From: Candidatus Kerfeldbacteria bacterium RIFCSPLOWO2_02_FULL_42_19
GTDB lineage: Bacteria; Patescibacteriota; Patescibacteriia; HO2-48-17
Length of the DNA: 64,000 bases
Direction of reading: 5' to 3'
NCBI GenBank assembly: GCA_001818315.1
Contig: MHKF01000012.1
Span: forward strand, 251,149-315,148
This document shows, in pieces, positions 1-64,000 of this stretch. Positions within the stretch are counted from its first letter, which is position 1. Every line of letters begins with the position of its first letter. The notes beneath the pieces are model-generated. The model was not told the DNA's origin, ran no database searches, and worked only from the letters and a program-made list of their open reading frames with translations. The translations under genes were made by a program, and so were the position numbers.

Positions 1-1069
1 TGTTATAGGTACAGTCTTTATTATTCACGCCGGGTTCTGTAGAGCCGGTACAGCGTTTTTCTACAACTGTCGGTGCGACATTGTCGGTATCATTGTTCGT
101 GTAGAATTCCCAAGTGTAAGTGCTGGAGAGTTTGTCGCCATCGAAGGCTTTCACACCGCCGATGCCGCCAAGAGCAGTCACTTGGAAGCGTGCAAATGCA
201 GGGAGTTCTTTATCGCGTGGGTAGATGACTGCCCATGTGGAATCGTCTGGAATCGCTGGATCTCCATCGAAATGAATCGTTCCGGGAATCGTATTGCCTT
301 CGCAAGCGCCGGCGGTACATGTGCCGGATTTACATTGGATGTCGGTTGTGCATGCATCGCCGTTGCGGCCAGTTGCGTCATTGCCCTCAAGATCGCCGAG
401 AACTTCAGCATAGAATGTGCTGTTCGTAACGCTTCCGCGATCAATCGGTTTATTGAATTGTGCGCCTATAATCGTGCAGAGTGCTGCTCGAGCGTTACTC
501 CTTGGGATGGTTGCTTTGACATAAAAAGTTTGATCGCCACCGCCAGGAAAACCTCCTCCGCACGCGTTCGCTTGGCATGAGCCAGCGCAGCAGAAAGGTT
601 GATCGGCTGTACATCCCGCCGGGAAGTCTGCAATACAACTCGCACCGCCGCTCGTGAAATCCTGTACGGTGCGGAATACATAAAGCACAATACCCCACGC
701 GGCGAGGATAATGAGGAGTCCTATGAGTCCTTCGATGAGTATTTTTTTTGCTTTTTCGAGTCTGCGTTCATTGCCCCCTGAGGTGAGCCATAGAAAGCCG
801 GCATAGAGACAAACAATAATTGCGACAAGTGCCAGCAGTCCGAGGGCCCAATTGATGATACTGATGATAATAGATACGGGCGATGCGGACCCGAGATTAA
901 ATGTTGCGCCAATCGTTCGATCAATCGTAATCGCGAACGCCTCGCGACTATTGAAAAACAAGAAACTTCCTGCTGCGATCAGAGTGAGTAATCCACCAAC
1001 GAGAAAACCAAACACCGTGAAGATTCGAGTTGATTGTGAGCGAGTTTGTTTTGGTTGCTTCGTATGCAT
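1..1069 (-). CDS. Partial CDS (N-terminal about 356 aa; C-terminus lies beyond the window start). Hypothetical Cys/Gly-rich surface protein with two adjacent N-terminal TM helices.
   Basis: My own reverse-complement translation from the ATG at 1069..1067 runs without a stop to position 1, which is very unlikely by chance in a 40% GC genome. An in-frame TAA lies 18 nt upstream of the ATG. Two hydrophobic helices (IINWALGLLALVAIIVCLYAGFLWL and ILIEGLIGLLIILAAWGIVLYVF) are followed by a Cys/Gly-rich low-complexity domain. It is not in the supplied ORF track because it runs off the window edge. Confidence 0.55.
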   Translation of the reverse strand, partial: MHTKQPKQTRSQSTRIFTVFGFLVGGLLTLIAAGSFLFFNSREAFAITIDRTIGATFNLGSASPVSIIISIINWALGLLALVAIIVCLYAGFLWLTSGGNERRLEKAKKILIEGLIGLLIILAAWGIVLYVFRTVQDFTSGGASCIADFPAGCTADQPFCCAGSCQANACGGGFPGGGDQTFYVKATIPRSNARAALCTIIGAQFNKPIDRGSVTNSTFYAEVLGDLEGNDATGRNGDACTTDIQCKSGTCTAGACEGNTIPGTIHFDGDPAIPDDSTWAVIYPRDKELPAFARFQVTALGGIGGVKAFDGDKLSSTYTWEFYTNNDTDNVAPTVVEKRCTGSTEPGVNNKDCTYN

Positions 1070-1132
1070 GACGCGTGAATGTGTAAATTATGCGTCTCTT
1101 TCTTGATGTTTGTGCCTGTGCGCCTGTGAATT

Positions 1133-1576
1133 TTATTTTGCTTCTAACATTTTTTTTAACACTGTTTGTACGAGTTTCCCATCAACGCGTCCTTTGACGT
1201 GAGACATCGTTGCTTTCATCAGGTGTCCGAAGTTTTTCTCTGAACTTTCCGTAATAATTTTCTGGATAATCTCCTGCAGTTCCTGTTCAGAAAGTTGTTT
1301 TGGTAGGTAGGTTTCTATTATAGTAAGTTCGCTCGATTCTTTTTTCGCAAGATCATGTCTTTGAGCTTGCTCATAAAGCGTCATGGCTTCCTTTCGTTTT
1401 TTTGCTTCTTTTTGGAGCGCTGTAAGCGTCAGTGCGTCGTCAGGTATTTTGATGCGCTTTTCAATCTCGAGATTTTTAAGCGTCGCTTTTATGGAACGCA
1501 AAACTAAGGCTCTTTCGGAGTCTTTTTGTTTTAACGCTTGAATAAGGTCCTTCGAAATACGCTCAACGAGTGACAT
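1133..1576 (-). CDS. GatB/YqeY domain protein
   Basis: 147 aa. The sequence pattern (LKQKDSERALVLRSIKA...ETYLPKQLSEQELQEII...MKATMSHVKGRVDGKLV) is typical of the YqeY/GatB C-terminal domain family. Confidence 0.8.
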   Translation of the reverse strand: MSLVERISKDLIQALKQKDSERALVLRSIKATLKNLEIEKRIKIPDDALTLTALQKEAKKRKEAMTLYEQAQRHDLAKKESSELTIIETYLPKQLSEQELQEIIQKIITESSEKNFGHLMKATMSHVKGRVDGKLVQTVLKKMLEAK

Positions 1577-1577
1577 T

Positions 1578-1856
1578 TTACTTTTTTAAGCGAATTTTTA
1601 TCATTGGCTTTTTTTTACTGTAACGTGAATCACTTACTTCTTCTATTTTGCCAATTTTTCGTAAGTACTCTATTTGCTCGCGAATACGAATGCGTCTCAA
1701 TGCACCAAGTCGAATTTTATTTTTATTCGGTTTTCGCTTTGCAAATTGATGTTCTTTCGTAAGATCGAGCACACGGGTACTTTGGACCTTGCGCGTGAAT
1801 CTGCGGATGAGACTTTCATTTGACTCTCCGTTTTTCTTTCTGAGATCAATCAGAAT
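1578..1856 (-). CDS. rpsU: 30S ribosomal protein S21
   Basis: S21 signature NESLIRRFTRKV...AKRKPNKNK with a basic C-terminus. The listed ORF (1578..1772) starts at an internal Met. The frame stays open upstream to an in-frame TGA, and an AAGGAGGTG Shine-Dalgarno lies 6 nt before an in-frame ATT, so a non-AUG start near 1856 is likely. Confidence 0.8.
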   Translation of the reverse strand: MLIDLRKKNGESNESLIRRFTRKVQSTRVLDLTKEHQFAKRKPNKNKIRLGALRRIRIREQIEYLRKIGKIEEVSDSRYSKKKPMIKIRLKK

Positions 1857-1994
1857 TCAACACCTCCTTCTTTCTTTAACATGGATATTAAAAAATCGAA
1901 CTTTTATGATCGAAAAAGGGCAGTTTTGCCTCGCGTTTTGTTGACGTAAAGCAAATTCACAATAACATTATTTGTTTTGCTAGTCAAATTGAGT

Positions 1995-2336
1995 TTACAC
2001 TTCCCAGTGTAATGCTTTGCCGCCGAGAAGATGTACGTGGATGTGTGGAATGACTTGTCCGCCGTGTTCACGAATATTCAGAACAACCTTGTATCCTTTT
2101 TCTGCGATCCCTACTTGTTCGGCGATGAGTGCAACGCGGTGCATGAGTTGACCGATGAGCGGAGCATCTCCGGGATGCATATCTGCAAGCGAGGTGATGT
2201 GTTTTTTTGGAATCACAAGGATGTGCGTCGGCGCCTTTGGATGAATATCTTTAAATGCCAGAAAATTCTTGTCCTCGAAAGTTTTTTCTGCTGGAATTTG
2301 ATTGTTGACGATTTTGCAAAAAAGACAATCGGTCAT
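1995..2336 (-). CDS. HIT-family (histidine triad) nucleotide hydrolase
   Basis: CLFCKIV N-terminus and the HIHVHLLGG histidine triad. The start was chosen at the second Met (MTDCLFCKI) to avoid overlapping the hisS stop. Confidence 0.85.
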   Translation of the reverse strand: MTDCLFCKIVNNQIPAEKTFEDKNFLAFKDIHPKAPTHILVIPKKHITSLADMHPGDAPLIGQLMHRVALIAEQVGIAEKGYKVVLNIREHGGQVIPHIHVHLLGGKALHWEV

Positions 2337-2338
2337 AT

Positions 2339-3670
2339 TTATTTCAGACGCTTTTGAACATCCCAAACAATTTTTTCGTAGGCAACGACTTCTTGTGAGC
2401 CTGTTTCCATATCGCGTACTAAAACGGTTTGATCGAGAATTTCTTTTTGACCTAGAATGAGGGTAAATTTTGCGCCGAGGCGGCTTGCTATGCCGAGTTG
2501 TACTCCAAGTCCGTCGCGCGCAAAAAATTGTCGGACTTTAATGCCGCTGGCGCGCAGGTCTTCAAAAAGGCGCAGCGCTTTTTTGCGCGCTTGTTCCCCG
2601 AGTTGCGCAATAAAGACATCCGGATGAAATCCGATGATCGGATAGTTTTTAAGCTCTCTCATGAGGAGCACGATGCGTTCGATGCCGAGCGCGAGTCCAA
2701 CACCAGGCGTGTGTCGTCCTCCGAGTGTCTCCGCGAGTTTATCGTAGCGGCCTCCCCCACCTAAAGAAACTTTATCTCCAAAATTTTCATGCTGATACCA
2801 ATATTCAAAAGCAGTACGCGTGTAATAATCGAGTCCTCGCACGAGCCTTGGGTTGAGTTCGTAGAGAATTTCCAGTTCGTCGAGATGTTCGAGCGTACCT
2901 ACAAAGTGCGCACGGCATGCATCACACAGGTGATCCACTATTTGTGGCGCTTCTTGTGCGACTTCCTGACATTTTACTTCTTTGCAGTCCAGAATACGGA
3001 GCGGGTTTTTATGCAAGCGTCGTTTGCAAGATTCGCAGAGAGTTTTTCGATTTTTTTTGAAGAAGTTTTTGAGCACCGTCTGGTACGCCGGTCTGCATAC
3101 TTCGTCACCAATACTATTAATTTGTACCGTCGCTGCTATGCCGAGTGTCTTCAAAAGACGATGACCAATAAGAATCATCTCGGCGTCGAGTACTGGATGT
3201 TGATCACCGAGCGATTCAAAGCCACACTGATAAAATTGTCGATATCTTCCAAATTGCGGTCGTTCGTGCCGACACATGGGACCATAATAATAGAGTTTGA
3301 CTGGCTGCGGTTTGTTGCGCATTCCGTGTTCAATGTAAGCGCGTATAACCGATGCGGTTGCTTCTGGACGCACGGTGATATGTTCCCCGCCTTGATCGAC
3401 AAACGAGTACATTTCTTTTTGTACGATATCAGTGTCGTGCCCAACGCCGCGTTCGAAGAGATTCGTTGATTCTAATATCGGTGTATCAATACGTTCAAAA
3501 CTGTATGCGTTGGCAAAAGCACGCACTTGATCTCGCGTAGCTTCCCACCACGGTTGATCTTCCGGCAGCGTATCTTTCATTCCGCGGATGAGTTGCGGTA
3601 TCGGTGATTTTTTTGATTTTTTCTTTTCGACCGTTGAAGAAGCTTGCGGTGTTGTTTTTTTCTTGTACAT
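2339..3670 (-). CDS. hisS: Histidine--tRNA ligase
   Basis: 443 aa with class II aaRS motifs (GMKDTLPED, YYYGPMCRHERPQ, GGGRYD) and an anticodon-binding C-terminus. Confidence 0.93.
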   Translation of the reverse strand: MYKKKTTPQASSTVEKKKSKKSPIPQLIRGMKDTLPEDQPWWEATRDQVRAFANAYSFERIDTPILESTNLFERGVGHDTDIVQKEMYSFVDQGGEHITVRPEATASVIRAYIEHGMRNKPQPVKLYYYGPMCRHERPQFGRYRQFYQCGFESLGDQHPVLDAEMILIGHRLLKTLGIAATVQINSIGDEVCRPAYQTVLKNFFKKNRKTLCESCKRRLHKNPLRILDCKEVKCQEVAQEAPQIVDHLCDACRAHFVGTLEHLDELEILYELNPRLVRGLDYYTRTAFEYWYQHENFGDKVSLGGGGRYDKLAETLGGRHTPGVGLALGIERIVLLMRELKNYPIIGFHPDVFIAQLGEQARKKALRLFEDLRASGIKVRQFFARDGLGVQLGIASRLGAKFTLILGQKEILDQTVLVRDMETGSQEVVAYEKIVWDVQKRLK

Positions 3671-3675
3671 AGGCT

Positions 3676-4392
3676 TTAGAAGCTAATCATTGTCAAGTTG
3701 TTTCCTTTGCGTTGCAATGTATTCACTTCATTCTTCTTGTTCTCTGTTGCGGTTTCTGACGCTGGGTAGGTGATTCGATGAATGGTCGTAGCGCGTCTGA
3801 GCGGCCATGCGCGTAGCCACACTCTGCCGATGATTTTTTTTCTCGGTACCGGGCCAATACTGCGAGAGTCGAGGCTCGCGGGACGATTGTCACCGAGGAG
3901 GAAATAGTCTTCGTCTTTCAGTACGTAAATTCGGTCGCCGGAAGTTTGCAGATCTTCTGGTAAATATTCTGTTTCATTCAGGAAGAATCCTTCGGGATAT
4001 GTGTTATTTGTAATCCAAACACCGCCATCGCGAATTTTAATTTTTTCGCCGGGGAGTCCGATCACGCGCTTGATAAAATATTGTTTCGGATTCCTTGGAT
4101 CACGAATGACTATGACTTCTCCTCGCTGTGGCTCGCGAAAGCGATAACTGATTTCGTCGATAATCAGGTATTCATAATCATAAAAATTGGGTTCCATGGA
4201 AGCTCCGCGTACGTAAAACGGTTGGATAAGAAAATAGCGCACAGGGATAATGATCGCGAGCGCTAAAATAATGACCTTTACAACTTCGATAAAAAAGTTT
4301 TCCCGTGGTGCTTCGGGTTGTTGTTCCTTTTGATTCGGTTCGTTGGTGTGTGTGTTGGGTTCTGTATTGATGTTGGATGTGTTGTATGTCAT
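3676..4392 (-). CDS. lepB: Signal peptidase I
   Basis: TM anchor followed by the S26 boxes GASMEPNF, KRVIGLPGE and LGDNRPASLDSR. Confidence 0.9.
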   Translation of the reverse strand: MTYNTSNINTEPNTHTNEPNQKEQQPEAPRENFFIEVVKVIILALAIIIPVRYFLIQPFYVRGASMEPNFYDYEYLIIDEISYRFREPQRGEVIVIRDPRNPKQYFIKRVIGLPGEKIKIRDGGVWITNNTYPEGFFLNETEYLPEDLQTSGDRIYVLKDEDYFLLGDNRPASLDSRSIGPVPRKKIIGRVWLRAWPLRRATTIHRITYPASETATENKKNEVNTLQRKGNNLTMISF

Positions 4393-4526
4393 GGAGAGTG
4401 CTCATGTTGGTGTGAAATGTTTTTACTATATCAAAAAGCTTCTATTACTGCAAAAGAAGAAAGAAATTTTGCTAAATTCAAAGGTATTTTTCTCCGCACC
4501 TTATTATGTGTTATGGGAATAGTTGA

Positions 4527-4555
4527 CATTTTCGCTTATTTGTTTTATGATGTAT
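4527..4555 (+). promoter_or_regulatory. Near-consensus sigma70 promoter (TTGACA-17-TATGAT) upstream of the 4716 gene
   Basis: ttgaca ttttcgcttatttgttt tatgat, read directly. Confidence 0.5.
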
Positions 4556-4715
4556 TTTATTATTTTAGAGTACGTTTTGTTTTACATTGAGAGATCAGTT
4601 TCTGAATGTCTTTAGGGTATTATTGCAAAAGGTCTTGACGATCTTCGACTTTACGATGCTCGACTTGTAATTTTTTACCCCCCCCTCTAAAATAAGAGCT
4701 ACGATCATTATTTCA

Positions 4716-6056
4716 TTGTTTATGCTGTATTTTATGCAATTTCGTTTTATAAAGTTATTTCTTTTCTTTTTCTTTGCTGCTTCGATTTTTATTTTTGTTT
4801 TTCAGGCTCACACTGCTCGAGCATTAGAGGAACCTGCGCTTACGGTCAGTAATATTCAAGCAGAAGCTGGTGATACGTTTGCGATCATATCTTTTACTGC
4901 GGAAAATGTACCTACCGCTGCCCAGGCGACCATAAAATACCGAAAAGATGGAGAAGATGTGACTTTTTCCACAGGCTCAAATTATTTTTATGATGGCGCG
5001 ACTTCAATACTGCTGTATGATCTGCTTCCACAAACAAAATATTTTTACACAGTGCTCATAGAAGAAGGAACCAGCTACGAAGATCTGTACAAGAGTTCTT
5101 CGAAATCTTTCACAACGAAAAATGTAGATTTTGTGTCCCTGAGTCGTGTCACTCCATCAAAAGCAAAACCTGGCGCAGAGGTGACGATAGAGGGTAAAGG
5201 TTTTGGGAAACGAGCTGGCGAGGTTATTTTTGGCTATTGTTTTGCGGAATGCAAAGGCACGATTGTTTCATGGACCGATATAAAAATTGTTGCTACAGTT
5301 GGAACCCGTGCGACGAATGGGCCAGTCACCGTGCATGCATATCCTGCCTCTGGTTTTCGAAGCACGATTTACAGTAAAGAAGTTCGTGGGGGTGATGTCA
5401 CCGTCAATAATGGAGATACGAGTTATTTTGTTATTGATCGGAGAAAATGCGGTCAAGGAATTCGAGCAAAAACCTATAATGAGATAGCGAATATTAACAA
5501 TATTTACTTTGCAGAATACGGTCGAGGCGCTGGATGTAATGAATTGACATTCCATGTGCAACGACGCACACCGCATGATCGATTGCGCGATTGGTTGCGT
5601 ACGCAGGACGAAGGAAAATGGTGGCAGAAGATTACGAAGAATTACATGGGTAAAACTATTTATGATGCGAAAACAGGAATTTATCTCGTGACTCCAAGCG
5701 GTCTGCGTCGAGTACATGATTTCCAGACCGCGCTTGCGTGGGGATTGATTATCGATGATGCTAAACTTGTAGAAGATTTTTATGATCCAGCAAAAGGCTA
5801 TGCTGAAAAGTATATACACTCGGGTGTACGATCATACGGTGACTATGAAAATCAACTATTGTACCGAAACGGTCCTTACTTCGATGCGATTGAAGCTTTT
5901 CTGGGCGGGGAAGAGATCGATACGGGGAATGCGAGACTTGATAGCTATATCGAAGATCATCAGAACCTGATTATAAAAATGAATCCGATGGATACCGATG
6001 ACGAGGACTATCGCGATATTTGCACGGATCACTTACGGTGTGGAAAGAGATATTAA
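4716..6056 (+). CDS. Secreted hypothetical protein with an N-terminal FN3-like domain and an IPT/TIG-like domain
   Basis: Hydrophobic signal/anchor (FIKLFLFFFFAASIFIFVF). An FN3-like segment (TVSNIQAEAGDTFAIISF...YFYTV). A TIG-like segment (VSLSRVTPSKAKPGAEVTIEGKGFG). The C-terminal half matches no family I recognise. Confidence 0.6.
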   Translation: MFMLYFMQFRFIKLFLFFFFAASIFIFVFQAHTARALEEPALTVSNIQAEAGDTFAIISFTAENVPTAAQATIKYRKDGEDVTFSTGSNYFYDGATSILLYDLLPQTKYFYTVLIEEGTSYEDLYKSSSKSFTTKNVDFVSLSRVTPSKAKPGAEVTIEGKGFGKRAGEVIFGYCFAECKGTIVSWTDIKIVATVGTRATNGPVTVHAYPASGFRSTIYSKEVRGGDVTVNNGDTSYFVIDRRKCGQGIRAKTYNEIANINNIYFAEYGRGAGCNELTFHVQRRTPHDRLRDWLRTQDEGKWWQKITKNYMGKTIYDAKTGIYLVTPSGLRRVHDFQTALAWGLIIDDAKLVEDFYDPAKGYAEKYIHSGVRSYGDYENQLLYRNGPYFDAIEAFLGGEEIDTGNARLDSYIEDHQNLIIKMNPMDTDDEDYRDICTDHLRCGKRY

Positions 6057-6159
6057 TTTTCGTGAGTGAGCATTTCTATAACACGTAACGGCGCTGTCTT
6101 CCGTGAAAACTTGTAAAGTTTTTCATATGCACCGGCTTTTCCCCGGCGCATATGTTTTT

Positions 6160-6420
6160 TTAAAGAGACTGTCGCTGAATATGCTCGCGTCTGTGAGAAA
6201 TGAATGTGCATCATAGCAAGAGAGGAAGAAAACTCTCCTTTCTCAGCACACTGTGCAGTGTCAGTGCTTCGAAAGGGAGAGTCTGCCTCCTCTTTATGTT
6301 TTGTTCATTGGGTCTGTCGCCGAATACGCTTTCGTCTGTGAAATGCTACAATTGTAACAGAAATGGTATTCGGCGACAGACCCTCATTGCACAAGAAATG
6401 GCATTCAGCGCCAGTCTCTT
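6160..6420. repeat. Composite nested palindromic repeat (hairpin family A with two outer arm pairs)
   Basis: Two arm pairs are present. The first is agactgtcgctgaatatgc paired with gcattcagcgccagtctct. The second is gggtctgtcgccgaatac paired with gtattcggcgacagaccc. A hairpin lies between them, with the shared core ctcagcacactgtgcagtgtcagtgcttcgaaag as its loop. Confidence 0.8.
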
Positions 6421-6524
6421 GAAAGGCACATTGAATCGTACACGTATTTTGTTTATGATATACATACAATCTTTACATTGATCATTCCGCACCTATTAAA
6501 TACGCGGGAGTATATCGTCATTCT

Positions 6525-7706
6525 ATGCATAAATATTTTTCTATCCCCATCTTTCGCAGTCTTTTTGTTCTTTTACTTATTTGTACGTCTTTTCTCGCTG
6601 GCGCAGTTGGTGGTGCGTGGGTCGTGCTGCTCTATCAAACGCAAGGGCAAAATATCGCCACCCCCAAAATTTCACAGAAATTGACACAAAAGCTTGTGGA
6701 GGAAGAATCTGGTGCGATTGCCGTTGCGAAATCTGTTACTCCATCGGTTGTGAGTATTGTGATCTCCAAAGAGCTTGAAAGCATTGTGCAGCGTGGGCCG
6801 TTTCTTTTTGAAAGCGAAGGTTCGGGTGAGTTTCGAGATGTTGGCGGTGGAACAGGTTTCTTTGTTTCCAAAGACGGTCTTATCTTGACGAATCGACATG
6901 TTGTCAGTGATGAGGAAGCGCAGTATTCTGTCGTACTATCTGATGGCAGGCGTCGTTCGGCAGAAATTCTTTCGCGCGATCCGTTGAATGATCTTGCGAT
7001 TGTGAAAATTGTTCCCGAGAACAGCGAAAAGTTTCAACCTCTTGAAATTGGCGATTCCAGCGCTTTGCAAGTCGGACAAACGGTTCTTGCTGTCGGCAAT
7101 TCCCTTGCTGAGTTCCAGAATTCCGTTACGAAGGGTGTGATTAGTGGCTTGGGACGCGAAGTCGTTGCCGGAACCTTTCAGGATCAAGAGCTTTTGCGTA
7201 ATCTTTTGCAGACAGATGCCGCTATTAACCCCGGTAATTCCGGCGGACCGCTGGTGAATATTGCCGGGCAGGTTGTCGGAATTAATACAGCTATTGCTGG
7301 CGGCGCAGAAAATATTGGTTTTGCGATTCCTATTAATGAAGCAAAGAAGGCTCTCGATAGTTTTTACGAGTTCGGTGAGATTGTGCGACCGATGCTCGGC
7401 GTTCGATATATTCCCGTGAATAAAGATGTCGCAGAAGCACTTGAACTGCCTGTGGATTACGGAGCACTCTTACGAGGTGATCCATTAGGAGGAGAGCCAG
7501 CGGTTCTTTCGGGAAGTCCAGCGGATCAAGTCGGATTGAAAGATGGAGATATTCTTCTTGCTATTGACGGTGTTACTTTGGATGAAGAGCATATGCTTTC
7601 GGATCTCATTAGCGAACATGCAGTGGGCGATACGATCCGTGTGCGGTATATGCGTAATAAAGAAGAATTGGAGATTGATGTAACGCTTTCGAAATTTGGA
7701 TCGTGA
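6525..7706 (+). CDS. htrA: HtrA/DegP-family serine protease with a C-terminal PDZ domain
   Basis: N-terminal TM segment. Trypsin-fold motifs (TNRHVV, DLAIVKI, GNSGGPLVN). A PDZ domain (GALLRGDPLGGEPAVLSGSPADQVGLKDGDILLAIDG). Confidence 0.92.
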   Translation: MHKYFSIPIFRSLFVLLLICTSFLAGAVGGAWVVLLYQTQGQNIATPKISQKLTQKLVEEESGAIAVAKSVTPSVVSIVISKELESIVQRGPFLFESEGSGEFRDVGGGTGFFVSKDGLILTNRHVVSDEEAQYSVVLSDGRRRSAEILSRDPLNDLAIVKIVPENSEKFQPLEIGDSSALQVGQTVLAVGNSLAEFQNSVTKGVISGLGREVVAGTFQDQELLRNLLQTDAAINPGNSGGPLVNIAGQVVGINTAIAGGAENIGFAIPINEAKKALDSFYEFGEIVRPMLGVRYIPVNKDVAEALELPVDYGALLRGDPLGGEPAVLSGSPADQVGLKDGDILLAIDGVTLDEEHMLSDLISEHAVGDTIRVRYMRNKEELEIDVTLSKFGS

Positions 7707-7760
7707 TAGGAACTACGCTCGGACGTATCTTTCTATTTCATACGCATTTCTCTATAAATA

Positions 7761-8321
7761 TTGGCGATGCTTGTACCGTTGATTGTGATTTTTGGGCTTC
7801 TTCTGTTGTGTTCCATGGCTTATGCAGGATATTCTGCTGCGCCATGGGTGCCGACATGGAAAAAAGATGCCTTGCGCATGTTGCGTCTCGCTGCTGTGCA
7901 GTCTGGCGAGAAAGTTGTTGATCTTGGATGCGGCGATGGAAAGATTCTCTTTTTGGCTGCGAATATTTTTCACGCACAATCGCGCGGTGTTGATATAGGA
8001 ATCCCGCAGTATATCCATGCGCAGATATGGCGTTGGTTTCAACCGCGTAGGCGGGATATTCACATTCGTTTTGGGGATCTTTTTCGATTTGATATTCGTG
8101 ATGCGGATGTTGTGATTGTCTATCTTTTGCCAAAATGTTATGATCGACTCCTGCAGAAATTTGAAAAAGAACTTGCGCCTGGTACTCGAGTGATCGTCCA
8201 AGCGTGGCCTTTGCCGCGTTGGAAACCGGTCACAGTGGATCGCCCAACGCCGCGAGATCTTCCATTGTATGTGTATCGCGTTCCGAGTCCAAATTCTTCT
8301 TCTGTGCATGATCGCGAGTGA
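7761..8321 (+). CDS. Class I SAM-dependent methyltransferase
   Basis: Motif I VVDLGCGDGKILFLAA and a post-I acidic residue pattern, in 186 aa. Confidence 0.7.
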   Translation: MAMLVPLIVIFGLLLLCSMAYAGYSAAPWVPTWKKDALRMLRLAAVQSGEKVVDLGCGDGKILFLAANIFHAQSRGVDIGIPQYIHAQIWRWFQPRRRDIHIRFGDLFRFDIRDADVVIVYLLPKCYDRLLQKFEKELAPGTRVIVQAWPLPRWKPVTVDRPTPRDLPLYVYRVPSPNSSSVHDRE

Positions 8322-8359
8322 TCAAAAAAGCAGGAGAGGAGGTACATACATCTTTTTGT

Positions 8360-9487
8360 ATGAAAGAATTGCGTACTGCATTTCAGGAACTTCAACAGCG
8401 CGTTCAGAAAACCGAACGTTTACTTCATATTGAAGACAAACGCGCGCAGCTACGAGCACTTGAAGTCACAATGCGTGAACCAGATTTTTGGCGGAATCAA
8501 ACAGAAGCGTCGGAAACGGCGCGTCTCTGTGACGCACTTTCCAAAGAACTTGCAACGTGGGAGCAATTGAAGCGTGACATTTCCGAATCCCTTGAACTCA
8601 TCGAACTTGCAGAAAAAGAAAACACCCAGCATGTGGATAGCACACAAACTGTTGATGCCTTGCGGACTGATTTGCAAGAGAAGCTCACAAATCTTTCGCG
8701 GCAATTTGCTGATGCGGAGTTTTTGATTCTTCTCTCTAGCAAACATGATGCAAGCAATGCTTTAATAGCGGTGCATGCGGGTGCTGGCGGTGTGGATGCG
8801 CAGGATTGGGCGGCGATGTTGTTTCGTATGTTCCTGCGGTTTTGTGAGCGCAAGGGGTTTCAGGTGCGTTTGCTTGAAAAGGCAGAGGGTCAGGAAGCTG
8901 GGTTAAAGCGCGCGGTGTTTGAAGTCGTTGGACGTTATGCGTATGGATATTTGCAATCGGAACATGGCGTCCATCGTTTGGTGCGAATTTCGCCGTTTGA
9001 TGCCGAAGCGATGCGGCATACGTCTTTTGCACTCGTGGAAGTACTCCCAGAACTTGAGGATATCGAAGTTGACGTGAAAGCAGAGGATATTCGTGTGGAT
9101 GTATTTCGATCTGGCGGCCACGGCGGGCAGAGTGTGAATACAACGGATTCAGCAGTGCGTATTGTTCATATTCCTACCGGTATTACAGTCGTCTGCCAGA
9201 ACGAGCGATCTCAGCGGCAGAATCGCGACATGGCGATGAAGTATCTGAAAGCTAAACTACATAGGCTTGAACAAGAGCGTCAGTATCAAGAAAAACAGCA
9301 GATTCGCGGCGCGTTTACATCTGCAGAATGGGGGAATCAGATTCGTTCTTATGTATTGCAGCCGTATAAACTTGTGAAAGATCATCGTACCGATTATCAG
9401 GAAACAGAACCGCAACAGGTGCTCGACGGTGCACTGGATGGTTTTGTAGAGGCTTATTTACGTTTTCGCCGCGCACAGCAGGTTTGA
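8360..9487 (+). CDS. prfB: Peptide chain release factor 2
   Basis: Carries the SPF tripeptide (RISPFD), the GGQ motif (SGGHGGQSVNTTDSAVRIVHIPTGI), and the ERSQ..NRD segment. The frame is continuous, with no +1 frameshift site. The start is set at the ATG that matches RF2 N-termini; the ORF track begins at an upstream GTG at 8318. Confidence 0.92.
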   Translation: MKELRTAFQELQQRVQKTERLLHIEDKRAQLRALEVTMREPDFWRNQTEASETARLCDALSKELATWEQLKRDISESLELIELAEKENTQHVDSTQTVDALRTDLQEKLTNLSRQFADAEFLILLSSKHDASNALIAVHAGAGGVDAQDWAAMLFRMFLRFCERKGFQVRLLEKAEGQEAGLKRAVFEVVGRYAYGYLQSEHGVHRLVRISPFDAEAMRHTSFALVEVLPELEDIEVDVKAEDIRVDVFRSGGHGGQSVNTTDSAVRIVHIPTGITVVCQNERSQRQNRDMAMKYLKAKLHRLEQERQYQEKQQIRGAFTSAEWGNQIRSYVLQPYKLVKDHRTDYQETEPQQVLDGALDGFVEAYLRFRRAQQV

Positions 9488-9848
9488 TAATAGAAATTTG
9501 CGTTTGAACACATTTTTCTTAAACAGTGCATTATCAATTAAATCCCGAATCCAAAGTTTCTAAGTTTCGGAGGCTTCTTTCGTGTTGTTTAAGCTGTTGT
9601 AGATCCGGTTTTTTTGCTCCAGATGTTTGACGCTTTTCCGTCGCTTCATCTTTTTCGACAAAAGCGTATTGCTCCATGGAGGGCGTGATATTTTTTTCTG
9701 ACATATATTTTTAGGCTAACATACGATTTCCTTCTTGCCAATACGTGTGTTATCCACAGGTTGCATTTGACATTCTTTTTTCTTGTGATATTCTCATAAG
9801 TGATGGGCGAGTCCTCTCGGAAACGAGGGGGCTTTTGCTTTTTGTTGC

Positions 9849-11354
9849 ATGCGATTGCATTCATCACAGGGATTTTTTGTTTTTGGACTTGGTTTCTGCT
9901 GTGGGGTATTTGTTGGTTTGTTATTCCCGAACAGCATTTGGATTTTTTCTTTAGCGATTGTTTTAGCGGTTTTTCTGGTTTGGTTATTTTGTGCTTTTTT
10001 GCGGAATAGAGCTATTTTTGATTTTTCACTTACAGTTTTTTTCTTTGCAAGCGGACTTTTGTGTGTCGGGATATTGTTAGGATTTTTTCCTGTTGTGTTG
10101 CGCGAGAAGTCTGCATTGCGTGCTGTTGAGATTTCGCCTACACATTCTTCTCTTTTTGAAGGAATCGTGACTGACGTTGATCAGCGCATCAATTATACGC
10201 GACTCGTTGTGCGTGTTTCTGGAGCTGTCGGTGACACATCCCTGTTGAATGAGAATGTACTCGTGACAGCCCCTTTGTATCCGGAATACAACTCTGGCGA
10301 TGTATTGCAACTGCAATGTCGTTTGCAGCAGCCTCAACCCATTGGTTTATTCCGTTATGATCGTTTTTTAGTATCGCAGGGTATTCAATGGACGTGTTAT
10401 TATCCGAACATTACTTGGCTAGGACGAACTTCTCTTGCTTGGTATCAGCATTTTGCGGTGTATAGAACACGTTTACTTCGTCGGATCAATAGCATGTTGT
10501 CGGAACCGTATGCGTCGCTGCTCGCAGGACTTCTTCTGGGCGTACGACGCGGTTTTCCACAAGAGCTTTCTCGTGTTTTTCAGAGAACCGGTACAAGTCA
10601 CGTACTTGCGATTTCGGGCTATAATGTTTCGCTGGTGAGTACGTTTTTACTCGTTTTCGCTATCCGGATTGGATTTTCTCGAAAAAAAGCTTTGATGATA
10701 GTGGGTTGCGGCATTGTTTTGTTTACTGTGTTTGTTGGTGCTTCGGCGTCGGTGATTCGTGCGAGTCTGATGGCACTTCTTATGCTACTCGCACGATATG
10801 TCGCTCGCCCTGCTGGTTCACGACAGATTTTTATGTTGGTTGCTTTTTTGGTTGCGTTGTTTCGTCCAGAATTATTTGTCTTTGATATTGGATTTCATCT
10901 TTCGTTTCTTGCCACATTAGGACTTGTATATCTTGCGCCTTTCTTTGAAAAAGTATTCCAAGGTTTGCCAGAGCAGTGGGGTTTGCGTGAGAATGCGGCG
11001 TCAACTCTTTCGGCGCTTGTTGCGACTCTTCCTCTCACTGTATTTCAGTTCCGCGGGGTTTCGCTGGTAGCGATGATCGCGAATATGGCCATACTTCCAG
11101 TGATTCCTTTCGTGATGCTGTTCGGAACACTGGAGGTCATTCTGAGTATACTTCCTCAATTCATCGCATTTATTTTTCTGTGGCCTACGTGGCTTTTGCT
11201 TACGTATGTATTATTTGTCTTGGAGCATCTTGCACGTTGGTCATGGGCGTATCGCGAAACGCCACAACTGCCGTGGCAGTTCATTGTTATTTGGTATGGT
11301 CTTTTGTGTTTTTGTTTTGTGCGCCGGTCACGATATTTTCAGCTTCATCACTAA
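9849..11354 (+). CDS. comEC: ComEC/Rec2 DNA internalisation channel (DUF4131 plus competence domain)
   Basis: Polytopic membrane protein with the ComEC core (LLAGLLLGVRRGFPQELSRVFQRTGTSHVLAISGYNVSLV). Confidence 0.85.
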   Translation: MRLHSSQGFFVFGLGFCCGVFVGLLFPNSIWIFSLAIVLAVFLVWLFCAFLRNRAIFDFSLTVFFFASGLLCVGILLGFFPVVLREKSALRAVEISPTHSSLFEGIVTDVDQRINYTRLVVRVSGAVGDTSLLNENVLVTAPLYPEYNSGDVLQLQCRLQQPQPIGLFRYDRFLVSQGIQWTCYYPNITWLGRTSLAWYQHFAVYRTRLLRRINSMLSEPYASLLAGLLLGVRRGFPQELSRVFQRTGTSHVLAISGYNVSLVSTFLLVFAIRIGFSRKKALMIVGCGIVLFTVFVGASASVIRASLMALLMLLARYVARPAGSRQIFMLVAFLVALFRPELFVFDIGFHLSFLATLGLVYLAPFFEKVFQGLPEQWGLRENAASTLSALVATLPLTVFQFRGVSLVAMIANMAILPVIPFVMLFGTLEVILSILPQFIAFIFLWPTWLLLTYVLFVLEHLARWSWAYRETPQLPWQFIVIWYGLLCFCFVRRSRYFQLHH

Positions 11355-11381
11355 CGTTTCTTAATTGATATTTTTCTCTTT

Positions 11382-12272
11382 GTGATGCGTGTTGTGCGAT
11401 ATAGTTTATTTGTTACCTTTCTCGCAGGCTTTTTTATTTCGTATGTTCTTTGGCATCAACGCGATATACTTTTGGTTTCTTTTTTCGATGTTGGTCAAGG
11501 AGACAGTACGTATATCCGCACTCCCTCCGGCGCTGATATTCTGATTGACGCTGGACCAGATTTGCTCACGCTCCATCGTTTGGGTCGACGTATGCCTTGG
11601 TATGATCGGCGTCTGGAACTTTTGGTACTTACTCATCCGGATAGTGATCACATCACCGCTGCTGTTGAAATTTTACGAAGGTATGAGGTGTTGCATATTT
11701 TGCTGCCAAACGTGGCGAATGATACGCCGGTATTTCACGCAATACACCAAGAGATTGAACAACAACACAGTGATGTACATTTCGCTGCTGTGGGTGAATC
11801 TTTGCAATTAGATAAAGTTCGCATTGACGTTTTACATCCGTCGTTCGCGGAGTATCCCAACAATGCTTCCATGCCTTTGGATGCTCGATTGCAACCTCCC
11901 ACGAACGATCTTTCGGTTGTGATGCTGCTTACGTATGGCGCGAATCGTTTTCTTTTTACTGGAGACGCAACTCGTAAACTAGAAGAAACAATGCTCAGAC
12001 GCGGCCTTGTAACACAGGTTCAATTTTTAAAAGTTGCCCATCACGGAAGTCGTACGTCAACGCATTGGGAATTTTTGGAGCAGGTTCGTCCGGAGATCGC
12101 GGTAATATCCGTCGGTCAAGAAAACCGCTTTGGACATCCACATCGCGAGGTTTTAGAACGACTCCAAAACATTGGCGCGACGATTCTCCGCACCGATATC
12201 TACGGAACTATTCATGCCGAGTGTGATCTACAACAATGTCGCTGGTCTTTTGAGAAGCACGATGCGCTATAG
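11382..12272 (+). CDS. MBL-fold metallo-hydrolase, ComEC C-terminal-domain-like, encoded as a separate gene
   Basis: LTHPDSDHITAA (the HxHxDH motif), VAHHGSRTS, and an N-terminal TM segment. It lies 27 nt after the comEC stop. Confidence 0.8.
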   Translation: MMRVVRYSLFVTFLAGFFISYVLWHQRDILLVSFFDVGQGDSTYIRTPSGADILIDAGPDLLTLHRLGRRMPWYDRRLELLVLTHPDSDHITAAVEILRRYEVLHILLPNVANDTPVFHAIHQEIEQQHSDVHFAAVGESLQLDKVRIDVLHPSFAEYPNNASMPLDARLQPPTNDLSVVMLLTYGANRFLFTGDATRKLEETMLRRGLVTQVQFLKVAHHGSRTSTHWEFLEQVRPEIAVISVGQENRFGHPHREVLERLQNIGATILRTDIYGTIHAECDLQQCRWSFEKHDAL

Positions 12273-13442
12273 ACCAAAATATTGTGCGAGTGTTTCGGCG
12301 TAAAGAATACTCCCTTGAATAAGTTCGTCGATCACAACATATTCATTGGGAACATGCGCTAATGCATCGTTGCCTGGATAATGAACTACGGACGGTATAC
12401 CCTTTTCGTAGAGATTTTTTGCCACGGTATTACCGCCGAATGTTTTGTACTTCATCGGTATGCGAAGTTTTTTTGCGGCTTTGTGAAAGCTTTGTGCGAT
12501 TTCTGAATCAAGACTTACAATATGTGGTTGAGTCTCGTGTTGTATTTGAAGTGTGAGTTTTGCGTATGGATAACGTTTTTTCACTTGCGTCACGATACGC
12601 TGGAGTGCCTTGAGTACATCGTGACTTGTAATGCCTTGGGGAAGACGAAAATCGATCACAGCTTCTGTTTTTGCGGGCACAACGTTTGCGGCAATACCGC
12701 CGGTGATCGTTCCAACGTTCATAGTCCATCCGTCAAACGCGGGATGAAACTTTTTCGGAAGCCGTAGTTCTTTGAGTGCATCTACAAAAGCGGCAAGCGG
12801 TTCAATAGCGTTTTTCCCCAGTGCAGGCGTTGATCCGTGTGCTTGCACGCCCGTGCTCGTTACTTGAATCCAGCAGACGCCTTTTTCCCCATAAATTGAG
12901 AGATTCATTTTCCCTCCATCGGGAATGATCGCAGCGTCAAAGCGCACTAACCCTTCGTTAAGTAAATAGATGATGCCAAGCGATGAACCCAATTCTTCAT
13001 CTGCAGCTGCGATGAGTATAATTCGTCCGTCGAAATGGAGGTGTTCTGCGATAAAAGCTTTGCATGCAGAATACGCACATGCAAATGAACCTTTGTCGTC
13101 CAGCGTTCCACGACCATAGATTCTGCCTTTCTTGAGAGTTGGCGTAAAAGGATCGGTATGCCACAACTCTCGGTCTCCTGGTGGAACCGTATCCATGTGA
13201 CTGACAAAAGCAATGGATTTTTTTCCTTTGCCGATAGTGCCGACAATATTGAGTCTGCCAGATTTTTTTTCGTGGTACGATACTTTCATTCCGAGTGCTT
13301 TCATCCTGCGCGTGATGATGTCTTTGACACGATATTCATTCCCCGGCGGATTCACAGTATTTTTTCGTACGAGTTCGCTTACGATGTGAATAATTTCTTT
13401 TCGGGCAATATGTTTGGCGTAGCGTGAAGATGTATACGACAT
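12267..13442 (-). CDS. M20-family metallopeptidase / deacylase (ArgE/DapE-like)
   Basis: HMDTVPPGD, GRGTLDDKGSFA and AAADEELGS metal-binding motifs. Confidence 0.85.
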   Translation of the reverse strand: MSYTSSRYAKHIARKEIIHIVSELVRKNTVNPPGNEYRVKDIITRRMKALGMKVSYHEKKSGRLNIVGTIGKGKKSIAFVSHMDTVPPGDRELWHTDPFTPTLKKGRIYGRGTLDDKGSFACAYSACKAFIAEHLHFDGRIILIAAADEELGSSLGIIYLLNEGLVRFDAAIIPDGGKMNLSIYGEKGVCWIQVTSTGVQAHGSTPALGKNAIEPLAAFVDALKELRLPKKFHPAFDGWTMNVGTITGGIAANVVPAKTEAVIDFRLPQGITSHDVLKALQRIVTQVKKRYPYAKLTLQIQHETQPHIVSLDSEIAQSFHKAAKKLRIPMKYKTFGGNTVAKNLYEKGIPSVVHYPGNDALAHVPNEYVVIDELIQGSILYAETLAQYFGL

Positions 13443-13558
13443 AGGTGCATTATAATATTTTTTTTTCGTTGACGGAAATGTTGATTTTCGCTACGATCCA
13501 GAAGTTGTAGAGGGATATACACAAAGAAACTGTCCGTACTTTTTGAAAGGAAACGATC

Positions 13559-14425
13559 ATGAACCAAGGGCTCGTTGGATATGTTGAGATCCTGTCGGTA
13601 GTTGTATGTTGGTCGATCATCAGTGGGGCATTGATACCGTGGATACAACTCGATCCTTTTGTGCTCTATCCCATCAGTGCTTTTATTGCGGCTCTTACTT
13701 GTCTTGCGCTATGTTTCGCGCAGTGGAGAACGATTTGGGGTTCGCTGCATTATGAACTCCTCTGGCCTCTCTTTCATATTTGCCTGCTGGTGGGCCTCAA
13801 CAACTTGCTTTTTTTTGCGGCACTTAAGACGACCTCGGTAGCGAACGCGATACTCACGCACTATCTTTGTCCTCTTCTCCTTGTGACGGTATTTGCGCCA
13901 CTTATCCTTCGAGAACGCATACTGCGGAAGCATCTGATCTCCGCAGTGCTCGGTCTGTTGGGACTCTTCGTTGTCCTGTGGGATCAGTTTGGCGCCGATA
14001 CTTTGAACATCGGTCTCGTGTGGGGTTTTGCTTCGGCTATCTTTTATGCCTGGCACCTGACACTTGAAAGTCGCTTAGCCACTCTGACGACATTGCATCC
14101 CGCTGCAGCGGCGGTATTCAAACACGGACTCCCGGCTCTGATTCTTTCGCCTGTAGCGCTGGATCACATTGTTGCGAACGGCCTGAATCTTGCGGACTTT
14201 GGAAAACTCTTTCTTCTTGGATCGTTCGGTTTTACGTTTATTCTCCAATACCGAGGACTTGGGAAGATTTCGAGTCAAGAAGCCGCGATTCTCTTTTACG
14301 GAGAGCCGATCGCGGCTATCTTTTGGGCCTATATCATTTGGAGTCAACCTGTTTCTTTTGCGACGTTCGTTGGCGGAACCTTGATTGTCGCTGCCGGCAT
14401 TATCGCTATACGAGGCCGACAATGA
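13559..14425 (+). CDS. EamA/DMT-family membrane transporter
   Basis: 288 aa with about 10 TM helices in a duplicated EamA-like arrangement. Confidence 0.6.
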   Translation: MNQGLVGYVEILSVVVCWSIISGALIPWIQLDPFVLYPISAFIAALTCLALCFAQWRTIWGSLHYELLWPLFHICLLVGLNNLLFFAALKTTSVANAILTHYLCPLLLVTVFAPLILRERILRKHLISAVLGLLGLFVVLWDQFGADTLNIGLVWGFASAIFYAWHLTLESRLATLTTLHPAAAAVFKHGLPALILSPVALDHIVANGLNLADFGKLFLLGSFGFTFILQYRGLGKISSQEAAILFYGEPIAAIFWAYIIWSQPVSFATFVGGTLIVAAGIIAIRGRQ

Positions 14426-14598
14426 ACAGTATGCATTGGTATTTTGAAGAGCGCGTTCACGAACGGTTTTTCTCGTTTTTTGGACGCGCTTTCTGTTTTG
14501 TATGAGTCTTTTTTAGAGTTTCATCATGTTTTTTGGCTTGATGACGAATGTGTTCATTATGTGCTACATTTGTAGTAAAGATTTTTTGTTTTTGTACT

Positions 14599-15462
14599 AT
14601 GTCGAATGAAGGGCAGCATTCTTATGAAGAGCATATTGCGGAGGAAGCATCACTGACTAAAAAACAACGTCGCGAGTTTCGTAAAGAGGAAGAGTTTGCA
14701 CGTCGAGCGTTGCAGAAAACAAAAGTGCGGCGTGATAAAGCATCCATGGCATTGATTGTTGCCATTGTGATTATCGTAGTTGCAGGGCTGCTCGTGTATC
14801 TCAAGCGTCCGGTTGATATTTCTCAAGTCGATACTTCTGCGGATCCTGTACGCGGAGCATCGAATCCTAAGGTTGTCATTCAAGAGTATGGAGATTTTCA
14901 GTGTGGCGCATGTTTGCAAGCCGAAACTGCACTGAAGCAAATTTTGGAAGCATATCCCGATACTGTTCAGCTCGTTTTTAAGGATTTTCCGTTGCGGACT
15001 ACTCATCTTTTGGCGCAAGCTGCAAGTGAAGCAGCACAATGCGCGTACAAGCAGAATACATTTTGGGAGTATCATGACGCGCTTTATGATCAGCAGACGA
15101 CGTGGAGTTCCATGTCCTCCACTGACTTTACGAATTTTCTAAAGACTCTTGCCACGCAAGTTGGAGTGAGTGATCAAGCTGCTTTTGAAAACTGCGTCGA
15201 TCAACGTGAAACGCGCGCTTCGGTGGATGCCGATGCTGCTATCGGTGATGGTTTACGTGTTCAATCGACGCCTACCTTCTTCGTGAACGGTGAACGAGTT
15301 GTTGGCGCAGTTCCTTTCGCCGAATTGCAAAAGATCATCGAAAAGAAACTTTCGGAAATCCCGCAAGATGCCGAAAAAAATACCAATCTTTTGAATGACC
15401 CACTCTTGAATGCGAATGCTGCCAATACCAATACTCTGAATATGTCGACCCCGGTACAATAA
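14599..15462 (+). CDS. DsbA-like thioredoxin-fold protein (membrane-anchored)
   Basis: TM anchor followed by the CxxC motif in EYGDFQCGACLQAE and a DsbA-like alpha insertion. The start is set at MSNEG. Confidence 0.8.
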   Translation: MSNEGQHSYEEHIAEEASLTKKQRREFRKEEEFARRALQKTKVRRDKASMALIVAIVIIVVAGLLVYLKRPVDISQVDTSADPVRGASNPKVVIQEYGDFQCGACLQAETALKQILEAYPDTVQLVFKDFPLRTTHLLAQAASEAAQCAYKQNTFWEYHDALYDQQTTWSSMSSTDFTNFLKTLATQVGVSDQAAFENCVDQRETRASVDADAAIGDGLRVQSTPTFFVNGERVVGAVPFAELQKIIEKKLSEIPQDAEKNTNLLNDPLLNANAANTNTLNMSTPVQ

Positions 15463-15495
15463 GTTCGTTTCTTTATTTTTTTACTGTTATTTGTA

Positions 15496-15657
15496 GTGAG
15501 AGGCAGGGATGCATATATTTTTTTCAAATGCTGTGATATCCAAACATGAACGATCTGTATTTGAAAGAGTTGCTGTAGTGCACACTTCCTTTCTGTATCT
15601 ACACAGTTGCTTATCACAACACATTTGAAAAAATTTATGCATCCCTGCCTCTCACGA
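15496..15657. repeat. Large intergenic palindrome with a 34-bp near-perfect stem and about 90-nt interior
   Basis: gtgagaggcagggatgcatatatttttttcaaatg pairs with catttgaaaaaatttatgcatccctgcctctcac. It sits between the dsbA-like and doxX-like genes. Confidence 0.8.
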
Positions 15658-15676
15658 TCGAAAAATCAAAAAGCCT

Positions 15677-16165
15677 ATGAGCAGTGCTTCTTCAAAGGTA
15701 TCTTATAAAGAATTGATCTGTTTCATCCTGCGTGTTCTTGTAGGATCACTTTTTATCACTTCTGGGATTTTGAAATTGTTGCAACCAACTGAAGAATTTA
15801 TTGCCCTCGTTCATGGATATCGCTTACTTCCTTTTGCGCTTGTACCGCTGTATGCGCGCATACTTCCTTGGTTTGAACTTGTTTTGGGAGTATTTTTTCT
15901 CCTCGGTTGGTATCAAAAATGGGCTGGTTTTGGAATCGCCCTTCTTCTTGTGAGTTTTATTATCGCTTTAATTTTAGTGCTTGCGCGCAATATTCCTTTA
16001 CAGAATTGTGGATGTTTCGGCGGTAAGCTCGGTGCGTTACTCGGAGAAAAACCGTGGGAAGTCTTAGTACGTAATTTTGTTTTATTGGGAGCTGTTGCTC
16101 TGGTTGTCCGGAATCAGATATCGCGTTGGTCACTTGATTATTGGTTTAGTAAGAAGTCTTTATAA
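15677..16165 (+). CDS. DoxX/MauE-family small membrane protein
   Basis: 162 aa, four TM helices, a C-terminal CGC motif (NCGCFGG), and thioredoxin-fold genes on both sides. Confidence 0.65.
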   Translation: MSSASSKVSYKELICFILRVLVGSLFITSGILKLLQPTEEFIALVHGYRLLPFALVPLYARILPWFELVLGVFFLLGWYQKWAGFGIALLLVSFIIALILVLARNIPLQNCGCFGGKLGALLGEKPWEVLVRNFVLLGAVALVVRNQISRWSLDYWFSKKSL

Positions 16166-16172
16166 GCATGCT

Positions 16173-16970
16173 ATGGAAGTCGCACGTATGTTTCGTCCAT
16201 GGTACAAACGTTGGTGGGGACTCCTCATTGTGTTTGTGTTTTCCATTTTGATTCTTTTTCTTACTGTTTTTAGCCTTCTGACTTTTTCTGTGTATCGAGG
16301 TTTAAAAAAAGGTACCTTTAATTACGAACGGTATTTTGGTTCCGCGGTTTCAAGCGATATCAATGCACTCGGAGAGAGACAACTTCCAGTGGATGTTTCG
16401 GTTGATGATGATCCGGCGACTGGCAATCTCATCGATCCTAAAGTAGTGATTATTGCCTTTGAGGATTTTCAGTGTCCTTTTTGCGGTGAAGCCTTTCCGA
16501 CTGTGAAAGAAATTGTCAAATTGTATGGCGATGAGATACAATTTGTGTACCGCGATTTTCCTGTTTCATCGATTCATGAGGATGCACAAAAAGCGGCTGA
16601 GGCAGCGGAATGTGCCGAAGATCAAGGAAAATTTTGGGAAATGCATGATATGATTTACCTGAATCAGGACACCATGCGTGTAGCAGATTTGAAGCGTTTT
16701 GCTGCTGATCTTAGTTTAGATATGGCGACTTTCGGACGGTGTCTGGATAGCGGCCAGTATGAAGAAGAGGTGCGAAATGACTTGCGTGATGGAATCATCG
16801 CTGGCGTCACCGGCACACCGACATTTTTCATGAATGGATTTAAAATTGCGGGTGCGGTTCCATTGGATATTTTGAAACGTCTGATAGAGGCGGAAATTGC
16901 GCGGCAGACGAGTCTTGAGTTCATGAATCGACCTGATGTGAGTGAACCTGTGAATACTTCTGCGCCTTGA
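16173..16970 (+). CDS. DsbA-like thioredoxin-fold protein (second copy)
   Basis: TM anchor followed by FEDFQCPFCGEAFP (CxxC) and a DsbA-fold C-terminus (GTPTFFMNG). The start is set at MEVARMF, just after the doxX-like stop. Confidence 0.8.
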   Translation: MEVARMFRPWYKRWWGLLIVFVFSILILFLTVFSLLTFSVYRGLKKGTFNYERYFGSAVSSDINALGERQLPVDVSVDDDPATGNLIDPKVVIIAFEDFQCPFCGEAFPTVKEIVKLYGDEIQFVYRDFPVSSIHEDAQKAAEAAECAEDQGKFWEMHDMIYLNQDTMRVADLKRFAADLSLDMATFGRCLDSGQYEEEVRNDLRDGIIAGVTGTPTFFMNGFKIAGAVPLDILKRLIEAEIARQTSLEFMNRPDVSEPVNTSAP

Positions 16971-17121
16971 ATGACGAAAGTGTATACGAGGGGTCTTGTC
17001 ACCGATTTACCTCCTCCGTGCTCATCCTGATCAAAACGGGATTGCGCGCGGTGAAGGTGAATCGGTGCCACCCCTCAATAGAACGTTTCGTCATTCACTG
17101 TCTCTCATTGTAAACAAATAT

Positions 17122-18102
17122 ATGCAACTTCCTACATCTCTTACACAATATCTTCTTCAACATTTGTCCCAGCATCCGGATCAAAAGGACCTTGTGCTTA
17201 TGATGTCTGAACTAGCGGTGATTGGAAAAATTATTTCTAAGGAAACGAATCGCGCGGGACTTTCTGGTATTCTCGGCGCTGTTGGAATGACGAATATTCA
17301 GGAAGAGCAAGTACAGAAGCTTGATGTTTTTGCCAATGAACTGTGCAAGTCATATCTGAAAAATTCCGGTTATTTTGCGGCCTTGGCATCCGAAGAAGAA
17401 GAACATGTTGTGAATCTTGAGAAAAGTGACGCGCAGTATATTATCGCTTTTGATCCTTTGGACGGTTCGAGTAACATTGATGTGAACGTGAGTATCGGCA
17501 CGATTTTTTCCGTACTCCGTGTGCAGGAAGGAATGCCAGCAGCAAGCGAGCAGCAATTTTTTCAGAAAGCGTCAGCGCAAGTACTTGCTGGTTATCTTTT
17601 GTACGGTTCGAGCACAGTACTTGTTTTTAGTTTTGGTGCAGGCGTTCATGAGTTTACCTTGGATCAGACAGTTGGCGAATTTTTGCTTTCTCGAGGCAAT
17701 ATTCAGCTTCCGGAAGGCGGTCAGACCTACAGCGTGAACGAAGGGAATACACGGTATTTTTCATCAGAGGATAAACGTTTTATCGACGCTCTAAAATTCG
17801 ATCGCGGGATGAGTAGTCGTTATGTCGGTTCGCTCGTCGCTGATTTTCATCGCACGCTGCTTACGGGCGGTATCTTTTTGTACCCGGGGATTGATAAAGA
17901 TGGTTCGGGTGTGTATAAGGGTAAGCTTCGTTTGAATTACGAGGTGAAGCCGCTTGCTTTTATGTTAGCTCAAGCTGGGGGGTATTCTACGGATGGGCAA
18001 AGCGATCTTGTGGAGCGTGTGCCTGTGAAATTACATGAACGTGTACCGTTTATTTTTGGGAATCGTGCCCTTGTGGAAGCATATCAAAATGAGCGTCGTT
18101 GA
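17122..18102 (+). CDS. fbp: Fructose-1,6-bisphosphatase class 1
   Basis: Aligns along its whole length to E. coli Fbp, including DPLDGSSNIDVNVSIGTIFS and GKLRLNYE. The start is set at MQLPT. Confidence 0.9.
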   Translation: MQLPTSLTQYLLQHLSQHPDQKDLVLMMSELAVIGKIISKETNRAGLSGILGAVGMTNIQEEQVQKLDVFANELCKSYLKNSGYFAALASEEEEHVVNLEKSDAQYIIAFDPLDGSSNIDVNVSIGTIFSVLRVQEGMPAASEQQFFQKASAQVLAGYLLYGSSTVLVFSFGAGVHEFTLDQTVGEFLLSRGNIQLPEGGQTYSVNEGNTRYFSSEDKRFIDALKFDRGMSSRYVGSLVADFHRTLLTGGIFLYPGIDKDGSGVYKGKLRLNYEVKPLAFMLAQAGGYSTDGQSDLVERVPVKLHERVPFIFGNRALVEAYQNERR

Positions 18103-18122
18103 TACTCTCTTCAACTTGTTCC

Positions 18123-18230
18123 CCGGGATAAATTTTTTTCAGAACACACGGAAAAGTGTCCTGCAAAAAATTATCCCAGGGAGCGAGTTGAATCGACTTG
18201 CATACTTTCATAGCTAAGGAAAAGTGTCCT
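18123..18230. repeat. Small palindromic element (family B: inverted-repeat arms around the TTCAGAACAC..GAAAAGTGTCC core) plus a partial direct duplicate
   Basis: ccccgggataaattttt pairs with aaaaaattatcccaggg, flanking cagaacacacggaaaagtgtcctgc. ggaaaagtgtcctgcaaaa repeats at 18209. Confidence 0.7.
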
Positions 18231-18311
18231 GCAAAACAATACCCCGCAGGAGAGAGCGAGAGTTTCATCTTCACTCGAGTGCACTGTTTCCTAAATTTTT
18301 AACCTCATTTT

Positions 18312-19388
18312 ATGTCCGAACTCTTTCACAACATTGAAACTATACTCGGTGACGATGCCGAATCTCTTTTGTCGCATACGTGCAAAACTATCCGAAAGGA
18401 AAAATTGCATCTCCCGGGACCTCATTTTTTCGAAGATGTTTTTTCCATTTCAGATCGTTCATTGCAGGTTATGAAAAATCTTGCGCAATTGCGCGATCAC
18501 GGAAGGCTTTCCGGGACTGGCTATATTTCTATTTTGCCTGTGGATCAGGGTATTGAACATTCCGCCGGGGCATCGTTTGCAAAAAATCCCGATTATTTTG
18601 ATCCGGAAAATATTGTAAAACTCGCTATCGAAGGCGGATGCAATGGAGTTGCTTCGACGATTGGCGTGCTTGGCATGGTAAGTAAAAAATATGCTGATCG
18701 TATTCCCTTTATAGTCAAACTCAATCATAACGAGCTTTTGAGTTTTCCGAATACACATGATCAAATTATGTTTGCTTCTGTGGAACAAGCGTATAATCTT
18801 GGCGCTCGCGGCGTTGGGGCGACGATCTATTTTGGCTCCAAAGAATCTCATCGGCAAATTCAAGAAGTGAGCCTTGCCTTTCATGAAGCCCACCGGCGCG
18901 GCATGTTTACGATCCTCTGGTGTTACCTTCGCAATAGCGCTTTTAAAGTAGACGGAAAAGATTATCATGCTGCCGCGGACCTTACGGGGCAAGCGAATCA
19001 TCTTGGAGCGACGATTAAAGCAGATATTATTAAACAGAAATTTCCCAACATCAACGGTGGATACAAGGCTCTTAATACTGGAGAAAAGAAGTTTGGAAAA
19101 TTCGATGAACGTATGTACACAAACCTTGCGAGTGATCACCCTATTGATCTTTGCCGTTATCAAATCGTGAATAATTATATGGGTCGTGTCGGGCTTATTA
19201 ACTCAGGTGGGGAGTCCGGAAAAAACGATCTTCATGATGTTGTTTTTACCGCTGTTGCGAATAAACGCGCTGGCGGCATGGGGCTGATTGTTGGGCGGAA
19301 ATCATTTCAGAAATCCTTTGAAGAGGGCGTGAAGTTGTTACATGCCGTGCAAGACGTGTATAGGTGCAAGGAAATTACTATCGCGTAA
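18312..19388 (+). CDS. fbaB: Class I fructose-bisphosphate aldolase (FbaB/DhnA type)
   Basis: Near-colinear with E. coli FbaB ([48 protein letters not shown]...VKLNHNE...LINSGG...[11 protein letters not shown]). Confidence 0.93.
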
Positions 19389-19503
19389 GCTCGTGACAAA
19401 ACGATTCTTATCCAACCTGATAGGCTTTCTTCATGGGCGACTCTTTTTGTGAGCTGGCACGGTTCGAGCGAAATGCATTTGTGTTGGCGATGTTTTTTGC
19501 AAG

Positions 19504-19512
19504 CTGGTATAA
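19504..19512 (+). promoter_or_regulatory. Extended -10 element (TGgTATAAT) 17 nt upstream of the rpiB start
   Basis: ctggtataatgtgagtaacatttctATG. Confidence 0.4.
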
Positions 19513-19528
19513 TGTGAGTAACATTTCT

Positions 19529-19975
19529 ATGTTGTATCTTGGTACAGATCATCAGGGTTTTCGTACAAAAGAGCGTTTAAAACATTGGCTTGAAAGTAAG
19601 CAAATTCCCTATAAAGACATGGGATCATTTTCTTTTCATAAGGCCGATGATTATCCTGATTTTGCTAGTTTTGTTGCTCGGGCAGTGCAACAGTCGCCCC
19701 AGAGGCATCGCGGCATACTTTTGTGCGGTTCTGGAGTTGGTGTGAGTATTGTAGCGAATAAATTTCGGAATATCCGTGCGGCTCTCTGTGCGACACCCGC
19801 TATTGCCAAAGCTTCTCGGAGCGATGATAACAGTAATGTGCTGGCACTTCCAGCAAGTTTTCTTTCTTGGCCAGCACTTCAGCGTATTGTTTCGGTATGG
19901 CTCACAGCGCCTTTTAGTGGGTTTTCGCGTCATAAACGACGCATTGCAAAAATTCATCGCATCGAACGACTATGA
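19529..19975 (+). CDS. rpiB: Ribose-5-phosphate isomerase B
   Basis: MLYLGTDHQGF and LCGSGVGVSIVANK, typical of RpiB/LacAB. Confidence 0.88.
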   Translation: MLYLGTDHQGFRTKERLKHWLESKQIPYKDMGSFSFHKADDYPDFASFVARAVQQSPQRHRGILLCGSGVGVSIVANKFRNIRAALCATPAIAKASRSDDNSNVLALPASFLSWPALQRIVSVWLTAPFSGFSRHKRRIAKIHRIERL

Positions 19976-20598
19976 CCAAAATTATTCCTGGGATTTTAGA
20001 AAAAGATTTTTCCGAAATTCAAAAAAAGGTTCAACTCGTAAAGCCGCATGTGGATCGTGTACATATTGATATTCTCGATGGTACCTTCGTGCCGTATGAA
20101 AGTTTTTGTAATCCCGCAGAGTTGCGAACCCTCCCGATCACGCTGGAGTTGCATCTTATGATTCAGCGTCCTGAATTTGTCATACGCAAGTGGGGGGCCT
20201 TACCGAATGTTGATCGGCTCATAGTCCACCTTGAAACTGTTTCCAATGCTCAGGAAATACTTCATCTCATTCATAAAACAGGTAAGCAAGCAGGTTTCGC
20301 TGTGAATCCTGAATCGCGTATTCCTACTCTCCAGAATCCCTTGCGCGAGACGGATATGATGCTCATTATGGGCGTTGATCCTGGACAGTCCGGACAGCCG
20401 ATGCTCCCAGACAGCGTTGAGAAATTGAAGGAAGCATGCAAACTTTTTCCGGAAAAGGTCGTGAGTTTTGACGGTGGCGTGCGTATAGAGAATGTGCGTG
20501 TGATTCGTGAAGCTGGCGCTTCGGAAATTGTTGTGAACAGTGCTCTGTTTCACGCGCCGGATATTGCAGAGGCGCTTCAGTATCTTTGTGGACAATAG
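19972..20598 (+). CDS. rpe: Ribulose-phosphate 3-epimerase
   Basis: IIPGILEKDF...HIDILDGTFVP...MGVDPGQSGQ. Confidence 0.9.
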   Translation: MTKIIPGILEKDFSEIQKKVQLVKPHVDRVHIDILDGTFVPYESFCNPAELRTLPITLELHLMIQRPEFVIRKWGALPNVDRLIVHLETVSNAQEILHLIHKTGKQAGFAVNPESRIPTLQNPLRETDMMLIMGVDPGQSGQPMLPDSVEKLKEACKLFPEKVVSFDGGVRIENVRVIREAGASEIVVNSALFHAPDIAEALQYLCGQ

Positions 20599-20670
20599 GA
20601 ATGACCGCATATGATGTATTTCCTCGCGTTTACCAAACGTGTCATTCTCAAGAAGGTTGAATAAAGACGT

Positions 20671-21522
20671 ATGCTCCAAAAGATTGTGCAAATCGACAAA
20701 CTTGAGAGACTTGCGAACACGATTCGGCAAGATGTGATGCGTATGCTTGTTGCCGCTGGTTCAGGGCATTCTGCCGGGCCGCTTGGTATGGCCGATGTAT
20801 TTACGGCGCTGTATTTTACTATTCTCAATCACGACCCCAAACGGCCGAATTGGCCGGATCGCGATCGTTTGTATTTGTGTTGTGGCCATATCTGTCCTGT
20901 GCGTTATGCGGCGATGCTGCGTGCAGGCTATGGACCTGTTTCTGAAGGAAAAACATTGCGGAAACTTGGTTCGCGTCTGCAAGGGCATCCGGCGCTCCAT
21001 CACTGGGACGCTGTGGAATCTTCGTCTGGCCCTCTCGGCCAAGGCATTTCTATAGCTGTTGGCGCGGCGCTCGCTGCAAAACTTGACCACAAGAAACACT
21101 TTGTGTTTTGTGTGATGAGCGATGGGGAGCTTCAAGAAGGTCAAGTTTGGGAAGCTTATATGTTTGCTGGAAAACACAAACTTGGGAATCTTGTGACGAT
21201 TATTGATCGAAACAATATTCAGATTGATGGATTTACGGAAGAGGTTATGCCGCTCGAGCCGCTTGCAGATAAATTTCGAGCCTTTAACTGGCATGTGTTG
21301 GAAATCGACGGGAATAATATGGAGCAGATTCTGGATGCATGTAATCTCGGAAAAACGATTTATGAAAAACCAACAGTGATTATTGCGCATACGGTTCCGG
21401 GGAAAGGTGTTGATTTTATGGAAGCGGATTTTGCTTGGCACGGCAAACCTCCGAAGCCCGATGAAGCGCGTGTAGCTCTACGGGAATTACGGACACTGCG
21501 AGGGCGTATTCAACCTGAATAG
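20671..21522 (+). CDS. tktA: Transketolase, N-terminal (TPP pyrophosphate-binding) subunit
   Basis: GSGHSAGPLGMADVFTALYF, GHPA, SSGPLGQGISIAVG and DGELQEGQVWEA. Confidence 0.9.
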   Translation: MLQKIVQIDKLERLANTIRQDVMRMLVAAGSGHSAGPLGMADVFTALYFTILNHDPKRPNWPDRDRLYLCCGHICPVRYAAMLRAGYGPVSEGKTLRKLGSRLQGHPALHHWDAVESSSGPLGQGISIAVGAALAAKLDHKKHFVFCVMSDGELQEGQVWEAYMFAGKHKLGNLVTIIDRNNIQIDGFTEEVMPLEPLADKFRAFNWHVLEIDGNNMEQILDACNLGKTIYEKPTVIIAHTVPGKGVDFMEADFAWHGKPPKPDEARVALRELRTLRGRIQPE

Positions 21523-21554
21523 CATTATAGTATTGAAAATCGCAGTATAAGAGT

Positions 21555-21700
21555 TTGGTGAATATCGCTTTTTCGGAACCGGCGCTCGGTCGCTTCCGGC
21601 GAGCGACCGGCGCCTGCGCCTCTCAGCGCGCCGGCCCTACGGGACCAATCCCGGCGCGCTTCCGAGAGCTTCCTCAAAAGCAATATTCACCAAACTCTAA
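21555..21700. repeat. GC-rich structured element bounded by perfect 19-bp terminal inverted repeats, in the tktN-tktC spacer
   Basis: gtttggtgaatatcgcttt and its reverse complement aaagcaatattcaccaaac sit at the two ends. The interior contains two GC hairpins. The first is ggcgc.cggtcgc.ttccggcga.gcgaccg.gcgcc. The second is agcgcgccgg, a 16-nt loop, then ccggcgcgct. The interior is about 70% GC against about 40% for the genome. Confidence 0.8.
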
Positions 21701-21718
21701 AATGATATTCACACTCTT

Positions 21719-22768
21719 ATGCAACTCGTTGATTCCGCGCATCTTTCTCCAAAACTTTTTCGTAAGACTATTACCCTCGCACCTACTCGAGATGGATATG
21801 GACAAGGTCTTGTTGAAGTAGGGAAGCAAAATCCTAACGTTGTTGTTTTGTGTTGTGATTTAACCGAATCCACACGTTCCAATCTTTTTGCCGAGAAGTT
21901 TCCTGATCGGTTTATAGAAGTCGGCGTTGCCGAACAAAACATGGCTGGGATTGCCGCTGGGCTTGCTCTTCACGGTAAAGTTCCTTTTATGTCGAGTTAT
22001 GCTGTGTTTAGCCCCGGGAGAAATTGGGATCAATGTCGCGTGAGTATTTGTTATAATTCGGCGAATGTGAAAATCGCTGGCGCGCACGCCGGCATTTCGG
22101 TGGGTCCTGATGGAGCGACGCATCAAGCGCTTGAAGATCTTGCAATTACGCGCGTGCTTCCCGGCATGACCGTTGTTGTGCCCTGCGATGCGATTGAAGC
22201 GCAAAAGGCGACTGTTGCGGCTGCCAAGATGCGCGGGCCGGTGTACCTCCGTTTTGCGCGCGAGAAAACGCCTGTGTTTACTACAGCAAAAACGCCGTTT
22301 CGCATTGGCCGAGTCGCATTACTGACTGCTGGTGTTGACGTGAGTATTATCGCGTGCGGATCTCTTGTGTATCAGTCGCTGCTTGCTGCAAAGGAACTTG
22401 CGAAACAAAAAATGAGTGCGCAGGTGATTAACTGTCATACACTGAAACCTCTGGATGGCAACAATCTTCTGCGTTTTGTGAAAGCGACAGGTGCAATCGT
22501 CACGGTGGAAGAACATCAGATTCACGGCGGCTTGCGCGGCGCAATTGCAGAATATTTTTCTGCTGTGTACCCTGTGCCGATTCGCTCTGTTGGCATGCCG
22601 GATCGTTTCGGTGAATCGGGTGAGCCCGAGGAGCTCTTGGAAAAATACGGCATGACTGTTGAACGTATTGTGGAAGAGTCTTTGCGGGCAATACGCATGA
22701 AATCACTTAAGCATAAGAGGAATGACACATTTGCGCGAAGTTCGAGGAAAAAACGAAGCGCAGAATAA
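21719..22768 (+). CDS. tktB: Transketolase, C-terminal (pyrimidine-binding and C-terminal domain) subunit
   Basis: TRDGYGQGLVE, EVGVAEQNMAGIAAGLALHG and the transketolase C-terminal domain. Confidence 0.9.
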   Translation: MQLVDSAHLSPKLFRKTITLAPTRDGYGQGLVEVGKQNPNVVVLCCDLTESTRSNLFAEKFPDRFIEVGVAEQNMAGIAAGLALHGKVPFMSSYAVFSPGRNWDQCRVSICYNSANVKIAGAHAGISVGPDGATHQALEDLAITRVLPGMTVVVPCDAIEAQKATVAAAKMRGPVYLRFAREKTPVFTTAKTPFRIGRVALLTAGVDVSIIACGSLVYQSLLAAKELAKQKMSAQVINCHTLKPLDGNNLLRFVKATGAIVTVEEHQIHGGLRGAIAEYFSAVYPVPIRSVGMPDRFGESGEPEELLEKYGMTVERIVEESLRAIRMKSLKHKRNDTFARSSRKKRSAE

Positions 22769-22780
22769 TAAGACACGATA

Positions 22781-24010
22781 ATGACGCGGGAAAGCGCATT
22801 AGCATATTTTGAAGATGTATTACAAGCTTACGATCTTGCGCAATACGTCGCAGTTTTAGAAGCAGCGAGTGGCAAGAAAGTGATCGCTCGTTTTGCAGAG
22901 GAACTTTTTGATCATTGGAAGCAGCACAGTACACAACTTGGACTTTCGCCACGAAGCAGTGCACAAATCGTATTTACGAAGCTTCAGGAGCGTATGCAGC
23001 GTGTTGAACAAGCGCTTCGGTCTTTTTTCGAGGATCCAACATGTACGACTCTTGCATCATGGCAAACACTCTTCGAACGACTCGCTGCCTCCGTCGATCG
23101 ACACTATCTTCGCGGATTTTTCCTGAAGCAGACGGTTTGTAAGGAACTTCTACGCGCCTTTCCGCCGAAGCACGTCATGAAATTTCTTGGGTATAACAAT
23201 TTCGATGTTTTGCTTGAGCATGAGGATGTATTTGAAATTATGGCATCGCTTCGGTTTGGCGAAACCAAGGAATGGATGCATGATTTTTTTCGTCAATATA
23301 CTGACTTACGTTCATCGGATTTTGAAATACGCCAAGTCCAATGGCGTGTTTTGGATCCCCGCAAATGGGCGGCATTAAGCGATCGATTTCAACATCAAAA
23401 ATTTCATCAGTTGAGTCATCTCAAAGAAGTTGGGTTGATTTTTTTCCTTCCGCATTTTGAGTCACGTGACACGTATATTCTTATAAAACCAATGTCACTT
23501 TTCCTTCACTATGTGTATGAAATTCATTTTTTTAGTGAGTCTTTTCAGGCGGCAGCGCAAGCACCGGAAACATTTACGCAGACGCTCATTGCTCTTCTGA
23601 AGGGTGATGTTCGCATTCCGCCAGTCAAACGCACCGTCATTCCAATACTCCATCAGTATCATCTCAAAGAAGCTTCGCCTGATCCGCGAGCCTTTCAACC
23701 CCATGTACATACAGAAGTTTTGCATTGGAAGCGAGCAGTCGAAACACTTTTCAGTCTTCTTTCAAGCCAACTTTCGCCGGAAGATGTGCAGCTTTTTCAT
23801 GATGGAAATATACTCGTCCAGCGCATTGGCGAGAAACTTGTGAGCATGAATTTTTCTGATCTTGCTATTGATGAAAGGAATATAAAGACGTATCATGTAC
23901 ATGAAGCACTGTGGAACGCGCTTTTTGTTGCGCATTTTTCTGAAGAGGTTTTACGCAGCGCTTTCCTTACTCATCTTTCGCTCGGGTACTTTGATGTTAA
24001 AGCTTTGTAA
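22781..24010 (+). CDS. Hypothetical protein
   Basis: 409-aa ORF with genome-typical composition and no motif I recognise. Confidence 0.5.
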   Translation: MTRESALAYFEDVLQAYDLAQYVAVLEAASGKKVIARFAEELFDHWKQHSTQLGLSPRSSAQIVFTKLQERMQRVEQALRSFFEDPTCTTLASWQTLFERLAASVDRHYLRGFFLKQTVCKELLRAFPPKHVMKFLGYNNFDVLLEHEDVFEIMASLRFGETKEWMHDFFRQYTDLRSSDFEIRQVQWRVLDPRKWAALSDRFQHQKFHQLSHLKEVGLIFFLPHFESRDTYILIKPMSLFLHYVYEIHFFSESFQAAAQAPETFTQTLIALLKGDVRIPPVKRTVIPILHQYHLKEASPDPRAFQPHVHTEVLHWKRAVETLFSLLSSQLSPEDVQLFHDGNILVQRIGEKLVSMNFSDLAIDERNIKTYHVHEALWNALFVAHFSEEVLRSAFLTHLSLGYFDVKAL

Positions 24011-24013
24011 AAT

Positions 24014-25024
24014 ATGTTAAAAACAAAAAAGAAACCAAAAGTTTTTGTGACGCGTGTGATTCTCGGAGAAGGCATTGCGCTTCTTCATAAACATTTTCAG
24101 GTTGTTGTTCGTAAGCAATCGGGTGTTATTTCCAAGACAGAATTGTATCATGGTGCAAAAGAAGCAGATGCACTTTTGTGTCTGTTGACGGATCATATTG
24201 ATCGCGCATTTTTAGAGCGTAATAGGCACCTCAAGATTATTGCAAATTACGCTGTTGGATTTGATAATATTGATATCGAAACAGCAACGCGGTTGGGTAT
24301 TGTTGTCACGAATACACCGGGAGTGCTCAATGAAGCTGTTGCAGAGCATACCCTCGCTTTGATCTGCGCCTTGGCGCGACGCATTCCGCAGGCAGATGCT
24401 TTCGTTCGTGCCGGAAAATATCGGGGTTGGGATCCATTGCTGTTTATCGGGAGTGATTTTTTTGATAAAACGCTCGGCATTGTAGGTTTGGGGCATATCG
24501 GTCTTGATCTTGCTAAGCGCGCGAGTCAGGGATTGGGTTTTAAGTTAGTGTATCATGATTTGCATCCGAATTCACAGTTTGAACGCCATTATGGTGCGCG
24601 CTACGTGAGCTTGCCGACGCTTTTGAAACTTTCTGATTTCGTATCCATGCACGTACCATTGCTTGATTCGACGCATCATTTGATTGGCGCTAGGGAGTTG
24701 CGGATGATGAAGCGTACCAGCTACTTGATTAATACTTCTCGCGGTCCGGTGATCGATGAAAAAGCTCTTGTGCAAGCGCTCCGCAAAGGTGTAATCGCCG
24801 GCGCTGCCTTAGATGTTTTCGAACATGAACCTAAGCTTACCACGGGTCTTACGCGTTTGCCGAATGTCGTTTTGACACCGCATATTGCCTCTGCTACGGT
24901 TGCAGCACGCGGGAAGATGTCTGTTTTAGCCGCGCAGGGTATTGTCCAAAGTTTTGCTGGTAAGCAGCCGGAGAATATCGTGAATCCTCTTGTGTGGCGG
25001 CGCGCGCTTCTGCGTTTGGCATAA
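24014..25024 (+). CDS. D-isomer-specific 2-hydroxyacid dehydrogenase (glyoxylate/hydroxypyruvate reductase-like)
   Basis: Rossmann GIVGLGHIGLDLA, the catalytic R/E/H arrangement, and LTPHIASAT. Confidence 0.88.
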   Translation: MLKTKKKPKVFVTRVILGEGIALLHKHFQVVVRKQSGVISKTELYHGAKEADALLCLLTDHIDRAFLERNRHLKIIANYAVGFDNIDIETATRLGIVVTNTPGVLNEAVAEHTLALICALARRIPQADAFVRAGKYRGWDPLLFIGSDFFDKTLGIVGLGHIGLDLAKRASQGLGFKLVYHDLHPNSQFERHYGARYVSLPTLLKLSDFVSMHVPLLDSTHHLIGARELRMMKRTSYLINTSRGPVIDEKALVQALRKGVIAGAALDVFEHEPKLTTGLTRLPNVVLTPHIASATVAARGKMSVLAAQGIVQSFAGKQPENIVNPLVWRRALLRLA

Positions 25025-25046
25025 TAGAATCCTACAATAACGCTTC

Positions 25047-25107
25047 TTCTTGAGGATATATTGCTTTTCAGAACACCCAGAAAAGTGTTCGTTCAAAGCA
25101 ATATATC
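25047..25107. repeat. Small palindromic element, family B
   Basis: cttgaggatatattgcttt pairs with aaagcaatatatcctcgag, flanking cagaacacccagaaaagtgttcgttc. The core is shared with the 18123 copy, and the arm ends are related to the 21555 element. Confidence 0.7.
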
Positions 25108-25132
25108 CTCGAGAAGACACTCTTTTTTTGGT

Positions 25133-25936
25133 ATGATTCCTTATTATCAATTCACTACTTTAAACATTGGACCCATCACGATACAAGTGTGGGGACTTAT
25201 GGTTTCGCTCGGCATCGCAGCAGCGCTGGTAGTTATTTACAAGCGGGCTAAAAGATTTGGTTTGGACACGCAGTTGATTTTTGACATGGCATTTTGGTTA
25301 TTATTCGGTGCTTTACTCGGTGCGCGGGTTTTATATGTTGTGTATAACCCGACGTATATTTTTGCATCATTCTGGAATTTTTTTCGGGTGTGGGAAGGCG
25401 GCATGTCTATTATGGGTGGGTTCTTAGGTTCACTCCTTGCTGCGTATTTCGTCTGGCGAAAACGGCGATTTGATTTTTTGGCGTATGCTGATGTGATGTT
25501 GTTTGGCTTGCCGTTGGGTTTATTTATTGGCCGATTAGGATGTGGCGCGATTCATGATCATATTGGGAAACCCACGACTCTGCCGTGGGGTATCGCGTGG
25601 CCGGATGGCACCGTGCGTCATGAAAATGGCTTGTACCTCTCGCTGAAAGGCTTAGTCTTGTTTGTGATTATGCTTCTTGCGCACCGCAAGCCGCGATGGA
25701 AAGGGTTTACGACCGTTTTGTTTTTGATCTTGTATGGCACCGTGCGATTTTTTCTTGACTTTTTGCGCGCCGTGGATTTACCGGGAGTTTCCGATGTTCG
25801 TTATTTTGGTTTGACTCCAGCGCAATATTTGAGCATCGTGATGGTACTCTTCGGTGGTTATCTCTATTGGCGACTGAGGCTCCGTAAGTCAGTTGTAGCA
25901 ACTCACTCTGCGCAACATTCGATGACAAATTCATAA
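25133..25936 (+). CDS. lgt: Prolipoprotein diacylglyceryl transferase
   Basis: Lgt signature (GPITIQVWGLM...GARVLYV...GGFLGSLLA...GRLGCGAIHDHIGKPTTLPWGI). Confidence 0.9.
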   Translation: MIPYYQFTTLNIGPITIQVWGLMVSLGIAAALVVIYKRAKRFGLDTQLIFDMAFWLLFGALLGARVLYVVYNPTYIFASFWNFFRVWEGGMSIMGGFLGSLLAAYFVWRKRRFDFLAYADVMLFGLPLGLFIGRLGCGAIHDHIGKPTTLPWGIAWPDGTVRHENGLYLSLKGLVLFVIMLLAHRKPRWKGFTTVLFLILYGTVRFFLDFLRAVDLPGVSDVRYFGLTPAQYLSIVMVLFGGYLYWRLRLRKSVVATHSAQHSMTNS

Positions 25937-25940
25937 AGAG

Positions 25941-26018
25941 CAAAGAGGAGGAAGACTCTACTTTCGCAGCACTGACAAGGCATTATGTGCTGCGAAAGTA
26001 GAGTCTTCCTCCTCTTTT
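25941..26018. repeat. Family A hairpin with a perfect 32-bp stem, immediately 3' of lgt (likely terminator)
   Basis: caaagaggaggaagactctactttcgcagcac, loop tgacaaggcattat, then the exact reverse complement. A T-run follows. Confidence 0.85.
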
Positions 26019-26291
26019 TTCTATGATCAAAATGTATTTTTCACAGGCGAAAGCGCATTCGGCGGCAGTTTCATAAAGGTATTTTTTATTTAGCCATTTT
26101 TTTTATTTTCAACTTGATCATTCCGCGTCAGCTTGCTACGCGGAGGTTCATTTGGAGTAAGTTTGACATTTTCTTTATTTTGTGATATAATTTTATTCCA
26201 AATTCAGGATTGTGAAAGTGCGTCGTGCGCTCTAAGCAATCGCTGAAGGAACCTTAAAAATTCAACAAATGAGCGACCAGCGTTTGTAAAG

Positions 26292-27293
26292 ATGGTCTTT
26301 CGAAACGTCTGGCGCTTCTACAGAAAAAGGGGACAAAGCATGTACTATCTTTGCATTTTTTTAGTGGCAGTCTTCATTGCGTTGATGATTTTCCGGAGGA
26401 ACTGGGATCGGGTGGTGTTCACGGACGCTCACGTTTGGATTTCCGATATCATTGTAGGTGTGGTGGCGGCGGGAGTGTGGTTATTCCTTAATCATCTGAA
26501 TGAGAAGTTCCTGTCGGACTCCGGATGGTGGTGGTTGGTGTATGAAGGTTTCCTCGTGCTTGGGGCGTTTTTCCTACTGCGAGGAACCAGGAAGGTCGTC
26601 CCGCCGTGTAGGAGGTGGCGGGTGTACGGGTTCAACGGCCTCGAGGACCCGGATCTATTGGACGGCCAGAATCTCGTGCCGCCATGGAAGGACGTGTACG
26701 AGGCGGCGGACAACACCGCGGACACCAAATGGGAAATGGTGAAGGGCGAGTGGCAGTGGCGTCGAGATGCCATGCGCTCGACGCTGATCTTGATGGTCCT
26801 TTTCGTTCCAACCTTTCTCCTGCACTGCCTCGTAGAGAACCCGCACTTTCTGGTGGGGGTTTCCTGGGTCAAAACAGGTGCGAGGATTGTGGCCACAGGG
26901 AGCACCACCGTCAGTACGCCTTTCGAGGATTACCTGGAGGAAGAGAAGGCGGTGGAGTACCGGCCATTTTACCCGGAGACCTGCCGCTTCCGGATTGACC
27001 CGCCGGGAAACCCCTCTTTAATTGAGGTTGACATGGTCTTGGAGTCCACTTTGCGGCAAAATCCAGAAGTTTGGACCAGGACGCCGTACACCACGCCGAA
27101 CTTTGGAATTTGGCACCTCCGGAAGCACGAGTTCTATCAGCAGTTCCGGAGGGAGCCGTGGGTTCTCCGGCTGAACCTCAGGCGGGTCGATCAACACGGA
27201 TTTGTTCACAAAACTTACATCCGGTTGATGGTCGACTGTGCGGACCGCGGTCATGGTGCGTCGGGGGCCACTGTAGTATCTGCAGCACCGTGA
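26292..27293 (+). CDS. Hypothetical Trp-rich membrane protein with anomalous GC composition (likely horizontally acquired)
   Basis: Region 26450-27300 is about 58% GC against about 40% elsewhere, with spurious open frames on all strands, typical of high GC. Four N-terminal TM helices. The true start is probably MYYLCIF at 26340. Confidence 0.5.
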   Translation: MVFRNVWRFYRKRGQSMYYLCIFLVAVFIALMIFRRNWDRVVFTDAHVWISDIIVGVVAAGVWLFLNHLNEKFLSDSGWWWLVYEGFLVLGAFFLLRGTRKVVPPCRRWRVYGFNGLEDPDLLDGQNLVPPWKDVYEAADNTADTKWEMVKGEWQWRRDAMRSTLILMVLFVPTFLLHCLVENPHFLVGVSWVKTGARIVATGSTTVSTPFEDYLEEEKAVEYRPFYPETCRFRIDPPGNPSLIEVDMVLESTLRQNPEVWTRTPYTTPNFGIWHLRKHEFYQQFRREPWVLRLNLRRVDQHGFVHKTYIRLMVDCADRGHGASGATVVSAAP

Positions 27294-27457
27294 GTGATGT
27301 CCCTCGATTCTCATACGGCGTCGTAGTGCCCGGCGCCACGATTTTACACCTTCGTTTAGCCCTTTATTAGAACCCTCCAAGCTTTCGAGCGCGGAGGGTT
27401 CTTTGTTTTCTTATAGCACAGTTATCAAAAATGAGTTTCGACAATACACAGATAAGA

Positions 27458-27533
27458 GATAAGAGAGGAGAAGATGATAAGCTTTCGAAGCACTAACACT
27501 GCACTGTGTGCTAAGAAAGGTTATCATCTTCTC
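27458..27533. repeat. Family A hairpin in reverse orientation, 23-bp perfect stem
   Basis: gataagagaggagaagatgataa, a 30-nt loop containing gcactgtgtgctaagaaag (the core in reverse complement), then ttatcatcttctcctctcttatc. Confidence 0.85.
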
Positions 27534-27796
27534 CTCTCTTATCTCGTTTCGATTGTATTGCGCTGCGCCTGTGATTCATCAACTCGTGGTATAATGGGTC
27601 TGTTGCCGAATACCATTTCTGTTGCAATCGTAGCATTTCGGCCAGAATCGCTTCAAAATTTTTCGGCTTATATTCCATATAAACCTCAAAATTTATTCAG
27701 CGATTCTGTCACGAAATTCTACGATTTCACAGGCGAAAGCGCATTCGGCGACAGACCCATAATAGAAATCGATCGTTTACTCTTAAAATTTTCAAC

Positions 27797-30700
27797 ATGC
27801 GTACGAATCTTCCGATACAATTTTCATTTCGCTCGTCCGCTTTTCTTTTGATGCTGACAACTTTCGCATTCCTTCTACCACAGGCGACGGAAGCGAAGTT
27901 TGGCGATGTTGCTACGTACGTCGGTAAAATCATTGGCGGTGACGGCAAAGACAAACTCGAAGCGTATTTGGATCAGCCAAAGGATTTTGCGGTGGACAGC
28001 GCTGGGAATTTTTATATCGCCGACACGATGAACAATGTCGTACGGAAGATTGCAACCGACGGGAAAGTTTCCACGGTTGCGGGCACTGGAGCTTACGGCG
28101 ATACCGACGGCGACACGAATAAAGCACGTTTTGGTTGGCCAGAAGCGATTGCTCTCGATGGCAGTACGATTTTTTTAGCCGATACGGATAACAGCAAAAT
28201 TAAAAAAATTTCCGGCGGTAAAGTGACGACTCTGGTTTCTTCTGGTCTCTCGAAACCCAAAGGATTGTACGCCGACACTGAAAACGACATTTTGTACATT
28301 GCCGATACTGGCAACAATGCTTTGAAAAAAGTGAGTTTCAGTGGCGGAAGTGTGAGTAAAGTCGCTTCCGGTCTTTCCTCGCCAACGAAGATGACGAAAA
28401 ATGGCAGCGCGTTGTACGTTGCGAATACCGGCAATCAACGTATCGTCGCTGTGGATATTACCAACGGAAGCGTGACGACGCTCGCTTCTGGATTCTTGAA
28501 TATTGGCGGTGTGTATTTTTACGATGGCGCGGTGTATGAAGTCGATGGCGATGGACTTTTCGACTTTCTGTACAAAGTAACGCTCGATGGCACAAAAACG
28601 TTGCTTGCCGAAGACGAGCATATGATTACGTTGAATACTTCTTCCGCCATACTCGTTCGTGATGGAAAAATATACGTGCTCAATAGCGGTGGCAGTAGTA
28701 TTTATCGTTTTGATTTGGATGGGCAGAATCCTTTTCACTATGCCGGTAAAGATCGGTTCGGGAATGATAATGGCACGGGTACAGGTGCGCTCATTGGACG
28801 GCCGAAGGGATTGGTGCTTTCACACGACAGAAAATTTTTCTATCTTGCGGAAAATAACAAAATTCGGAAAATCGAACGCACAACGGGTGTTGTGACGTCA
28901 CTCATCGGCAACAGTGTGGATAATTATAAAGAAGGGAGAACGGGTTCAGAAGGTCGTTTTAGCGATATTACTGGGGTCGTGATCAGTCCGGATAACAAGA
29001 CGCTTTATGTCGTTGACCGTAATAATAATCGTATCCGCGGCGTGGATATTGCGACGAAAACTGATTTCCTCATCACTGGCGCGGGTGAGATTAATTCGAC
29101 AAGCGAATCGGATAACGGCTATCAAGAAGGTGCAAAATGTCTTGGAGAATTCAAGGCAGCGGCTGCCGGTTGCGCGTATTTCAATCGTCCTATCGGCATT
29201 GCCATTTCGCTGGATGGCAATTTTCTCTATATTGCGGATACCGGCAATCATCGGATTCGTCGTGTGCGTGTGAGTGATGGAGTGACGACGCTCATTGCTG
29301 GCTCTGGTAAGGCTGGTTTTAAAAACGGCGCCGGAGCTGCCACCGAGTTGAGTAGTCCTATGAGTGTCGCTATTGATCATGACGGAGCGTTTCTGTATGT
29401 CGCTGATAAAGATAATCATGCGATTCGGCGCATACGACTTTCGGATCGTAAAGTCGAGACACTCGCAGGTACTGGAGAGCCGGGTTACAATGACGCAACG
29501 TTTGATAAGACGGTGTTTTCGTTTCCTGAATACGTGACCTTTGGTGGCGATGGACACGTATATGTTTCAGAGGTCGGTGGACAACGCATTCGTCAGCTTG
29601 ATCTTGAGGAAGAAGTCACGAAGCTTGTGGCTGGTTCTGGCATTCGAGGCTTTCGTGATGGCAAAAAAAACGACGCGCAGTTTAATAATCCGAAAGGGCT
29701 CGTCGTTGACGCGCCGGATGATCGTGTGTACGTCGCGGATAATTTTAATGATCTCATTCGCGTGATTGATATTGAAGGCGAAGCGCCTTTTACAGAGCAA
29801 GCTCCCAAAGTTTCGCGCGTGGATCCCAATATGAAGACGGTTCCCGATGGGCCAGAAGTGACGTTATTTGTTTCAGTCACGGGGAGTAATTTTCGTCATG
29901 GCGCTAAAGCGATTTTCGGTACATTTGAGGCCGTCAATACGTATGTTCAGTCGTCTACACAACTTGCTGTTGAGCTTCCCTTTGGATTGATGTTTCCGGG
30001 TTCTTATGATGTCACCGTGCAGAATGTTGATACGCAACAGCACACGCTTCTGAAAGGCTTTCGTGTGGCGAATAAAGATAATACGGTTCCGGATGTGTAT
30101 TTTCGAGCTGATGGCACGGTGACGGGAGGCAGCGCTCCGGCGCCTGCGAAGTCGACATTTTTTCCATATGATTCCACGCTCGTTGGCGGATTTCATCCGT
30201 TGTCGTGCGATCTCACCGGTGATGGAGTCGCTGAGCTTTTAACGGGTCCTGATGTTGGGTTTGGACCGCAGGTTCGCGTATTCCAACAGAATGGAAAGGC
30301 ATTGTTTTCCTTCTTTGCGTATGCAGAAACATTACGCTCTGGTGTGCGCGTTGCCTGCGGCGATCTCACCGGCGATCGTTTTGCGGAAATCGTGACTGCT
30401 CCCGGACCTGGCGGTCGGCCGCATATACGCATTTTTGATCACAAAGGAGTGTTGAAGCATCCCGGATTCTTTGCGCTGGACGGTTTATTTCAGGGAGGTA
30501 CATACGTTGATGTAGGGAACGTGAATGGCGACCGTCGCGGGGATATTATTGTTACGGCGGGGAAAGGCGGCGGCCCGCAGGTGACCGTGCATCGCATGGA
30601 CGGTACGATGCTTGCGAACTTTTTCGCGTATGATAAGAATACGTTTCGCGGTGGAATCCGTTCGGCGGTTTTAGATTTTGACGATGACGGTATTGATGAA

Positions 30701-31072
30701 ATTATTGTTGGACCGGAATTTGGCGCGCCGCACATACAAATGTTCAGTGTCCAGAAAAATAAAGTAAAATTACTGAATCCAGGGTTTTTCGCGTTCAGCA
30801 AGGATTTCTACGGTGGCGTGAGTGTCGCTGGTGGAGATATTGATGGCGACGGTCGTGATGAAATTATTGTTGGGGCAGGGGTTGACGCGACGCCGCTCGT
30901 GCGGGTATTTAATAAAACTGGTTCAAAAATTATCAAAGAATTGTTGGTGTTTGCGGACGGTTTTTTGGGCGGTGTGAATGTTACAGCCGGCGATACTGAC
31001 GGCGATGGGGTCGATGATATTACCGTGATGCCACGGAGTAATAGCGTACCAATGCTTCGTGTTTTGAAGTGA
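27797..31072 (+). CDS. Large secreted NHL-repeat / IPT-TIG / FG-GAP (VCBS) repeat surface protein
   Basis: Signal peptide. About 12 NHL-like blades (LYVADTGNHRIRRV, LYVADKDNHAIRRI). A TIG domain (VSRVDPNMKTVPDGPEVTLFVSVTGSNF). C-terminal FG-GAP repeats (GDLTGDGVAE, GDIDGDGRDEII, GDTDGDGVDDI). Confidence 0.8.
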   Translation: MRTNLPIQFSFRSSAFLLMLTTFAFLLPQATEAKFGDVATYVGKIIGGDGKDKLEAYLDQPKDFAVDSAGNFYIADTMNNVVRKIATDGKVSTVAGTGAYGDTDGDTNKARFGWPEAIALDGSTIFLADTDNSKIKKISGGKVTTLVSSGLSKPKGLYADTENDILYIADTGNNALKKVSFSGGSVSKVASGLSSPTKMTKNGSALYVANTGNQRIVAVDITNGSVTTLASGFLNIGGVYFYDGAVYEVDGDGLFDFLYKVTLDGTKTLLAEDEHMITLNTSSAILVRDGKIYVLNSGGSSIYRFDLDGQNPFHYAGKDRFGNDNGTGTGALIGRPKGLVLSHDRKFFYLAENNKIRKIERTTGVVTSLIGNSVDNYKEGRTGSEGRFSDITGVVISPDNKTLYVVDRNNNRIRGVDIATKTDFLITGAGEINSTSESDNGYQEGAKCLGEFKAAAAGCAYFNRPIGIAISLDGNFLYIADTGNHRIRRVRVSDGVTTLIAGSGKAGFKNGAGAATELSSPMSVAIDHDGAFLYVADKDNHAIRRIRLSDRKVETLAGTGEPGYNDATFDKTVFSFPEYVTFGGDGHVYVSEVGGQRIRQLDLEEEVTKLVAGSGIRGFRDGKKNDAQFNNPKGLVVDAPDDRVYVADNFNDLIRVIDIEGEAPFTEQAPKVSRVDPNMKTVPDGPEVTLFVSVTGSNFRHGAKAIFGTFEAVNTYVQSSTQLAVELPFGLMFPGSYDVTVQNVDTQQHTLLKGFRVANKDNTVPDVYFRADGTVTGGSAPAPAKSTFFPYDSTLVGGFHPLSCDLTGDGVAELLTGPDVGFGPQVRVFQQNGKALFSFFAYAETLRSGVRVACGDLTGDRFAEIVTAPGPGGRPHIRIFDHKGVLKHPGFFALDGLFQGGTYVDVGNVNGDRRGDIIVTAGKGGGPQVTVHRMDGTMLANFFAYDKNTFRGGIRSAVLDFDDDGIDEIIVGPEFGAPHIQMFSVQKNKVKLLNPGFFAFSKDFYGGVSVAGGDIDGDGRDEIIVGAGVDATPLVRVFNKTGSKIIKELLVFADGFLGGVNVTAGDTDGDGVDDITVMPRSNSVPMLRVLK

Positions 31073-31165
31073 CCGACGAGACCGTTGAGTTCGTTTTGTT
31101 GACTGCTTTGGACTTCTTTTTTTATTTTATCTTAGCTATCTTTCTATTTTTTTAATCGAGAGCTA

Positions 31166-31194
31166 TTGACAAATATTTACCGTTGGTTTATAAT
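31166..31194 (+). promoter_or_regulatory. Perfect consensus sigma70 promoter TTGACA-17-TATAAT
   Basis: ttgaca aatatttaccgttggtt tataat, read directly. No ORF with a ribosome-binding site follows. Confidence 0.75.
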
Positions 31195-31200
31195 AGTGGC

Positions 31201-31685
31201 TGTTACGATGAAAGTTCGAGACTGTTCGTTGTTATAATTCAGTGAGGAGAGAGCCGCCACCCGTCGGTTATCGGGTCACATGTTTCTTTATGTCAGGATC
31301 AACGCTGAGGTCTGCGTATGTCCTTATGTGAAGCATGTGTTACTCATCGAATTACAAGGCGATGGGGAGAACTCTTCTCTAGGAAACGAATCTATTTGTA
31401 TTTTAGACAAGATATTTCCCGATCGCCTTTTTTGCTGGCAAGAGACATGGAGAGGAGAGAGTAACATCCATCAAGATAAGGTAAATATTTATTATTTTGA
31501 CCTTTCAACTTGATGCTCTCCATATCTCTCGCTGGCAAAAGCCAGAATAACAGAATTTTCCTCACGTGCGGCTTGGAAAGGAAAATCAAAACCAGACTTC
31601 TCAGTCCAGCAGAAAGAAGGAGATGGAATTACATGGCGTAATTCTTATTTATTTATAAAGGCCCCCTGAGTGAGGGGGCCTTTAT
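31201..31685 (+). ncRNA. Candidate about 480-nt structured noncoding RNA of unknown class
   Basis: It lies between the consensus promoter and a perfect intrinsic terminator. The only ORF is 77 aa, with no SD and implausible composition. Several local helices are visible (GAAUUAC-AUGGC-GUAAUUC, CUGGC-AAAA-GCCAG, AGAGACAUGGAGAG pairing with CUCUCCAUAUCUCU about 55 nt away). No RNase P P4, tmRNA T-arm or SRP domain IV motif was found. Confidence 0.45.
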
Positions 31686-31690
31686 GGTTT
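31657..31690. terminator. Bidirectional intrinsic terminator shared by the ncRNA candidate (+) and the histone-fold gene (-)
   Basis: aaaGGCCCCCTgagtgAGGGGGCCttt, with U-runs on both strands. Confidence 0.8.
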
Positions 31691-31716
31691 TCCGTTGATC
31701 GTGACTATGCAAAGAT

Positions 31717-31893
31717 TTACAGATCGTGAGGTTTTACGGTTGTCCGCTTGTTTCCTTGAGCACGTTTGCAGGCGGCTTCAACCATCTGCATGACTTTTTT
31801 ATTGAGCTCGTCCATAAGCTCGGATGATGTCATGCACTTTTGTGATTTGATGTAGGCTTTGAGTTTGGAGCCTACAATGAGCATGTCACTCAT
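31717..31893 (-). CDS. Bacterial histone-fold DNA-binding protein (DUF1931 / Bdellovibrio Bd0055-like)
   Basis: 58 aa: MSDMLIVGSKLKAYIKSQKCMTSSELMDELNKKVMQMVEAACKRAQGNKRTTVKPHDL. It is colinear with the Bd0055 bacterial histone (xVLVVTSKVKKLIKEK-GQMNTSAETIDVLSKAIEQLCLKAVESAKADGRKTVMARDI), which I am quoting from memory. A TTGCGA-17-TATACT promoter lies upstream. It falls below the 60-aa ORF-track cutoff. Confidence 0.8.
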   Translation of the reverse strand: MSDMLIVGSKLKAYIKSQKCMTSSELMDELNKKVMQMVEAACKRAQGNKRTTVKPHDL

Positions 31894-32005
31894 GTATGCT
31901 TAATTAATGATTATGTGCTTAACAATAAGCAAATTTCGTAAAGGCAGTATAGCAATTTTATCAAATTTTCGCAAATCGAAATTCGTAAACGAAAATCCCG
32001 TTGGT

Positions 32006-32034
32006 GCATTTCAACGGGATTAAGGAGCAGGATG
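32006..32034 (-). terminator. Intrinsic terminator for the ABC transporter gene
   Basis: aatcccgttg-gtgcatttc-aacgggatt, a 10-bp stem followed by a U-run on the minus strand. Confidence 0.7.
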
Positions 32035-32051
32035 TTCAGAACGGATGTAGT

Positions 32052-34004
32052 TTATTGTCGCATCTGTTTGGACCACAGACGGGCATAGATGCCTGTGGTA
32101 TTCAAGAGTTGGCGGTGTGAACCAATTTCGACGAGACGTCCTTCGTGGAACACGAGAATACGATCGAAATTTTGTATTGTTGGTAGTCGGTGGGCTATAG
32201 CGAGCATCGTGCATCGACCTTGTCCTCGAATTTTTTCAATCGCTTGTTGTATGAGCGCTTCGTGTTCCGAATCTACACTGGAAGTAGCTTCATCAAAAAT
32301 GAGCAGCTTCGGTTGACGTGCAATCGCTCGTGCAATGCCAATGAGTTGGCGTTGCCCGCCGGAGAGCAGCATGCCTCGTTCTCCAATGAGCGTGTTATAT
32401 CCATTGGGCAACTTCATAATGAACTCATGTGCTTGCGCAATTTTTGCGGCCGCAATAATTTCGTGCATCGCTTGTTCATGAATATTCTCCGGGTCTATTG
32501 CACTGAAGCACGCAATGTTCTGTGCGATTGTCCGACTAAAGACTTCTACCTCCTGCGGGACGTAACCGATATTTTGTCTCCAATCACTACGTCGTACTGT
32601 TTTTAACGGTTGACCGTTGACAAAAATCGTTCCGTGCTTGGGATCATAGTGACGCAGGAGAAGCTTCACAAACGTCGACTTGCCGCTGCCGGTGAGTCCA
32701 GCAATGCCAATGAATTCGCCAAACTGAATGTTGACATTGACATCGTGTAGCGCACTGGTTCCATTGCTGTGGATCATATCACTACTGACTGCTGGTGTGA
32801 GTTGCTGCGGTGCATCAGTCATTGCAGAGATCGCTTCTTGTGCATGATTGAGTCCATTGTGTGTCGAGCACACGACGAGTCTTTTGCGTGAATTGTATTC
32901 GAAATCCACATCTTCAAATCGGATGAACGATGTTGGATTCGGAACACTCGACAACGGACGAGGATGCGGTAGATCCTCAATCAACGGTGGGGTTTTGAGG
33001 AGGGTTATGAGTCGCTTGATGCCTGTTTCTGCTTCCGCCATTTGCCGACGCACTCGGAAGATGCGATACAAATGAATAAAGTTTTTAATGGAAAGCGTCA
33101 TGCAGAGGTACCATTCTCCAAGCGTGATTCTGCCTGTTACGACGTGGAGACAAATGACGCCTAACACGATGCCGATCGAAACAGCCATACAAAGCCCACG
33201 CACAACATTGTAGCGTATGTACGTCGTGTTGATGTCATACCACAATCGGATTATGTGATTGACTTTTGTTTCAACCCTTTGTTGCACGCGTTCTTGCATC
33301 CCATGCGATTGAATGCTGTTAATATTGAGGGCATTTTCAACCATATCTGATGCCAGCGCTTCTTCATGATCCATTTCTTTTTCATGCATCGGTTTTACGA
33401 CTATTTCCAGTCGCAAGGATAGGTATATGTAAGGAATGATGAGCACGCCGAAGACGGCCATAACCCACCAGTCGTATATGAGGAGCATGACGCTACTGAC
33501 GAGGAGGAGGAATGAGGTGGGGAAGAATTCGTAACACAGGTTGAGGAGAAACATGATCAGGTTATCGATGCCGCGATGTATCTGCTTCATGAGTTCACCT
33601 GAATTGTGTTGTTCGTGGAAGCCGAGTGAAAGATCAAACAGTTTTTGATGCGTCACGATGTACTGATGCCGTGTGCTGTCTGCGATTGTTTTCTTCCAAA
33701 TCTGCCGATCTGCGACGTGATCAATAAGATCAAGTCCGGCGTACAAACCTGTGTAGGCGAGGATGAGCAGTGCGAGATCCCACTGGAGTTGTCTATCGAT
33801 CTGAATGTGTTCGACGTGATTTTTTATGAAGTCGAGGATCTTGCTCAGTAGCCACGGGTCGAGGAGGCGTGCGAGTTGTATGAAGAGCATGAGCATAATG
33901 AGGGTGACGAATGCCTTCTGCACCGGTTTCAAAAGCTCCCAGAGATTTTTTGAGAATACCGAAATTTCTTTCGCGACTTTCGTTAGTTCCAATCTGGACC
34001 GCAT
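32052..34004 (-). CDS. ABC exporter, fused permease/ATPase (MsbA/MdlB-like)
   Basis: Six TM helices followed by Walker A GLTGSGKST, the ABC signature LSGGQRQ, and Walker B LLIFDEATS. Confidence 0.9.
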   Translation of the reverse strand: MRSRLELTKVAKEISVFSKNLWELLKPVQKAFVTLIMLMLFIQLARLLDPWLLSKILDFIKNHVEHIQIDRQLQWDLALLILAYTGLYAGLDLIDHVADRQIWKKTIADSTRHQYIVTHQKLFDLSLGFHEQHNSGELMKQIHRGIDNLIMFLLNLCYEFFPTSFLLLVSSVMLLIYDWWVMAVFGVLIIPYIYLSLRLEIVVKPMHEKEMDHEEALASDMVENALNINSIQSHGMQERVQQRVETKVNHIIRLWYDINTTYIRYNVVRGLCMAVSIGIVLGVICLHVVTGRITLGEWYLCMTLSIKNFIHLYRIFRVRRQMAEAETGIKRLITLLKTPPLIEDLPHPRPLSSVPNPTSFIRFEDVDFEYNSRKRLVVCSTHNGLNHAQEAISAMTDAPQQLTPAVSSDMIHSNGTSALHDVNVNIQFGEFIGIAGLTGSGKSTFVKLLLRHYDPKHGTIFVNGQPLKTVRRSDWRQNIGYVPQEVEVFSRTIAQNIACFSAIDPENIHEQAMHEIIAAAKIAQAHEFIMKLPNGYNTLIGERGMLLSGGQRQLIGIARAIARQPKLLIFDEATSSVDSEHEALIQQAIEKIRGQGRCTMLAIAHRLPTIQNFDRILVFHEGRLVEIGSHRQLLNTTGIYARLWSKQMRQ

Positions 34005-34257
34005 AGTTTTCTCCTTAGTTAGTGCACTTTCGTCATTGCACTGATTGATTGTGATGTCGAAGTACGATCTCTACAAACAAAAATTCTGGCTTGTATGCCA
34101 GAATCTCGGTATCATGTTTTGATTATTTTTATGCATGATTATTCCTCCATATTGTTCTTCGAGATTTTGACATACGAGTATCGCTCCGCGTAAAAATCGG
34201 AGATCCATTGTTTCCAGACGATATATATTGTCGTGCGAGGGTCAACATCACCTTATT

Positions 34258-34305
34258 TTAACTTGATAATTCCGCGCTAGCTTGATGCGCCGGTTTCATT
34301 CTCAG
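34258..34305 (+). repeat. Conserved about 45-nt motif (family C), copy 2 of 3
   Basis: ttttaacttgataattccgcgctagcttgatgcgccggtttcatt. Compare the copies at 26108 and 53088. Confidence 0.7.
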
Positions 34306-34358
34306 AAGAACTTACTCTATCACACCGAATTTTTTTGTCAAATTATGATGAGACTGAT

Positions 34359-34523
34359 GGGCTGTCGCTATAAATACCGTTTCCTGTGCAACGCGCAAAA
34401 GAAAAGAGGAGGAAGACGAGACTTTCTCAGCACACTGTGCAGTTGTTAGTGCTTCGAAAGCTCTTGTCTTCCTCCTCTTTTCTTTATACATGAAATAAGA
34501 AACGGTATTTATGGCGACAGTCC
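34359..34523. repeat. Composite family A element: outer 25-bp inverted-repeat arms plus inner 16-bp-stem hairpin
   Basis: gggctgtcgctataaataccgtttcc pairs with gaaacggtatttatggcgacagtcc. The inner hairpin aaaagaggaggaagac...gtcttcctcctctttt carries the ctcagcacactgtgcag core. Confidence 0.85.
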
Positions 34524-34546
34524 TCTGATTGTCTTTTCGATAATAT

Positions 34547-34780
34547 GTGTATTTTAGTACTGATGATTTTGGTTATGATCCATCTGGAGAGACGACGTCT
34601 GAAGGAGTGTTGTATGCACTTCGTGCTGAGAGTGGAGAACGTGTTTGGAGTTCTGAGGCATTTCAAGGAGTTGGATCGGCTCAAACTTCACCAGCTGTTT
34701 CTAATGGCGTAGTGATTTTTGCCTCTTATGATGATCAGCAGAGAAAGGATCATGGAGTTTTTGCATGTACATCTTTGTAA
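34547..34780 (+). pseudogene. Fragment of a PQQ/BamB-like beta-propeller protein
   Basis: GVLYALRAESGERVWS...SPAVSNGVVIFASYD propeller-blade motifs in a 77-aa ORF that lacks an N-terminal domain. It sits next to the repeat element. Confidence 0.35.
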
Positions 34781-34867
34781 TTTCAACGGTTTTATTTTTT
34801 TGTAATTTTTTTATAAATTGAATTATTTGATATACTATAAGTGTTCATTTTTTTTCGGAGGATTTTT

Positions 34868-35686
34868 ATGCTTCGAGTTGTATCGCTTGCGCCAAGTAAT
34901 ACAGAAATTTTATATGCACTGGGTTGTCAAGATAATATCATTGCAGTAACCAAGCTTTGTGATTATCCCGAAGCTGCTCGTCAGAAGTCACATATTGGTA
35001 CGTGGACTGAGACGGATTGTGACGCTCTTATGAAAGTCGCGCCTGATATTATTCTGACGTCTTATTATTTGCCTGAGGCTTTGCGGCAGTATACTGGCCC
35101 TGGGGAAATTTATCATCTGCATCCAAAGACTCTTGGCGATGTATTTGAATCTATTGTGGAAATTGGATCGCTGTTTGGTAAAGAGCAACAAGCGCAGTCA
35201 CTCGTTGCGAATATGAAGCAGCGTTTCGCGAGCCTTGCGGAATGTAGTGCAGGGCATAATCGACGTTTTTCTGTGTATGCTGAAGAGTGGGGTAATCCTC
35301 CGATGATTGCCGGTAATTGGGTGCCTGAGATTTTGAAAATCGCTGGCGGTGTGACAGGACTCAGAGAAGCTGGGCAGGTGAGTTGTAAGCTCGACGAGTC
35401 TCAGCTGTTTCTTTATAATCCGGAGGTTATTTTGATCCATTGGTGCGGTCGAGCGATGAGGAGCGATGTTGCGGAAGTTCAGTCGAGACCGAATTGGCGG
35501 CATTTGCGCGCTGTACGCGCAGGACATGTGTTTCGTATTGATGATTCATTATTGAATCGACCAGGACCTCGACTTGTTGAAGGCGCACAAGCTGTGCATG
35601 ATGTATTGCATGCGTTGCTGGAAGGCGAGGTTTCGACTCAATATGAAAAAAAATCTACGCGGGTAACATTTTCTACAATTCGCTAA
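34868..35686 (+). CDS. BtuF/TroA-like (class III periplasmic-binding-fold) cobalamin- or siderophore-binding protein, with no signal peptide
   Basis: RVVSLAPSNTEILYALG...KLCDYPE...PDIIL resembles the BtuF N-lobe. No permease or ATPase partner is adjacent. Confidence 0.7.
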   Translation: MLRVVSLAPSNTEILYALGCQDNIIAVTKLCDYPEAARQKSHIGTWTETDCDALMKVAPDIILTSYYLPEALRQYTGPGEIYHLHPKTLGDVFESIVEIGSLFGKEQQAQSLVANMKQRFASLAECSAGHNRRFSVYAEEWGNPPMIAGNWVPEILKIAGGVTGLREAGQVSCKLDESQLFLYNPEVILIHWCGRAMRSDVAEVQSRPNWRHLRAVRAGHVFRIDDSLLNRPGPRLVEGAQAVHDVLHALLEGEVSTQYEKKSTRVTFSTIR

Positions 35687-35690
35687 ACTT

Positions 35691-37283
35691 TTATTTTTGT
35701 GCGACGAGTACAAAAGTTCCTTTTACATTTGCACTGGCGATCGCTATGTGTTTCTCAGGAAAATTTTTTCCGATGTACTGCCATTTTCCGGTTGCATTGT
35801 TATAAAAGGCGATGCGTATTTTTTCTGCGGTCACACCATTTTTTTCTAACTGATCATTTGTGTAATCAAATATGACCGAATACGGTTTTTTGATAATTTT
35901 TGCTTCGGATTTATATGCTTGGCTTAAGACTTTATCCACATCTTTCAAATCAATTTTCGGCATTGTTGTTTTTCTGAGATTAAAATTTGTGTTCTCAAAT
36001 GGCGTCGTCATGTATACTTCTGGATTGAGCCGCGCTGTAATCGTTTTGAGCCAATCAACGCGCGTGAAATATGTATCAGCTACATCTACTTGATAGATAG
36101 TCTGTTTTCCATAAATGATCGCATAGGTATCTGTAGGGATATAGACATCTTTCACACCGCCATTTCCGGTGTTCAGTCCAGAAATCAGAATTTTATCAAC
36201 AACGGGTTGACCTTTCGCGTCCGTTGTTTGAGATGCAATACTGAATTTTGCATTTTTGACGATCGCGCCTTTATCATTACGCAAAATCAGTCTGAGGCCG
36301 CTCAGGCGATAATTGACTTTGGTGAGTTCCGAATCTTTTATTTTTACTTTCCAAATATAATAAAAGAGTTTCGAAACATCTGATGGAATTTTGAGTGCGT
36401 ATTCACCGCTCGGAAGATACGCATCCACTTGACCTTCTAAACCTGTGTAGACATCTGCAAGATGAGTACCGACGATGGGATTTTCTTGCGCGTCATACTT
36501 TTGCGTATACATTGCAATTTTTTTCTCCCGCACGACCTTCTTGTTGATGTTTTGGAGCGCTGTTCTGAGTGTGCCTTGCTTATAATTCACTGTCGTTGTT
36601 TTTCCGCTGGTTGCTGTTTGATTCCAGATATAAAAATATTCTTTGTTACCGGTAGCGTGGAGGCGCACGATGTAACTTCCTGGCGCAAGATACATGTGTT
36701 TTCCGCCAACATCACCAGTGTTAACGTTCGCAGTAACGAGTTTATCTTTATTGAGTTTGGTTTCGTCGATAATTGGATCACCGTCCACATCGAAACCTTG
36801 AATATAAATATCGAAATAGCTATTTTTGACTAATTTTGATTCGGCGTCGCGGATAATGACAAACAGGTCGCTCATTTTGAGCTCGACTACTTGGATACCT
36901 TCTTTCGTTGTAATCTGATCACCCGATACAGAGAAATATCCATACGTGGCGCTCGATTCCCATACTTTGACTGCGTAGGGGCCTTTCGCTGTATCGAGAC
37001 AAAAAATTTCAGTTTGCCCACCTACGTCTGTTTTACCGGAGGTGAGTTTTTTGCTTTCATCGAAATACAGATTCCCATCCGGATCCTTTGTAACGGTATA
37101 GACGATGAAGTTAATATTCGGTACAAGTTTATTATTAGCGTCGCGGGTGATAATTTGCATGCCAGTTTTTTCGGTTTTACACGCTGCGATGCGCGTTTGT
37201 GCAGAAACATTGGGTGTTGATTGTATTTGCATCGCGACGATGATGCCGATGATGAGCACACTGAAACGGATAGAATTCTGCAT
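35691..37283 (-). CDS. Secreted hypothetical protein with about 4 internal repeats
   Basis: Signal peptide, then repeating modules (IIRDAESKLVKNSYFDIYIQGFDVDGDPIIDE and ILRNDKGAIVKNAKFSIASQTTDAKGQPVVDK). Confidence 0.55.
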   Translation of the reverse strand: MQNSIRFSVLIIGIIVAMQIQSTPNVSAQTRIAACKTEKTGMQIITRDANNKLVPNINFIVYTVTKDPDGNLYFDESKKLTSGKTDVGGQTEIFCLDTAKGPYAVKVWESSATYGYFSVSGDQITTKEGIQVVELKMSDLFVIIRDAESKLVKNSYFDIYIQGFDVDGDPIIDETKLNKDKLVTANVNTGDVGGKHMYLAPGSYIVRLHATGNKEYFYIWNQTATSGKTTTVNYKQGTLRTALQNINKKVVREKKIAMYTQKYDAQENPIVGTHLADVYTGLEGQVDAYLPSGEYALKIPSDVSKLFYYIWKVKIKDSELTKVNYRLSGLRLILRNDKGAIVKNAKFSIASQTTDAKGQPVVDKILISGLNTGNGGVKDVYIPTDTYAIIYGKQTIYQVDVADTYFTRVDWLKTITARLNPEVYMTTPFENTNFNLRKTTMPKIDLKDVDKVLSQAYKSEAKIIKKPYSVIFDYTNDQLEKNGVTAEKIRIAFYNNATGKWQYIGKNFPEKHIAIASANVKGTFVLVAQK

Positions 37284-37437
37284 ATAGTTATAAGTAATTT
37301 ATGAAAATAATTTTATATGAGTTTGGTGAATGCTTTGGGTGAATGCTTACAGTGATTCTATTGTAGAATGTGCCAGGTGCTTTGTCTATTGTATTGATGT
37401 ATACTACCGAGTAGTTTGATGAGTTTCGTAAATTTTT

Positions 37438-38049
37438 ATGAACGCAAGAACATCTCACCAGCGTGTTTTTCGATCGCGGATATATACCAAAACCGGTGAT
37501 CGCGGTATGACGGGTTTGTTTGGGTCGAAGCGAGTATCGAAAAATACTTTGCGTATTCATGCCTATGGGTCGGTCGACGAATTAAATACTTGCATTGGAT
37601 ATCTTATCGCTCTTCTTGCGACCGAAAGATTGCTTGACAAGAGTGCGCGCGGGCAGTTGAGCAAAGAATTGCAAAATATTCAACGAACGCTTTTTGTCAT
37701 CGGCGCACAACTCGCCACACCTCAGGATGCAACTCTTTCTATCCCGCGTATTACAGAACAGGTTGTCCGCGATATTGAGCAAGGTATTGATGTGCGTGAC
37801 GCACAGCTTGCGCCTCTTACGCATTTCCTTTTGCCTTCTGGCACACCTGCTGCTTCTTGGTGTCATGTCGTGCGCACGGTGTGTCGTCGTGTTGAGCGAG
37901 ATCTTGTAGCACTCCACGAGCAAGAGCCGGTTTCGGAAGTGCTCCTCCAATATATGAATCGCCTGTCAGATTATTTTTTTGTAGTCGCTCGATTTTTGAA
38001 TCAACAAGCGGGTGTGTCCGAATCCGAGTGGCGGACGCATACAAAGTGA
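37438..38049 (+). CDS. pduO: ATP:cob(I)alamin adenosyltransferase, PduO/MMAB type
   Basis: IYTKTGDRGMTGL...HAYGSVDELNTCIG...RTLFVIGAQLA. The exact start is uncertain. Confidence 0.85.
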   Translation: MNARTSHQRVFRSRIYTKTGDRGMTGLFGSKRVSKNTLRIHAYGSVDELNTCIGYLIALLATERLLDKSARGQLSKELQNIQRTLFVIGAQLATPQDATLSIPRITEQVVRDIEQGIDVRDAQLAPLTHFLLPSGTPAASWCHVVRTVCRRVERDLVALHEQEPVSEVLLQYMNRLSDYFFVVARFLNQQAGVSESEWRTHTK

Positions 38050-39636
38050 TCATGATAACTCGTCGCGTTTTTCCTTCATGTAAGAGAACCATTGTTCGAG
38101 AACTTCGATAATGAGTTGGAACGGTGCTTCGATAATGATGTCGAGTATAAAGAGAAAAATATTGATGCGGGAGAATTTTGTACTGATCCAGTTGCCGACT
38201 CGTAAAAACGGGGTTGTTAGGAAGCCTACGAGAAGTGTAATAATATTTTCGCGTCTTTCAATGAGACTCACTTCTTTGACATGTTGACGTAATCGAAATC
38301 CCAAAAAGCTTGCAAGACACAGGAAAAGGAGAAAAAGCGCGCCGCTGAAGGTATTAAATCCAAAGGAAGAAAGCACGTAAATCATTCCCCCAAACGATAC
38401 GGCGTAGGTGAGTGTATAGAGCGTTGTAAATATAATACTAAAAAAGGTTTTTCGTTTGAGTTTTTTTGGAGGCGTTAGTGCAAGTGCATCGTTATAAATC
38501 ATTTTAGGGAGCACCTCCTGAATTTTTTTGAGGTTTTCTTTTTTCGGCATGCGAATCGTGATGCCGAGGATAAACATGAGGATCGGCGGAAACATAATGT
38601 TGATTTCGAGTGGAATGAGCGCGAGCTCGCCGTGTACATACCGATCGTAAGGAATTTCGAGCAATAACGCGATCAACATTTTTGTGAAAAAGATATAGAT
38701 GATACTTCGTGCGACGCCACGAGTGATTTTTCTGCGAATGATTTTAGCGCGTCGTTTGTACGCCGCTTCTATTTCTTCTTTGAGCGTCTGTTTATCGTTT
38801 AAAAGATTTGCAAAATCTTCTTCATGTTTTTCGAGAAGATCCCGAAGGAGCAAAAAAAGTACGGTATATTTTTTTGTCCACCGGTATAATGTGTCTGTAC
38901 GCTGATGTTTAAAATGCGCATCGAGAGCGTTACGAATATTTTCAAAACATGTTGCCATTTTTTCTATCGTATCATTACTCGCATGTTTCCAATGTGGTAC
39001 GTATCTTTCGAGTAGGCGATGGGATATGAGAATTTTATCGGCTTTCAAGAGGGATTGTTCGATTGCAATGAAAAGTTGAATACTTAATTCTTCTTTCGGG
39101 ATATTTTTTAATTCTTCCGGAAGATTCTTTTCGAAAATTTCGTACATGTATGTAGCAAATGCTTCATCCTGGTGAGTATCCGCAAGTTGGGATTCGATTT
39201 CACTTGCTGCAATGCCTATTGTCCATTTAAAGGCTTTTTGACGCTTTTGAAGCCCGTCGTTTTTTTCAATAGTATTGAGAAGCCTTTGATATTTGTGGAT
39301 CGTTTTAGCAATGATCGGAATCATTTTGTCCGAGAGGGTTCGATTTGGGAGGTATCGCGCTCGAATGAGTTCTAATATCAATGATTCAGCGACTTCTTCA
39401 CTTTTTTTCTGGAAGAAGAGGCGCCTTGAAAGGATGCGGGCAATGGCATTTTTACGCAATAAGTGTTCTTCGCTATATTCCAAAGCATTACGGATTCTTT
39501 CGTAAAAGAAAGATGCCTTACTGAGAATTTCATTTACAGCGATCGTCGTGCCGCCTTTTTCACCTTTCACGAGGAGTTCGGTCGGTTGCGCAAAGTATTT
39601 TTGATAGAGTTTTCGGATGATAGCGTCGTTTCCCAT
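38050..39636 (-). CDS. Hypothetical membrane protein (cytoplasmic helical N-domain plus about 6 TM C-domain)
   Basis: 528-aa ORF with no motif I recognise. Confidence 0.5.
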   Translation of the reverse strand: MGNDAIIRKLYQKYFAQPTELLVKGEKGGTTIAVNEILSKASFFYERIRNALEYSEEHLLRKNAIARILSRRLFFQKKSEEVAESLILELIRARYLPNRTLSDKMIPIIAKTIHKYQRLLNTIEKNDGLQKRQKAFKWTIGIAASEIESQLADTHQDEAFATYMYEIFEKNLPEELKNIPKEELSIQLFIAIEQSLLKADKILISHRLLERYVPHWKHASNDTIEKMATCFENIRNALDAHFKHQRTDTLYRWTKKYTVLFLLLRDLLEKHEEDFANLLNDKQTLKEEIEAAYKRRAKIIRRKITRGVARSIIYIFFTKMLIALLLEIPYDRYVHGELALIPLEINIMFPPILMFILGITIRMPKKENLKKIQEVLPKMIYNDALALTPPKKLKRKTFFSIIFTTLYTLTYAVSFGGMIYVLSSFGFNTFSGALFLLFLCLASFLGFRLRQHVKEVSLIERRENIITLLVGFLTTPFLRVGNWISTKFSRINIFLFILDIIIEAPFQLIIEVLEQWFSYMKEKRDELS

Positions 39637-39699
39637 AACTCTATTATATCGTAAAAGACTTTCGCGTCACAAATTAAGGTCATGCCGTTGAACAATAGC

Positions 39700-39885
39700 G
39701 GGACTGTCGTTGAATGTGCTTTTGTCTGTGAAAAAGCATTTGCACAAAGTACAAAGAGGAGCAAGACTCTCCTTTCTCAGCACACTGTGCACTGTCAGTG
39801 TTTCGAAAGCGAGAGTCTTGCTCCTCTTTGTACTTTGAATCACATTCATTGACTCACAGACAAAAGCGCATTCAACGACAGTCCC
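39700..39885. repeat. Composite family A element: 31-bp outer inverted-repeat arms plus perfect 27-bp-stem hairpin
   Basis: gggactgtcgttgaatgtgcttttgtctgtga pairs with tcacagacaaaagcgcattcaacgacagtccc. The inner hairpin is caaagtacaaagaggagcaagactctc and its exact reverse complement, with the ctcagcacactgtgcactgtcagtgtttcgaaag core. Confidence 0.9.
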
Positions 39886-39988
39886 ACAATGGTTCAGATT
39901 ATTTTTTACGAAGTTCCTACTGACAAGATCACGTCGTCACGGTATAATAGATTTGCGCGTGTTCGATGAAAATTTCAGAAACAAATAT

Positions 39989-40618
39989 ATGAAAAAAATT
40001 CTTTATTGCGTTCGGCACGGGCAAAGCCTTGATGAACAGAACAGTTGGTTTACCGGATTTACCGACACGTCTTTAACTCCACGCGGCTTGAACGAAATGC
40101 ATCACGTCGGTACACGATTTCATGTCACACCGGTGGATGTGATCTATGCTTCAGTTCAAAACCGCGCACTTCAATCCGCAGAAATTCTTCAACGTTATCT
40201 TCACTGTGATATCCATGCTTTGCGAGAACTTACAGAGTGGAATCGTGAGGGTATTTTGAGTGGACTGACGTATTCCCAAGTTGCTCGATTATACCCCGAG
40301 GAGTTACGAAACCTTACGTATTTCCGTTCTCATGCTCTGTACGGTGAATCCTATAATGATTTTCTTGCACGTGTTCTTTCGGTGTTTGAAGTGATATTGC
40401 AGAGTTCGTACCGACGTATTATGATTGTAACTCACGGCAATGTGATTGGCATTTGGCTTCGGGAAGTGTATCGGATTATTCCCTATACTTTCCATCTTGC
40501 GTACCCAGATCATATTGTTGCAGTGCGTCTGAATCATAAGCACAAAATTGAATCTCTTCAGAGTGCTTTTCTTCATCATAATCTCTATGCATCCAAAGCG
40601 CTGGGAAAAAATTCTTGA
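39989..40618 (+). CDS. Histidine phosphatase (phosphoglycerate mutase-like) family protein
   Basis: The RHG motif (CVRHGQS), followed by TPRG, and THGNVI. Confidence 0.8.
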   Translation: MKKILYCVRHGQSLDEQNSWFTGFTDTSLTPRGLNEMHHVGTRFHVTPVDVIYASVQNRALQSAEILQRYLHCDIHALRELTEWNREGILSGLTYSQVARLYPEELRNLTYFRSHALYGESYNDFLARVLSVFEVILQSSYRRIMIVTHGNVIGIWLREVYRIIPYTFHLAYPDHIVAVRLNHKHKIESLQSAFLHHNLYASKALGKNS

Positions 40619-40907
40619 GCATATCAAATCACAATACACTGTGTTGGAGCATCATCCTCCAGAACCAGTCGAAGGAACCGAGGCGGTTTTGAAAGAGTCG
40701 ATTGTTGTTCAAGGACAACAGGGAAAAACGCGCTTTGAACGTTTCACTCGCGTTCCAGTCAAAGAAGATCCACTAGATACTTCACATTCTGCAGATTGGA
40801 TTTTTTCCGAACTCGCGATCACGAGTTATGTGAAAGGGTATCGTTGGAATGAGAAGTCCGGGAGCTGGGATGAATTTAATGTAAAGGATATATTTTTTAA
40901 AACATGA
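40587..40907 (+). CDS. Hypothetical protein
   Basis: ORF in a compact gene string. The start was chosen at MHPKRWEK, and the true start is uncertain. Confidence 0.35.
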   Translation: MHPKRWEKILEHIKSQYTVLEHHPPEPVEGTEAVLKESIVVQGQQGKTRFERFTRVPVKEDPLDTSHSADWIFSELAITSYVKGYRWNEKSGSWDEFNVKDIFFKT

Positions 40908-41323
40908 AACGCGTTTTAGTTTTTGGTACATTCGACGGTATTCATGCAGGACATCGATTTTTATTTCAGAAGGCTCTGGAATTCGGTGATAAGCTTTTTG
41001 TAGTTGTGGCACTGGATGAAACCGTACGTCGCGTGAAGGGACGCATGCCTTGTTGGTCACAAACAGAACGTTTGGATTTAGTGCAAAAAGAACCTTGTGT
41101 TTTTAAAGCATTACTCGGGTACCCTGGCGATAAATATCGAGTGATCGAAGAAATTCAGCCGCATGTGATTTGTTTAGGATATGATCAGAAAACGTTTGTA
41201 GATGGACTTCCGGAGGCCTTAGAGATTCGTAACATCAGTGTTCGAATAGTCCGCCTTGATGCTTTTTACCCCGAACAATTTAAGTCTTCAATTCTTTTCG
41301 CCAAACGCAAGTCAGTTGCGTGA
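40904..41323 (+). CDS. Cytidylyltransferase-like nucleotidyltransferase (RibL/TagD-like; H-x-G-H motif)
   Basis: VFGTFDGIHAGHRFLF...LFVVVALDE resembles archaeal FAD synthase RibL and glycerol-3-phosphate cytidylyltransferase. Confidence 0.7.
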   Translation: MKRVLVFGTFDGIHAGHRFLFQKALEFGDKLFVVVALDETVRRVKGRMPCWSQTERLDLVQKEPCVFKALLGYPGDKYRVIEEIQPHVICLGYDQKTFVDGLPEALEIRNISVRIVRLDAFYPEQFKSSILFAKRKSVA

Positions 41324-42592
41324 ATGATATATATGAATTCCGAAGCACAACATTCGATATATTCTGTGAGTGAATTTTTGGATTCACTCAATACTTCGCT
41401 TTCGCAGGAGGTTTTTTATGTCAAAGGCGAAGTGAGCGATTATAAAATTATTCAGAATCGCTATGTTGTCTTTGATGTCAAAGATGAAAAAGGAAAAATG
41501 AATTGTTTTTTGATGTTCTATCAACTTGAAGTTCAAATCGAAGACGGAATGGAAATTGTTGTGAAAGGTTTGCCGCATATCTATATTCCACAAGGGCGTT
41601 TTTCTTTTCGTGTCATCGGTATCGAACCGGTTGGCGAAGGAGCACTGAAGCGTGCGTTGATACTCACGAAACGTAAACTCGAAAAAGAAGGGCTTTTTGA
41701 TGAACGATACAAAGCAGCGCCGCCGTCTGTACCAGAAACGATTGGTCTTGTGACATCACAAGACGCCGCGGCGTACACAGATGTATTACGGATTCTTACG
41801 AATCGTTGGTCGGGTTTGACGATTTATTTTCATCATGCTTCGGTGCAGGGGGAACGTGCCGTAGCTGAAATCGTGGATGCTTTGGATTGGTTTAATAAAT
41901 ATCGTCCCGTTGATGTCATTATTGTTACTCGCGGCGGTGGAAGCCTTGAAGACTTGCAAGCATTTAATTCTGAAGCTGTATGCCGAGCCGTTTTTGCCTC
42001 GCATATGCCAATTATTACAGGCGTTGGACACGAACGTGATGTTACTCTTGTTGATCTTGTAGCCGATGTACGTGCAAGTACACCTTCGAATGCGGCAGAA
42101 ATCGCTGTGCCGGATAAAGTAACTTTTGTGAGTCAACTTTTGATAACACGACAACAATTGCGTTCGCATCTTTTTCGTATTTTGGACGATGTCCAGCGAA
42201 ATGTGTATACTATTTTCGAGCGTCTGCAGCGTATTCTAGCTGATCGTACGGAATTTTTTGCTTTACTTACGCGACGGCTCGATGCTCTCAAACGCACTTT
42301 TTCTTACACACTCCAACAGTCGTTACTTTTCCTTTCACAGCATCGTTTGCGCTTGCAACGTTCGCTGACACAATCCTTGAGTATGTACACTCAACAACTT
42401 CGTTTCCGTCAGCAAACACTCACGCATCTTCATCCACAATTCCCTTTGCAGCGTGGCTTTTCGCTCACGCGGGATGCGTCCGGGAAAATTTTGCGTCACG
42501 CTTCCGATGTACATATTGGCGATTTGATTCGTACAGAACTTCAGGATGGATCGATCCAGAGTCACGTACGTAACCTTAAACTTGATACATAA
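41324..42592 (+). CDS. xseA: Exodeoxyribonuclease VII large subunit
   Basis: OB-fold N-terminus (VKGEVSDYK...RYVVFDVKDE), the catalytic region (VTRGGGSLEDLQAFN) and a coiled-coil C-terminus. Confidence 0.88.
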   Translation: MIYMNSEAQHSIYSVSEFLDSLNTSLSQEVFYVKGEVSDYKIIQNRYVVFDVKDEKGKMNCFLMFYQLEVQIEDGMEIVVKGLPHIYIPQGRFSFRVIGIEPVGEGALKRALILTKRKLEKEGLFDERYKAAPPSVPETIGLVTSQDAAAYTDVLRILTNRWSGLTIYFHHASVQGERAVAEIVDALDWFNKYRPVDVIIVTRGGGSLEDLQAFNSEAVCRAVFASHMPIITGVGHERDVTLVDLVADVRASTPSNAAEIAVPDKVTFVSQLLITRQQLRSHLFRILDDVQRNVYTIFERLQRILADRTEFFALLTRRLDALKRTFSYTLQQSLLFLSQHRLRLQRSLTQSLSMYTQQLRFRQQTLTHLHPQFPLQRGFSLTRDASGKILRHASDVHIGDLIRTELQDGSIQSHVRNLKLDT

Positions 42593-42601
42593 TACTTTGC
42601 A

Positions 42602-42838
42602 GTGCCTATGCCACAAAAAAAAGAAAATATAAATCAGTTGAAAGAACGTCTCGATCACATTATTGAAGCGCTTGAGTCCGGTGATTTGGATATTGAAGTG
42701 AGTGTCGCCAAATACGAAGAGGCCGTGAAACTCATTTCCATTATGCAGCAACAGTTGAAAGAGTTAAAAAATAAGGTAGAAAAAATTGATCGTGCTTTTC
42801 CTGCGCAAGAGCGTGAGGTTGAAAAAGATCCGTCATAA
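42602..42838 (+). CDS. xseB: Exodeoxyribonuclease VII small subunit
   Basis: 78 aa (LKERLDHIIEALESGDLDIEVSVAKYEEAVKLI) immediately after xseA. Confidence 0.88.
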   Translation: MPMPQKKENINQLKERLDHIIEALESGDLDIEVSVAKYEEAVKLISIMQQQLKELKNKVEKIDRAFPAQEREVEKDPS

Positions 42839-42840
42839 CT

Positions 42841-44064
42841 ATGTTGCTTGCTCATGGACCTCTTGGTATCCTTATTGCTTGGAAAATACTTTCATCTTCG
42901 CGAAGTTTTGCAGTGTTGCGAAAACAACAGTGGCTTTTTTTATTCGTAGGCTTCCTCGGTGGCCTTTTTCCAGATATTGATTTATTGTATACCTACCTCG
43001 TGGACGCAAGAGTGAGCCACCGAGAATTTTATACGCATTCTTTTTTTATTTATCTTGCTGTTTTCATTGTGTGCTATGCGTTGTGTGTGCTCACGAAACG
43101 CCCCGTCTGGATGCGTATGCTGTTTCTTGTTTTTTTTCTCGGTGTCACAAGTCATCTTCTGAGCGATGCTATCGGATACCAAATTATACTTTTGCTTCCA
43201 TTCTCGAAAAAATTGTTTGGTCTCACGAATTTTCATTTTCTTGCCTTTTCCGGATTTTTACTCAATTGGCTTTTTGAAGTTTTCATCTTTTTTCTTTTTG
43301 GCTTGCTCTTTGTGAAACTTTTTATTCGAGTTTTCAAGGTGCGCATTATCCTCTTGATTCTTTTAGGAGTATTCTGGATTTTTGGCAGTGTTGGGATTGT
43401 ATATTTTTTTCAACACATACTGCATACTAATGCAAATTTTGCGTATGCTGATTATGATAAAGATACGATACGTAATCGTTATGACGAAGATCTGGATGGA
43501 GATGGCATTGTCAATAGTCGAGATGCGGATAGTGATGATGACGGACTTTCGAATATTGAGGAATTTTCCATTGCCGCAGAAAAAATTCGTGATATTTGGT
43601 TCGATCCGTCAGATGGAAAATGGCTGGAAATTCCCGCGCGACTTGGCTTTGCCTCGGTTGTCGATGTCGTGGCACATGTTTATTATGAAGCGGGTGTGCC
43701 GTTGTTTCCCGAGATGCAGGCTGATTTTTTTGTAACGTCGGAAGGGTACATTTCGCCGCCAACTGATGCGTACTTCGATACGAGTGTTCAGAATGTACAA
43801 GCATGGCTCGCGCATACTCATCGGCTTTTACCAGGCGATACACGCGATCTGAAAGTTGGAGACATTCTTTTTTTTAATGCCTCTGCAAAAGCGCATGTTG
43901 CTGTTGTGAAACAGTTATCTTCAGACGCCGGTATAGTGTTACTTGAAGCACATTCGAGTCACGGTGCTTCACCTATTCTGTATGAAGACGTGCGGAAGCG
44001 CGAAGGAGATCCGACAGCCGTAGGGCGACTGCTCTATCCAGTACTTTTCGACGTACAATATTGA
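42841..44064 (+). CDS. Membrane protein with a YdjM-like (DUF457) metal-dependent hydrolase N-domain, a Ca-binding DxDxDG repeat linker, and a C-terminal domain
   Basis: TM helices with GLFPDIDLL...SHLLSD. Then RYDEDLDGDGIVNSRDADSDDDGLSNIEEF, a thrombospondin-type-3-like repeat. Confidence 0.55.
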   Translation: MLLAHGPLGILIAWKILSSSRSFAVLRKQQWLFLFVGFLGGLFPDIDLLYTYLVDARVSHREFYTHSFFIYLAVFIVCYALCVLTKRPVWMRMLFLVFFLGVTSHLLSDAIGYQIILLLPFSKKLFGLTNFHFLAFSGFLLNWLFEVFIFFLFGLLFVKLFIRVFKVRIILLILLGVFWIFGSVGIVYFFQHILHTNANFAYADYDKDTIRNRYDEDLDGDGIVNSRDADSDDDGLSNIEEFSIAAEKIRDIWFDPSDGKWLEIPARLGFASVVDVVAHVYYEAGVPLFPEMQADFFVTSEGYISPPTDAYFDTSVQNVQAWLAHTHRLLPGDTRDLKVGDILFFNASAKAHVAVVKQLSSDAGIVLLEAHSSHGASPILYEDVRKREGDPTAVGRLLYPVLFDVQY

Positions 44065-44912
44065 GTTTTGTGGAAAATGGTATGACGTTCACTCACATCG
44101 TCGCCGCTCTTATTCTCGGCGCACTTCAAGGTATTACAGAGTTTCTCCCTGTTTCTTCTTCAGGGCATCTTATTTTTTTTCGCGATGTACTGGGGTTTGA
44201 ATTAGAGAATAGCCTTTTTTTCGACGTTTTTCTTCATCTTGCAACACTGTGCGTTGTGCTGATTTATTTTCGTACGGATGTCGCTCGTCTTTTCCATGGC
44301 TTTGTACAGAGCCTCAAAACCTTTGATGTTTCGCAGTCAGCTCAAAGACTTTCCTGGTTGATACTCATCGCAAGCCTCCCCGCTGCCCTTTTTGGTTTTT
44401 TCTTTGAAGATATTGTAGAACGCTATGCGAGAAATTCTGGGGTAGTGATACTTATGCTCATCCTTATTGGTGTGTTGTTCCTTGTTGTAGATAGGAAAAA
44501 TTTCCAACCCAAGTTCGAACTTTCATTTTTACGCTTGCGTCATGTTTTGATTATTGGTTGTGCGCAGGCTCTCGCGCTGATTCCCGGGACTTCGCGTTCT
44601 GGTATTACAATGATTGCTGGCATGACACAGGGACTTTCGCGTCGTGATGCAGCGAAGTTTTCCTTTCTTCTTTCGCTGCCTACGGTCGCTGGCGCAGGTT
44701 TGAAAAAGTTGATTGAGAGTGTTATGATGGGTCTCAGTATTGAAGCATGGATGCTCGCGATCATCGGCTTTTTCTCTGCGTTTATTTTTGGCTTTCTGAG
44801 CGTCGCGTTTCTCATGAAATTTCTTGAACGACATTCACTGCATGTCTTTGCCTGGTATCGATTTATACTTGCTTTTTTTATCTTTATTTATCTTGTGCGA
44901 GTTTTTTTATGA
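44061..44912 (+). CDS. uppP: Undecaprenyl-diphosphatase
   Basis: ALQGITEFLPVSSSGHL...PGTSRSGITM signatures. Confidence 0.9.
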   Translation: MSFVENGMTFTHIVAALILGALQGITEFLPVSSSGHLIFFRDVLGFELENSLFFDVFLHLATLCVVLIYFRTDVARLFHGFVQSLKTFDVSQSAQRLSWLILIASLPAALFGFFFEDIVERYARNSGVVILMLILIGVLFLVVDRKNFQPKFELSFLRLRHVLIIGCAQALALIPGTSRSGITMIAGMTQGLSRRDAAKFSFLLSLPTVAGAGLKKLIESVMMGLSIEAWMLAIIGFFSAFIFGFLSVAFLMKFLERHSLHVFAWYRFILAFFIFIYLVRVFL

Positions 44913-45985
44913 AAATTGTCATTCGTGCTGGAGGTGTTGGTTCACGTCTGTGGCCAGTGAGTCGGTCGCAGTGTCCGAAGCAATTTCACGCGTTTGCTTC
45001 TCAAAGAACTATGATTCAGGACGCTGTTGAACGTGTTGCTCCTCTTGCTGATGCCTCCGATATTTTCGTTTCCACAACAGCGAATGCCGTTTCTTTAGTC
45101 ACACAGCAACTTCCGAAGATTCGCAAGGAGCATATTATCGTGGAGCCTGCGCGACGCGATACAGCGGCTGCTATAGGTCTTGAAGCGCTCTATGTTGCTC
45201 GTGAAGATCCTGACGCTGTGATCGCAAGTTTAGGATCGGATCATTTGATTTTAAAACCTGATGAATTTTGTCGGCTGCTTCGGATCGCTGAGACAGTGTT
45301 GAATCGTTATCCTGAATATCTTGTTACGCTGGGTGTCATGCCGACGTATGCAGAAACCGGCTATGGGTATATTCACAAAGGTCGGATTCTTACCGATATT
45401 GAAAACGAAAAAGTGTATCTTGTGGATACGTTTACGGAAAAGCCTGATTTTGCTACTGCAAAGACATTCCTCACCAGCGGGGAATATTTGTGGAACAGCA
45501 ATATGTTTGCTTGGCGGGTTCAGCGCATACTTGCGCTTTTTGCAGAGTATTGTCCGGCGATGTATCGGGGTCTATTGGAGATTCGAGAAGCTCTTGGGAC
45601 ATCCCGCGAGCAGCAGGTTGTCGAACGCGTGTATCCTACCTTAGAAAAAACTTCGATCGATTACGCTATCATTGAAAAGACCCAAAAAATTGCCGTGATT
45701 CCCGCAGACATTGGATGGACCGATATTGGGAATTGGCGAACACTGTATGATGTACTTCCAAAAGATGCGTCTGGGAATGTATTAAAGGGAAATGTTCGTA
45801 GTGTGGATACGCACGATACTTTTGTCTTTGTAAAACCGGAAAAACTTGTCGCGACAGTCGGTTTGCATAATGTTGTGATTGTTGATACTGATGATGCTTT
45901 GCTTGTGTGTGATCAGGAACGAGCTCAAGACGTCAAAAAAATTGTCGAAGCATTGACAGATGGAAAGCAAGACACCTTTTTGTAG
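44909..45985 (+). CDS. Mannose-1-phosphate guanylyltransferase-like sugar nucleotidyltransferase
   Basis: MKIVIRAGGVGSRLWPVSRSQCPKQF (the GxGxRL motif) and a ManC-like core. Confidence 0.85.
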   Translation: MKIVIRAGGVGSRLWPVSRSQCPKQFHAFASQRTMIQDAVERVAPLADASDIFVSTTANAVSLVTQQLPKIRKEHIIVEPARRDTAAAIGLEALYVAREDPDAVIASLGSDHLILKPDEFCRLLRIAETVLNRYPEYLVTLGVMPTYAETGYGYIHKGRILTDIENEKVYLVDTFTEKPDFATAKTFLTSGEYLWNSNMFAWRVQRILALFAEYCPAMYRGLLEIREALGTSREQQVVERVYPTLEKTSIDYAIIEKTQKIAVIPADIGWTDIGNWRTLYDVLPKDASGNVLKGNVRSVDTHDTFVFVKPEKLVATVGLHNVVIVDTDDALLVCDQERAQDVKKIVEALTDGKQDTFL

Positions 45986-45987
45986 GA

Positions 45988-47160
45988 ATGATGTCGATCC
46001 ATTCTTCGGTGTTTTTGCCGGCGTGGAGCAATTTCGTCACGAAAGATTATTCAGGAATAAGTCTTATGCCTTCAGAATCTCTTAGGCTCAAGGAATCACA
46101 TCCTACTCCATCCCGCAAAAAATCCTCTGATGATGGCGGAAGCGGCGGTATTATCGTTTTTTTCGTTTTTATTTTTCTGATTGTATTCCCAACCGCAACC
46201 TTCGCCTTTTTTATGAAAACGATTTATAACCAACCGCAGAGTGCGACAGGTGGAAGTTTTATTGTTGAAACCGGTGAAGGCGGTGTCGTGATTGCTACGC
46301 ATTTGTACGAGCAGAAATTTGTGAGTAATGCGACGGTATTTAAAGTGTATTTGTGGGTGAGCGGGCTTGGCGAGAAACTTCAAGCAGGTTTGTATCAACT
46401 GCCAGTGCGTGCTTCGATGGTTGATATTGCGCATATCCTGAGTAGCGGCAAAGTTCAGAAGAATGAAGTGCGTGTCACAATTCCTGAAGGAAGTTCCTCG
46501 GTGCGCATTGCAGATATTCTGGCTTCGGACGGCGTAATGCAAAAAGAAGATTTTTTGCAACTCGCTACGGTGAGTGATACACGTACGCTGCTTCCAGATG
46601 CGTATTACAATTTTTTCCAGGATAAGCCCGCTGATCAAGGTTTGGAGGGATATTTTTTTCCTGATACCTATTTCTTCTATCGCGATTCAGAGTCGTCTTT
46701 GATTCTTAAGAAATTCCTTGATACGTTTCAAAAACGAGCAGGAGACCTTCTTGCTTCTGCTCAAGCAAACGGAAAAAATATCCATGAAGTTTTGACGCTC
46801 GCAAGTATTGTGGAAGCAGAAGCACAGCGCAAAGAAGACAAGCGTCTCGTCGCTGGAATATTTTTAAAGCGTCTTGAAATCGGGATGCCATTACAGTCAG
46901 ATGCCACTGTCAATTTTGTTACCGGCAAATCTGCTTTGCAACCCACGAGCGAAGATTTAGCACAAGATTCGTTGTATAATACCTATCAACATGTGGGTTT
47001 GCCGCCGGGCCCCATCAATAATCCTGGTCTTGAGAGTATTGAAGCTGTGTTGCAACCGGAGCTTTCTGATTACTTGTATTTTATCGCTTTACCCGATGTC
47101 GGCGTCATATATGCAAAAACTTTTGAAGAACATAAGCAGAATAAAGAAAAATATTTATGA
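45988..47160 (+). CDS. mltG: Endolytic murein transglycosylase MltG (YceG-like)
   Basis: TM anchor and the YceG motifs (GLYQLPVR, YFFPDTYFF, LASIVEAEA, LQSDATVNFV, LPPGPINNPG). Confidence 0.9.
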   Translation: MMSIHSSVFLPAWSNFVTKDYSGISLMPSESLRLKESHPTPSRKKSSDDGGSGGIIVFFVFIFLIVFPTATFAFFMKTIYNQPQSATGGSFIVETGEGGVVIATHLYEQKFVSNATVFKVYLWVSGLGEKLQAGLYQLPVRASMVDIAHILSSGKVQKNEVRVTIPEGSSSVRIADILASDGVMQKEDFLQLATVSDTRTLLPDAYYNFFQDKPADQGLEGYFFPDTYFFYRDSESSLILKKFLDTFQKRAGDLLASAQANGKNIHEVLTLASIVEAEAQRKEDKRLVAGIFLKRLEIGMPLQSDATVNFVTGKSALQPTSEDLAQDSLYNTYQHVGLPPGPINNPGLESIEAVLQPELSDYLYFIALPDVGVIYAKTFEEHKQNKEKYL

Positions 47161-47849
47161 AGCAGAAAGAAATTATCGTGATTTCACTTGGTGGGTCACT
47201 TATTGTGCCTCAGCAGATTGATATTCGTTTTTTGAAAGATTTTAAATCTTTTATCGAGGCGCAGACTCGGGCTCTAAACGCCCGTTTTTTTATTATTGCC
47301 GGTGGAGGTCGCACGGCGCGTCTTTACCGCGATGCAGCTGCGGCTGTCGCGAAGCTCACGCCTGATGATTTGGATTGGCTTGGAATTCATTCCACTCGTT
47401 TGAATGGACATCTCTTGCGAACAATCTTTCGTCAGGTCGCACATCCGCGAATCATTACCGATCCGTTGCGAGATCCTTTACCGAGGTCTCATGATGTTGT
47501 GATTGCTGCCGGTTGGCGTCCGGGTTGGTCTACGGATTTTGTTGCCACAAAACTTGCTGAGCGTGTTGGCGCTCGGCGACTTTTGAATCTTTCGAATATT
47601 CATGTTGTGCACGATCGGGATCCGAAGCAATACAAAAAAACAAAGCGTTTTTCTCGCATGACATGGTCACAGTTTCGAGCGCTCGTCGGTTCACGTTGGG
47701 ATCCTGGTATGAATACGCCATTTGATCCTGTTGCGTCTCGACTTGCACAAAGACTTGGGTTGGAGGTGATTATTATGTACGGAAAAGATTTTGAAAACGT
47801 GCAACGTTGGTTGGTTGAAAATCGCGGTAAGGGCACGGTCATTGTGTAA
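47157..47849 (+). CDS. pyrH: Amino-acid-kinase-family protein, archaeal-type UMP kinase-like
   Basis: IVISLGGSLIV...FIIAGGGRTAR...VIAAGWRPGWSTD. Confidence 0.7.
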   Translation: MKQKEIIVISLGGSLIVPQQIDIRFLKDFKSFIEAQTRALNARFFIIAGGGRTARLYRDAAAAVAKLTPDDLDWLGIHSTRLNGHLLRTIFRQVAHPRIITDPLRDPLPRSHDVVIAAGWRPGWSTDFVATKLAERVGARRLLNLSNIHVVHDRDPKQYKKTKRFSRMTWSQFRALVGSRWDPGMNTPFDPVASRLAQRLGLEVIIMYGKDFENVQRWLVENRGKGTVIV

Positions 47850-47929
47850 ATTTTCTCATGATACGAGTCCTTTCATTGCATTTTCTAGCAGACTCGCTAT
47901 GATACAAATGAGAATATTTTTGAACCCTT

Positions 47930-48727
47930 ATGCTCTATAAAGAACTCATACAACTTGGACTTTCGGAAAAAGAAGCGAAGGTTTATCTTGCTTCTTTGGA
48001 ATTAGGTAAAGCGACGGTGCAAAAAATCGCGGAAAAGTCAGGCGTGAATCGCGCTACGACGTATTTTATTTTAGAGTCGTTACTCAAGCTTGGACTTGTT
48101 TCGACCTATGATCAGGACAAAAAAACGTATTTTAGCGCAGAGCCGCCGGAACTTTTGATTAATCTTTTAAAAAAACAAGAAGCTGAGATTCACCAAAAGG
48201 CCCGTAACTTTGAAAATATTTTGCCAGAACTGCGTTCCGTTTATAATCTTGCCGAGGATAAACCTCGAGTTCGTTTTTATGAGGGTAAAGATGGATTATT
48301 TGCGATTCAACAGGATTTTTTGCAGACGAATGATCGTAAGATCGAGACCGTTTTTTCACGAGACGATGTTGAAGAAGTTTTTACACAGCAGGAACGTGAG
48401 GAATATCTCAACAAGCGTTTAAATAAACAACTTCATTGTTTTGCTATTTATACACGAAAGGGCGGCTCATTTCTCCCTGATTCCGTGGGTCAAATGATGG
48501 CGGATGCGTATTATATTCCTTCTGATAAGTATCCCATATCATCAGATATCACCATTTATGATGATAAAATTGCCATGGCATCTTTACGCGGGAAATTATC
48601 AGGAGTGATTATTGAAAATAAGGAGATTGCGAATACTTTACGGAGTATTTTTTATCTTGCTCTTGAGACAGCAAAAACTTTTCGGAAAAAGGATTCATCA
48701 TCTGAGACTGATAAAACCCCATCTTAG
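47930..48727 (+). CDS. TrmB-family transcriptional regulator
   Basis: N-terminal wHTH (LGLSEKEAKVYLASLELGKATVQKIAEKSGVNRATTYFILESL), a coiled coil, and the TrmB C-domain. Confidence 0.8.
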   Translation: MLYKELIQLGLSEKEAKVYLASLELGKATVQKIAEKSGVNRATTYFILESLLKLGLVSTYDQDKKTYFSAEPPELLINLLKKQEAEIHQKARNFENILPELRSVYNLAEDKPRVRFYEGKDGLFAIQQDFLQTNDRKIETVFSRDDVEEVFTQQEREEYLNKRLNKQLHCFAIYTRKGGSFLPDSVGQMMADAYYIPSDKYPISSDITIYDDKIAMASLRGKLSGVIIENKEIANTLRSIFYLALETAKTFRKKDSSSETDKTPS

Positions 48728-49224
48728 AAAATTATCAGAAATGAATTGGCGACGCTATCGAAATCGATCGAATGAAGCGTCGCCGTATCTGGTTTTTCCT
48801 TCAGGAAAAATGTTTTTTTTCGGAGCCTCAAAGGATCCGATCTGTAATGTACTATTTTTTTTCGTTTCAGCCCCCCATACCCATATTTTACCTCCTTTGT
48901 TGTTTTTGTTTTTTTGCCCCGTGTGCGGTGCACCGTACATGGAGCAACTCTTGGTTTGGTCGGCCGAATTTTTCAATGACTAGTCCTCCGCAATTCACTT
49001 TCGAGACTAGCTAGTTTCAAATTAACAGCTGTCAAAAATTTTGTCAAGCACATGGTAAACTCACACGAACCTGAGAGTATTTTTTCATTTAACCCTTGTC
49101 TCTTTTTTGAGTTTATTCTTTGTTGAACTCCATTGTATTTATCAATATTTTTGACTTCATCGGTTTTTCTTGATATAAATGAAAGATTCATTCGAGGGCA
49201 TTCAGGCTTTTTCTTCTGAAGTCC

Positions 49225-50061
49225 ATGTCTTTGTTTCACGAACAACTCAAGGGTCTTGATTTTACCGATAAACAAATAGATATCTATCTGTATCTTTTAC
49301 GTGAAGTGCGTGCGTCGGCAAAACAGATTTACGAGTCGTTGCATCTCAATAAAGTCACCGCGTATAAAGTTTTGGATGAACTCGTTGAGATGGATGTGAT
49401 CGGTGTGATCCATGGCGAAGATGCTAAGCTCTATATTTGTAAACCGCCGGACCATCTCTGGAATGTCATTAATCGCAAACTCAAGACCCTGAATGAGCAA
49501 CGCAAGCTTTTGAAAAATGCTATTCCCGAACTTGTCGGTGAATATAATAAACACGCTTCTGCAAAACCACAGATTCGTTTTTACGAAGGCAAGAAAGGCT
49601 TAAGCGCCATTCGGAAGAGTTTTTTGGATGTGGCACAGAAGGAGATTTGTGGCATTTTCTCTGGTGACGATGTAGAACGTGTTTTTTCAGAAGCAGAACG
49701 TGTTTTGTTTTCTACTGAACGAAAAGCTCGTGGTATTCTGAGTCAGAGTATTTATACCCGCAGTCCCGGTCCGTATGCTGCTGCCGACGATCAGGCAATT
49801 CTTGCTCGGACGCATTATATTCGCGGCGAACGATTTCCTATTTTGAGTGACATCAGTATCTATGATAACAAGGTTGCGATTGCATCATTACGTGAACATT
49901 TATGGGGTGTCGTCATTGAAAATCACGCTATTGCCAAGACGCTACGCACGCTTTTTCTTTTAGCAGTTGAGGGCGTTCAGCATTTGCGTAGGTGTCAACA
50001 TCAATCTTCTTTCTCGACAGCGGCAACCCAAAAATCTAAAGTTACTACAAAACAAGTTTGA
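49225..50061 (+). CDS. TrmB-family transcriptional regulator (paralog of 47930..48727)
   Basis: Same architecture (DKQIDIYLYLLREV..., ...RFYEGKKGL..., ...SDISIYDNKVAIASLR...). It aligns along its whole length with the upstream paralog. Confidence 0.8.
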   Translation: MSLFHEQLKGLDFTDKQIDIYLYLLREVRASAKQIYESLHLNKVTAYKVLDELVEMDVIGVIHGEDAKLYICKPPDHLWNVINRKLKTLNEQRKLLKNAIPELVGEYNKHASAKPQIRFYEGKKGLSAIRKSFLDVAQKEICGIFSGDDVERVFSEAERVLFSTERKARGILSQSIYTRSPGPYAAADDQAILARTHYIRGERFPILSDISIYDNKVAIASLREHLWGVVIENHAIAKTLRTLFLLAVEGVQHLRRCQHQSSFSTAATQKSKVTTKQV

Positions 50062-50090
50062 CATATTTTTTGATCTCGGTATAATTCTTT
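50057..50090 (+). promoter_or_regulatory. Promoter (TTGACA-16-TATAAT) and leader of the rplJL operon
   Basis: ttgacatattttttgatctcggtataat, then an about 120-nt leader before rplJ. Confidence 0.55.
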
Positions 50091-50210
50091 TAAGCCGTAG
50101 AATACAGGTGTTCTCGTATTGCTTTTGCAAACCGGAACTTAATTGCCTGTCGAGGTAGATAAGATGATTGGTGTTTTATTTTATTCTGCGGTAGGTAACG
50201 CAGTTTTTTT

Positions 50211-50735
50211 ATGGCTAAAACTCGTACAGAAAAAGAAAATATTGTTCAGTCTTTAGGTAAACTCTTCAAGCAGAACGCAGGGATTGTGTTTGTTGCTTAT
50301 TCCCGAGTTTCGGTAAAGGATATGCTTGCGCTTCGTAGGGCCGTGAAACAGAGTCAATGCGGTGTGTCCGCAGTAAAGAAAACACTACTTACGCGTGCCT
50401 TAGTAATTGCTGGAGATACGTATGATGTCGGCACATTAAACGGTTCTGTCTTTGTGGGCTATGGCAGCGATCAAGTCGCTCTTGCGAAAGTGATCGATCG
50501 ATTTCGCAAAGAGCACGGAGAAAATATAAAGATGCTTGGCGGTATACTTGACCACACAGCGGTTTCGAGCGAGCAGATCATGTCACTTGCTCAACTTCCT
50601 TCACGAATGGAACTGACGGCACAATTCGTTGGAACTCTTGCAGCTCCGATTGTTGGGTTTGCACGAGTATTATCGGGAACAATGCAAAGTTTTGTGTACG
50701 CCCTGTCTGCTTTGCAGAAGAAAAAGGCTTTATGA
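50211..50735 (+). CDS. rplJ: 50S ribosomal protein L10
   Basis: KTRTEKENIVQSLGKLFKQNAGIVFVAYSRVSVKDMLALRRAV. Confidence 0.9.
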   Translation: MAKTRTEKENIVQSLGKLFKQNAGIVFVAYSRVSVKDMLALRRAVKQSQCGVSAVKKTLLTRALVIAGDTYDVGTLNGSVFVGYGSDQVALAKVIDRFRKEHGENIKMLGGILDHTAVSSEQIMSLAQLPSRMELTAQFVGTLAAPIVGFARVLSGTMQSFVYALSALQKKKAL

Positions 50736-50836
50736 AGTGCGTGTAGTGAGGGGTTTTGACCTTTGTTTCTTTCCTTGAGACTTATTGCAACGTGAAAGAA
50801 GCATAGGTGAAAACTTTTATCATTAACGTGTATTAT

Positions 50837-51277
50837 ATGTCAGACAGTGCGCAAACGAAGGATACTTCGAATGCAACAGAGGCAGTTATTGTGCCTGAAA
50901 AATTTGCTTCATTAGTTGAGTCTATTGAAAAAATGAGTGTGCTTGATCTCGCCGAACTTGTGAAGTTGCTTGAGAAGAAATTTGGTGTCTCGGCAAGCGC
51001 ACCGATGATGGTCGCGCCAGCAGCAGGTGGTGCGTCCGGTGATGGAGCATCGCAAGAAGAAGAGAAAGATTCATTTAACGTTGAACTTGCTGAAGTTGGT
51101 GCTCAAAAGATTGCCGTTATTAAAGTTGTGCGTGAAATCACCGGTAAGGGCTTGAAAGAGGTAAAGGATATTGTTGAAGCTGCACCGAAAGTAATCAAAG
51201 AAGGCGCTAAGAAAGAAGAAGCTGAGGAATTAAAGAAAAAGCTCGAAGCAGCTGGTGCAAAAGTGAATTTGAAGTAA
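50837..51277 (+). CDS. rplL: 50S ribosomal protein L7/L12
   Basis: N-terminal dimerisation domain, an Ala/Gly hinge, and the C-terminal domain ([53 protein letters not shown]). Confidence 0.9.
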
Positions 51278-51402
51278 TTTTTGTTCGTTGGTGTATAAAG
51301 TGAGAGGGGGAGGATGATATTTTTGGAGCACACTGTGCATTCTTAGTGCTCTGAAAATATCCGCTGCCACCTCTCTTTTATTTTTTCAATATTGCATTTC
51401 CT

Positions 51403-53079
51403 TTAAAGGATCTCCTGCTGATAGCAGGGATTGCAGAAAATTTTTTCCGGACGCTCGGGAGCATATGTCGTTTCGAATTCCGTGGGACAGCGATTTTCGC
51501 TATGTTCTGAATGTTTGAGATCGCACTGACATTGACGGTGATAGAGTTGCAGCGGGTAATGACGCTTCCACCGCTTTTGAAAACGGCAAGCGGGACACAG
51601 GAGTGGAAGCGGTAAGTGCAGCAGTTTCAGCAGTTTCAATTCAATACTTTGGATGCGATAATTTTTTTTGCATTCAACGCAGGCGAGGATTTTTTCGAGA
51701 ATTATTTCTGCAACTTTTTCAATCTGTGAGTGGATGTCGGTAGCCCGCAACGTTTCTTTTCCATACAAACCTGCGGATTCATCCTGCCAGCGCCAACCTC
51801 GTACAAGCACTTTTTTCTTTGTCAGAGGAAAATAATCCTGCGACATCGTTTCGTTGTAGGTATGAGGACTATATTGTACTGGAAGAAATTCTCCCCATTC
51901 ACCGTCGTCGCGCATTTTGTTAATAATCTTTTTCCGCAGATCGTGATATTTCGTCTCTGAATACTGTTGATTGAGAATGCAAAATCGTTTTCCGCGGAGA
52001 CCCACGCATCCAAAGAGGTGATCCGAATTTTCACAAAAGAAGCAATACGCGATGAACATGCAGTCAGGACTCGTGTAAGAACAGGCGGCGCTGTTGAATC
52101 GAATCCCAGAATTTACTTCGTAACTGTTTTGTGAACCTAGAGTATGGTTCACGCGATAACAGTCCTTTGTTTTGAGCATGCGGAAACATTCACCGCAATT
52201 TTCATTTTCTATCATGTTAAAGCCCAAACGGATGTTTTTTGAAGATTCGATTGCCTCGCCGACGACGTTTTCGCTCTTTCGAATGATCGCGAATTCAACG
52301 GGAAACTTCAGAGAGTGTTGCGCAAAACGTTTTCGGTGTTCTTCGAAACTCTCGCGGTTTTTAAGTGCTTCCGTAAGACGCTTTCGGTATTCCACTTCAG
52401 GCAGCGACTCGTTAAACCAGTAAAATTTTTTGTGTTTGAGATTCACGCATCCGAAACAATTCTGACAGTCAGTAAGGTCACGGCCAAGGTAACATTCGTT
52501 GCAGTTATAAGCTCGTGTGAGGAAGGCGGAGCGATAGGAATAATATGTATAAACGCAATCATAAACGAGTTCACTGTGATACACTTGTAATCCATCCGCA
52601 CAGTCTTTTGACCAGTCTATGTTGCGGGAATATACAATGTTTTCAAGTTCTAAACCGCTGAATACAAGATAACAGTCCTTGCCGTCGAGGACGTAATTGA
52701 CGTATTCTGAATTGACGTTTTCTCCTGGTTGCCAGAGATTATAGTGTGGCACATGTGTGAGTAGTTGGTGGAGTTGTTCGAAAAATGGTTTTTGCGGATC
52801 ATATGTTTGCGCATATTTCATCGGATCCCATTGGTCAGAATACCAACATGGTCGGCAATATACGTGCGCGTATGAAGCGGGCGAATACATTGCAATGATA
52901 TTTTTTTTACACAATTCGCATTGACGACGATAGAGTGATGCTTCGTTGCGATATGTCATCCGACGCCGGTGAGCATCGGTCGCGCACAGTGTTGGTTCCG
53001 GAAGTTCAAGCGCGTTGAGTATTTTTTTGTCCTCAGTAGCAATACTGAAAGAAGTTTTGCATTCACGACACGTAGGCAT
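51403..53079 (-). CDS. Cysteine-rich protein of unrecognised family, paralog B (556 aa)
   Basis: About 40 Cys, mostly in CxxC pairs: CRECK, CELCKK, CRPCW, CNECYLGRDLTDCQNCFGC, CGEC, CVEC..CPACR, QCQC and CNPC. It has no signal peptide. It aligns along its whole length with 53188..54858. Confidence 0.6.
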   Translation of the reverse strand: MPTCRECKTSFSIATEDKKILNALELPEPTLCATDAHRRRMTYRNEASLYRRQCELCKKNIIAMYSPASYAHVYCRPCWYSDQWDPMKYAQTYDPQKPFFEQLHQLLTHVPHYNLWQPGENVNSEYVNYVLDGKDCYLVFSGLELENIVYSRNIDWSKDCADGLQVYHSELVYDCVYTYYSYRSAFLTRAYNCNECYLGRDLTDCQNCFGCVNLKHKKFYWFNESLPEVEYRKRLTEALKNRESFEEHRKRFAQHSLKFPVEFAIIRKSENVVGEAIESSKNIRLGFNMIENENCGECFRMLKTKDCYRVNHTLGSQNSYEVNSGIRFNSAACSYTSPDCMFIAYCFFCENSDHLFGCVGLRGKRFCILNQQYSETKYHDLRKKIINKMRDDGEWGEFLPVQYSPHTYNETMSQDYFPLTKKKVLVRGWRWQDESAGLYGKETLRATDIHSQIEKVAEIILEKILACVECKKNYRIQSIELKLLKLLHLPLPLLCPACRFQKRWKRHYPLQLYHRQCQCDLKHSEHSENRCPTEFETTYAPERPEKIFCNPCYQQEIL

Positions 53080-53087
53080 ATTATGAG

Positions 53088-53140
53088 TTTTTAACTTGAT
53101 AATTCCGCGTCAGCTTGCTGCGCGGAGATTCATTCGAGTT
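53088..53140 (+). repeat. Conserved about 45-nt motif (family C), copy 3 of 3, in the spacer between the two Cys-rich paralogs
   Basis: ttttaacttgataattccgcgtcagcttgctgcgcggagattcatt, with the internal hairpin tccgcg...cgcgga. Confidence 0.7.
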
Positions 53141-53187
53141 GCTGTGGTTAACAGCAATGTTTACTTGATGTATGTATACGATGCATT

Positions 53188-54858
53188 TTAAACTATCTCC
53201 TGTTGATAACATAGGTTGCAGAAAACTTTTTCCGGACGCTCGGGGGCATATGTCGTTTCGAATTCTGTGGGACAGCGTTTGTTGGTGTGCGCTGGGTGCT
53301 TCCGAGAGCAGTCGCACTGCCTTTGATATAGCCGCGGAAAAGGGATGCGCGACAGACGCTCGTTCAAGCGACATTCCGGACAGATCTTCGGCAGAGGGAG
53401 TGACAACGTACGTAACACCTGCAACTCCTTTGGCTGAATGCGGTAGTTAAGATCGCACGTCGCACAGACAAGAATAGCTTTGGTAATATCTGACGAGGTT
53501 TGTTTGATCGAAGCGGGTATGTGTTCAATCGAGAGTGTTTCTTTGCCGCGAATTCCGCCATGATTGTTTTCAAATTGCCAACCCTTGGCAAGCACCTCTT
53601 CGCGTGTTAGGGGAAATAACTCAATCGCAGCCGAATCGTTGTAGGCATGCGGGCTGTATTTCACCGGTGGAAATTCACCCCATTCATCGCATTGTTGCAT
53701 GTTGGTAACAATCTGCTGACGTAACCGCTCATACTCCTCTTGAGTGTATTGTTTATTGAGAACGCAGAATTTTTTCTTTCTTAAGCCGACGCAGCCGAAA
53801 ATGTTATCACAATTGGCACAGAAGAAAGAATAGGCCATGAACGAACAACCCTCAGCCATCATGGAACAGAGTGTATAAGACGTGGTCAAACCTCCGCCGA
53901 TGTATTCGTACATGTTTTCAATAAAACCAGCATTACTCACACGGTACGCATTTTTAGTTTGATAGGTAATCCGATAGGCATCTCCTATATTTTCAGAATC
54001 CTGTAATCCGAAGGAATAACGCACATTTACGGCATTAAAGATCCCATCACCCGAGCAATTTTCGCTTTTGCGGATCACGGCATACTCGACTAGAAATTGT
54101 TTGGCATGTTCGGAGAAACGCTGTCGGTGCTGTTGAATGCTTGTCCGGTCCTTCAACGCTTCTTTCAGCCGGCGCTTGTATTTTGTTTCCGAAAGCGCTT
54201 CGTTATACCAATAAAAACGTTTGTGCTTCAGATTGACGCAACCGAAGCAGTCATGGCAGTCCGCCAAATCCCTGCCGAAATAGCAATCTGAGCAGCGCTC
54301 GCATCGTGTTAAGAAAGCGCTCTTGAAACTTTCGCGTGCGTAAACACAATCATATAAAAGTTCTGAACTGTGAATGAATATATTATCGACGCAGTCTCGA
54401 CACTGATCATTATTTTTGTTATAGACACAGCCTTCGGATTTGAGACAGGAAAAGGAGAGGTAACAATCCTTGCTGTTCCATGTGAAATTTGTATAAATAG
54501 AATTTACGACGTTCCCTATTTGAAATACGTTAAAGTTGGGCACCTGTTTCATCAGATCCAACCATTGATCAAAAAACGGCCGATTCGGATTATAGTCACG
54601 GCCGTATTGCAGAGGATCCCATTTGTCCGAATACCAACAATCGCGGCAGTACACATGCGCATACGAAGCTGGCGAATACATGGCAAGCAGAGATTTACCG
54701 CACATCTCGCACTGGCGACGGTTAAAGATGTCGTTCATTGCGATAGGCGAGCCGCCGCTGTAGTGAGTGTTCAAAACACAGCTTGGGTTCCGGCACCTGC
54801 AAAAGAGAAAGAATTTTTTTGTCTTCTGAATGGACGGAGAAAGATATGTTACATTCAC
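53188..54858 (-). CDS. Cysteine-rich protein of unrecognised family, paralog A (556 aa)
   Basis: Shares long identical blocks with paralog B: YSPASYAHVYCR, DCYL.FS, SELLYDCVY, SAFLTR, DCxxCFGCVNLKHK.FYW.NE, VIRKSEN, FGCVGLR.K.FC.LN.QY, DEWGEF.PV.YSPH.YN and RCPTEFETTYAPERPEK.FCN.CYQQEI. Confidence 0.6.
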   Translation of the reverse strand: MNVTYLSPSIQKTKKFFLFCRCRNPSCVLNTHYSGGSPIAMNDIFNRRQCEMCGKSLLAMYSPASYAHVYCRDCWYSDKWDPLQYGRDYNPNRPFFDQWLDLMKQVPNFNVFQIGNVVNSIYTNFTWNSKDCYLSFSCLKSEGCVYNKNNDQCRDCVDNIFIHSSELLYDCVYARESFKSAFLTRCERCSDCYFGRDLADCHDCFGCVNLKHKRFYWYNEALSETKYKRRLKEALKDRTSIQQHRQRFSEHAKQFLVEYAVIRKSENCSGDGIFNAVNVRYSFGLQDSENIGDAYRITYQTKNAYRVSNAGFIENMYEYIGGGLTTSYTLCSMMAEGCSFMAYSFFCANCDNIFGCVGLRKKKFCVLNKQYTQEEYERLRQQIVTNMQQCDEWGEFPPVKYSPHAYNDSAAIELFPLTREEVLAKGWQFENNHGGIRGKETLSIEHIPASIKQTSSDITKAILVCATCDLNYRIQPKELQVLRTLSLPLPKICPECRLNERLSRIPFPRLYQRQCDCSRKHPAHTNKRCPTEFETTYAPERPEKVFCNLCYQQEIV

Positions 54859-54901
54859 AACATCGCGGCATAGAGCAAGTTTATAAATGGCAGTTTTCCG
54901 A

Positions 54902-57160
54902 TTATTGACTGATGCTTACTCGGTAAAGCTGCACGTTATTAAGGAAGTAGAGTATTTTTTCGTCATTACTGATTGCGAAATCGCGAATGTCAGTGAATCG
55001 CTCGGAGATATATTGTCCGACGAGTTGTCCCTCTTTTGTGAGAATCACGATGCGGCGATTTTTTCCATCGAGTATATAAATATTTTTGCCTTCTTCCAGT
55101 GTGGTGATTTTTCGCGCTTCGGAAAATTTCGGTTCCATAGCGAATTGTTTGAATTCCGGATCTTTGTTACCGGCAAAAAGTTTGATGATTGTCCCATCTT
55201 TTTTAAGTACATAAATCGCGCCATCGATTGCGATTGAAACTGCGTCACGTATATCAACATTCGTATCGCTGATCCAATTCTCTCCTTTGCCGAAACCGCT
55301 CGCCGTTTTGATATGTTTTTGAATTTGATTTTTTTCGGCATCGAGCACGTACAGTCTCCCTCCATAGAAGTTCAGATCCGACGCTTGTTTTTCGCTTGTT
55401 GAAAATTCAACCTGAACATCTGTCAATGTTTTCTTTTCGAGATCAATGTTTTTCAATGCCGCGCCTTGAGTGAATCCCATCAAAACATCATTATTTTTAG
55501 TCATAGTTTTGATTGCATCTTGTGTTTCGGAATTCTCGACGAATATCTCTGGATTTTCGTCTTCCTTTGCCGTATACATTGTGCCGTTTGTCGCGTCAGT
55601 CACTAAGAATTTGTCTTGTAAAACCATGAGTGCACCAAGTGATAGATTTGCATTGATGCTCGAAAAATCCGCAACAACTTGTGCTTCGTTATCGAAATTC
55701 CGTATATGATTTATTTCATTCAGTTGCGTTTGTATTTCCTTTTTTTTCGGTTCGACTTTTTCTTGATATACAGAGATAGTTTCCGGAATGCTAGCCAGGA
55801 TTGTTTGTGCCTCAATCAGAAACGCACGGGCTCCTTCTTCATTTTTATAAAGAAGCGCAGCCTTTGATTCATCTATTTTTTTTGCGGCGTCGTCGATCTT
55901 CGTTTCATATTCCAGAAGACTTTTTTCTTCCTCACGTTTGCTGCCTTGATGCATAATACTTTGTGCGAAAAGTACTATGAAAATGATAGACAAGAGCAAT
56001 AAAATTTTTCTCGGCCGAGACAGTCTTTGGAAAGCGAGGATGATTCTTGCAAGTATACCCCCTGTTCTTTGTGGAAAATGCACCATTTTTGCGGGGAATC
56101 TTTTGACTTTGTCTTTTTGTAATAGGCTCCACACGCTTCGTAACAATATACTGAGTCCCTTTGTTATCCAGTATGTGATTTTTTTGCATCCTTCAAATAT
56201 CAAGAGGAGTGCGCGTTTCATTGATGGTGGGATGTGTTGCTTGGATTGTTTTTTTTCTTCTTTTTTGTCCTCTTGTTTCGCAGGTGTGAAGTATTTTTGA
56301 TTATTTTTTTCTTTGAAAGAAGACAAATTTGTTTTTATTTTTGGCCAGAGAGATGGAGTTAAGAGTTCGTGAGTAGTTTGTTCTTTTTGTATGAGACTTT
56401 GCATGGAATCTTGCACTTCGTCCGTAAGTGTTTCCTTTGTTCCAGTGATGAAATTCGTTCCCGACAAGACTTCACTTTCAGTTTTTACAATAATCCCAGC
56501 GAAATTATGAGTTTGGCTTTGAGAGAGAATTTCGGTAAAATTTCGTATCGCCTCCTCGGTCGTATTCTCTTGGATAATCCGTTTTATTTTTTCTTGCGAA
56601 AAAAAGTCTAAAATACTCTCAGTGCTAAAAAACATACTATCACCTTCGCGAATATTCCCTGAAAGAATACTTGAAAAGAGTTTGAGTGGATTTACGTTAG
56701 CATGTGTATTCTCTTGCTGGAGAATATCCAGAATACGATCGTTTTGTATGAGAAATCCTTGTACTTTACCAGCCGATGTGATGTGCACTTCCTGATCTTT
56801 TGCAATCGCAATGATCGCATGGAAGTGCTTGAACCATTCGTCGCCGTACGCAGCGGTAATATTTTGCAAAAGTTGATTTGTTTGTTGTAAGGCATTTTCA
56901 AATGCGACTTCGATAATAAATTCTTCTGCGCAATAATAGTTGGTCGCTATACTTTTTTGGATTTTGGTAAATATCTCATCAGCTTTGTTTTGAAAATTTG
57001 TAAGCTCAAGCAATAAAAAAAGCTTCCCGAAGTTTTTTTCTTCCAAGGGAGTGGGTTGAGCGATAAAAATATGGCACGCCGATCCTTGAGCTGTGTTGTT
57101 GACTATAAATTCTTGGAATTTCAATCTCGGCTGTGATTTTGTGAGTGTGTTTGACTTCAT
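54902..57160 (-). CDS. Transmembrane signalling protein: cytoplasmic PP2C-like (possibly degenerate) domain, TM segment, extracytoplasmic beta-propeller-like domain
   Basis: N-terminal blocks resemble the PPM fold (KLFLLLEL, AIIAIAKDQEVHITSAGKVQGFLI, GDSMFFSTESILDFF). There is a TM segment (ILLLLSIIFIVLFAQSI). The C-terminus has repeated blade motifs (GRLYVLDAEKNQI, GAIYVLKKDGTII, KNIYILDGKNRRIVIL). The domain assignment is tentative. Confidence 0.5.
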   Translation of the reverse strand: MKSNTLTKSQPRLKFQEFIVNNTAQGSACHIFIAQPTPLEEKNFGKLFLLLELTNFQNKADEIFTKIQKSIATNYYCAEEFIIEVAFENALQQTNQLLQNITAAYGDEWFKHFHAIIAIAKDQEVHITSAGKVQGFLIQNDRILDILQQENTHANVNPLKLFSSILSGNIREGDSMFFSTESILDFFSQEKIKRIIQENTTEEAIRNFTEILSQSQTHNFAGIIVKTESEVLSGTNFITGTKETLTDEVQDSMQSLIQKEQTTHELLTPSLWPKIKTNLSSFKEKNNQKYFTPAKQEDKKEEKKQSKQHIPPSMKRALLLIFEGCKKITYWITKGLSILLRSVWSLLQKDKVKRFPAKMVHFPQRTGGILARIILAFQRLSRPRKILLLLSIIFIVLFAQSIMHQGSKREEEKSLLEYETKIDDAAKKIDESKAALLYKNEEGARAFLIEAQTILASIPETISVYQEKVEPKKKEIQTQLNEINHIRNFDNEAQVVADFSSINANLSLGALMVLQDKFLVTDATNGTMYTAKEDENPEIFVENSETQDAIKTMTKNNDVLMGFTQGAALKNIDLEKKTLTDVQVEFSTSEKQASDLNFYGGRLYVLDAEKNQIQKHIKTASGFGKGENWISDTNVDIRDAVSIAIDGAIYVLKKDGTIIKLFAGNKDPEFKQFAMEPKFSEARKITTLEEGKNIYILDGKNRRIVILTKEGQLVGQYISERFTDIRDFAISNDEKILYFLNNVQLYRVSISQ

Positions 57161-57313
57161 GAGTATGATAATGTTGTTATTGTAGCGGAACTCTTTTCTT
57201 TATTCAAGATTTTTTTATTATGAAATTTTTTTTATTTTTTGTCAATAAATTTTCAAAAAAACACAAGTGTTCTATAATAATCTCAGTTCTGATGAATTTT
57301 AATACTCCACGAT

Positions 57314-57901
57314 ATGCTTGAACAACTTTTTGGTTCACGCACCCGACTCAAACTTTTGAAGATTTTTTTACTTCGCCGGCAAAAAAAATATTACGTGCGT
57401 GAGCTCACTCGTCTTGCTGGCGAACATATCAATTCTGTGCGTCGAGAGCTTGCTCATCTTGAATCACTGGATCTCCTTAGTTCCGAGACGGTTGATAAGA
57501 AAAAGTTTTATACTGCACATCCACACAGCCTTTTGTATCCGGAATTACGTGCGCTTTTGTACAAGGCGCGACTCACAACCGAAAAAATATTTGTTGATCA
57601 CATGAAAGCACTTGGAACAGTATCGTATCTTGCGTTACTGGGTATGTTTACAGGTTCTGAAGCTTCTGATGCTCAGGCGCCAACGGATATCTTTATTGTT
57701 GGCAATGTGCATCGCGGAAAACTTGATGCTTTATTGCATATGCTTCAACCTGATTTTGATCGTCAGATTTATTATACAATTATGACCCCTCAAGAATTTC
57801 AATACCGTCTGGATATTACGGATAAATTTGTTTTTGATATCCTTCGAAGTAAAAAAATAGTGATTATTGATACTCTCAATGTACAAGATCAGCACGGGTA
57901 A
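57314..57901 (+). CDS. Winged-helix (ArsR/MarR-like) DNA-binding regulator with an uncharacterised C-domain
   Basis: RTRLKLLKIFLLRRQKKYYVRELTRLAGEHINSVRRELAHLESLDLL is a wHTH. It is divergently transcribed from the 57160 operon. Confidence 0.6.
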   Translation: MLEQLFGSRTRLKLLKIFLLRRQKKYYVRELTRLAGEHINSVRRELAHLESLDLLSSETVDKKKFYTAHPHSLLYPELRALLYKARLTTEKIFVDHMKALGTVSYLALLGMFTGSEASDAQAPTDIFIVGNVHRGKLDALLHMLQPDFDRQIYYTIMTPQEFQYRLDITDKFVFDILRSKKIVIIDTLNVQDQHG

Positions 57902-59051
57902 ATTGTTTTCAGTTTTTGTGCTTCTTGTCTTGATTTTTTTTTCTGGTTGCCAGCGTTCGTGGAATCCTTTATCGAACACTCCTTCACTTTTACAGAACAA
58001 GAGCACATCATCTCCGAGTCTTGGCACAGGAGAAGTTTTTAAAGATGGAATTTTTTTTCTTTCCCAAAATTCGAAAGCATTACACTGGCGACGTGATGCT
58101 TCTTTCGTCGATATCATTCAAAATACACAACTAGATTTGTTTGCTGTTTCTCCTCGTCCTCGTGAACTACTCGTCATTGACAATGTGACGTCATTAGGGG
58201 ATTCAACGATTTCTTTATGGAAGGATCATGCTTCGGATGTGTTACTTGCGCGTTTGCGTCAGCCGATAGCCTACGCGGTTTTTTCACCAATTGGTTCGCA
58301 CCTTCTGATTGTTACGCAACAGGTTACCTTAGATGATACTCTCCGTTTTCCTTTCGAGCTTTTTTTGTATTCATTCCAAGATGCTCGGCTTTTGCATCTT
58401 GCGGAATCGAGCGCCTATCCTTCGTGGGCAGAGGATGGCAAACGTTTTGTTTATACAAAATTTCAAGATTTTGACGCTGGAGAGGGAGTTACGCAGCACA
58501 CTGAAATCATCTCTCAGAGTATTCTACCGGATGGCACACTCACTGAACCTGTTGCACTTGTTTCTGGTATGAACAGTCTCTTGTTTCATGACAAGCTGTT
58601 TTACGTTAGTCGTGATGATGACGGATTCGATATTTATGCACTGCAGCCGGTCACTGGCGAGATTATGCCTTTGAGCGATTTGAATCTCGCCGGATACCCT
58701 CACCCGATATTTTTGTTGCAATTATCGGAGGATCGCAAAAACTTTGCATGGAGTCAACTGAAATCTGGAGATGTGTTTAGTTTAGAAACTTGGCTTGTGC
58801 CTTTTGATGTGCCTTCACAATTTTATGAGGTGATTCCGCAATCAGAAAGCGTCCTGTGGTATAATAACAACACTCTTGTCTTTCGTCCGGTTGCTGCTGC
58901 TTCTTTTTCATCCACATTGCAATTGTTCGATATTGCTGCAAAAGCGCAAACTGTCATTCCTGGATCCGAGAGCGTCTATTCCATGATGACGCCTATTGGA
59001 TATCAAACAGATCCATCGTATTTTCTTCAGCTGGTTTACGCACTTCCATGA
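57879..59051 (+). CDS. Lipoprotein, beta-propeller-like (TolB/WD40-like) hypothetical
   Basis: Signal peptide with the lipobox IFFSGC, then repeated beta-strand-rich blocks. Confidence 0.55.
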   Translation: MYKISTGKLFSVFVLLVLIFFSGCQRSWNPLSNTPSLLQNKSTSSPSLGTGEVFKDGIFFLSQNSKALHWRRDASFVDIIQNTQLDLFAVSPRPRELLVIDNVTSLGDSTISLWKDHASDVLLARLRQPIAYAVFSPIGSHLLIVTQQVTLDDTLRFPFELFLYSFQDARLLHLAESSAYPSWAEDGKRFVYTKFQDFDAGEGVTQHTEIISQSILPDGTLTEPVALVSGMNSLLFHDKLFYVSRDDDGFDIYALQPVTGEIMPLSDLNLAGYPHPIFLLQLSEDRKNFAWSQLKSGDVFSLETWLVPFDVPSQFYEVIPQSESVLWYNNNTLVFRPVAAASFSSTLQLFDIAAKAQTVIPGSESVYSMMTPIGYQTDPSYFLQLVYALP

Positions 59052-59812
59052 TTCTCTTCCATCGTATTATTCCTATTTTTTCTACACTCGCGATTCTTAT
59101 CTTATGGGAAAGTGCTCTTGTGTATGACGCGCGTTATCCAATCTTTTTTGGTGTCATTATGACATGTGTTTTTTTATCTCTTGCGCAATTATTCCACTGG
59201 AATATTTTAAGTCGACAGTTCATTGGATTTATAGTCACACCGTTCTTGCTGACTCTCGGTATCGGAAGTTTTCTTCTTTTTCTTGAAGACGCTTGGCTGA
59301 GACAGCTTGTTATTGGATTGCATGTCGTAAGTCTTGGTTTATTTTTAGAAAGTTGTTTTGCCTATCTTCATGATCCGAAAGGATATCAACCCTATGCGCT
59401 GCAGAATGTTACCGGTTATATGCATCTTATTACCTTATGGAGCGTATTGAGTTCTAGTTATGCGGTTGTGCTTTACTTTCAAATGTCTGCTTGGATTGTT
59501 GTTGTGCCTCTGATCTTTTTTGTACTTGTGATACTTCTTACGACACTGTGGATGAATAAAATTGCTATTCGAAAAAATATCCTTTTTCTTGGTGTCAATC
59601 TTTTGTTATTTGTGCAATTCTTTTTGGCAATGCAATATTTACCTTTGAGTTGGCTTGTGAACGGCTTAGTGTTAGTTGGGGTGTATTATATTGTGTTCAA
59701 TATCAGTCGTTATCATTTGATGCATAGTTTGAATGCCAGGGTATTACATCGTTATGTTTTTTTCGGTGTCACACTTATTTTTGGTGTGCTTCTTACTGCG
59801 CGTTGGTTATGA
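59048..59812 (+). CDS. Hypothetical integral membrane protein (about 8 TM)
   Basis: Highly hydrophobic 254-aa ORF whose start and stop overlap its neighbours. Confidence 0.5.
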   Translation: MILFHRIIPIFSTLAILILWESALVYDARYPIFFGVIMTCVFLSLAQLFHWNILSRQFIGFIVTPFLLTLGIGSFLLFLEDAWLRQLVIGLHVVSLGLFLESCFAYLHDPKGYQPYALQNVTGYMHLITLWSVLSSSYAVVLYFQMSAWIVVVPLIFFVLVILLTTLWMNKIAIRKNILFLGVNLLLFVQFFLAMQYLPLSWLVNGLVLVGVYYIVFNISRYHLMHSLNARVLHRYVFFGVTLIFGVLLTARWL

Positions 59813-61053
59813 AACCAAAATCCATTCCAACTTCGCTCTCGCAGCGTTTACAGGCTTTTGACGCAGCAAACCTCAATCAATCTCATTGCGTGTGTCGTAA
59901 AAAGAGTATATTGCAACGATTGTCGCATGTTGTGATAGTATTCATATTCGCATTTTCCGCTGGATTCCTAGGGTACTTTACCGCTTCTTCTTCTCTTCCT
60001 TTTCCTCTTGCATCTTTTCAAAATATCAATATTCCAGTGCGCGAAAATACTCGTGAAACGTTTGAATCCGCTTCGGTGATACCCCAAAAGTTTCCAGAAT
60101 TTTTGAATCGTATTGATGTTGCTCTGATCAGTATTTTTGCAAAGCAACCGGACACAGGTGTGATTGTGGAGAGCGTCTATCATAACTCTCAAAGACTTAG
60201 CATAGCTCTTGCGTTGACTTCTGACGGCTTCGTGCTTGCGCCAGCTCAACTTTTATCACAATCCTCGCAGCTCATTGGCATTACTTCTACTCAGCAGATC
60301 CGTTCCCTCGAGCATATTGTCACTGATCCTTTGACTCAGATGGCTTTTTTTCAAATTGACAATTACAATGCCCTGCAGGTATTAGAATTTGTTCGTCTTG
60401 ATGATCTTCGATTGGGTATGCCGTTGTTTACTTTTCTGCCTGATGTTGGCAATACTTCGGCATTTGATGTCAGTTATCTCAGCCAACTTGGTGGCATACG
60501 CTCTGATTCGCGGGACGCATTGTTCAAAAGTTCTGAGTCAGTACAAGATTTTATTTACACTACAGATATTTTGCAGGGAGAGTCTTTTACTCCGGTGTTT
60601 ACGCAGGAAGGAAAAGTTGTCGGATTTCTCATGCCACGTGAAGTGGAGTCTCAAGAGACATCCCGTATCCTCCCAGCGCATTTTATAATGCCGCTGCTTT
60701 CTCAATTGCTCAAAGAGCGCAGCATCGCTCGTCCTTATCTTGGAGTGCGCTATGTGAATCTTTCCGTTCCTTCTGCCCAGAACGTATTGATTCAAACCGA
60801 GCGGGCATCAAAAGGTCTGCTGCTCTACTCCCGTGAGCAGCCAGCAGTGTTAAGAAATTCGCCAGCAGAAAAAGCGGGTTTGCGTGAGGGCGATATTCTT
60901 CTCCAGATGCGCACGACCCCGCTCGAAACCTCATGGGAGCTTTCTACATTACTCATTGATTATCGATCCGGAGACACGGTTGATTTTGTCATCTTGCGCG
61001 ATGGGGAACAACGCACGCTTTCTGTTGTACTCGATACTGTTTCTCCACTATAA
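59803..61053 (+). CDS. Divergent HtrA-like protein: TM anchor, degenerate trypsin-like domain, C-terminal PDZ
   Basis: The PDZ domain is clear (LGVRYVNLS...GLLLYSREQPAVLRNSPAEKAGLREGDILLQMRTT). The GESFTPVF block aligns to GNSGGPLV with the Ser retained, but the His/Asp context is not evident. Confidence 0.6.
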   Translation: MVMKPKSIPTSLSQRLQAFDAANLNQSHCVCRKKSILQRLSHVVIVFIFAFSAGFLGYFTASSSLPFPLASFQNINIPVRENTRETFESASVIPQKFPEFLNRIDVALISIFAKQPDTGVIVESVYHNSQRLSIALALTSDGFVLAPAQLLSQSSQLIGITSTQQIRSLEHIVTDPLTQMAFFQIDNYNALQVLEFVRLDDLRLGMPLFTFLPDVGNTSAFDVSYLSQLGGIRSDSRDALFKSSESVQDFIYTTDILQGESFTPVFTQEGKVVGFLMPREVESQETSRILPAHFIMPLLSQLLKERSIARPYLGVRYVNLSVPSAQNVLIQTERASKGLLLYSREQPAVLRNSPAEKAGLREGDILLQMRTTPLETSWELSTLLIDYRSGDTVDFVILRDGEQRTLSVVLDTVSPL

Positions 61054-61057
61054 TGTT

Positions 61058-61507
61058 ATGACATTCAAACAGCGTTTTCACATCATGCGCGATCGTTCTC
61101 CATCGTTTGTACAGTTTTTTATTTTTTGCATTATCGGCACTTTGAATACTCTGACGGATTTCACCTTCTATTACCTGCTGACACGTGCGCTGCATATCTA
61201 TTTCATAGCCGCAAATATTATCTCTTTTGCGCTTGTATCGATTATGAGTTTTTTTCTGAATAAACGCTGGACATTTCGTGACCAGGGTCCAAAAGTTCAT
61301 ATTCAGTACATGAAATTTTTGACAGTTGTTACTTTCGGTTTATTGCTCAACACCGGTTTGCTTTATATTTTTGTGCGTTGGCTTCACATTCCTGATCTTA
61401 TAGCCAAAGCGCTCGCTGTTGGTATTGTGCTCTTTTGGAATTTTGGAATGAATAAATTGTGGACATTTTCAAAATTTTCTCATCAACGTCATTCTTCAGT
61501 ATGTTGA
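61058..61507 (+). CDS. gtrA: GtrA-family membrane protein (polysaccharide synthesis/translocation)
   Basis: FVQFFIFCIIGTLNTLTDFTFYYLL...FFLNKRWTF...FWNFGMNKLWTF is typical of GtrA. Confidence 0.85.
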   Translation: MTFKQRFHIMRDRSPSFVQFFIFCIIGTLNTLTDFTFYYLLTRALHIYFIAANIISFALVSIMSFFLNKRWTFRDQGPKVHIQYMKFLTVVTFGLLLNTGLLYIFVRWLHIPDLIAKALAVGIVLFWNFGMNKLWTFSKFSHQRHSSVC

Positions 61508-62244
61508 AAAAGCGACTCGTGATTATTTTTCCAGCTTATAATGAAGAATGTCGGATTCGAAAAACTTTTCAAAAGTATTATACGTTTTTTAGTGCACCAG
61601 CGTATCAGAAGGCATTTGATATTGTATATTTCGTCGCCATTAATGGCTCCACTGACCGCACGCAAGCGATTGTGGAACAATTGCACAATCAACATCCCGC
61701 TGTGTTGTCGTTTCATGACTGGAAAGAAAAGCTTGGGAAGGGAGGCGCTCTTCATCGCGCATTTGCAGAAGTCACCGGCGACTTTATCGGTTTTGTGGAT
61801 GCTGACGGCTCTACTGCGCCAGGAGAATTTGCCAAATTATTTCCGTATCTTTCGCGCTATGATGCAGTGATCGCTTCTCGTTTTTTACCAGGATCCTTCG
61901 TGAAAGATCGTAAAGCGCTTCTGCGTCAGATTACCAGCCGTATCTTTTTGTATTGCGTTCAGATTCTTTTTCATCTTCCAGTTCGTGATACACAGTGCGG
62001 TGCAAAGATTTTTCGCAGCCACCCGTTAAAAACTCTTTTGCCTCTGCTGCGTGTTCGTAATATGGCTTTTGATGTTGAATTGCTCTATGCTTTCCAACAA
62101 CGTGGCTATGGCATCAAAGAAGTACCTACGATTTGGGTTGCAGATGATGTTGGATCGTCTCTTTCGAGTTCATCCAAAATTTTGCAAGCAGGTTTGGCGA
62201 TGTTCGCTTCCCTTGTTCACATACGCTTGCGAAAGTTTCAATAA
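61501..62244 (+). CDS. Family 2 glycosyltransferase (GtrB / polyprenyl-phosphate glycosyltransferase-like)
   Basis: VIIFPAYNEE, DGSTDRT, FVDADGS (the DxD motif) and QCGAKIF. Confidence 0.85.
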   Translation: MLKKRLVIIFPAYNEECRIRKTFQKYYTFFSAPAYQKAFDIVYFVAINGSTDRTQAIVEQLHNQHPAVLSFHDWKEKLGKGGALHRAFAEVTGDFIGFVDADGSTAPGEFAKLFPYLSRYDAVIASRFLPGSFVKDRKALLRQITSRIFLYCVQILFHLPVRDTQCGAKIFRSHPLKTLLPLLRVRNMAFDVELLYAFQQRGYGIKEVPTIWVADDVGSSLSSSSKILQAGLAMFASLVHIRLRKFQ

Positions 62245-62280
62245 ACTTTTACACTGCAAGCAGAATATTTTATTTCTATT

Positions 62281-63315
62281 ATGGCAAAAAAGGCAATTTT
62301 TGAGCGCAAAAATGTTCTTGTTATTGGCGGCGCCGGTTTTATCGGTTCTCATCTTTGCACTGAGCTTGTTCGGCAGAGTAAGGTGATTTGTGTTGATAAT
62401 TTTAGTACAGGCTCTGAAGAAAATATTGACAACCTTTTGAATAATCCAAGTTTTCGTTTTGTTCGACATGACATGTCGGCGCCTCTCGATTTTCGGAAAT
62501 TTTCAGAACTTGCGTCATTTCAAATTGAATTTCAGGGCATTCAGGAAGTCTATAATTGCGCTTGTCCGACTTCGAGTAAACATTTTGAAAAATTTTATCT
62601 CGAGACCTTGCTCGCGAATTCGTATGTCGTAAAGAATGCTTTGGACATCGCTGTAGCACATCAGGCGAAGTTTCTCCATCTTTCTACTTCGGCTATTTAC
62701 GGAGATCCTTTAGAGCATCAAACTTCTTTTCATGAACAATATTGGGGTTTTGTGAATCCGGTGGGCCTCCGCAGCTGTTATAATGAAGGGAAACGATTCG
62801 CAGAGACACTTGTGAGTACCTATCGGCGCAAGTATCCTATTGATGCGAAAATCGCTCGGCTCTTTAATGTGTATGGTCCGAACATGCGTCCTGATTCTGG
62901 GCGTATGATTCCGGACATGATTCGACAAGCTTCGGAAAATAACGATGTGATTATTTATGGCGATGGCACGGAACAGAAAAGTTATTGTTACATTTCTGAT
63001 ATTATTGACGGTTTGCTGAAATGCATTCAGTCACAGGAGGTTGGTCCTATAAACATGGGAAGTACAGAACTTTATTCGATTCGTTTTATTGCCGAACGTA
63101 TTATTCAGGTCCTCAGTTCGCAATCTAAAATTATGCATCAGCCGGCACTTCCAGCTATTACGCGGCAGGTCGTTCCTGATATTACACTTGCGAAAAATCG
63201 TCTCGGATGGTACCCTGTGGTTCGACTGGAAGATGGTCTTTCTCGCACTATTAAGGAAATGGCCGCGAGAAAAGTGTTGCGGTTTACTGACTTTACTCAC
63301 AAGTCTAACCCTTGA
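62281..63315 (+). CDS. NAD-dependent sugar-nucleotide epimerase/dehydratase (UDP-glucuronate decarboxylase-like)
   Basis: VIGGAGFIGSHL and YNEGKRFAE (the YxxxK motif), typical of the UXS/RmlB family. Confidence 0.85.
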   Translation: MAKKAIFERKNVLVIGGAGFIGSHLCTELVRQSKVICVDNFSTGSEENIDNLLNNPSFRFVRHDMSAPLDFRKFSELASFQIEFQGIQEVYNCACPTSSKHFEKFYLETLLANSYVVKNALDIAVAHQAKFLHLSTSAIYGDPLEHQTSFHEQYWGFVNPVGLRSCYNEGKRFAETLVSTYRRKYPIDAKIARLFNVYGPNMRPDSGRMIPDMIRQASENNDVIIYGDGTEQKSYCYISDIIDGLLKCIQSQEVGPINMGSTELYSIRFIAERIIQVLSSQSKIMHQPALPAITRQVVPDITLAKNRLGWYPVVRLEDGLSRTIKEMAARKVLRFTDFTHKSNP

Positions 63316-63327
63316 TCTTAATTTTTT

Positions 63328-64000
63328 ATGAATATTGTCGTTGTTGGTACTGGATATGTTGGTCTTGTCACCGGCACTTGCCTTGCGGATCTTGGGCATC
63401 GCGTGACATGCGTCGATATTGATGCACGTAAGATCGATTTCCTCAAGCGCGGCACCTCTCCGATATATGAGGAAGGATTGGAAGCGTTGATTCAAAAAAA
63501 TATTCATTTAGGCAATTTACTTTTTTTTACGAGTCTTACTTCCGCTGTCAGTGATGCTGAAATTATTTTTATTGCCGTCGGTACACCCTCGGATGTTTCT
63601 GGAAAAGCTGATTTGCAGTATGTATACGCTGTTGCCAATGAACTTGGTCAGTGTTTGGATCATAATGTGATTGTTGTGAATAAAAGTACTGTCCCTGTTG
63701 GCACTGCTGCCGAAGTAGGTCGTATGATTGCGCAAAATTTCTCTGGTGCCTGCGAAGTTGTCTCTTGTCCTGAGTTTTTGCGTGAAGGTACTGCCGTCAA
63801 CGATTTTTTCCATCCTGATCGTATTGTGCTTGGTGTCCGAAGTCGCGCGGCAGAAGATGTCATGCTGAAAGTTTTTGAAGCTGTGCAATGTCCGAAAGTT
63901 GTCACAACGGTCGAAAGCGCAGAAATGATTAAATACGCTTCGAATGCCTTTCTGGCGACTAAAATTTCTTTTATTAATGAAATCGCGAATATTTGCGAAC
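63328..64000 (+). CDS. ugd: UDP-glucose 6-dehydrogenase (N-terminal part; continues beyond the window)
   Basis: MNIVVVGTGYVGLVTGTCLADLGHRVTCVDID...IIFIAVGTP...SCPEFLREGTAVNDFFHPDRIVLG. Confidence 0.9.
   Translation, partial: MNIVVVGTGYVGLVTGTCLADLGHRVTCVDIDARKIDFLKRGTSPIYEEGLEALIQKNIHLGNLLFFTSLTSAVSDAEIIFIAVGTPSDVSGKADLQYVYAVANELGQCLDHNVIVVNKSTVPVGTAAEVGRMIAQNFSGACEVVSCPEFLREGTAVNDFFHPDRIVLGVRSRAAEDVMLKVFEAVQCPKVVTTVESAEMIKYASNAFLATKISFINEIANICE

Follow-up and report, generated by a model that had tools for sequence, protein, structure and literature searches.

A dispersed hairpin in Candidatus Kerfeldbacteria and the probable MITE family to which it belongs

MITEs are known to target AT-rich DNA and to form hairpins, and they sometimes resemble terminators (PMC10969869). 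The repeats described here, called Family A, share many features with the Correia/NEMIS elements of Neisseria, with ERIC and with the QMITEs of Coxiella (PMC10969869): They are small (here 74-254 bp) and non-coding, they have terminal inverted repeats and short, fading target-site duplications, they occupy AT-rich intergenic targets, and they form nested clusters and stable stem-loops. However, they have no sequence similarity to these elements: Their repeat, GGGACTGTCGCCGAATAC, is a different one, the duplication is 5 bp long, a cognate IS did not turn up, and the host is a CPR bacterium. Moreover, the arms of their core hairpin covary, its tip is comparatively well conserved, and some of the hairpins lack the outer repeats. 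No report on MITEs in CPR bacteria was found in the literature searched. A known dispersed repeat that forms terminator-like hairpins is similar in lying behind genes and in being clustered or nested with other repeats, whereas its sequence and host are unrelated; in our case an inverted repeat and a target-site duplication are clear in most copies, and termination is putative.

REP sequences and REPINs are likewise intergenic long hairpins of two inverted halves that are present in many copies, with compensatory changes in the stem and a species-specific sequence (PMC3116915, PMC8266576). REPINs, however, have conserved ends, no target-site duplication and a RAYT gene, whereas Family A has inverted-repeat ends, 5-bp duplications and a tip that is its best-conserved part. 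Transposition of the REP/IS200 type (IS200/IS605 family) makes no target-site duplications. Thus, of the REP/MITE-like character proposed in the first-pass annotation of this DNA, the MITE part is borne out by terminal inverted repeats, 5-bp duplications and a nested insertion, and Family A is not REP-like in the strict sense. The 5-bp AT-rich duplications are shared with the MITEs derived from Tn3 (TIMEs), and the terminal GGGTCTGTCGC of some copies, which starts with GGG, resembles the first letters of the Tn3 repeat, GGGGTCTGACGC; we regard this as a lead only. In contrast to the Tn3 family (GGGG ... TAAG), the repeat spans ~18-30 bp rather than ~38 bp and has no TAAG at its inner end, and the similarity to the Tn3 sequence stops after ~12 nt. 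We know of no Tn3-family transposase for this genome.

The window, i. e. the whole stretch of 64 kb that was analysed, contains at least 11 palindromic repeat units of several families; the group defined by Family A and GGGACTGTCG accounts for seven units and ~1.7% of the window (see Table 1). A search of the window with a covariance model of 26 copies, with filters off, recovered exactly the six hairpin copies of the first-pass annotation with 67-101 bits and no other comparable site, the runner-up matches having at most 25 bits. The 34-nt core is matched at 6242, 27482 (minus strand) and 39776 with no more than three mismatches (0 expected by chance in the window), and a degenerate pattern of the tip has five matches as compared to 0 expected.

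Table 1. Palindromic elements in the window, named according to the favoured reading.
Element	Position	Strand	Description
Composite MITE	6165-6418	+	5' to 3': outer arm X with its inverted repeat, Family A hairpin, nested 74-bp MITE, outer arm Y'
Family A hairpin in the composite MITE	6209-6304	loop on +	Stem imperfect and chimeric
Nested MITE, 74 bp	6310-6383	no strand	Same inverted-repeat family, without hairpin core
Family A hairpin with single outer arm X'	25933-26072	-	Hairpin 25933-26027; inverted repeat 26048-26072
Solo Family A hairpin	27453-27549	-	26-bp stem perfect but strongly diverged; no recognisable outer inverted repeat
MITE with other core, not Family A	27596-27758	no strand	Same inverted-repeat family
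Complete MITE, arms Y / Y'	34359-34524	+	Family A hairpin 34393-34489
Complete MITE, arms X / X'	39700-39885	+	Family A hairpin 39743-39838
Degenerate solo Family A hairpin	51291-51385	+	14 nt past the rplL stop codon; then TTTTATTTTTT

The Family A unit is a hairpin of ~80 nt in which an apical module sits on a lower stem of 20-25 bp. The perfect or near-perfect stems noted before are real, with RNA minimum free energies of -35 to -62 kcal/mol (z -3.6 to -12.5 against shuffles), except for the imperfect stem of the copy at 6209. What had been taken for an asymmetric loop of 30-40 nt is itself structured: Two short stems, CTTTC/GAAAG and AGCAC/GTGCT, are separated by a 2x2 internal loop and capped by a terminal loop of 14 nt. 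In the main subfamily many copies have a nearly identical stem (AAAGAGGAGGAAGACTCTC), and the TC/TC internal loop of this subfamily is replaced in diverged copies by the fully pairing combinations GA/TC, AA/TT and GC/GC, and in some of them by GG/CT (G-C plus G-T). Within the part of the tip that the search pattern left free, one position shows all four bases across copies, and only two of the 28 distinct copies lack the TGT beside it. A 2-bp duplication of TC round the tip was considered as the mark of a tip insertion and rejected, as it is inconsistent across the diverged copies. The Family A element has no match at gathering score in Rfam 15, the L10 leader (50077-50218) being the only such match in the window, and a permissive scan of both strands gave only sub-threshold matches to generic long hairpins. 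Integron attC sites, DNA uptake sequences, dif/Xer sites and retron msd were also rejected as readings of the tip: Their defining features, i. e. conserved outer R sites, a short stem-borne motif, a single copy or an adjacent reverse transcriptase, are absent.

Most hairpin copies are the core of an element of 165-250 bp bounded by the inverted repeat GGGACTGTCGCCGAATAC, with the order terminal repeat, X or Y linker, hairpin, linker, terminal repeat. This repeat is present at both ends of five units in the window and of ~15 in other loci, and the outer inverted repeats described earlier proved to be real at 6165-6418, 34359-34524 and 39700-39885; the last of these elements folds as a whole into a hairpin of 186 nt (DNA -75 kcal/mol, z -15.8). 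For three hairpins of the window the outer repeat is absent or present on one side only. Among these, the copy first placed at 25941-26018 is genuine, but it lies on the minus strand as judged from its loop, it extends to 26072, and it has a diverged terminal loop and a single outer arm, the left one being absent. Across all copies, the outer repeat is missing from five or six hairpins, the stems of which are the most diverged yet well paired. All units (74-254 bp) lie wholly between genes and have no coding capacity; an open reading frame of 93 aa at 6200-6481 merely spans the composite element and is not a real one.

The first-pass annotation had proposed to look for target-site duplications, and AT-rich ones were indeed observed: Seven of 23 elements are flanked by a perfect 5-bp duplication and three more by one with four of five matches, whereas only one of 506 cross pairs had a perfect 5-bp match in the control and none of 100,000 permutations reached seven. 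No recognisable duplication is present at the other 13 elements. In the window, the duplications are CTGAT at 34359-34524 and a perfect ATAAT at 27596-27758, an element with 94.7% identity to a copy in another locus (L030/L035); the composite element is flanked by TTAAA and TTGAA, and none is visible at 39700-39885. Moreover, the 74-bp unit at 6310-6383 has inserted into another copy and has a perfect duplication of its own, TCATT (6305-6309 and 6384-6388). The terminal inverted repeats, the AT-rich 5-bp duplications and the nested copy together indicate a MITE family, and we conclude, with a probability of about 0.6, that non-autonomous DNA transposons with Family A as their hairpin core have colonised the intergenic regions of a Candidatus Kerfeldbacteria genome.

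Pfam and NCBIfam scans of ~50 open reading frames identified no transposase in the window, and no relevant match was obtained for the 333-aa membrane protein encoded between two copies. A transposase with ends matching the MITE repeat was not found. The repeat of an IS5/IS1182-like insertion sequence of the same species, CAGACTGTCCGAGAAC, agrees with the MITE repeat in the GACTGTC..CGA core only; since no target-site duplication was seen for this insertion sequence and its subterminal regions are not significantly similar to the X and Y arms (z -1.7 to 1.5), it is no more than a weak lead as the parent. An IS200-like Y1 element was rejected as the source: Its transposase gene in the same species is frameshifted, and its hairpins are unrelated to Family A. 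In the available part of the genome, this IS200-type gene was the only Y1 gene seen, and no RAYT was found. There was no empty site or presence-absence polymorphism, as pairs of contigs at 99.6-100% identity carry the same elements, and one apparent difference (in locus L062) turned out to be a scaffold gap of Ns. The nested unit at 6310-6383 with its own duplication is an indirect sign of movement.

The arms of the hairpins covary far beyond chance. For 18 of 28 copies, no 3' arm of another copy is a better partner than the own one (strictly best in 15, tied in three), with a pairing score of 18.7 as compared to 10.5 and none of 20,000 permutations as good, and 93.4% of the alignment cells are paired (84% in shuffles). 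These compensatory changes confirm what the first-pass annotation had seen in the arms. The simplest explanation, that the copies are inert recent duplicates whose complementarity was inherited from one palindromic founder and is not maintained, could account for the many nearly identical stems of the main subfamily; however, ~30% of the stem positions differ between copies and the pairing is kept, double changes affect 17 of 27 pairs (8.4 in shuffles, with none of 500 shuffles reaching 17), slid controls pair at only 42-54%, and the boxes form a stepwise complementary series (CTCTC, CTATA, TTATA, TGATA, TGAGA, CGAGA). We therefore disfavour this explanation and give it hardly any weight. The conserved loop that had been set against changing arms is found in the unbiased set as well, with 84% identity for the tip as compared to 70% for the stems, but this makes it only about two-fold better conserved. 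Selection on structure, as suggested before, fits the covariation; however, covariation alone does not prove selection on RNA, and the maintenance of palindromes at the DNA level is an equally good reading, since neither strand pairs better than the other, A-C mismatches are about as frequent as G-U ones, and the orientation of the loop relative to the upstream gene looks random (four sense, seven antisense). Indeed, no strand-specific RNA signal was detected: The energies of the sense and antisense strands add up to -574 and -577 kcal/mol, with 12 and 16 G-U pairs, respectively. In addition, stem halves, arm types and loop orientation are reshuffled among the copies, all four X/Y arm combinations occur, and both loop orientations relative to these arms are similarly frequent (five and six), suggesting that recombination is frequent.

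Every copy is located between genes. Of the 24 that could be classified, about 20 are downstream of one gene or more and nine have a convergent context, and in the window four of six copies are located at gene 3' ends. The earlier view that the copies sit at gene 3' ends thus holds for most of them but not for those at 34393 and 39743, which are found in divergent intergenic regions, the former element between the genes 32052-34004 (minus strand) and 34841-35686 (plus strand) and the latter between the divergent promoters of 38050-39636 (minus strand) and 39953-40618 (plus strand). Since the 38050 gene is encoded on the minus strand, the element at 39700, which had been placed after it, is actually upstream. 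Within 5 nt of the lgt stop codon and 14 nt of the rplL stop codon there is a hairpin copy with a T-run, i. e. the stem-loop with T-run of an intrinsic terminator, and no comparably strong terminator was noticed. The stem behind lgt begins 5 nt past the stop codon (25934-25936), with TTTTTTCT after it, and the hairpin behind rplL is the only terminator-like structure between two convergent genes. Consensus copies read AAAAGAGG...CCTCTTTT on both strands and thus have this arrangement in both directions. A simple terminator scanner does not call these hairpins because the 14-nt loop is atypically large for an intrinsic terminator. As judged from their sequence, a few copies, plausibly those at lgt and rplL, probably act as transcription terminators. 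Other genes adjoining copies have classical terminators of their own, as does the gene 26292-27293 (27370-27400) upstream of the solo hairpin at 27453-27549, and this fits insertion behind terminators. The copies between divergent genes (four of 24) count against a terminator role, as no terminator is needed there.

Beyond the window, ~22 further distinct copies were identified in contigs of the same species or of close relatives (Candidatus Kerfeldbacteria, Rifle aquifer), so that the census proposed in the first-pass annotation did find copies elsewhere. The lineage specificity assumed there is also supported: The tip was found only in this lineage. Among 185,579 species genomes its pattern has six single matches in unrelated taxa, about the number expected by chance and without hairpin flanks; the source species did not show up in this collection, which therefore says nothing on the copy number in the source genome. 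Viral contigs gave no real match of the tip, only a chance match inside a coding sequence, and plasmids gave none. A relative with 62% L10 identity has a homologous hairpin with a different tip, suggesting that the scaffold is old. A second hairpin family, C, has the same plan as Family A and is located immediately behind two stop codons. The 75-95% identity of metagenome copies could have suggested horizontal transfer between distant lineages, but this reading was dropped because L10 is 100% identical to the genome holding those contigs. Independent assemblies argue against the diverged copies being assembly artefacts. Several contigs end inside hairpins.

The solo hairpins, which are the most diverged yet well paired, count against a purely selfish, decaying MITE, which does not predict them. 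They would rather fit a hairpin selected by the host, either as a lineage-specific terminator or as a protein-binding element with a tip that is read by a specific factor; a MITE would have picked up and spread such a hairpin, and the solo copies would be the original functional ones. The tip that is still recognisable in these copies, the retained TGT, the old scaffold found in the relative as well and the location of family C all agree with this idea, which we nevertheless regard as unlikely: The loop shows no preferred orientation towards the upstream gene, the two strands do not differ in how well they fold, G-U pairs are not in excess, the tip is only somewhat better conserved than the stems and differs in the relative, and most copies sit in mobile units bounded by inverted repeats.

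It is also conceivable that an HUH (Y1) enzyme, or another one specific for hairpins, excises and inserts the hairpin in the form of folded single-stranded DNA, similar to a REPIN, and that the covariation and both loop orientations result from the hairpin intermediate. REPINs show compensatory changes across their long hairpin stem as well (PMC3116915), the similar frequency of both loop orientations relative to the X and Y arms would be accounted for, and the IS200-type Y1 gene, though frameshifted, is present in the same species. But the 5-bp duplications flank the outer repeats, no RAYT was found, the hairpins of the IS200-like element are unrelated, and the conserved ends and variable middle of REPINs (PMC3116915) are the reverse of Family A, making this possibility very improbable. 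In a more far-reaching reading, which we consider doubtful at best, the hairpin rather than the inverted-repeat element would be the evolving unit: an old replicator or recognition site of the CPR lineage with a dedicated factor that reads the tip, copied or repaired via folded cruciform or hairpin DNA. If true, this would explain why the arms diverge and remain complementary, why the tip is found in both orientations relative to the arms and why stem halves and arm types assort freely, as well as family C and the hairpin of the relative with its other tip.

The elements insert at AT-rich sites with a 5-bp duplication. In the favoured reading, a MITE family with a hairpin core, they would be mobilised in trans by a DDE transposase with its gene elsewhere. 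After insertion, the copies may swap parts by recombination or gene conversion via the shared tip and stems, which would result in chimeric stems, all four X/Y combinations, both loop orientations and the loss of matching flanks. The pairing of the arms would be kept by the correction of palindromes at the DNA level or by selection for a stable hairpin. RNA polymerase arriving from either side would read an A-tract, a strong stem and a T-tract, and the element would thus act as a bidirectional intrinsic terminator or stabiliser of 3' ends; with such an activity, insertions would do no harm and would be of use at lgt and rplL.

As a bacterial repeat, Family A is of an ordinary kind; what is unusual is the small size of the genome in which it occurs. 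The genomes of CPR bacteria (Patescibacteria) comprise ~1 Mb and are thought of as streamlined; nonetheless, the window has its 11 or more palindromic repeat units. Such repeats break short-read assemblies of uncultured CPR organisms, and they are recombination substrates and strain markers. The covarying, reshuffled hairpin is a clean data set for weighing selection against DNA repair in keeping palindromes paired. Finally, the repeats may supply terminators to the compact operons of these bacteria.

Family A, a dispersed hairpin of about 80 nt, is confirmed in the window at the six places named by the first-pass annotation: a covariance model (R1, with 26 copies as input, run on the window with filters off) reported exactly these six sites with 67-101 bits, and the best remaining scores, at most 25 bits, came from a different hairpin family. 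The 34-nt core noticed earlier occurs with at most 3 mismatches at 6242(+), 27482(-) and 39776(+), with 0 expected by chance in the window, and the degenerate tip pattern AGCACACWGTGCAN{4,5}YAGTGYT has five window matches, again with 0 expected. The predicted RNA folding energies of the six copies range from -35 to -62 kcal/mol (z-scores -3.6 to -12.5). The hairpins are no artefacts of assembly, as their sequences recur in independent assemblies. At the base, an A-rich run is followed by a purine-rich 5' arm (consensus AAAGAGGAGGAAGA) and by a box of 5-7 bp that varies between copies (CTCTC, CGAGA, CTATA, TTATAA, TGAGAA, CGCACG, GTATA and others). Above the box, CTTTC pairs with GAAAG, frequently leaving a single base of the 3' side bulged, and the apex is formed by AGCAC paired with GTGCT and the 14-nt terminal loop ACTGTGCA-N-TGT-Y-A. 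The main subfamily has a 2x2 internal loop TC/TC between the two helices, which in diverged copies has become fully pairing GA/TC, AA/TT, GC/GC or G-C plus G-T (GG/CT). The region originally taken for a loop of 30-40 nt is thus structured itself, with two short helices, an internal loop and the terminal loop. A T-run closes the 3' arm, and because the stem is palindromic, A-tract, stem and T-tract can be read on both DNA strands.

The majority of the copies are central in a unit of 165-250 bp that carries the inverted repeat GGGACTGTCGCCGAATAC at both ends, with either linker X (GCTTTCGTCTGTGAAAAATACATTTTGATCATAG) or linker Y (TATTTCTTGTGCAATGCGCAAAGC) between outer repeat and hairpin. Among 23 curated units, 5-bp AT-rich flanking duplications are perfect in seven and match in four of five positions in three more; matching flanks are absent from 13. 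When left and right flanks of different units were combined, 1 of 506 pairings was perfect, and none of 100,000 permutations reached seven, so that target-site duplications, for which the first-pass annotation had suggested looking, occur far above the control. Family A units fit the structural definition of a MITE, which comprises terminal inverted repeats, a target duplication of fixed length, lack of coding capacity, many copies and nested insertion (PMC10969869).

Coordinates of hairpins, repeat units and transposase genes. Positions refer to the window unless an L-number is given; L-numbers are other contig loci, from the same species or relatives.
Feature	Position	Strand	Context, arms or 5-bp flanking direct repeat
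Family A hairpin (R1)	6209-6304	+	downstream of the 4716-6056 gene, whose own classical terminator is at ~6125-6160
Family A hairpin (R1)	25933-26027	-	downstream of lgt; stem starts 5 nt past stop codon; T-run after stem; one-armed unit (right arm only, end at 26072)
Family A hairpin (R1)	27453-27549	-	downstream of the 26292-27293 gene, whose own terminator is at 27370-27400; no outer repeat
Family A hairpin (R1)	34393-34489	+	between divergent genes
Family A hairpin (R1)	39743-39838	+	between divergent genes and two promoter-like sites
Family A hairpin (R1)	51291-51385	+	downstream of rplL; stem starts 14 nt past stop codon; T-run after stem; no outer repeat
Complete unit, Family A core	6165-6418
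Complete unit, Family A core	34359-34524		CTGAT
Complete unit, Family A core	39700-39885
Same-repeat unit, no Family A core	6310-6383 (74 bp)		TCATT; nested inside 6165-6418
Same-repeat unit, different core (not Family A)	27596-27758		ATAAT
Unit with flanking repeat	L027		ATTAT
Unit with flanking repeat	L038		TATAA
Unit with flanking repeat	L028		AAAAA
Unit with flanking repeat	L035		AATAG
Family C hairpin	18104-18197	+	starts 2 nt past FBPase stop codon
Family C hairpin	25033-25128	+	starts 9 nt past 2-hydroxyacid dehydrogenase stop; overlaps called TTG start of lgt
Family C, partial third copy	18215-18260
IS5/IS1182-like IS and Y1 gene	L047 2772-4294 and 4362-4770; also L029/L037/L046		same species as window

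Further copies are present outside the window. In about 250 kb of loci from the same species and its relatives together with the window, R1 found 29 sites (best strand) with 28 distinct hairpin sequences, and the density in the sequence scanned is roughly one per 10-20 kb. The window's HisRS has 100% identity with a protein of 'Candidatus Kerfeldbacteria bacterium RIFCSPLOWO2_12_FULL_43_9' (next relative 69%), and its L10 is 100% identical to that of 'Candidatus Kerfeldbacteria bacterium RIFCSPHIGHO2_02_FULL_42_14', the label also borne by transposase P0134, which is encoded in GCA_001818335.1. In a metagenome scan with the tip pattern, true copies were confined to a handful of contigs. The fetched part of Ga0156203_104 (30,957 bp) overlaps Ga0156112_118 at 99.6-100% identity, and Ga0156112_113 and Ga0155531_113 are 100% identical over their overlap; these overlaps and the L10 identity indicate that the metagenome loci belong elsewhere in the genome of the same species, so that they provide the census within the genome that the first-pass annotation had proposed. 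Loci from Ga0155203 and Ga0209343 are from either the same species or a close relative. A scan of one genome per species gave six single matches to the tip pattern, in unrelated taxa, without hairpin flanks and in about the number expected by chance, and virus and plasmid collections gave no real match. Since these scans yielded chance-level matches only, the tip is apparently confined to this lineage, in line with the lineage-specific element envisaged initially. Several short-read contigs (L007, whose end corresponds to window position 25971, L064, L065 and L062) end in or beside Family A hairpins, and an N-run covers the rplL hairpin in one scaffold.

The compensatory change that had been noticed in the stem arms is borne out by three kinds of control. 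RNAalifold predicts 27 pairs, 17 of which have at least one copy changed on both sides with pairing kept. In the alignment, 93.4% of the cells are paired as compared to 84.0% in shuffles, 56 cells carry double changes (13.8 in shuffles), and the covariation score is 0.285 (0.123 in shuffles); each of the observed values was reached by 0 of 500 shuffles. Sliding the partners by 1-3 columns left only 42-54% pairing. Moreover, the own 3' arm is the best partner of the 5' arm in 18 of 28 copies (15 strictly best, 3 tied), with a mean score of 18.7 versus 10.5 that was equalled in none of 20,000 permutations. Covariation of the outer repeat is weak (18.9 versus 17.6 of 24 positions, p ~0.001). Conservation of the tip amounts to 90% in the full set, a value inflated by the use of the tip to find the loci; among the eight copies that the pattern did not select, identity is 84% in the apical module (CTTTC/GAAAG, AGCAC/GTGCT and the terminal loop) and 70% in the arms. 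Thus, the apex is better kept than the arms, as had been stated, but the difference is about two-fold and does not amount to invariance. In the free window of the search pattern, all four bases occur at one position, while only two of the 28 distinct copies depart from the TGT next to it, which argues for some site-specific constraint on the tip. The covarying arms would fit the idea of selection on structure, but nothing favours RNA over DNA as the level at which pairing matters: G-U mismatches are about as common as A-C mismatches, and the 11 copies in tandem context fold equally well on both strands (in total, sense -574 and antisense -577 kcal/mol, with 12 versus 16 G-U pairs). Relative to the upstream gene, the loop is sense in 4 of these copies and antisense in 7.

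The modules of the units have been reshuffled. When the arms are scored relative to the loop, X/Y, Y/X, Y/Y and X/X are present in about 5, 6, 4 and 5 copies, respectively, and since all four are similarly frequent, left arm, right arm and loop orientation assort almost freely. Four or five stems are chimeric, with halves from different subfamilies (L031, L013:6193, L030:8009, window 6209 and L029); one chimera is present twice (L013 6193 and 7173) and has thus spread after its formation. In L022, a truncated second tip is joined to a Y linker at the common TGCAC. Together with the absence of matching flanks from 13 of the 23 units, this leads us to infer that copies have often recombined or undergone gene conversion with each other through the common tip and stems.

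Every Family A copy is intergenic; among the 24 classifiable contexts, 11 are tandem, 9 convergent and 4 divergent. The proposed location at gene 3' ends holds for four of the six window copies, including those behind lgt and rplL, but not for 34393 and 39743, the latter having been placed behind the 38050 gene, which is on the minus strand. In the 3' regions of lgt and rplL, no other terminator-like hairpin of comparable strength was seen, and the one hairpin seen farther downstream of lgt is weak, with 6 bp, and lacks a T-run. In a relative whose L10 is 62% identical (L066; Logan SRR22388088), rplL has an ordinary classical terminator (4022-4078) in place of the adjacent hairpin, and a Family A homologue follows about 55 nt beyond (4133-4199; R1 36.6 bits, E ~1e-6). 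Its purine-rich stem and its upper stem CTTTTTC/TCGAAAGC with a bulged C are recognisable as Family A, whereas the tip is mostly different and the AGCAC/GTGCT helix is lost. This one example suggests that the scaffold is older than the species and that the tip is not universally constrained. Just upstream of the L066 hairpin lies a possible degenerate relic, AAAAGAGGGAGCTGCACACACGCTTCGGAA.

An L10 leader that matches Rfam RF00557 with 51.5 bits stands in front of rplJ-rplL (50077-51277). The operon is not succeeded by rpoB: the next gene is convergent, codes for 558 aa, has no match in Pfam and is 52% identical to a paralogue at 53188-54858. Of the larger window ORFs, about a quarter lack a Pfam/NCBIfam match, e. 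g. 4716-6056, 22781-24010, 35691-37283, 38050-39636 and 54902-57160. The same is true for 26292-27293, located between two hairpin copies, which looks like a membrane protein gene; it has a terminator of its own and, at 26163-26191, a strong consensus promoter. The last codons of lgt (25905-25940, …GCGCAACATTCGATGACAAATTCATAAAGAGC) faintly resemble the MITE right end (GCGCATTCGGCGACAG) and the end of the X linker (TCATAG); the profile match is not significant (E = 16), and from this likeness the 3' end of lgt may be MITE-derived.

A second hairpin family of the same plan, C, carries the conserved tip TCAGAACACMCRGAAAAGTGTYC on long stems that are unrelated to each other; no copy was found in the loci outside the window. 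A 149-bp element at 21550-21698, very GC-rich in its core and with inverted arms of 29 bp (AGAGTTTGGTGAATATCGC...), separates the two parts of a split transketolase (20671-21522 and 21719-22768) and probably represents another MITE family. A 160-bp element at 15496-15655, between the DsbA-like and MauE/DoxX genes, with 28-bp inverted arms (GTGAGAGGCAGGGATGCATATATTTTTT) that are 96% complementary, may be a third.

No transposase gene is encoded in the window. The species harbours a 1.52-kb IS5/IS1182-like IS (DUF772 + DDE_Tnp_1 + DDE_Tnp_1_6, ~453 aa) whose terminal repeat, CAGACTGTCCGAGAAC, has a core GACTGTC..CGA resembling the MITE repeat. The three insertions inspected had no target-site duplication, and the subterminal sequences have no resemblance to the X and Y arms beyond chance. 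Directly adjoining one copy of this IS is an IS200-type Y1 transposase gene that is frameshifted and has flanking hairpins of its own, which are unrelated to Family A. There is some similarity to the ends of the Tn3 family in the terminal GGGTCTGTCGC and the AT-rich duplication of 5 bp, but the sequence resemblance ends after about 12 nt. MITEs derived from Tn3 (TIMEs) have been described (PMC4133298).

The non-coding, inverted-repeat-bounded unit inserts in intergenic DNA, even in another copy, thereby duplicating an AT-rich 5-bp target, and it carries a very stable hairpin with covarying arms. A DDE transposase would mobilise it in trans, and recombination among copies would shuffle arms, stem halves and loop orientation. 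Pairing may be kept by correction of the palindrome at the DNA level and/or by selection for a stable hairpin. Once transcribed, the hairpin is predicted from its sequence to act as a bidirectional intrinsic terminator, which would explain why it is tolerated behind genes and between convergent genes and apparently used at lgt and rplL. We assign a probability of roughly 0.6 to this whole package of a mobile MITE, a transposase in trans, recombination, maintained pairing and predicted terminator action. The main competing explanation, that the hairpin is primarily a host element recognised by a specific factor and the MITE a hitch-hiker, seems unlikely to us. A low probability is also given to the hairpin itself, rather than the MITE, being the evolving replicator or recognition unit, an idea kept alive by solo copies (those without outer repeat) with diverged yet paired stems, by the comparatively conserved tip, by the free assortment of modules and by sister family C.

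The closest known kind are bacterial MITEs with a hairpin-forming transcript (Correia, ERIC, QMITE; PMC10969869) together with the terminator-like SPRITE (PMC3049150). REPINs (PMC3116915) share with Family A the compensatory changes across a long hairpin, but there are two differences: Family A duplicates its target site, and it is conserved at the tip instead of at the ends. A REPIN-like single-strand mechanism is quite improbable, and of the initial REP/MITE-like assignment the MITE structure stands while these two REPIN features fail. That the copies are inert recent duplicates is the least probable reading of all. Thus, the observation of Family A is confirmed, and the interpretation first given to it is partly supported. 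No Rfam family matches Family A, and a non-exhaustive literature search found no report on MITEs in CPR/Patescibacteria. Family A repeats fragment the assemblies of the source genome, and we conclude that Family A adds a new family to a well-known kind of element, the host being unusual.

Follow-up and report, generated by a model that had tools for sequence, protein, structure and literature searches.

A 143-bp insert separates the two transketolase subunit genes tktN and tktC, folds into a three-way junction and has a structural homologue at an unrelated locus of a groundwater Patescibacteria genome, with which it shares its fold and a few unpaired nucleotides, and neither the sequence of its stems nor that of its outermost ends. 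Judged from sequence, the element belongs to a small, sparse and uncatalogued family of structured, probably mobile elements with at least one other member. The reading that we favour, tentatively, is that of a self-contained structured cassette of about 149 bp, drawn from a sparse family that spreads horizontally and co-transcribed with the operon in which it now lies. In what follows, the window is the whole 64-kb stretch of DNA that was analysed.

A folded insert in the transketolase operon

The element sits within the 196-nt tktN-tktC spacer of an operon with the gene order FBPase-DeoC-rpiB-rpe-tktN-tktC (Table 1). The TktN protein is identical to one that a source names as the transketolase of Candidatus Kerfeldbacteria bacterium RIFCSPHIGHO2_02_FULL_42_14, and the N-terminus of TktC aligns with the MKLHP..AKL start of its relatives. 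Independent assemblies from ENA, NCBI and Logan contain the gene on 23 contigs, and the 196-nt spacer was identical in all 10 of the loci fetched from them, so that it is not an assembly artefact. The population is essentially clonal (0-1 SNP per 6.8 kb in all fetched loci but one), and polymorphism thus carries no information.

The terminal repeat GTTTGGTGAATATCGCTTT occupies 21553-21571 and its partner 21677-21695, the two pairing at 18 of 19 positions with C21566 opposite A21682 as the sole mismatch. The element therefore measures 143 bp (21553-21695), or 149 bp (21550-21698) when the full 29-nt arms are counted. The original prediction had described perfect 19-bp terminal inverted repeats around a 146-bp element; the inverted repeat is present, but it is imperfect, shifted in position and delimits a shorter stretch. 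That the insert is GC-rich and unlike its host was, however, borne out. The GC content is 62.9% over the 143 bp and 74.0% in the 104-nt core, compared with a mean of 43.8% for the window, and the best 60-nt stretch of the element, at 81.7%, is the maximum of the whole window, where the next-richest island reaches 70%. The core holds repeated short GC motifs, namely ACCGGCGC, CGCTTCCG and a CCGGCG.GC variant, each present twice. Additional short inverted matches in the surroundings of the element (I4, I5 and I9) were no better than chance pairs of that region and were set aside.

The plus strand of the element has a minimum free energy of -89 kcal/mol, against -50 +/- 3.8 kcal/mol in dinucleotide shuffles (z = -10.4; 0/200 shuffles equal), and the minus strand folds about as well, at -96 kcal/mol (z = -8.9). 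The fold is a Y-shaped three-way junction in which a long closing stem, P1, a near-perfect duplex of 23 bp (23-29 bp), carries two hairpin arms, P2 and P3. Both of the GC hairpins foreseen within the element, of 5+7 bp and of 10 bp, were recovered by the MFE fold and by the inverted-repeat listing; the first consists of GGCGC/GCGCC together with CGGTCGCTT/GAGCGACCG, and the second of AGCGCGCCGG/CCGGCGCGCT, lengthened by CCC/GGG and TCTC/GAGA. In fold density the spacer ranks among the top two intergenic regions of the window.

Table 1. Genes, spacers and parts of the folded element, in window coordinates (L033 is the homologous locus described in the text)
Feature	Position	Strand	Basis and remarks
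tktN, transketolase N-terminal subunit	20671..21522	+	ORF; Pfam Transketolase_N / DXP_synthase_N / E1_dh; stop TAG 21520-21522
AT-rich spacer, tktN stop to element	21523..21549	+	27 nt; outside the fold
P1 5' arm (closing stem)	21550..21578	+	29-nt arms, 90% complementarity; L033 alignment; outer 16 nt AGAGTTTGGTGAATAT particular to the window copy, inner CGCTTTTTCGGAA conserved in L033
Junction J1/2	21579..21580	+	CC; same in L033
P2 hairpin	21581..21614	+	MFE fold; L033 comparison; 5 bp, bulged U at 21586, then 9 bp including the conserved U.G closing pair
P2 loop	21596..21600		CCGGC; with the closing pair, UCCRGCG
Junction J2/3	21615..21617	+	TGC; L033 counterpart U only
P3 arm	21618..21669	+	inverted-repeat listing, MFE fold, L033 alignment; at the base, GC / bulged C / TCTC pairs with GAGAGC
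P3 10-bp helix	21625..21634 with 21651..21660		6/10 pairs changed on both sides relative to L033
P3 tip	21635..21643		CCC-TAC-GGG
P3 3' bulge	21644..21650		ACCAATC, 7 nt, conserved
P3 3' internal loop	21661..21663		TCC, conserved
P1 3' arm	21670..21698	+	TTCCTCAAAAGCAATATTCACCAAACTCT; inner TTCCTCAAAAGC conserved in L033
AT-rich spacer, element to tktC start codon	21699..21718	+	20 nt; without Shine-Dalgarno motif
tktC, transketolase C-terminal subunit	21719..22768	+	ORF; Pfam Transket_pyr / Transketolase_C

The element was missing from the orthologous site in all five of the closest relatives. In the closest of these, which has the same gene order and a TktN protein 80% identical (L011), tktN and tktC overlap by 4 nt (ATGA), and in relatives with TktN identities of 75%, 73% and 72% the two genes are separated by spacers of 57, 19 and 26 nt, respectively, that hold no such element. 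The fifth relative (L012; TktN 74% identical) carries a different palindrome of about 120 nt in its tktN-tktC spacer, with a paralogue in its rpe-tktN spacer. Given the overlap in the closest relative and the short spacers in three others, a lineage-specific gain is the parsimonious reading, and the element is most likely a lineage-specific insertion between tktN and tktC. The view that an insert lies inside an operon spacer was thus upheld by the comparison with relatives.

Neither a sigma-70-like promoter nor a hairpin followed by a T-run as in a terminator was found in the flanks of the element. An intrinsic terminator was considered for the element itself and rejected, there being no terminator-like site at this position, where P1 is followed by CTCTAAAATGATATTC. 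A TPP riboswitch, which could have been envisaged from the use of TPP by transketolase, was likewise rejected, since RF00059 gave no match at E <= 10 and P1 is too stable to switch. The bare AU-rich leader of tktC is normal in this genome, as an SD-like motif precedes only 8 of the 54 ORFs of the window. TATAAT-like hexamers lie a few bases 5' of the start codon in several window genes (e.g. 12267-13442 minus, 38050-39636 minus and 39953-40618), and these hexamers together with the scarcity of SD motifs suggest that leaderless mRNAs may be frequent in the host.

A structural homologue from Hainich groundwater

A covariance model (R1), built from the element sequence alone and its MFE structure, was used to search 752 kb of DNA comprising the window and 83 CPR genome loci. 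Besides the element it matched L033 1525-1668 at 33.6 bits with E = 4.6e-5, a value that is rough on account of a shortened calibration, and the next best matches reached 16 and 12 bits. L033 is a locus of a distant Patescibacteria MAG from Hainich groundwater (GCA_964361345.1) whose TktN is 60% identical to that of the window, and the matching element is situated between two divergent genes about 4.4 kb from tktN, at a locus unrelated to the tktN-tktC spacer. Folded by itself it adopts a Y shape like that of the window copy (z = -8.0). Thus the element is not a single copy with no homologues, the finding that had been named as speaking against the original prediction.

In a structural alignment of window 21560-21688 with L033 1525-1668, which was fitted by hand to the structure with N in place of gaps and with a 22-nt tip hairpin of L033 left out, 96.9% of cells pair. 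Both sides were changed with pairing kept in 20 of 49 base pairs, while slid partners gave 0-2 and none of 500 shuffles reached 20; this count comes from one pairwise comparison between two confident members. In P2 the change affected both sides of 9 of the 14 pairs around a conserved loop. Identity was higher among unpaired columns (18/26; 69%) than among paired ones (48/95; 51%). The two copies have in common the inner part of P1 (UUUUUSRGAA / UUCYUCAAAA), the junction CC, the bulged U in P2, the P2 loop UCCRGCG with its U.G closing pair, the 7-nt P3 3' bulge ACCAAKC, the 3-nt 3' internal loop UCC, and GARAGC-UUC leading into P1 (UCCGARAGCUUC), and the features that define the two-member family are found in both. 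Colinear blocks are equally spaced, as with GGACCAA followed after 12 nt by TCCGARAGCTTC. The outer part of P1, in contrast, is wholly different, being AGAGTTTGGTGAATAT in the window and CCGGCTTGC in L033.

This comparison also bears on the origin of the GC-rich interior, which had been thought of as a captured cargo. L033 holds P2, P3 and the inner closing stem as one unit with a GC content of 49%, compared with 74% in the window core. Since these parts were inherited together, the interior does not appear to be cargo; by comparison of the two sequences it is the conserved body of the family, and the high GC is peculiar to the window copy.

Relatives of the DUF192 gene that adjoins the L033 copy (68% and 60% identical) do not have the element beside them, and with the tkt operons of relatives described above, which also lack it, this indicates that both copies are lineage-specific and placed at unrelated loci. 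The L033 copy is flanked by two divergent promoter-like sites, at 1489-1517 (minus) and 1713-1738 (plus). The leftward gene is faced by a TTGACA-17-TATACT site. A distance of 7 nt separates a TATACT from the ATG of the DUF192 gene, whose mRNA would thus be leaderless, and the minus strand carries a weaker TTGTGT-17-TATACA directed into the element.

A second model, R2, made from both sequences and run on 796 kb, yielded no further true member. A candidate third member, L012 2984-3140, folds by MFE into the same Y topology (z = -5.7), carries CCAGCGC as its hairpin-1 loop, and scored 16.2 bits with R1 but only 8.4 bits with R2. A palindrome of 72% GC at L022 3208-3278 has arms, GCGCTCTTTTCGGAG / CTCCGAAAAGAGCGC, similar to the family's inner P1; it scored about 29 bits on both strands with R2, and its interior is short and unrelated. 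The elements E1 and E2 of L012 were also considered as homologues and rejected, the similarity being not significant and both representing a separate, unbranched family.

Copy number and other structured spacers

The original prediction had proposed a search for other copies of the terminal repeats and an Rfam run on homologous spacers; no other copy and no Rfam match to the element were found in the DNA searched. No second copy of the terminal repeats or of the core was present in about 82 kb of host DNA, made up of the 64-kb window and about 18 kb adjoining it. For an assumed genome of about 1.2 Mb, more than some 45 copies would make such an absence unlikely (p < 0.05), and smaller numbers are compatible with it. 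Short-word blastn, run with the element and with its core on the window and on every fetched locus, gave no second copy, and about 25 kb of the L033 genome likewise held no other. A 21-mer from hairpin 1, searched in a genome collection that did not include the host species, gave four chance matches only, in genomes of 60-67% GC and with no extended similarity. A scan of metagenome contigs for TktN relatives returned only loci with 67% identity or less. Two stem 21-mers and two family-motif patterns gave zero or chance matches in viral contigs, none of them fitting the model, and blastn of both family members against plasmids and phages gave no match. When other copies were sought as spurious ORF calls, the plus-frame translation matched nothing and the minus frame only an unrelated repeat protein. 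Rfam 15 at the gathering threshold, applied to the whole window, had no match at the element; a permissive scan of 21450-21800 gave noise only (11.8 and 11.4 bits), and the L033 copy had no match either. No tRNA or tmRNA was detected in the window by ARAGORN, and full-text literature searches found no description of the motif. The only Rfam match of the window was a ribosomal protein L10 leader (RF00557, 51.5 bits) at 50077-50218.

Structured spacers are not rare in such genomes. Among 436 co-directional junctions in the fetched loci there were 134 spacers of 60-300 nt, and 43 of these folded at z <= -3.5. The possibility that the tktN-tktC junction is a hotspot for hairpins was rejected, since about 12-17% of lineages carry a structured spacer, with unrelated hairpins, at that junction, a share not clearly above the roughly 10% of co-directional junctions in general. 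The window itself holds several other palindromes. Nested ones of about 100-200 nt, family A, occur in 5-6 copies in the 64 kb (6198-6420, 25937-26150, 27451-27760, 34256-34523 and 39689-39900, also 51300-51341), with a conserved centre, CAGCACACTGTGCAGTGTCAGTGCT, and arms that vary between copies yet stay complementary; the spacer 39637-39952 has the highest fold density in the window. A further palindrome at 15496-15655 has 28-nt arms of 96% complementarity around 104 AT-rich nt and lies in a 614-nt spacer. Small palindromes, family B, are found at 18121-18182, 18218-18250 and 25045-25117. Elsewhere in the window two adjacent paralogous genes on the minus strand (51403-53079 and 53188-54858), encoding proteins of about 557 aa and 71-78% identical in their DNA repeats, have no Pfam domain, as is also the case for their 752-aa neighbour at 54902-57160.

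Other CPR genomes gave comparable cases. In L012, from a Kerfeldbacteria-like genome, paralogous palindromes of about 120 nt flank tktN (9860-9978 and 10855-10975; score 84 against 17 +/- 3 in shuffles), and in their central hairpin the loop CTTTCA is conserved while the stem differs in a compensatory manner, with CCGTAT/ATACGG in one and CTGTAC/GTACAG in the other. In three other CPR genomes, related elements lie in the tktN-tktC spacer (L042 6838-6982, L045 4842-4973 and L057 6844-6940) and follow the pattern CATTCCGAG...GAGGAATC...GATCCCTCC...CGGGATG; they resemble a widespread repeat that is often mis-called as small ORFs.

A proposed mobile cassette or a possible structured RNA

In our favoured though tentative reading, the cassette landed between tktN and tktC in this Kerfeldbacteria lineage as one member of a family that would spread horizontally as a non-autonomous unit. 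From the pattern of conservation, the fold and a few unpaired bases, it may be envisaged that a trans-acting protein recognises the folded single strand, as DNA or as RNA. The window copy would be a recent arrival from a more GC-rich donor, which would account for a 74% GC core held within host-like AT-rich arms. With no promoter or terminator beside it, the element would be transcribed together with the tkt operon. As it folds on itself at -89 kcal/mol, the 143 extra bases would be looped out of the message, leaving the tktN stop and the tktC start each in some 20-27 nt of unstructured AU-rich RNA, and this self-folding is the likely reason that the insert is tolerated. RNase III may plausibly act on the P1 duplex, and a cut there could separate the cistrons or release the core. 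Several observations stand against this reading of a mobile cassette. It has two confident members only, with no second copy in the host or L033 DNA searched, and no transposase, integrase or HUH enzyme, nor a Y1 transposase domain, was found among 40 window ORFs by Pfam. The lack of a target-site duplication and the unconserved termini indicate no known transposition chemistry. A single homologue in the roughly 750 kb of CPR DNA searched elsewhere would fit an approximately single-copy RNA gene per genome equally well, and the conserved plus-strand U.G pair at the P2 loop hints at RNA.

That hint belongs to the main rival explanation, which we consider possible though rather unlikely, namely that the element functions as a structured RNA. 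It could be cut out of the tkt transcript as a small RNA, with RNase III acting at P1 as one possibility, or work in cis by setting how stable or how well translated tktN and tktC are relative to each other. The conserved loops would then be contact sites for protein or RNA, and the family would consist of RNA genes of low copy number that change their genomic surroundings. Stems that covary around conserved unpaired nucleotides are what one classically expects of a structured RNA, the element is among the strongest folds and is the highest GC island of the window, and one extra member in about 750 kb of other CPR DNA approximates to one copy per genome of about 1 Mb. The pairing itself is less accommodating. 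There is one G.U pair per copy among roughly 50, the remainder being almost all Watson-Crick; G.U makes up about 3% of pair cells with C.A about equal, unlike typical RNAs, and each of the four mismatches in the helices reads C.A on the plus strand and would read G.U on the minus strand. The only conserved wobble closes the P2 loop and reads U.G on the plus strand, which is the operon's sense strand. An assignment of strand from the G.U and C.A counts was rejected, the numbers being too small and too symmetric. Taken as sequence evidence, the pairing resembles DNA-level or very strict pairing more than that of a typical RNA. The equal folding of both strands, the absence of an own promoter or terminator and of any Rfam match, and the lack of the element at the orthologous site in the tkt operons of the five closest relatives and beside the DUF192 gene in relatives of L033 also weigh against a functional RNA, as does the position of the L033 copy, which has a divergent promoter on either side and no obvious source of plus-strand transcription.

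The mobile cassette and the functional RNA are not mutually exclusive. A reading that joins them, bolder and to our minds unlikely, would have an undescribed class of promoter-less CPR cassettes landing in any transcribed spacer, with the terminal duplex insulating each from the host mRNA and RNase III freeing a stable, protein-binding three-way-junction RNA of about 100 nt; such a cassette would be a mobile small-RNA gene that borrows the transcription of its host.

The original prediction had also placed the element in a wider family of mobile palindromes related to family B, with the central loop of a B palindrome having captured or evolved a GC-rich cargo. That a structured element of a wider family is present was supported by the homologue in L033, but the kinship with family B is marginal and this origin now seems improbable. 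The pattern TTTYCRGAAC is common to the element and both B elements (as TTTTCRGAAC), with 4 matches in the window against 1.05 expected, and the element also shares the 11-mer AAAAGCAATAT with the B element at 25045 (B25045). The arm and core pattern of family B is TTTTCAGAACAC-loop-GTGTYC...CAAA, and an arm alignment with the element scored 22 against 14.4 +/- 2.4 in shuffles, a score that 11 of 500 shuffles also reached. Against a captured cargo are the inheritance in L033 of the inner stem and both interior hairpins as one unit, the failure of R2 to match the B elements (18121-18182 and 25045-25117) at E <= 10, the outer arms of the B copies, which are unlike those of the element, and the nature of the B elements as simple hairpins. 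B25045 lies just 3' of a 2-Hacid_dh gene, and the run TTTTTTT behind it gives it the look of an intrinsic terminator; such an element is missing from that position in relatives.

It is more doubtful still that the palindrome arose in situ, by local inverted duplication with GC-biased repair, and that the match in L033 is coincidental. The repeated short GC motifs of the core, the 43 structured spacers among 436 co-directional CPR junctions and the rough E-values would be in keeping with such an origin. However, only L033 among those structured spacers stood out at 33.6 bits, the colinear blocks are at equal spacing in both copies, and each copy has the bulged U, the junction CC and the loop CCRGC at equivalent places in the fold. 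Least credible is a classical MITE, derived by deletion from an insertion sequence of the DDE-transposase type and moved in trans, for while terminal inverted repeats of 19-29 nt and a self-folding, intergenic body of about 150 bp would suit it, the flanks show no target-site duplication in the window (GTATA/AGAG...CTCT/AAAAT) and no direct repeat in L033 (AACT/CCGG...TCCG/CTTT), the outermost arms are not common to the two copies, the stems differ by compensatory changes and not by random decay, and no other copy and no transposase were found in the window.

Among known systems, the ERIC or IRU sequences of enterobacteria are imperfect palindromes of about 127 bp in transcribed intergenic regions. 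The element is like them in its size, as a long imperfect palindrome in an operon spacer that would be co-transcribed as a stable mRNA stem-loop, and in a presence that varies among related genomes. ERIC elements, however, are conserved in sequence up to their ends, number tens to hundreds and form an unbranched hairpin, whereas the element has unconserved ends, a three-way junction in which only the loops are conserved, and no second copy in 82 kb. REP and BIME sequences are linked to RAYT (IS200/IS605-like Y1) transposases. They too are extragenic palindromes recognised in hairpin form, have strictly Watson-Crick stems, lie between operon genes and can stabilise upstream mRNA. REPs are by comparison single hairpins of 20-40 nt with a conserved 5' tetranucleotide, hundreds of copies and a RAYT gene, and an assignment to REP or BIME was rejected for a three-way junction of 143-149 nt with no Y1 domain among the 40 window ORFs. 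A survey of REPs is given in PMC12306157. The GC clusters of yeast mitochondrial genomes are also short GC-rich, hairpin-forming and apparently mobile inserts in the intergenic spacers of an AT-rich genome, but they are of 30-60 bp, multi-copy, eukaryotic-organellar and unrelated in sequence, and in the present family high GC is not a trait; PMC4478555 deals with such clusters. Orphan structured RNA motifs have been sought as GC-rich intergenic regions of AT-rich genomes (PMC11109978). Like them, the element is long, intergenic and richer in GC than its genome, and its stems covary around conserved loops. It differs in having two members and essentially Watson-Crick pairing only, where such motifs normally have many representatives and G.U-tolerant covariation on one strand. 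With integron attC sites it would share the conservation of structure over sequence, recognition of a folded single strand through unpaired bases and a variable apical part. An attC site ends in RYYYAAC...GTTRRRY and the element in GTTTGGT...ACCAAAC, the opposite arrangement, and with no integrase or cassette array nearby and none among the scanned ORFs this assignment was rejected as well.

To our knowledge, the non-coding elements of CPR/Patescibacteria genomes are almost uncharted. The motif described here is a concrete three-way junction with defined loops, found at two groundwater sites (an RIFCSP-named MAG and the Hainich MAG) and absent from Rfam. Should no further members be found, it would be one more strongly folding spacer, as present at about 10% of co-directional junctions in these genomes. 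If the family is widespread, it would represent either a new class of structured RNA or a new structure-defined mobile element with unconserved ends, and either outcome, if true, would inform how tiny symbiotic genomes exchange and tolerate DNA. A gene pair that is translationally coupled, as judged by the ATGA overlap in the closest relative, can be split by a 143-bp insert.

What the first reader, a model, noticed from the sequence alone, without database searches (positions are those of the whole stretch)
25941..27760. GC-rich foreign gene (58% GC) bracketed by repeat-family elements: a probable insertion hotspot
The ORF 26292..27293 has GC content about 18 points above its neighbours, with matching GC3-rich codon usage and spurious open frames on all six frames. 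Immediately 5' are a 32-bp-stem family A hairpin (25941-26018), an arm motif ttcacaggcgaaagcgcattcggcggcag (26041-26069), and a family C motif (26108). Immediately 3' are an inverted family A hairpin (27458-27533) and a second direct copy of the arm motif, cacaggcgaaagcgcattcggcgacagaccc (27719-27751). Direct repeats flanking a compositionally alien gene between lgt and a surface-protein gene suggest acquisition by repeat-mediated recombination or a MITE-like vehicle.
Basis: seen in the sequence. Interest (0 to 1): 0.65.

Follow-up and report, generated by a model that had tools for sequence, protein, structure and literature searches.

The report
Acquired orphan gene flanked by MITEs
An orphan membrane-protein gene with unusually GC-rich codons was inserted long ago between two conserved genes of a Kerfeldbacteria (CPR) genome, at a spot where relatives carry nothing or other cargo, and the repeats around it are separate insertions of a small transposable element, not the vehicle that delivered the gene.

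Summary
The ORF has GC3 0.70 against 0.40±0.045 for 47 other window genes and the lowest codon adaptation in the window.

The gene is real. Its likely start is 26340 (317 aa) and dN/dS is about 0.11. It has a perfect sigma-70 promoter, a conserved leader and a conserved terminator. Only one homologue (56% identity) exists among about 15 billion proteins. That homologue also lies directly upstream of the NHL gene and is also GC3-rich.

Two syntenic relatives have lgt abutting the NHL promoter (199 bp and 48 bp). Another carries a 7.1-kb six-gene block there, and more distant ones carry a DsbA gene. So the gene was probably gained at a variable junction, and "insertion hotspot" is supported.

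The repeats are not the vehicle. They belong to a MITE family with about 32-nt terminal inverted repeats starting GGGTCTG and three perfect 5-bp target-site duplications. Together with a palindromic motif, these repeats occupy 8 of 22 intergenic gaps. The 3' copy (27596-27758) has its own duplication (ATAAT) inside the NHL -10 box, and that site is empty in the relative that carries the gene.

Function and donor are unknown. The gain predates the split of the two lineages, yet GC3 has not decayed.

The parts
25061..25936 (+). lgt (prolipoprotein diacylglyceryl transferase), the left anchor gene of the variable junction
   Evidence: Pfam PF01790, E 1.8e-51. Orthologues in L163, L181, L179 and L003/L004 lie upstream of the NHL gene.
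25937..26022 (.). Hairpin A copy (core of the MITE family). It starts right after the lgt stop and is followed by a T-run, so it is terminator-like.
   Evidence: 36-nt arms, 94% complementary. MFE -62.2 kcal/mol, z -11.4. Six copies in the window share a conserved apical part and have compensatory lower-stem changes.
26041..26072 (-). Solo terminal inverted repeat ('arm motif') of the MITE family. Its outer tip is degenerate (GAAACTG instead of GGGTCTG) and there is no partner arm to the left of hairpin A.
   Evidence: Fuzzy TIR search found 4 mismatches in 24 nt. Repeat families D6/D7.
26107..26152 (.). Family C palindromic motif (CCGCGTCAGC..GCTACGCGG). There are four copies in the window. 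It is not part of the conserved gene unit.
   Evidence: Families D5/D11. MFE -14.1 kcal/mol, z -3.2. Absent upstream of the homologue in L001.
26163..26191 (+). Promoter of the orphan gene: TTGACA, 17-nt spacer, TATAAT with a TG extension (12/12 match to consensus).
   Evidence: Promoter scan. A -35/-10 pair is conserved in L001 (TTGATT ... TGCTATAGT).
26192..26339 (+). 5' leader of about 148 nt with conserved blocks (TTATTCCAAA, AAAATTCAAC, CTTTCGAAACGT.TGG.GCTT). It is non-coding, because the conserved block is read in a different frame in L001.
   Evidence: Alignment with L001. The consensus structure is weak (-7.25 kcal/mol, 2 compensatory pairs). No Rfam family reaches its gathering score here.
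26340..27293 (+). Orphan gene, 317 aa (an in-frame ATG at 26292 would give 333 aa). It has 3-4 N-terminal/central TM helices, a conserved 65-aa loop and a C-terminal all-beta (jelly-roll-like) domain with two conserved Cys. GC3 is 0.70.
27370..27410 (+). Intrinsic terminator of the orphan gene (GAACCCTCC, 14-nt loop, GGAGGGTTC, then TTTGTTTT).
   Evidence: MFE -21.5 kcal/mol, z -5.0. The 32-nt stem-loop is 100% identical in L001, including the loop.
27451..27550 (.). Hairpin A copy in the opposite orientation. It is ancestral to the window/L001 split.
   Evidence: 43-nt arms, 88% complementary. z -11.4. L001 keeps a remnant of the 3' half at the same place (TGCTTCGAAAGCTATACTCTTCTCACCT).
27587..27595 (+). 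-10 box of the NHL gene promoter (TGGTATAAT). Its last 5 nt (27591-27595) are the left copy of the target-site duplication.
   Evidence: Conserved in L001 (TGATATAAT), L163 (TGGTATACT) and L181 (TGGTATAAT) at a short distance from the NHL start.
27596..27758 (.). Complete MITE copy (E4), 163 nt, with TIRs GGGTCTGTTGCCGAATACC... and ...GCATTCGGCGACAGACCC. It is flanked by the 5-bp duplication ATAAT/ATAAT (27591-27595 and 27759-27763). It sits between the NHL -10 box and the NHL start codon.
   Evidence: TIR and flank analysis. Empty sites in L001, L163 and L181. MFE -73.5 kcal/mol, z -11.2. It is the same element type as E2 (6310-6383, duplication TCATT) in the opposite orientation.
27797..31072 (+). 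NHL-repeat / IPT-TIG / FG-GAP surface protein gene, the right anchor of the junction
   Evidence: Pfam. 86% identical in L001, 68% in L181, 66% in L162, 65% in L163 and 51% in L003/L004.

Best explanation
The locus is a single-gene insertion at a variable junction, and a MITE family colonised its flanks independently.

(1) Inferred ancestral state. lgt was followed directly by the promoter of the large NHL/FG-GAP surface-protein gene.

(2) Gain of the gene. In the common ancestor of this Candidatus Kerfeldbacteria genome and the L001 lineage, a self-contained unit arrived between them. It consists of a consensus promoter, a leader of about 148 nt, a 317-aa membrane-protein gene and an intrinsic terminator. 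The unit comes from an unsampled source. Its G/C-ending codon usage implies either a very GC-rich donor or a composition that is actively maintained.

(3) The protein (inferred). It is a polytopic membrane protein with a beta-sandwich domain. That domain is probably extracytoplasmic, given the positive-inside rule and two conserved Cys. The protein evolves about 3.7 times faster than the adjacent NHL gene but is under purifying selection. The gene stays linked to the NHL gene even where both outer flanks differ. I infer a cell-envelope role, possibly together with the NHL protein.

(4) The repeats. The hairpins and 'arm motifs' belong to a genome-specific, non-autonomous MITE family. It has terminal inverted repeats of about 32 nt starting GGG(T/A)CTG, an optional long internal hairpin A and 5-bp AT-rich target duplications, which is Tn3/TIME-like. 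Copies insert into intergenic DNA. One inserted into the NHL -10 box after the gene was already there, adding a 163-nt hairpin to the NHL 5' UTR. These copies did not deliver the gene.

Shown: gene reality, presence/absence pattern, empty sites, target duplications. Inferred: direction of the event (gain), foreign source, protein topology and role, and the transposase family.
For: Composition:
- GC3 0.70 against 0.40 (sd 0.045), and CAI-like 0.597 against 0.760.

Real gene:
- dN/dS about 0.11, and per-codon-position differences of 0.31/0.24/0.56.
- Own 12/12 promoter.
- Conserved leader and identical terminator in L001.

Orphan status:
- Two family members in the word-indexed search and in the full HMMER scan of 1.84 billion representatives.
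- None in JGI metagenome contigs or IMG/VR.

Presence and absence:
- The L001 homologue is directly upstream of an 86%-identical NHL gene.
- L163 has full synteny (tkt, hyp, 2-HADH, DsbA, lgt, 199 bp, NHL).
- L181 has lgt, 48 bp, NHL.
- L179/L162 have lgt, six genes, NHL.
- L003/L004/L082-84 have lgt, DsbA, NHL.

Co-divergence with the neighbour:
- The 4-fold-site difference is 0.60 for the ORF and 0.59 for NHL.

MITE:
- Five paired elements, three of them with perfect 5-bp duplications (TCATT, ATAAT, CTGAT). Chance per pair is 0.0018.
- E4 has an empty site in three relatives.
- No transposase among the window ORFs tested.
- The TIR terminus GGGTCTGTCGC matches positions 2-12 of the 38-nt sequence I recall as the Tn3 IR at 10 of 11 nt. 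That 38-mer is found about 110 nt downstream of blaTEM in plasmid records.
- Tn3-family ends are 38 bp, have box A GGGGT and a 5-bp stagger. TIMEs have 5-bp AT-rich direct repeats.
Against: - No donor or any outside homologue was found, so 'foreign' rests on composition and on presence/absence only.
- Loss in the L163 and L181 lineages, rather than gain, cannot be strictly excluded. Only one other carrier exists.
- GC3 has not decayed despite near-saturated synonymous change. A simple F81 amelioration model needs an ancestral GC4 of about 0.93 (bootstrap 0.77-1.30) and is feasible in only 20% of bootstraps. This fits a fading transfer signal poorly.
- In L001 the upstream neighbour is a MerR-HTH gene, not lgt, so the left junction is not conserved even in the closest relative.
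- Protein topology and role are inferred from a modest model (pLDDT 69) and generic fold matches.
- Tn3 affiliation is partial. The ends are GGG rather than GGGG, there is no inner TAAG, and no cognate transposase was seen.
Confidence: 0.6

Rival explanations
1. The gene was brought in by the flanking repeats. Either a circular intermediate recombined through the direct 'arm' repeats, or the gene rode in a composite, MITE-bounded transposon (a TIME-COMP-like vehicle).
For: - Direct copies of the 32-nt arm flank the gene (26041-26072 and 27727-27758; 27 of 32 nt identical).
- Hairpin A copies in opposite orientations bracket the whole inserted block (25937-26022 and 27451-27550).
- TIME-COMP elements, in which two TIMEs mobilise the DNA between them, are documented (PMC4133298).
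Against: - The right arm is the end of a complete element with its own perfect duplication ATAAT, so it transposed on its own.
- L001 has the gene unit but an empty site there, and no arm or family C motif anywhere in its 6.4 kb.
- The left element lacks its outer arm. The arms present do not form outward-facing inverted ends around the gene.
- No duplication flanks the block (CATAA against GTTTC, read).
- MITE-family repeats and the family C motif together fill 8 of 22 gaps.
Confidence: 0.06
2. The gene is native rather than foreign. It is a fast-evolving, lineage-specific envelope gene, possibly a partner of the NHL protein, whose G/C-ending codons are maintained by selection or a local bias. 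It was lost, or has diverged beyond recognition, in the other lineages.
For: - GC3 is equally high in both carriers (0.70 and 0.64) after near-saturated synonymous divergence that equals that of the NHL neighbour.
- The gene stays linked to NHL in L001 although both outer flanks differ.
- dN is about 3.7 times that of NHL, so orthologues at the L162/L163 distance could be undetectable.
- L162/L179 carry another GC3-rich (0.66), membrane-anchored 200-aa orphan directly upstream of NHL.
Against: - L163 and L181 have no room for any gene (199 bp and 48 bp).
- The L162 200-aa protein shows no detectable similarity (hhalign E 0.87, BLASTP E above 1).
- Ribosomal-protein genes in the window have ordinary GC3 (0.36-0.39), so high GC3 is not this genome's expression-linked codon bias.
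- The gene has its own consensus promoter and terminator rather than being integrated into an operon.
Confidence: 0.2
3. Cassette-like allele exchange. The conserved leader and the identical terminator act as recombination anchors, and each lineage obtained its allele separately from a GC-rich pool.
For: - The terminator stem-loop is 100% identical and the leader has conserved blocks, while 4-fold sites in the coding region are only 40% identical.
- GC3 has not ameliorated.
Against: - The synonymous divergence of the ORF equals that of the adjacent NHL gene. Simple vertical co-divergence predicts exactly this.
- No third allele or pool member exists in 15 billion proteins.
- Conserved promoters, leaders and terminators are also explained by ordinary functional constraint.
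Confidence: 0.07
4. The ORF is not a gene. It is a spurious open frame caused by GC-rich DNA.
For: - Open frames of at least 60 aa occur in 5 of the 6 frames.
- There is no database family.
Against: - 56% aa identity over 309 residues with a homologue, with substitutions concentrated at third positions and dN/dS about 0.11.
- Conserved promoter, SD-like AAGGGGA and terminator.
- The alternative frames have no family match above threshold.
Confidence: 0.01

Closest known systems
Strain- or lineage-specific genomic islets: single orphan genes inserted at a variable intergenic junction between conserved anchor genes
   Same: - Atypical GC3 and codon usage.
- Its own promoter and terminator.
- Empty-site alleles in syntenic relatives.
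- Different cargo at the same junction in other lineages.
   Different: - No integrase, tRNA, att-like repeat or other recognisable insertion machinery.
- No donor homologue anywhere.
- The insertion is old (it predates a split with near-saturated synonymous divergence), yet GC3 has not ameliorated.
[quoted passage not shown] 2014, PMC4133298)
   Same: - Small (74-254 nt), non-coding, multicopy elements.
- Long terminal inverted repeats that begin with a G-run followed by TCTG.
- 5-bp AT-rich target duplications.
- Copies nested in or adjacent to each other.
   Different: - The ends start GGG rather than GGGG(T).
- Only the outer 11 nt resemble the recalled Tn3 IR, and there is no inner TAAG.
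- Well-matched TIR length is about 24-32 nt rather than 38 nt.
- No Tn3-family transposase was seen in the 64-kb window.
- The host is a CPR bacterium.
- The gene is not inside a composite.
Structured bacterial MITEs that end up in transcripts (for example Correia elements of Neisseria, RUP/BOX of pneumococci, ERIC). This comparison is from my own knowledge.
   Same: - Long, stable hairpins in intergenic DNA.
- Copies directly after stop codons that look like terminators (after lgt and after rplL).
- One copy inside a 5' UTR (NHL).
   Different: - No sequence relationship.
- The target duplication is 5 bp rather than TA.
- Any effect on transcription here is inferred, not measured.

Membership tests
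MITE (non-autonomous element with terminal inverted repeats) | Terminal inverted repeats | tested here: met
   There are five paired elements. The E6 arms are identical over 32 of 32 nt. E2 and E4 match over about 18-24 nt.
MITE (non-autonomous element with terminal inverted repeats) | Target-site duplication flanking the copies | tested here: met
   Perfect 5-bp duplications flank E2 (TCATT), E4 (ATAAT) and E5 (CTGAT). E1 has 4 of 5 and E6 has none. Chance per pair is 0.0018.
MITE (non-autonomous element with terminal inverted repeats) | Small, multicopy and without coding capacity | tested here: met
   The elements are 74-254 nt. There are at least 5 paired copies plus solo arms and hairpin-only copies in 64 kb. 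The only ORF call across one copy (125 aa) has no family match.
MITE (non-autonomous element with terminal inverted repeats) | Empty site in a related genome | tested here: met
   For E4, L001, L163 and L181 go from the NHL -10 box to the start codon in 30-41 nt with no element.
Tn3-derived MITE (TIME) | 5-bp target duplication, AT-rich targets | tested here: met
.
Tn3-derived MITE (TIME) | IR of about 38 bp whose outer end is the conserved box A (GGGGT) | tested here: inconclusive
   The ends are GGGTCTG, GGGACTG or GAGACTG, as delimited by the duplications. They match positions 2-12 of the 38-nt sequence I recall as the Tn3 IR at 10 of 11 nt, and the rest is unrelated (6 of 26).
Tn3-derived MITE (TIME) | Cognate Tn3-family transposase (TnpA) in the same genome or community | not testable with these tools
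   No transposase among the long window ORFs tested. The rest of the genome could not be scanned. The TIR 16-mer hits in IMG/VR are chance matches, and there is no plasmid match.
Composite transposon / TIME-COMP carrying the orphan gene | Two complete elements with outward-facing inverted ends around the cargo, and one shared target duplication | tested here: not met
   The left element has no outer arm. The right element has a private duplication. The flanks of the block differ.
Composite transposon / TIME-COMP carrying the orphan gene | Cargo and bounding elements travel together in relatives | tested here: not met
   L001 carries the cargo but no arm or family C motif, and it has an empty E4 site.
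Horizontally acquired genomic islet | Composition and codon usage atypical for the host | tested here: met
   GC3 is +6.7 sd and the CAI-like index is -5.4 sd.
Horizontally acquired genomic islet | Absent from the orthologous site in related genomes | tested here: met
   L163 and L181 are empty. L162/L179 and L003/L004/L082-84 carry other cargo.
Horizontally acquired genomic islet | Homologue in a plausible donor lineage or mobile element | tested here: not met
   No homologue exists beyond the sister lineage in 15 billion proteins, PHROGs, IMG/VR or JGI contigs.
Horizontally acquired genomic islet | Adjacent integration machinery (integrase, tRNA, att repeats) | tested here: not met
   There is no tRNA in the window and no recombinase next to the gene. 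In L001 only a MerR/excisionase-type HTH domain was found upstream.

The most novel reading that the evidence does not exclude
The G/C-ending codon usage of this gene is not a fading trace of transfer. It is actively maintained in two lineages across near-saturated synonymous turnover. It comes with an invariant terminator stem-loop and a conserved leader. The cause could be selection on the mRNA, a locus-specific biased conversion or recombination process, or cassette-like allele exchange at a hotspot next to a major surface protein of an episymbiotic CPR bacterium. In that reading the orphan protein is a rapidly evolving, surface-exposed partner of the NHL/FG-GAP protein.
Probability: 0.15. 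Interest if true: 0.6.

Novelty: new member of a known kind. Interest (0 to 1): 0.35.

Why it matters
- It documents, with empty-site alleles, a gene-gain hotspot between two conserved genes in reduced CPR genomes. The same junction holds nothing, one orphan gene, a DsbA gene or a six-gene block in different lineages.
- It gives what seems to be an undescribed MITE family in a Kerfeldbacteria genome, with Tn3-like end features. One copy sits in the 5' UTR of a large surface-protein gene and others act as terminator-like hairpins. This is useful for annotation (a spurious 125-aa ORF is called across it) and for assembly (short contigs break at these repeats).
- The orphan protein is a candidate envelope or host-interaction factor. 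Its non-decaying GC3 is a small, testable puzzle about how composition is maintained.
- None of this overturns current understanding.

Tried and rejected
- **Family searches for the orphan protein.** Pfam, PHROGs, PADLOC, NCBIfam and PDB sequence searches all found nothing.
- **Full HMMER scan of 1.84 billion representatives.** It returned only the known homologue plus two tandem-repeat artefacts.
- **Protein-pattern scans of JGI metagenome contigs and IMG/VR.** Nothing found.
- **Rfam.** Nothing reached a gathering score in the region. The sub-threshold hits are generic miRNA-type hairpin matches to the MITE hairpins.
- **Leader as a riboswitch-like RNA.** With two sequences there is only a weak consensus fold. 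Not supported and not excluded.
- **Alternative frames as the remnant of another gene.** No family above threshold.
- **Homology between the orphan and the proteins upstream of NHL in L162 and L005.** None detected.
- **Strain-level polymorphism of the MITEs.** All 12 contigs that carry the exact protein are at least 99.94% identical across 25000-28500, so they are uninformative.
- **Search for the L001 genome's own lgt.** It was not found. The search did yield L179 and L181.
- **TIR searches in IMG/VR and plasmids.** Chance hits or none.
- **A MerR-HTH gene next to the L001 homologue as a recombinase.** Only the HTH domain matches, with no resolvase or integrase domain.
Full report
**Observation**

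The window is a genome of about 44% GC. It is identified through exact protein matches as Candidatus Kerfeldbacteria MAGs from the CPR/Patescibacteria.

ORF 26292-27293 has GC 0.556. Its GC1 (0.554) and GC2 (0.413) are ordinary, but GC3 is 0.701. The 47 other ORFs of at least 150 aa have mean GC3 0.403 with sd 0.045. A codon-adaptation index built from those genes gives 0.597 against 0.760±0.030, the lowest in the window.

Local GC peaks at 0.58-0.60 and drops to 0.385-0.398 in the flanking intergenic DNA. Against lgt (0.451) and the NHL gene (0.485) the excess is 7-10 points.

Open frames of at least 60 aa occur in 5 of the 6 frames, as expected for GC-rich DNA, and they have no family matches above threshold. 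They are extremely stable (z about -11).

**The gene is real and self-contained**

Only one homologue exists, P0002 (56% identity, a Logan contig, locus L001). This holds in the 5.8-billion-cluster search and in the exhaustive HMMER scan of 1.84 billion representatives. The two extra hits in that scan are tandem-repeat artefacts.

Differences fall at codon positions 1/2/3 as 0.31/0.24/0.56, and dN/dS is about 0.11.

Upstream lies a perfect TTGACA-17-TATAAT promoter with a TG extension. It is conserved in L001, as are blocks of the leader of about 148 nt. One conserved block (CTTTCGAAACGT) is read in different frames in the two genomes. The start is therefore ATG 26340 (317 aa, as NCBI annotates) rather than 26292.

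Downstream is a canonical intrinsic terminator (27370-27410). Its 32-nt stem-loop, including the loop, is identical in L001.

**Comparison of the locus in relatives**

| Locus | NHL identity to window | State of the lgt-NHL interval |
|---|---|---|
| L001 | 86% | Homologue directly upstream of NHL. Upstream neighbour is a divergent MerR-HTH gene, downstream neighbour also differs |
| L163 | 65% | Window synteny (transketolase, hyp, 2-hydroxyacid dehydrogenase, [DsbA], lgt), then 199 bp, then NHL |
| L181 | 68% | lgt, 48 bp containing TGGTATAAT, NHL |
| L162/L179 | 66% | Same upstream synteny, then a 7.1-kb six-gene block with two SPFH/Band-7 genes |
| L003/L004/L082-84 | 51-52% | A 200-aa DsbA-like gene |

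The lgt-NHL junction is therefore a variable site. The orphan gene is most simply explained as a gain in the common ancestor of the window and L001 lineages.

**Age and the composition puzzle**

Four-fold degenerate sites differ at 0.60 in the orphan (saturation 0.71) and at 0.59 in the NHL gene (saturation 0.73). This fits co-divergence since the split.

Both orphan alleles nevertheless keep the same G>C>A≈T third-position preference (GC3 0.70 and 0.64). Under a simple F81 model of neutral drift to the genomic 4-fold composition (GC4 0.47), the ancestor would need GC4 of about 0.93. The bootstrap range is 0.77-1.30, and the ancestor is feasible in only 20% of replicates.

Either the donor was extremely GC-rich or the composition is being maintained. 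Ribosomal-protein genes here have ordinary GC3, so this is not the genome's expression-linked bias. I could not resolve this point.

**The repeats**

The 'arm motif' is the terminal inverted repeat of a MITE family:

- There are five paired copies in the window: 6165-6418, 6310-6383 (nested in the first), 27596-27758, 34359-34524 and 39700-39885.
- There are also solo arms and hairpin-only copies.
- The ends read GGG(T/A)CTGTCGCCGAAT....
- Hairpin A is the optional core between the arms. It has a conserved apex and compensatory lower-stem changes among copies.

Three copies have perfect 5-bp duplications (TCATT, ATAAT, CTGAT) and a fourth has 4 of 5. The chance of a perfect match is 0.0018 per pair.

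The copy 3' of the orphan gene (27596-27758) sits exactly after the NHL -10 box. The window reads TATAAT|element|ATAAT.... L001 reads TATAAT|ACTTTC..., and L163 and L181 also go from the -10 box to the start codon in 30-41 nt. This copy therefore arrived by transposition after the gene was in place. It now puts a -73.5 kcal/mol hairpin in the NHL 5' UTR.

By contrast, L001 retains a remnant of the 3' half of the hairpin A copy at 27451-27550. That copy is therefore older than the split.

The copy at 25937-26072 has only an inner-facing arm. No TIR, hairpin A or family C copy occurs in 1.85 Mb of other fetched loci, including L001, L162 and L163. MITE-family repeats and the family C motif together occupy 8 of 22 intergenic gaps of at least 100 bp.

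Together these results reject both the recombination-via-direct-repeats model and the composite-vehicle model. They do agree with the looser idea that this AT-rich, non-essential intergenic DNA attracts insertions.

**Family assignment of the MITE**

Membership in the general MITE class is met on all tested criteria.

The features point to Tn3-derived elements (TIMEs). These have 5-bp AT-rich duplications. The terminus here matches positions 2-12 of the 38-nt sequence I recall as the Tn3 IR at 10 of 11 nt, and that 38-mer lies about 110 nt downstream of blaTEM in plasmid records.

The evidence against is that the ends start GGG rather than GGGG(T), the inner part is unrelated, and no transposase is in the window. 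I treat 'Tn3-like' as a lead, not a membership. The paper search found no description of MITEs in Patescibacteria.

**Verdict**

This is a new example of known kinds, namely an orphan islet plus a MITE family. Two loose ends remain: the non-decaying GC3 and the invariant terminator. Interest is modest.

Noticed in passing
window 6165-6418 and 6310-6383: A 74-nt MITE copy (duplication TCATT) is nested inside a 254-nt copy that also contains a hairpin A. Elements of this family insert into or next to each other.
   Followed up: partly
window 51300-51376: A hairpin A copy without arms lies directly after the rplL (L7/L12) stop and is followed by a T-run. It looks like the operon's terminator. The copy after lgt (25937-26022) has the same layout.
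   Followed up: partly
window 6471-6505, 26107-26152, 34256-34290, 53089-53134: The family C palindromic motif (TTGATAATTCCGCGTCAGCTTGCTGCGCGGAG) has four copies, three of them within about 100 nt of a MITE copy. Its 3' half (CGCGGAGG(G)TTC) resembles the orphan gene's terminator. Its function is unknown.
   Followed up: partly
window 27370-27410 and L001 1912-1943: The orphan gene's terminator stem-loop is 100% identical between two genomes whose 4-fold sites are only 40% identical, and the 14-nt loop is included. That is more constraint than a terminator normally needs.
   Followed up: partly
window 27474-27851: A 125-aa ORF called by the ENA pipeline runs through hairpin A and the MITE into the NHL start region. 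It has no family match and is probably spurious.
   Followed up: yes
L162 473-7281 / L179 9984-16792: In a related lineage the same lgt-NHL interval holds six genes. They include a 721-aa unknown, two SPFH/Band-7 proteins, and a 200-aa GC3-rich (0.66) membrane-anchored orphan directly upstream of NHL.
   Followed up: partly
window 51403-53079 and 53188-54858 (- strand): These are tandem paralogues of 558 and 556 aa with no Pfam match. They share DNA repeats of 71-78% identity, and a family C motif lies between them.
   Followed up: no
window 15496-15655 and 21550-21698: Two further long inverted repeats sit in intergenic DNA (28-nt arms at 96% and 29-nt arms at 90% complementarity). The first begins GTGAGAGG, like the hairpin A copy at 51300.
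   Followed up: no
window 50077-50218: A ribosomal protein L10 leader (RF00557, 51.5 bits) lies upstream of rplJ-rplL. It is the only Rfam family in the window that reaches its gathering score.
   Followed up: no
L168 and L169 (window 26115-27510 and 26115-27328): Short-read Logan assemblies of the same organism break inside the family C motif and, for L168, the hairpin A loop. The repeats fragment assemblies.
   Followed up: yes
L001 1-660 (- strand): The gene upstream of the homologue in the closest relative starts with a MerR/excisionase-type HTH (PADLOC mad1 E 2.8e-11, IS607-type HTH E 9e-7). No recombinase domain lies in the 220 aa available, and the window has no counterpart.
   Followed up: partly
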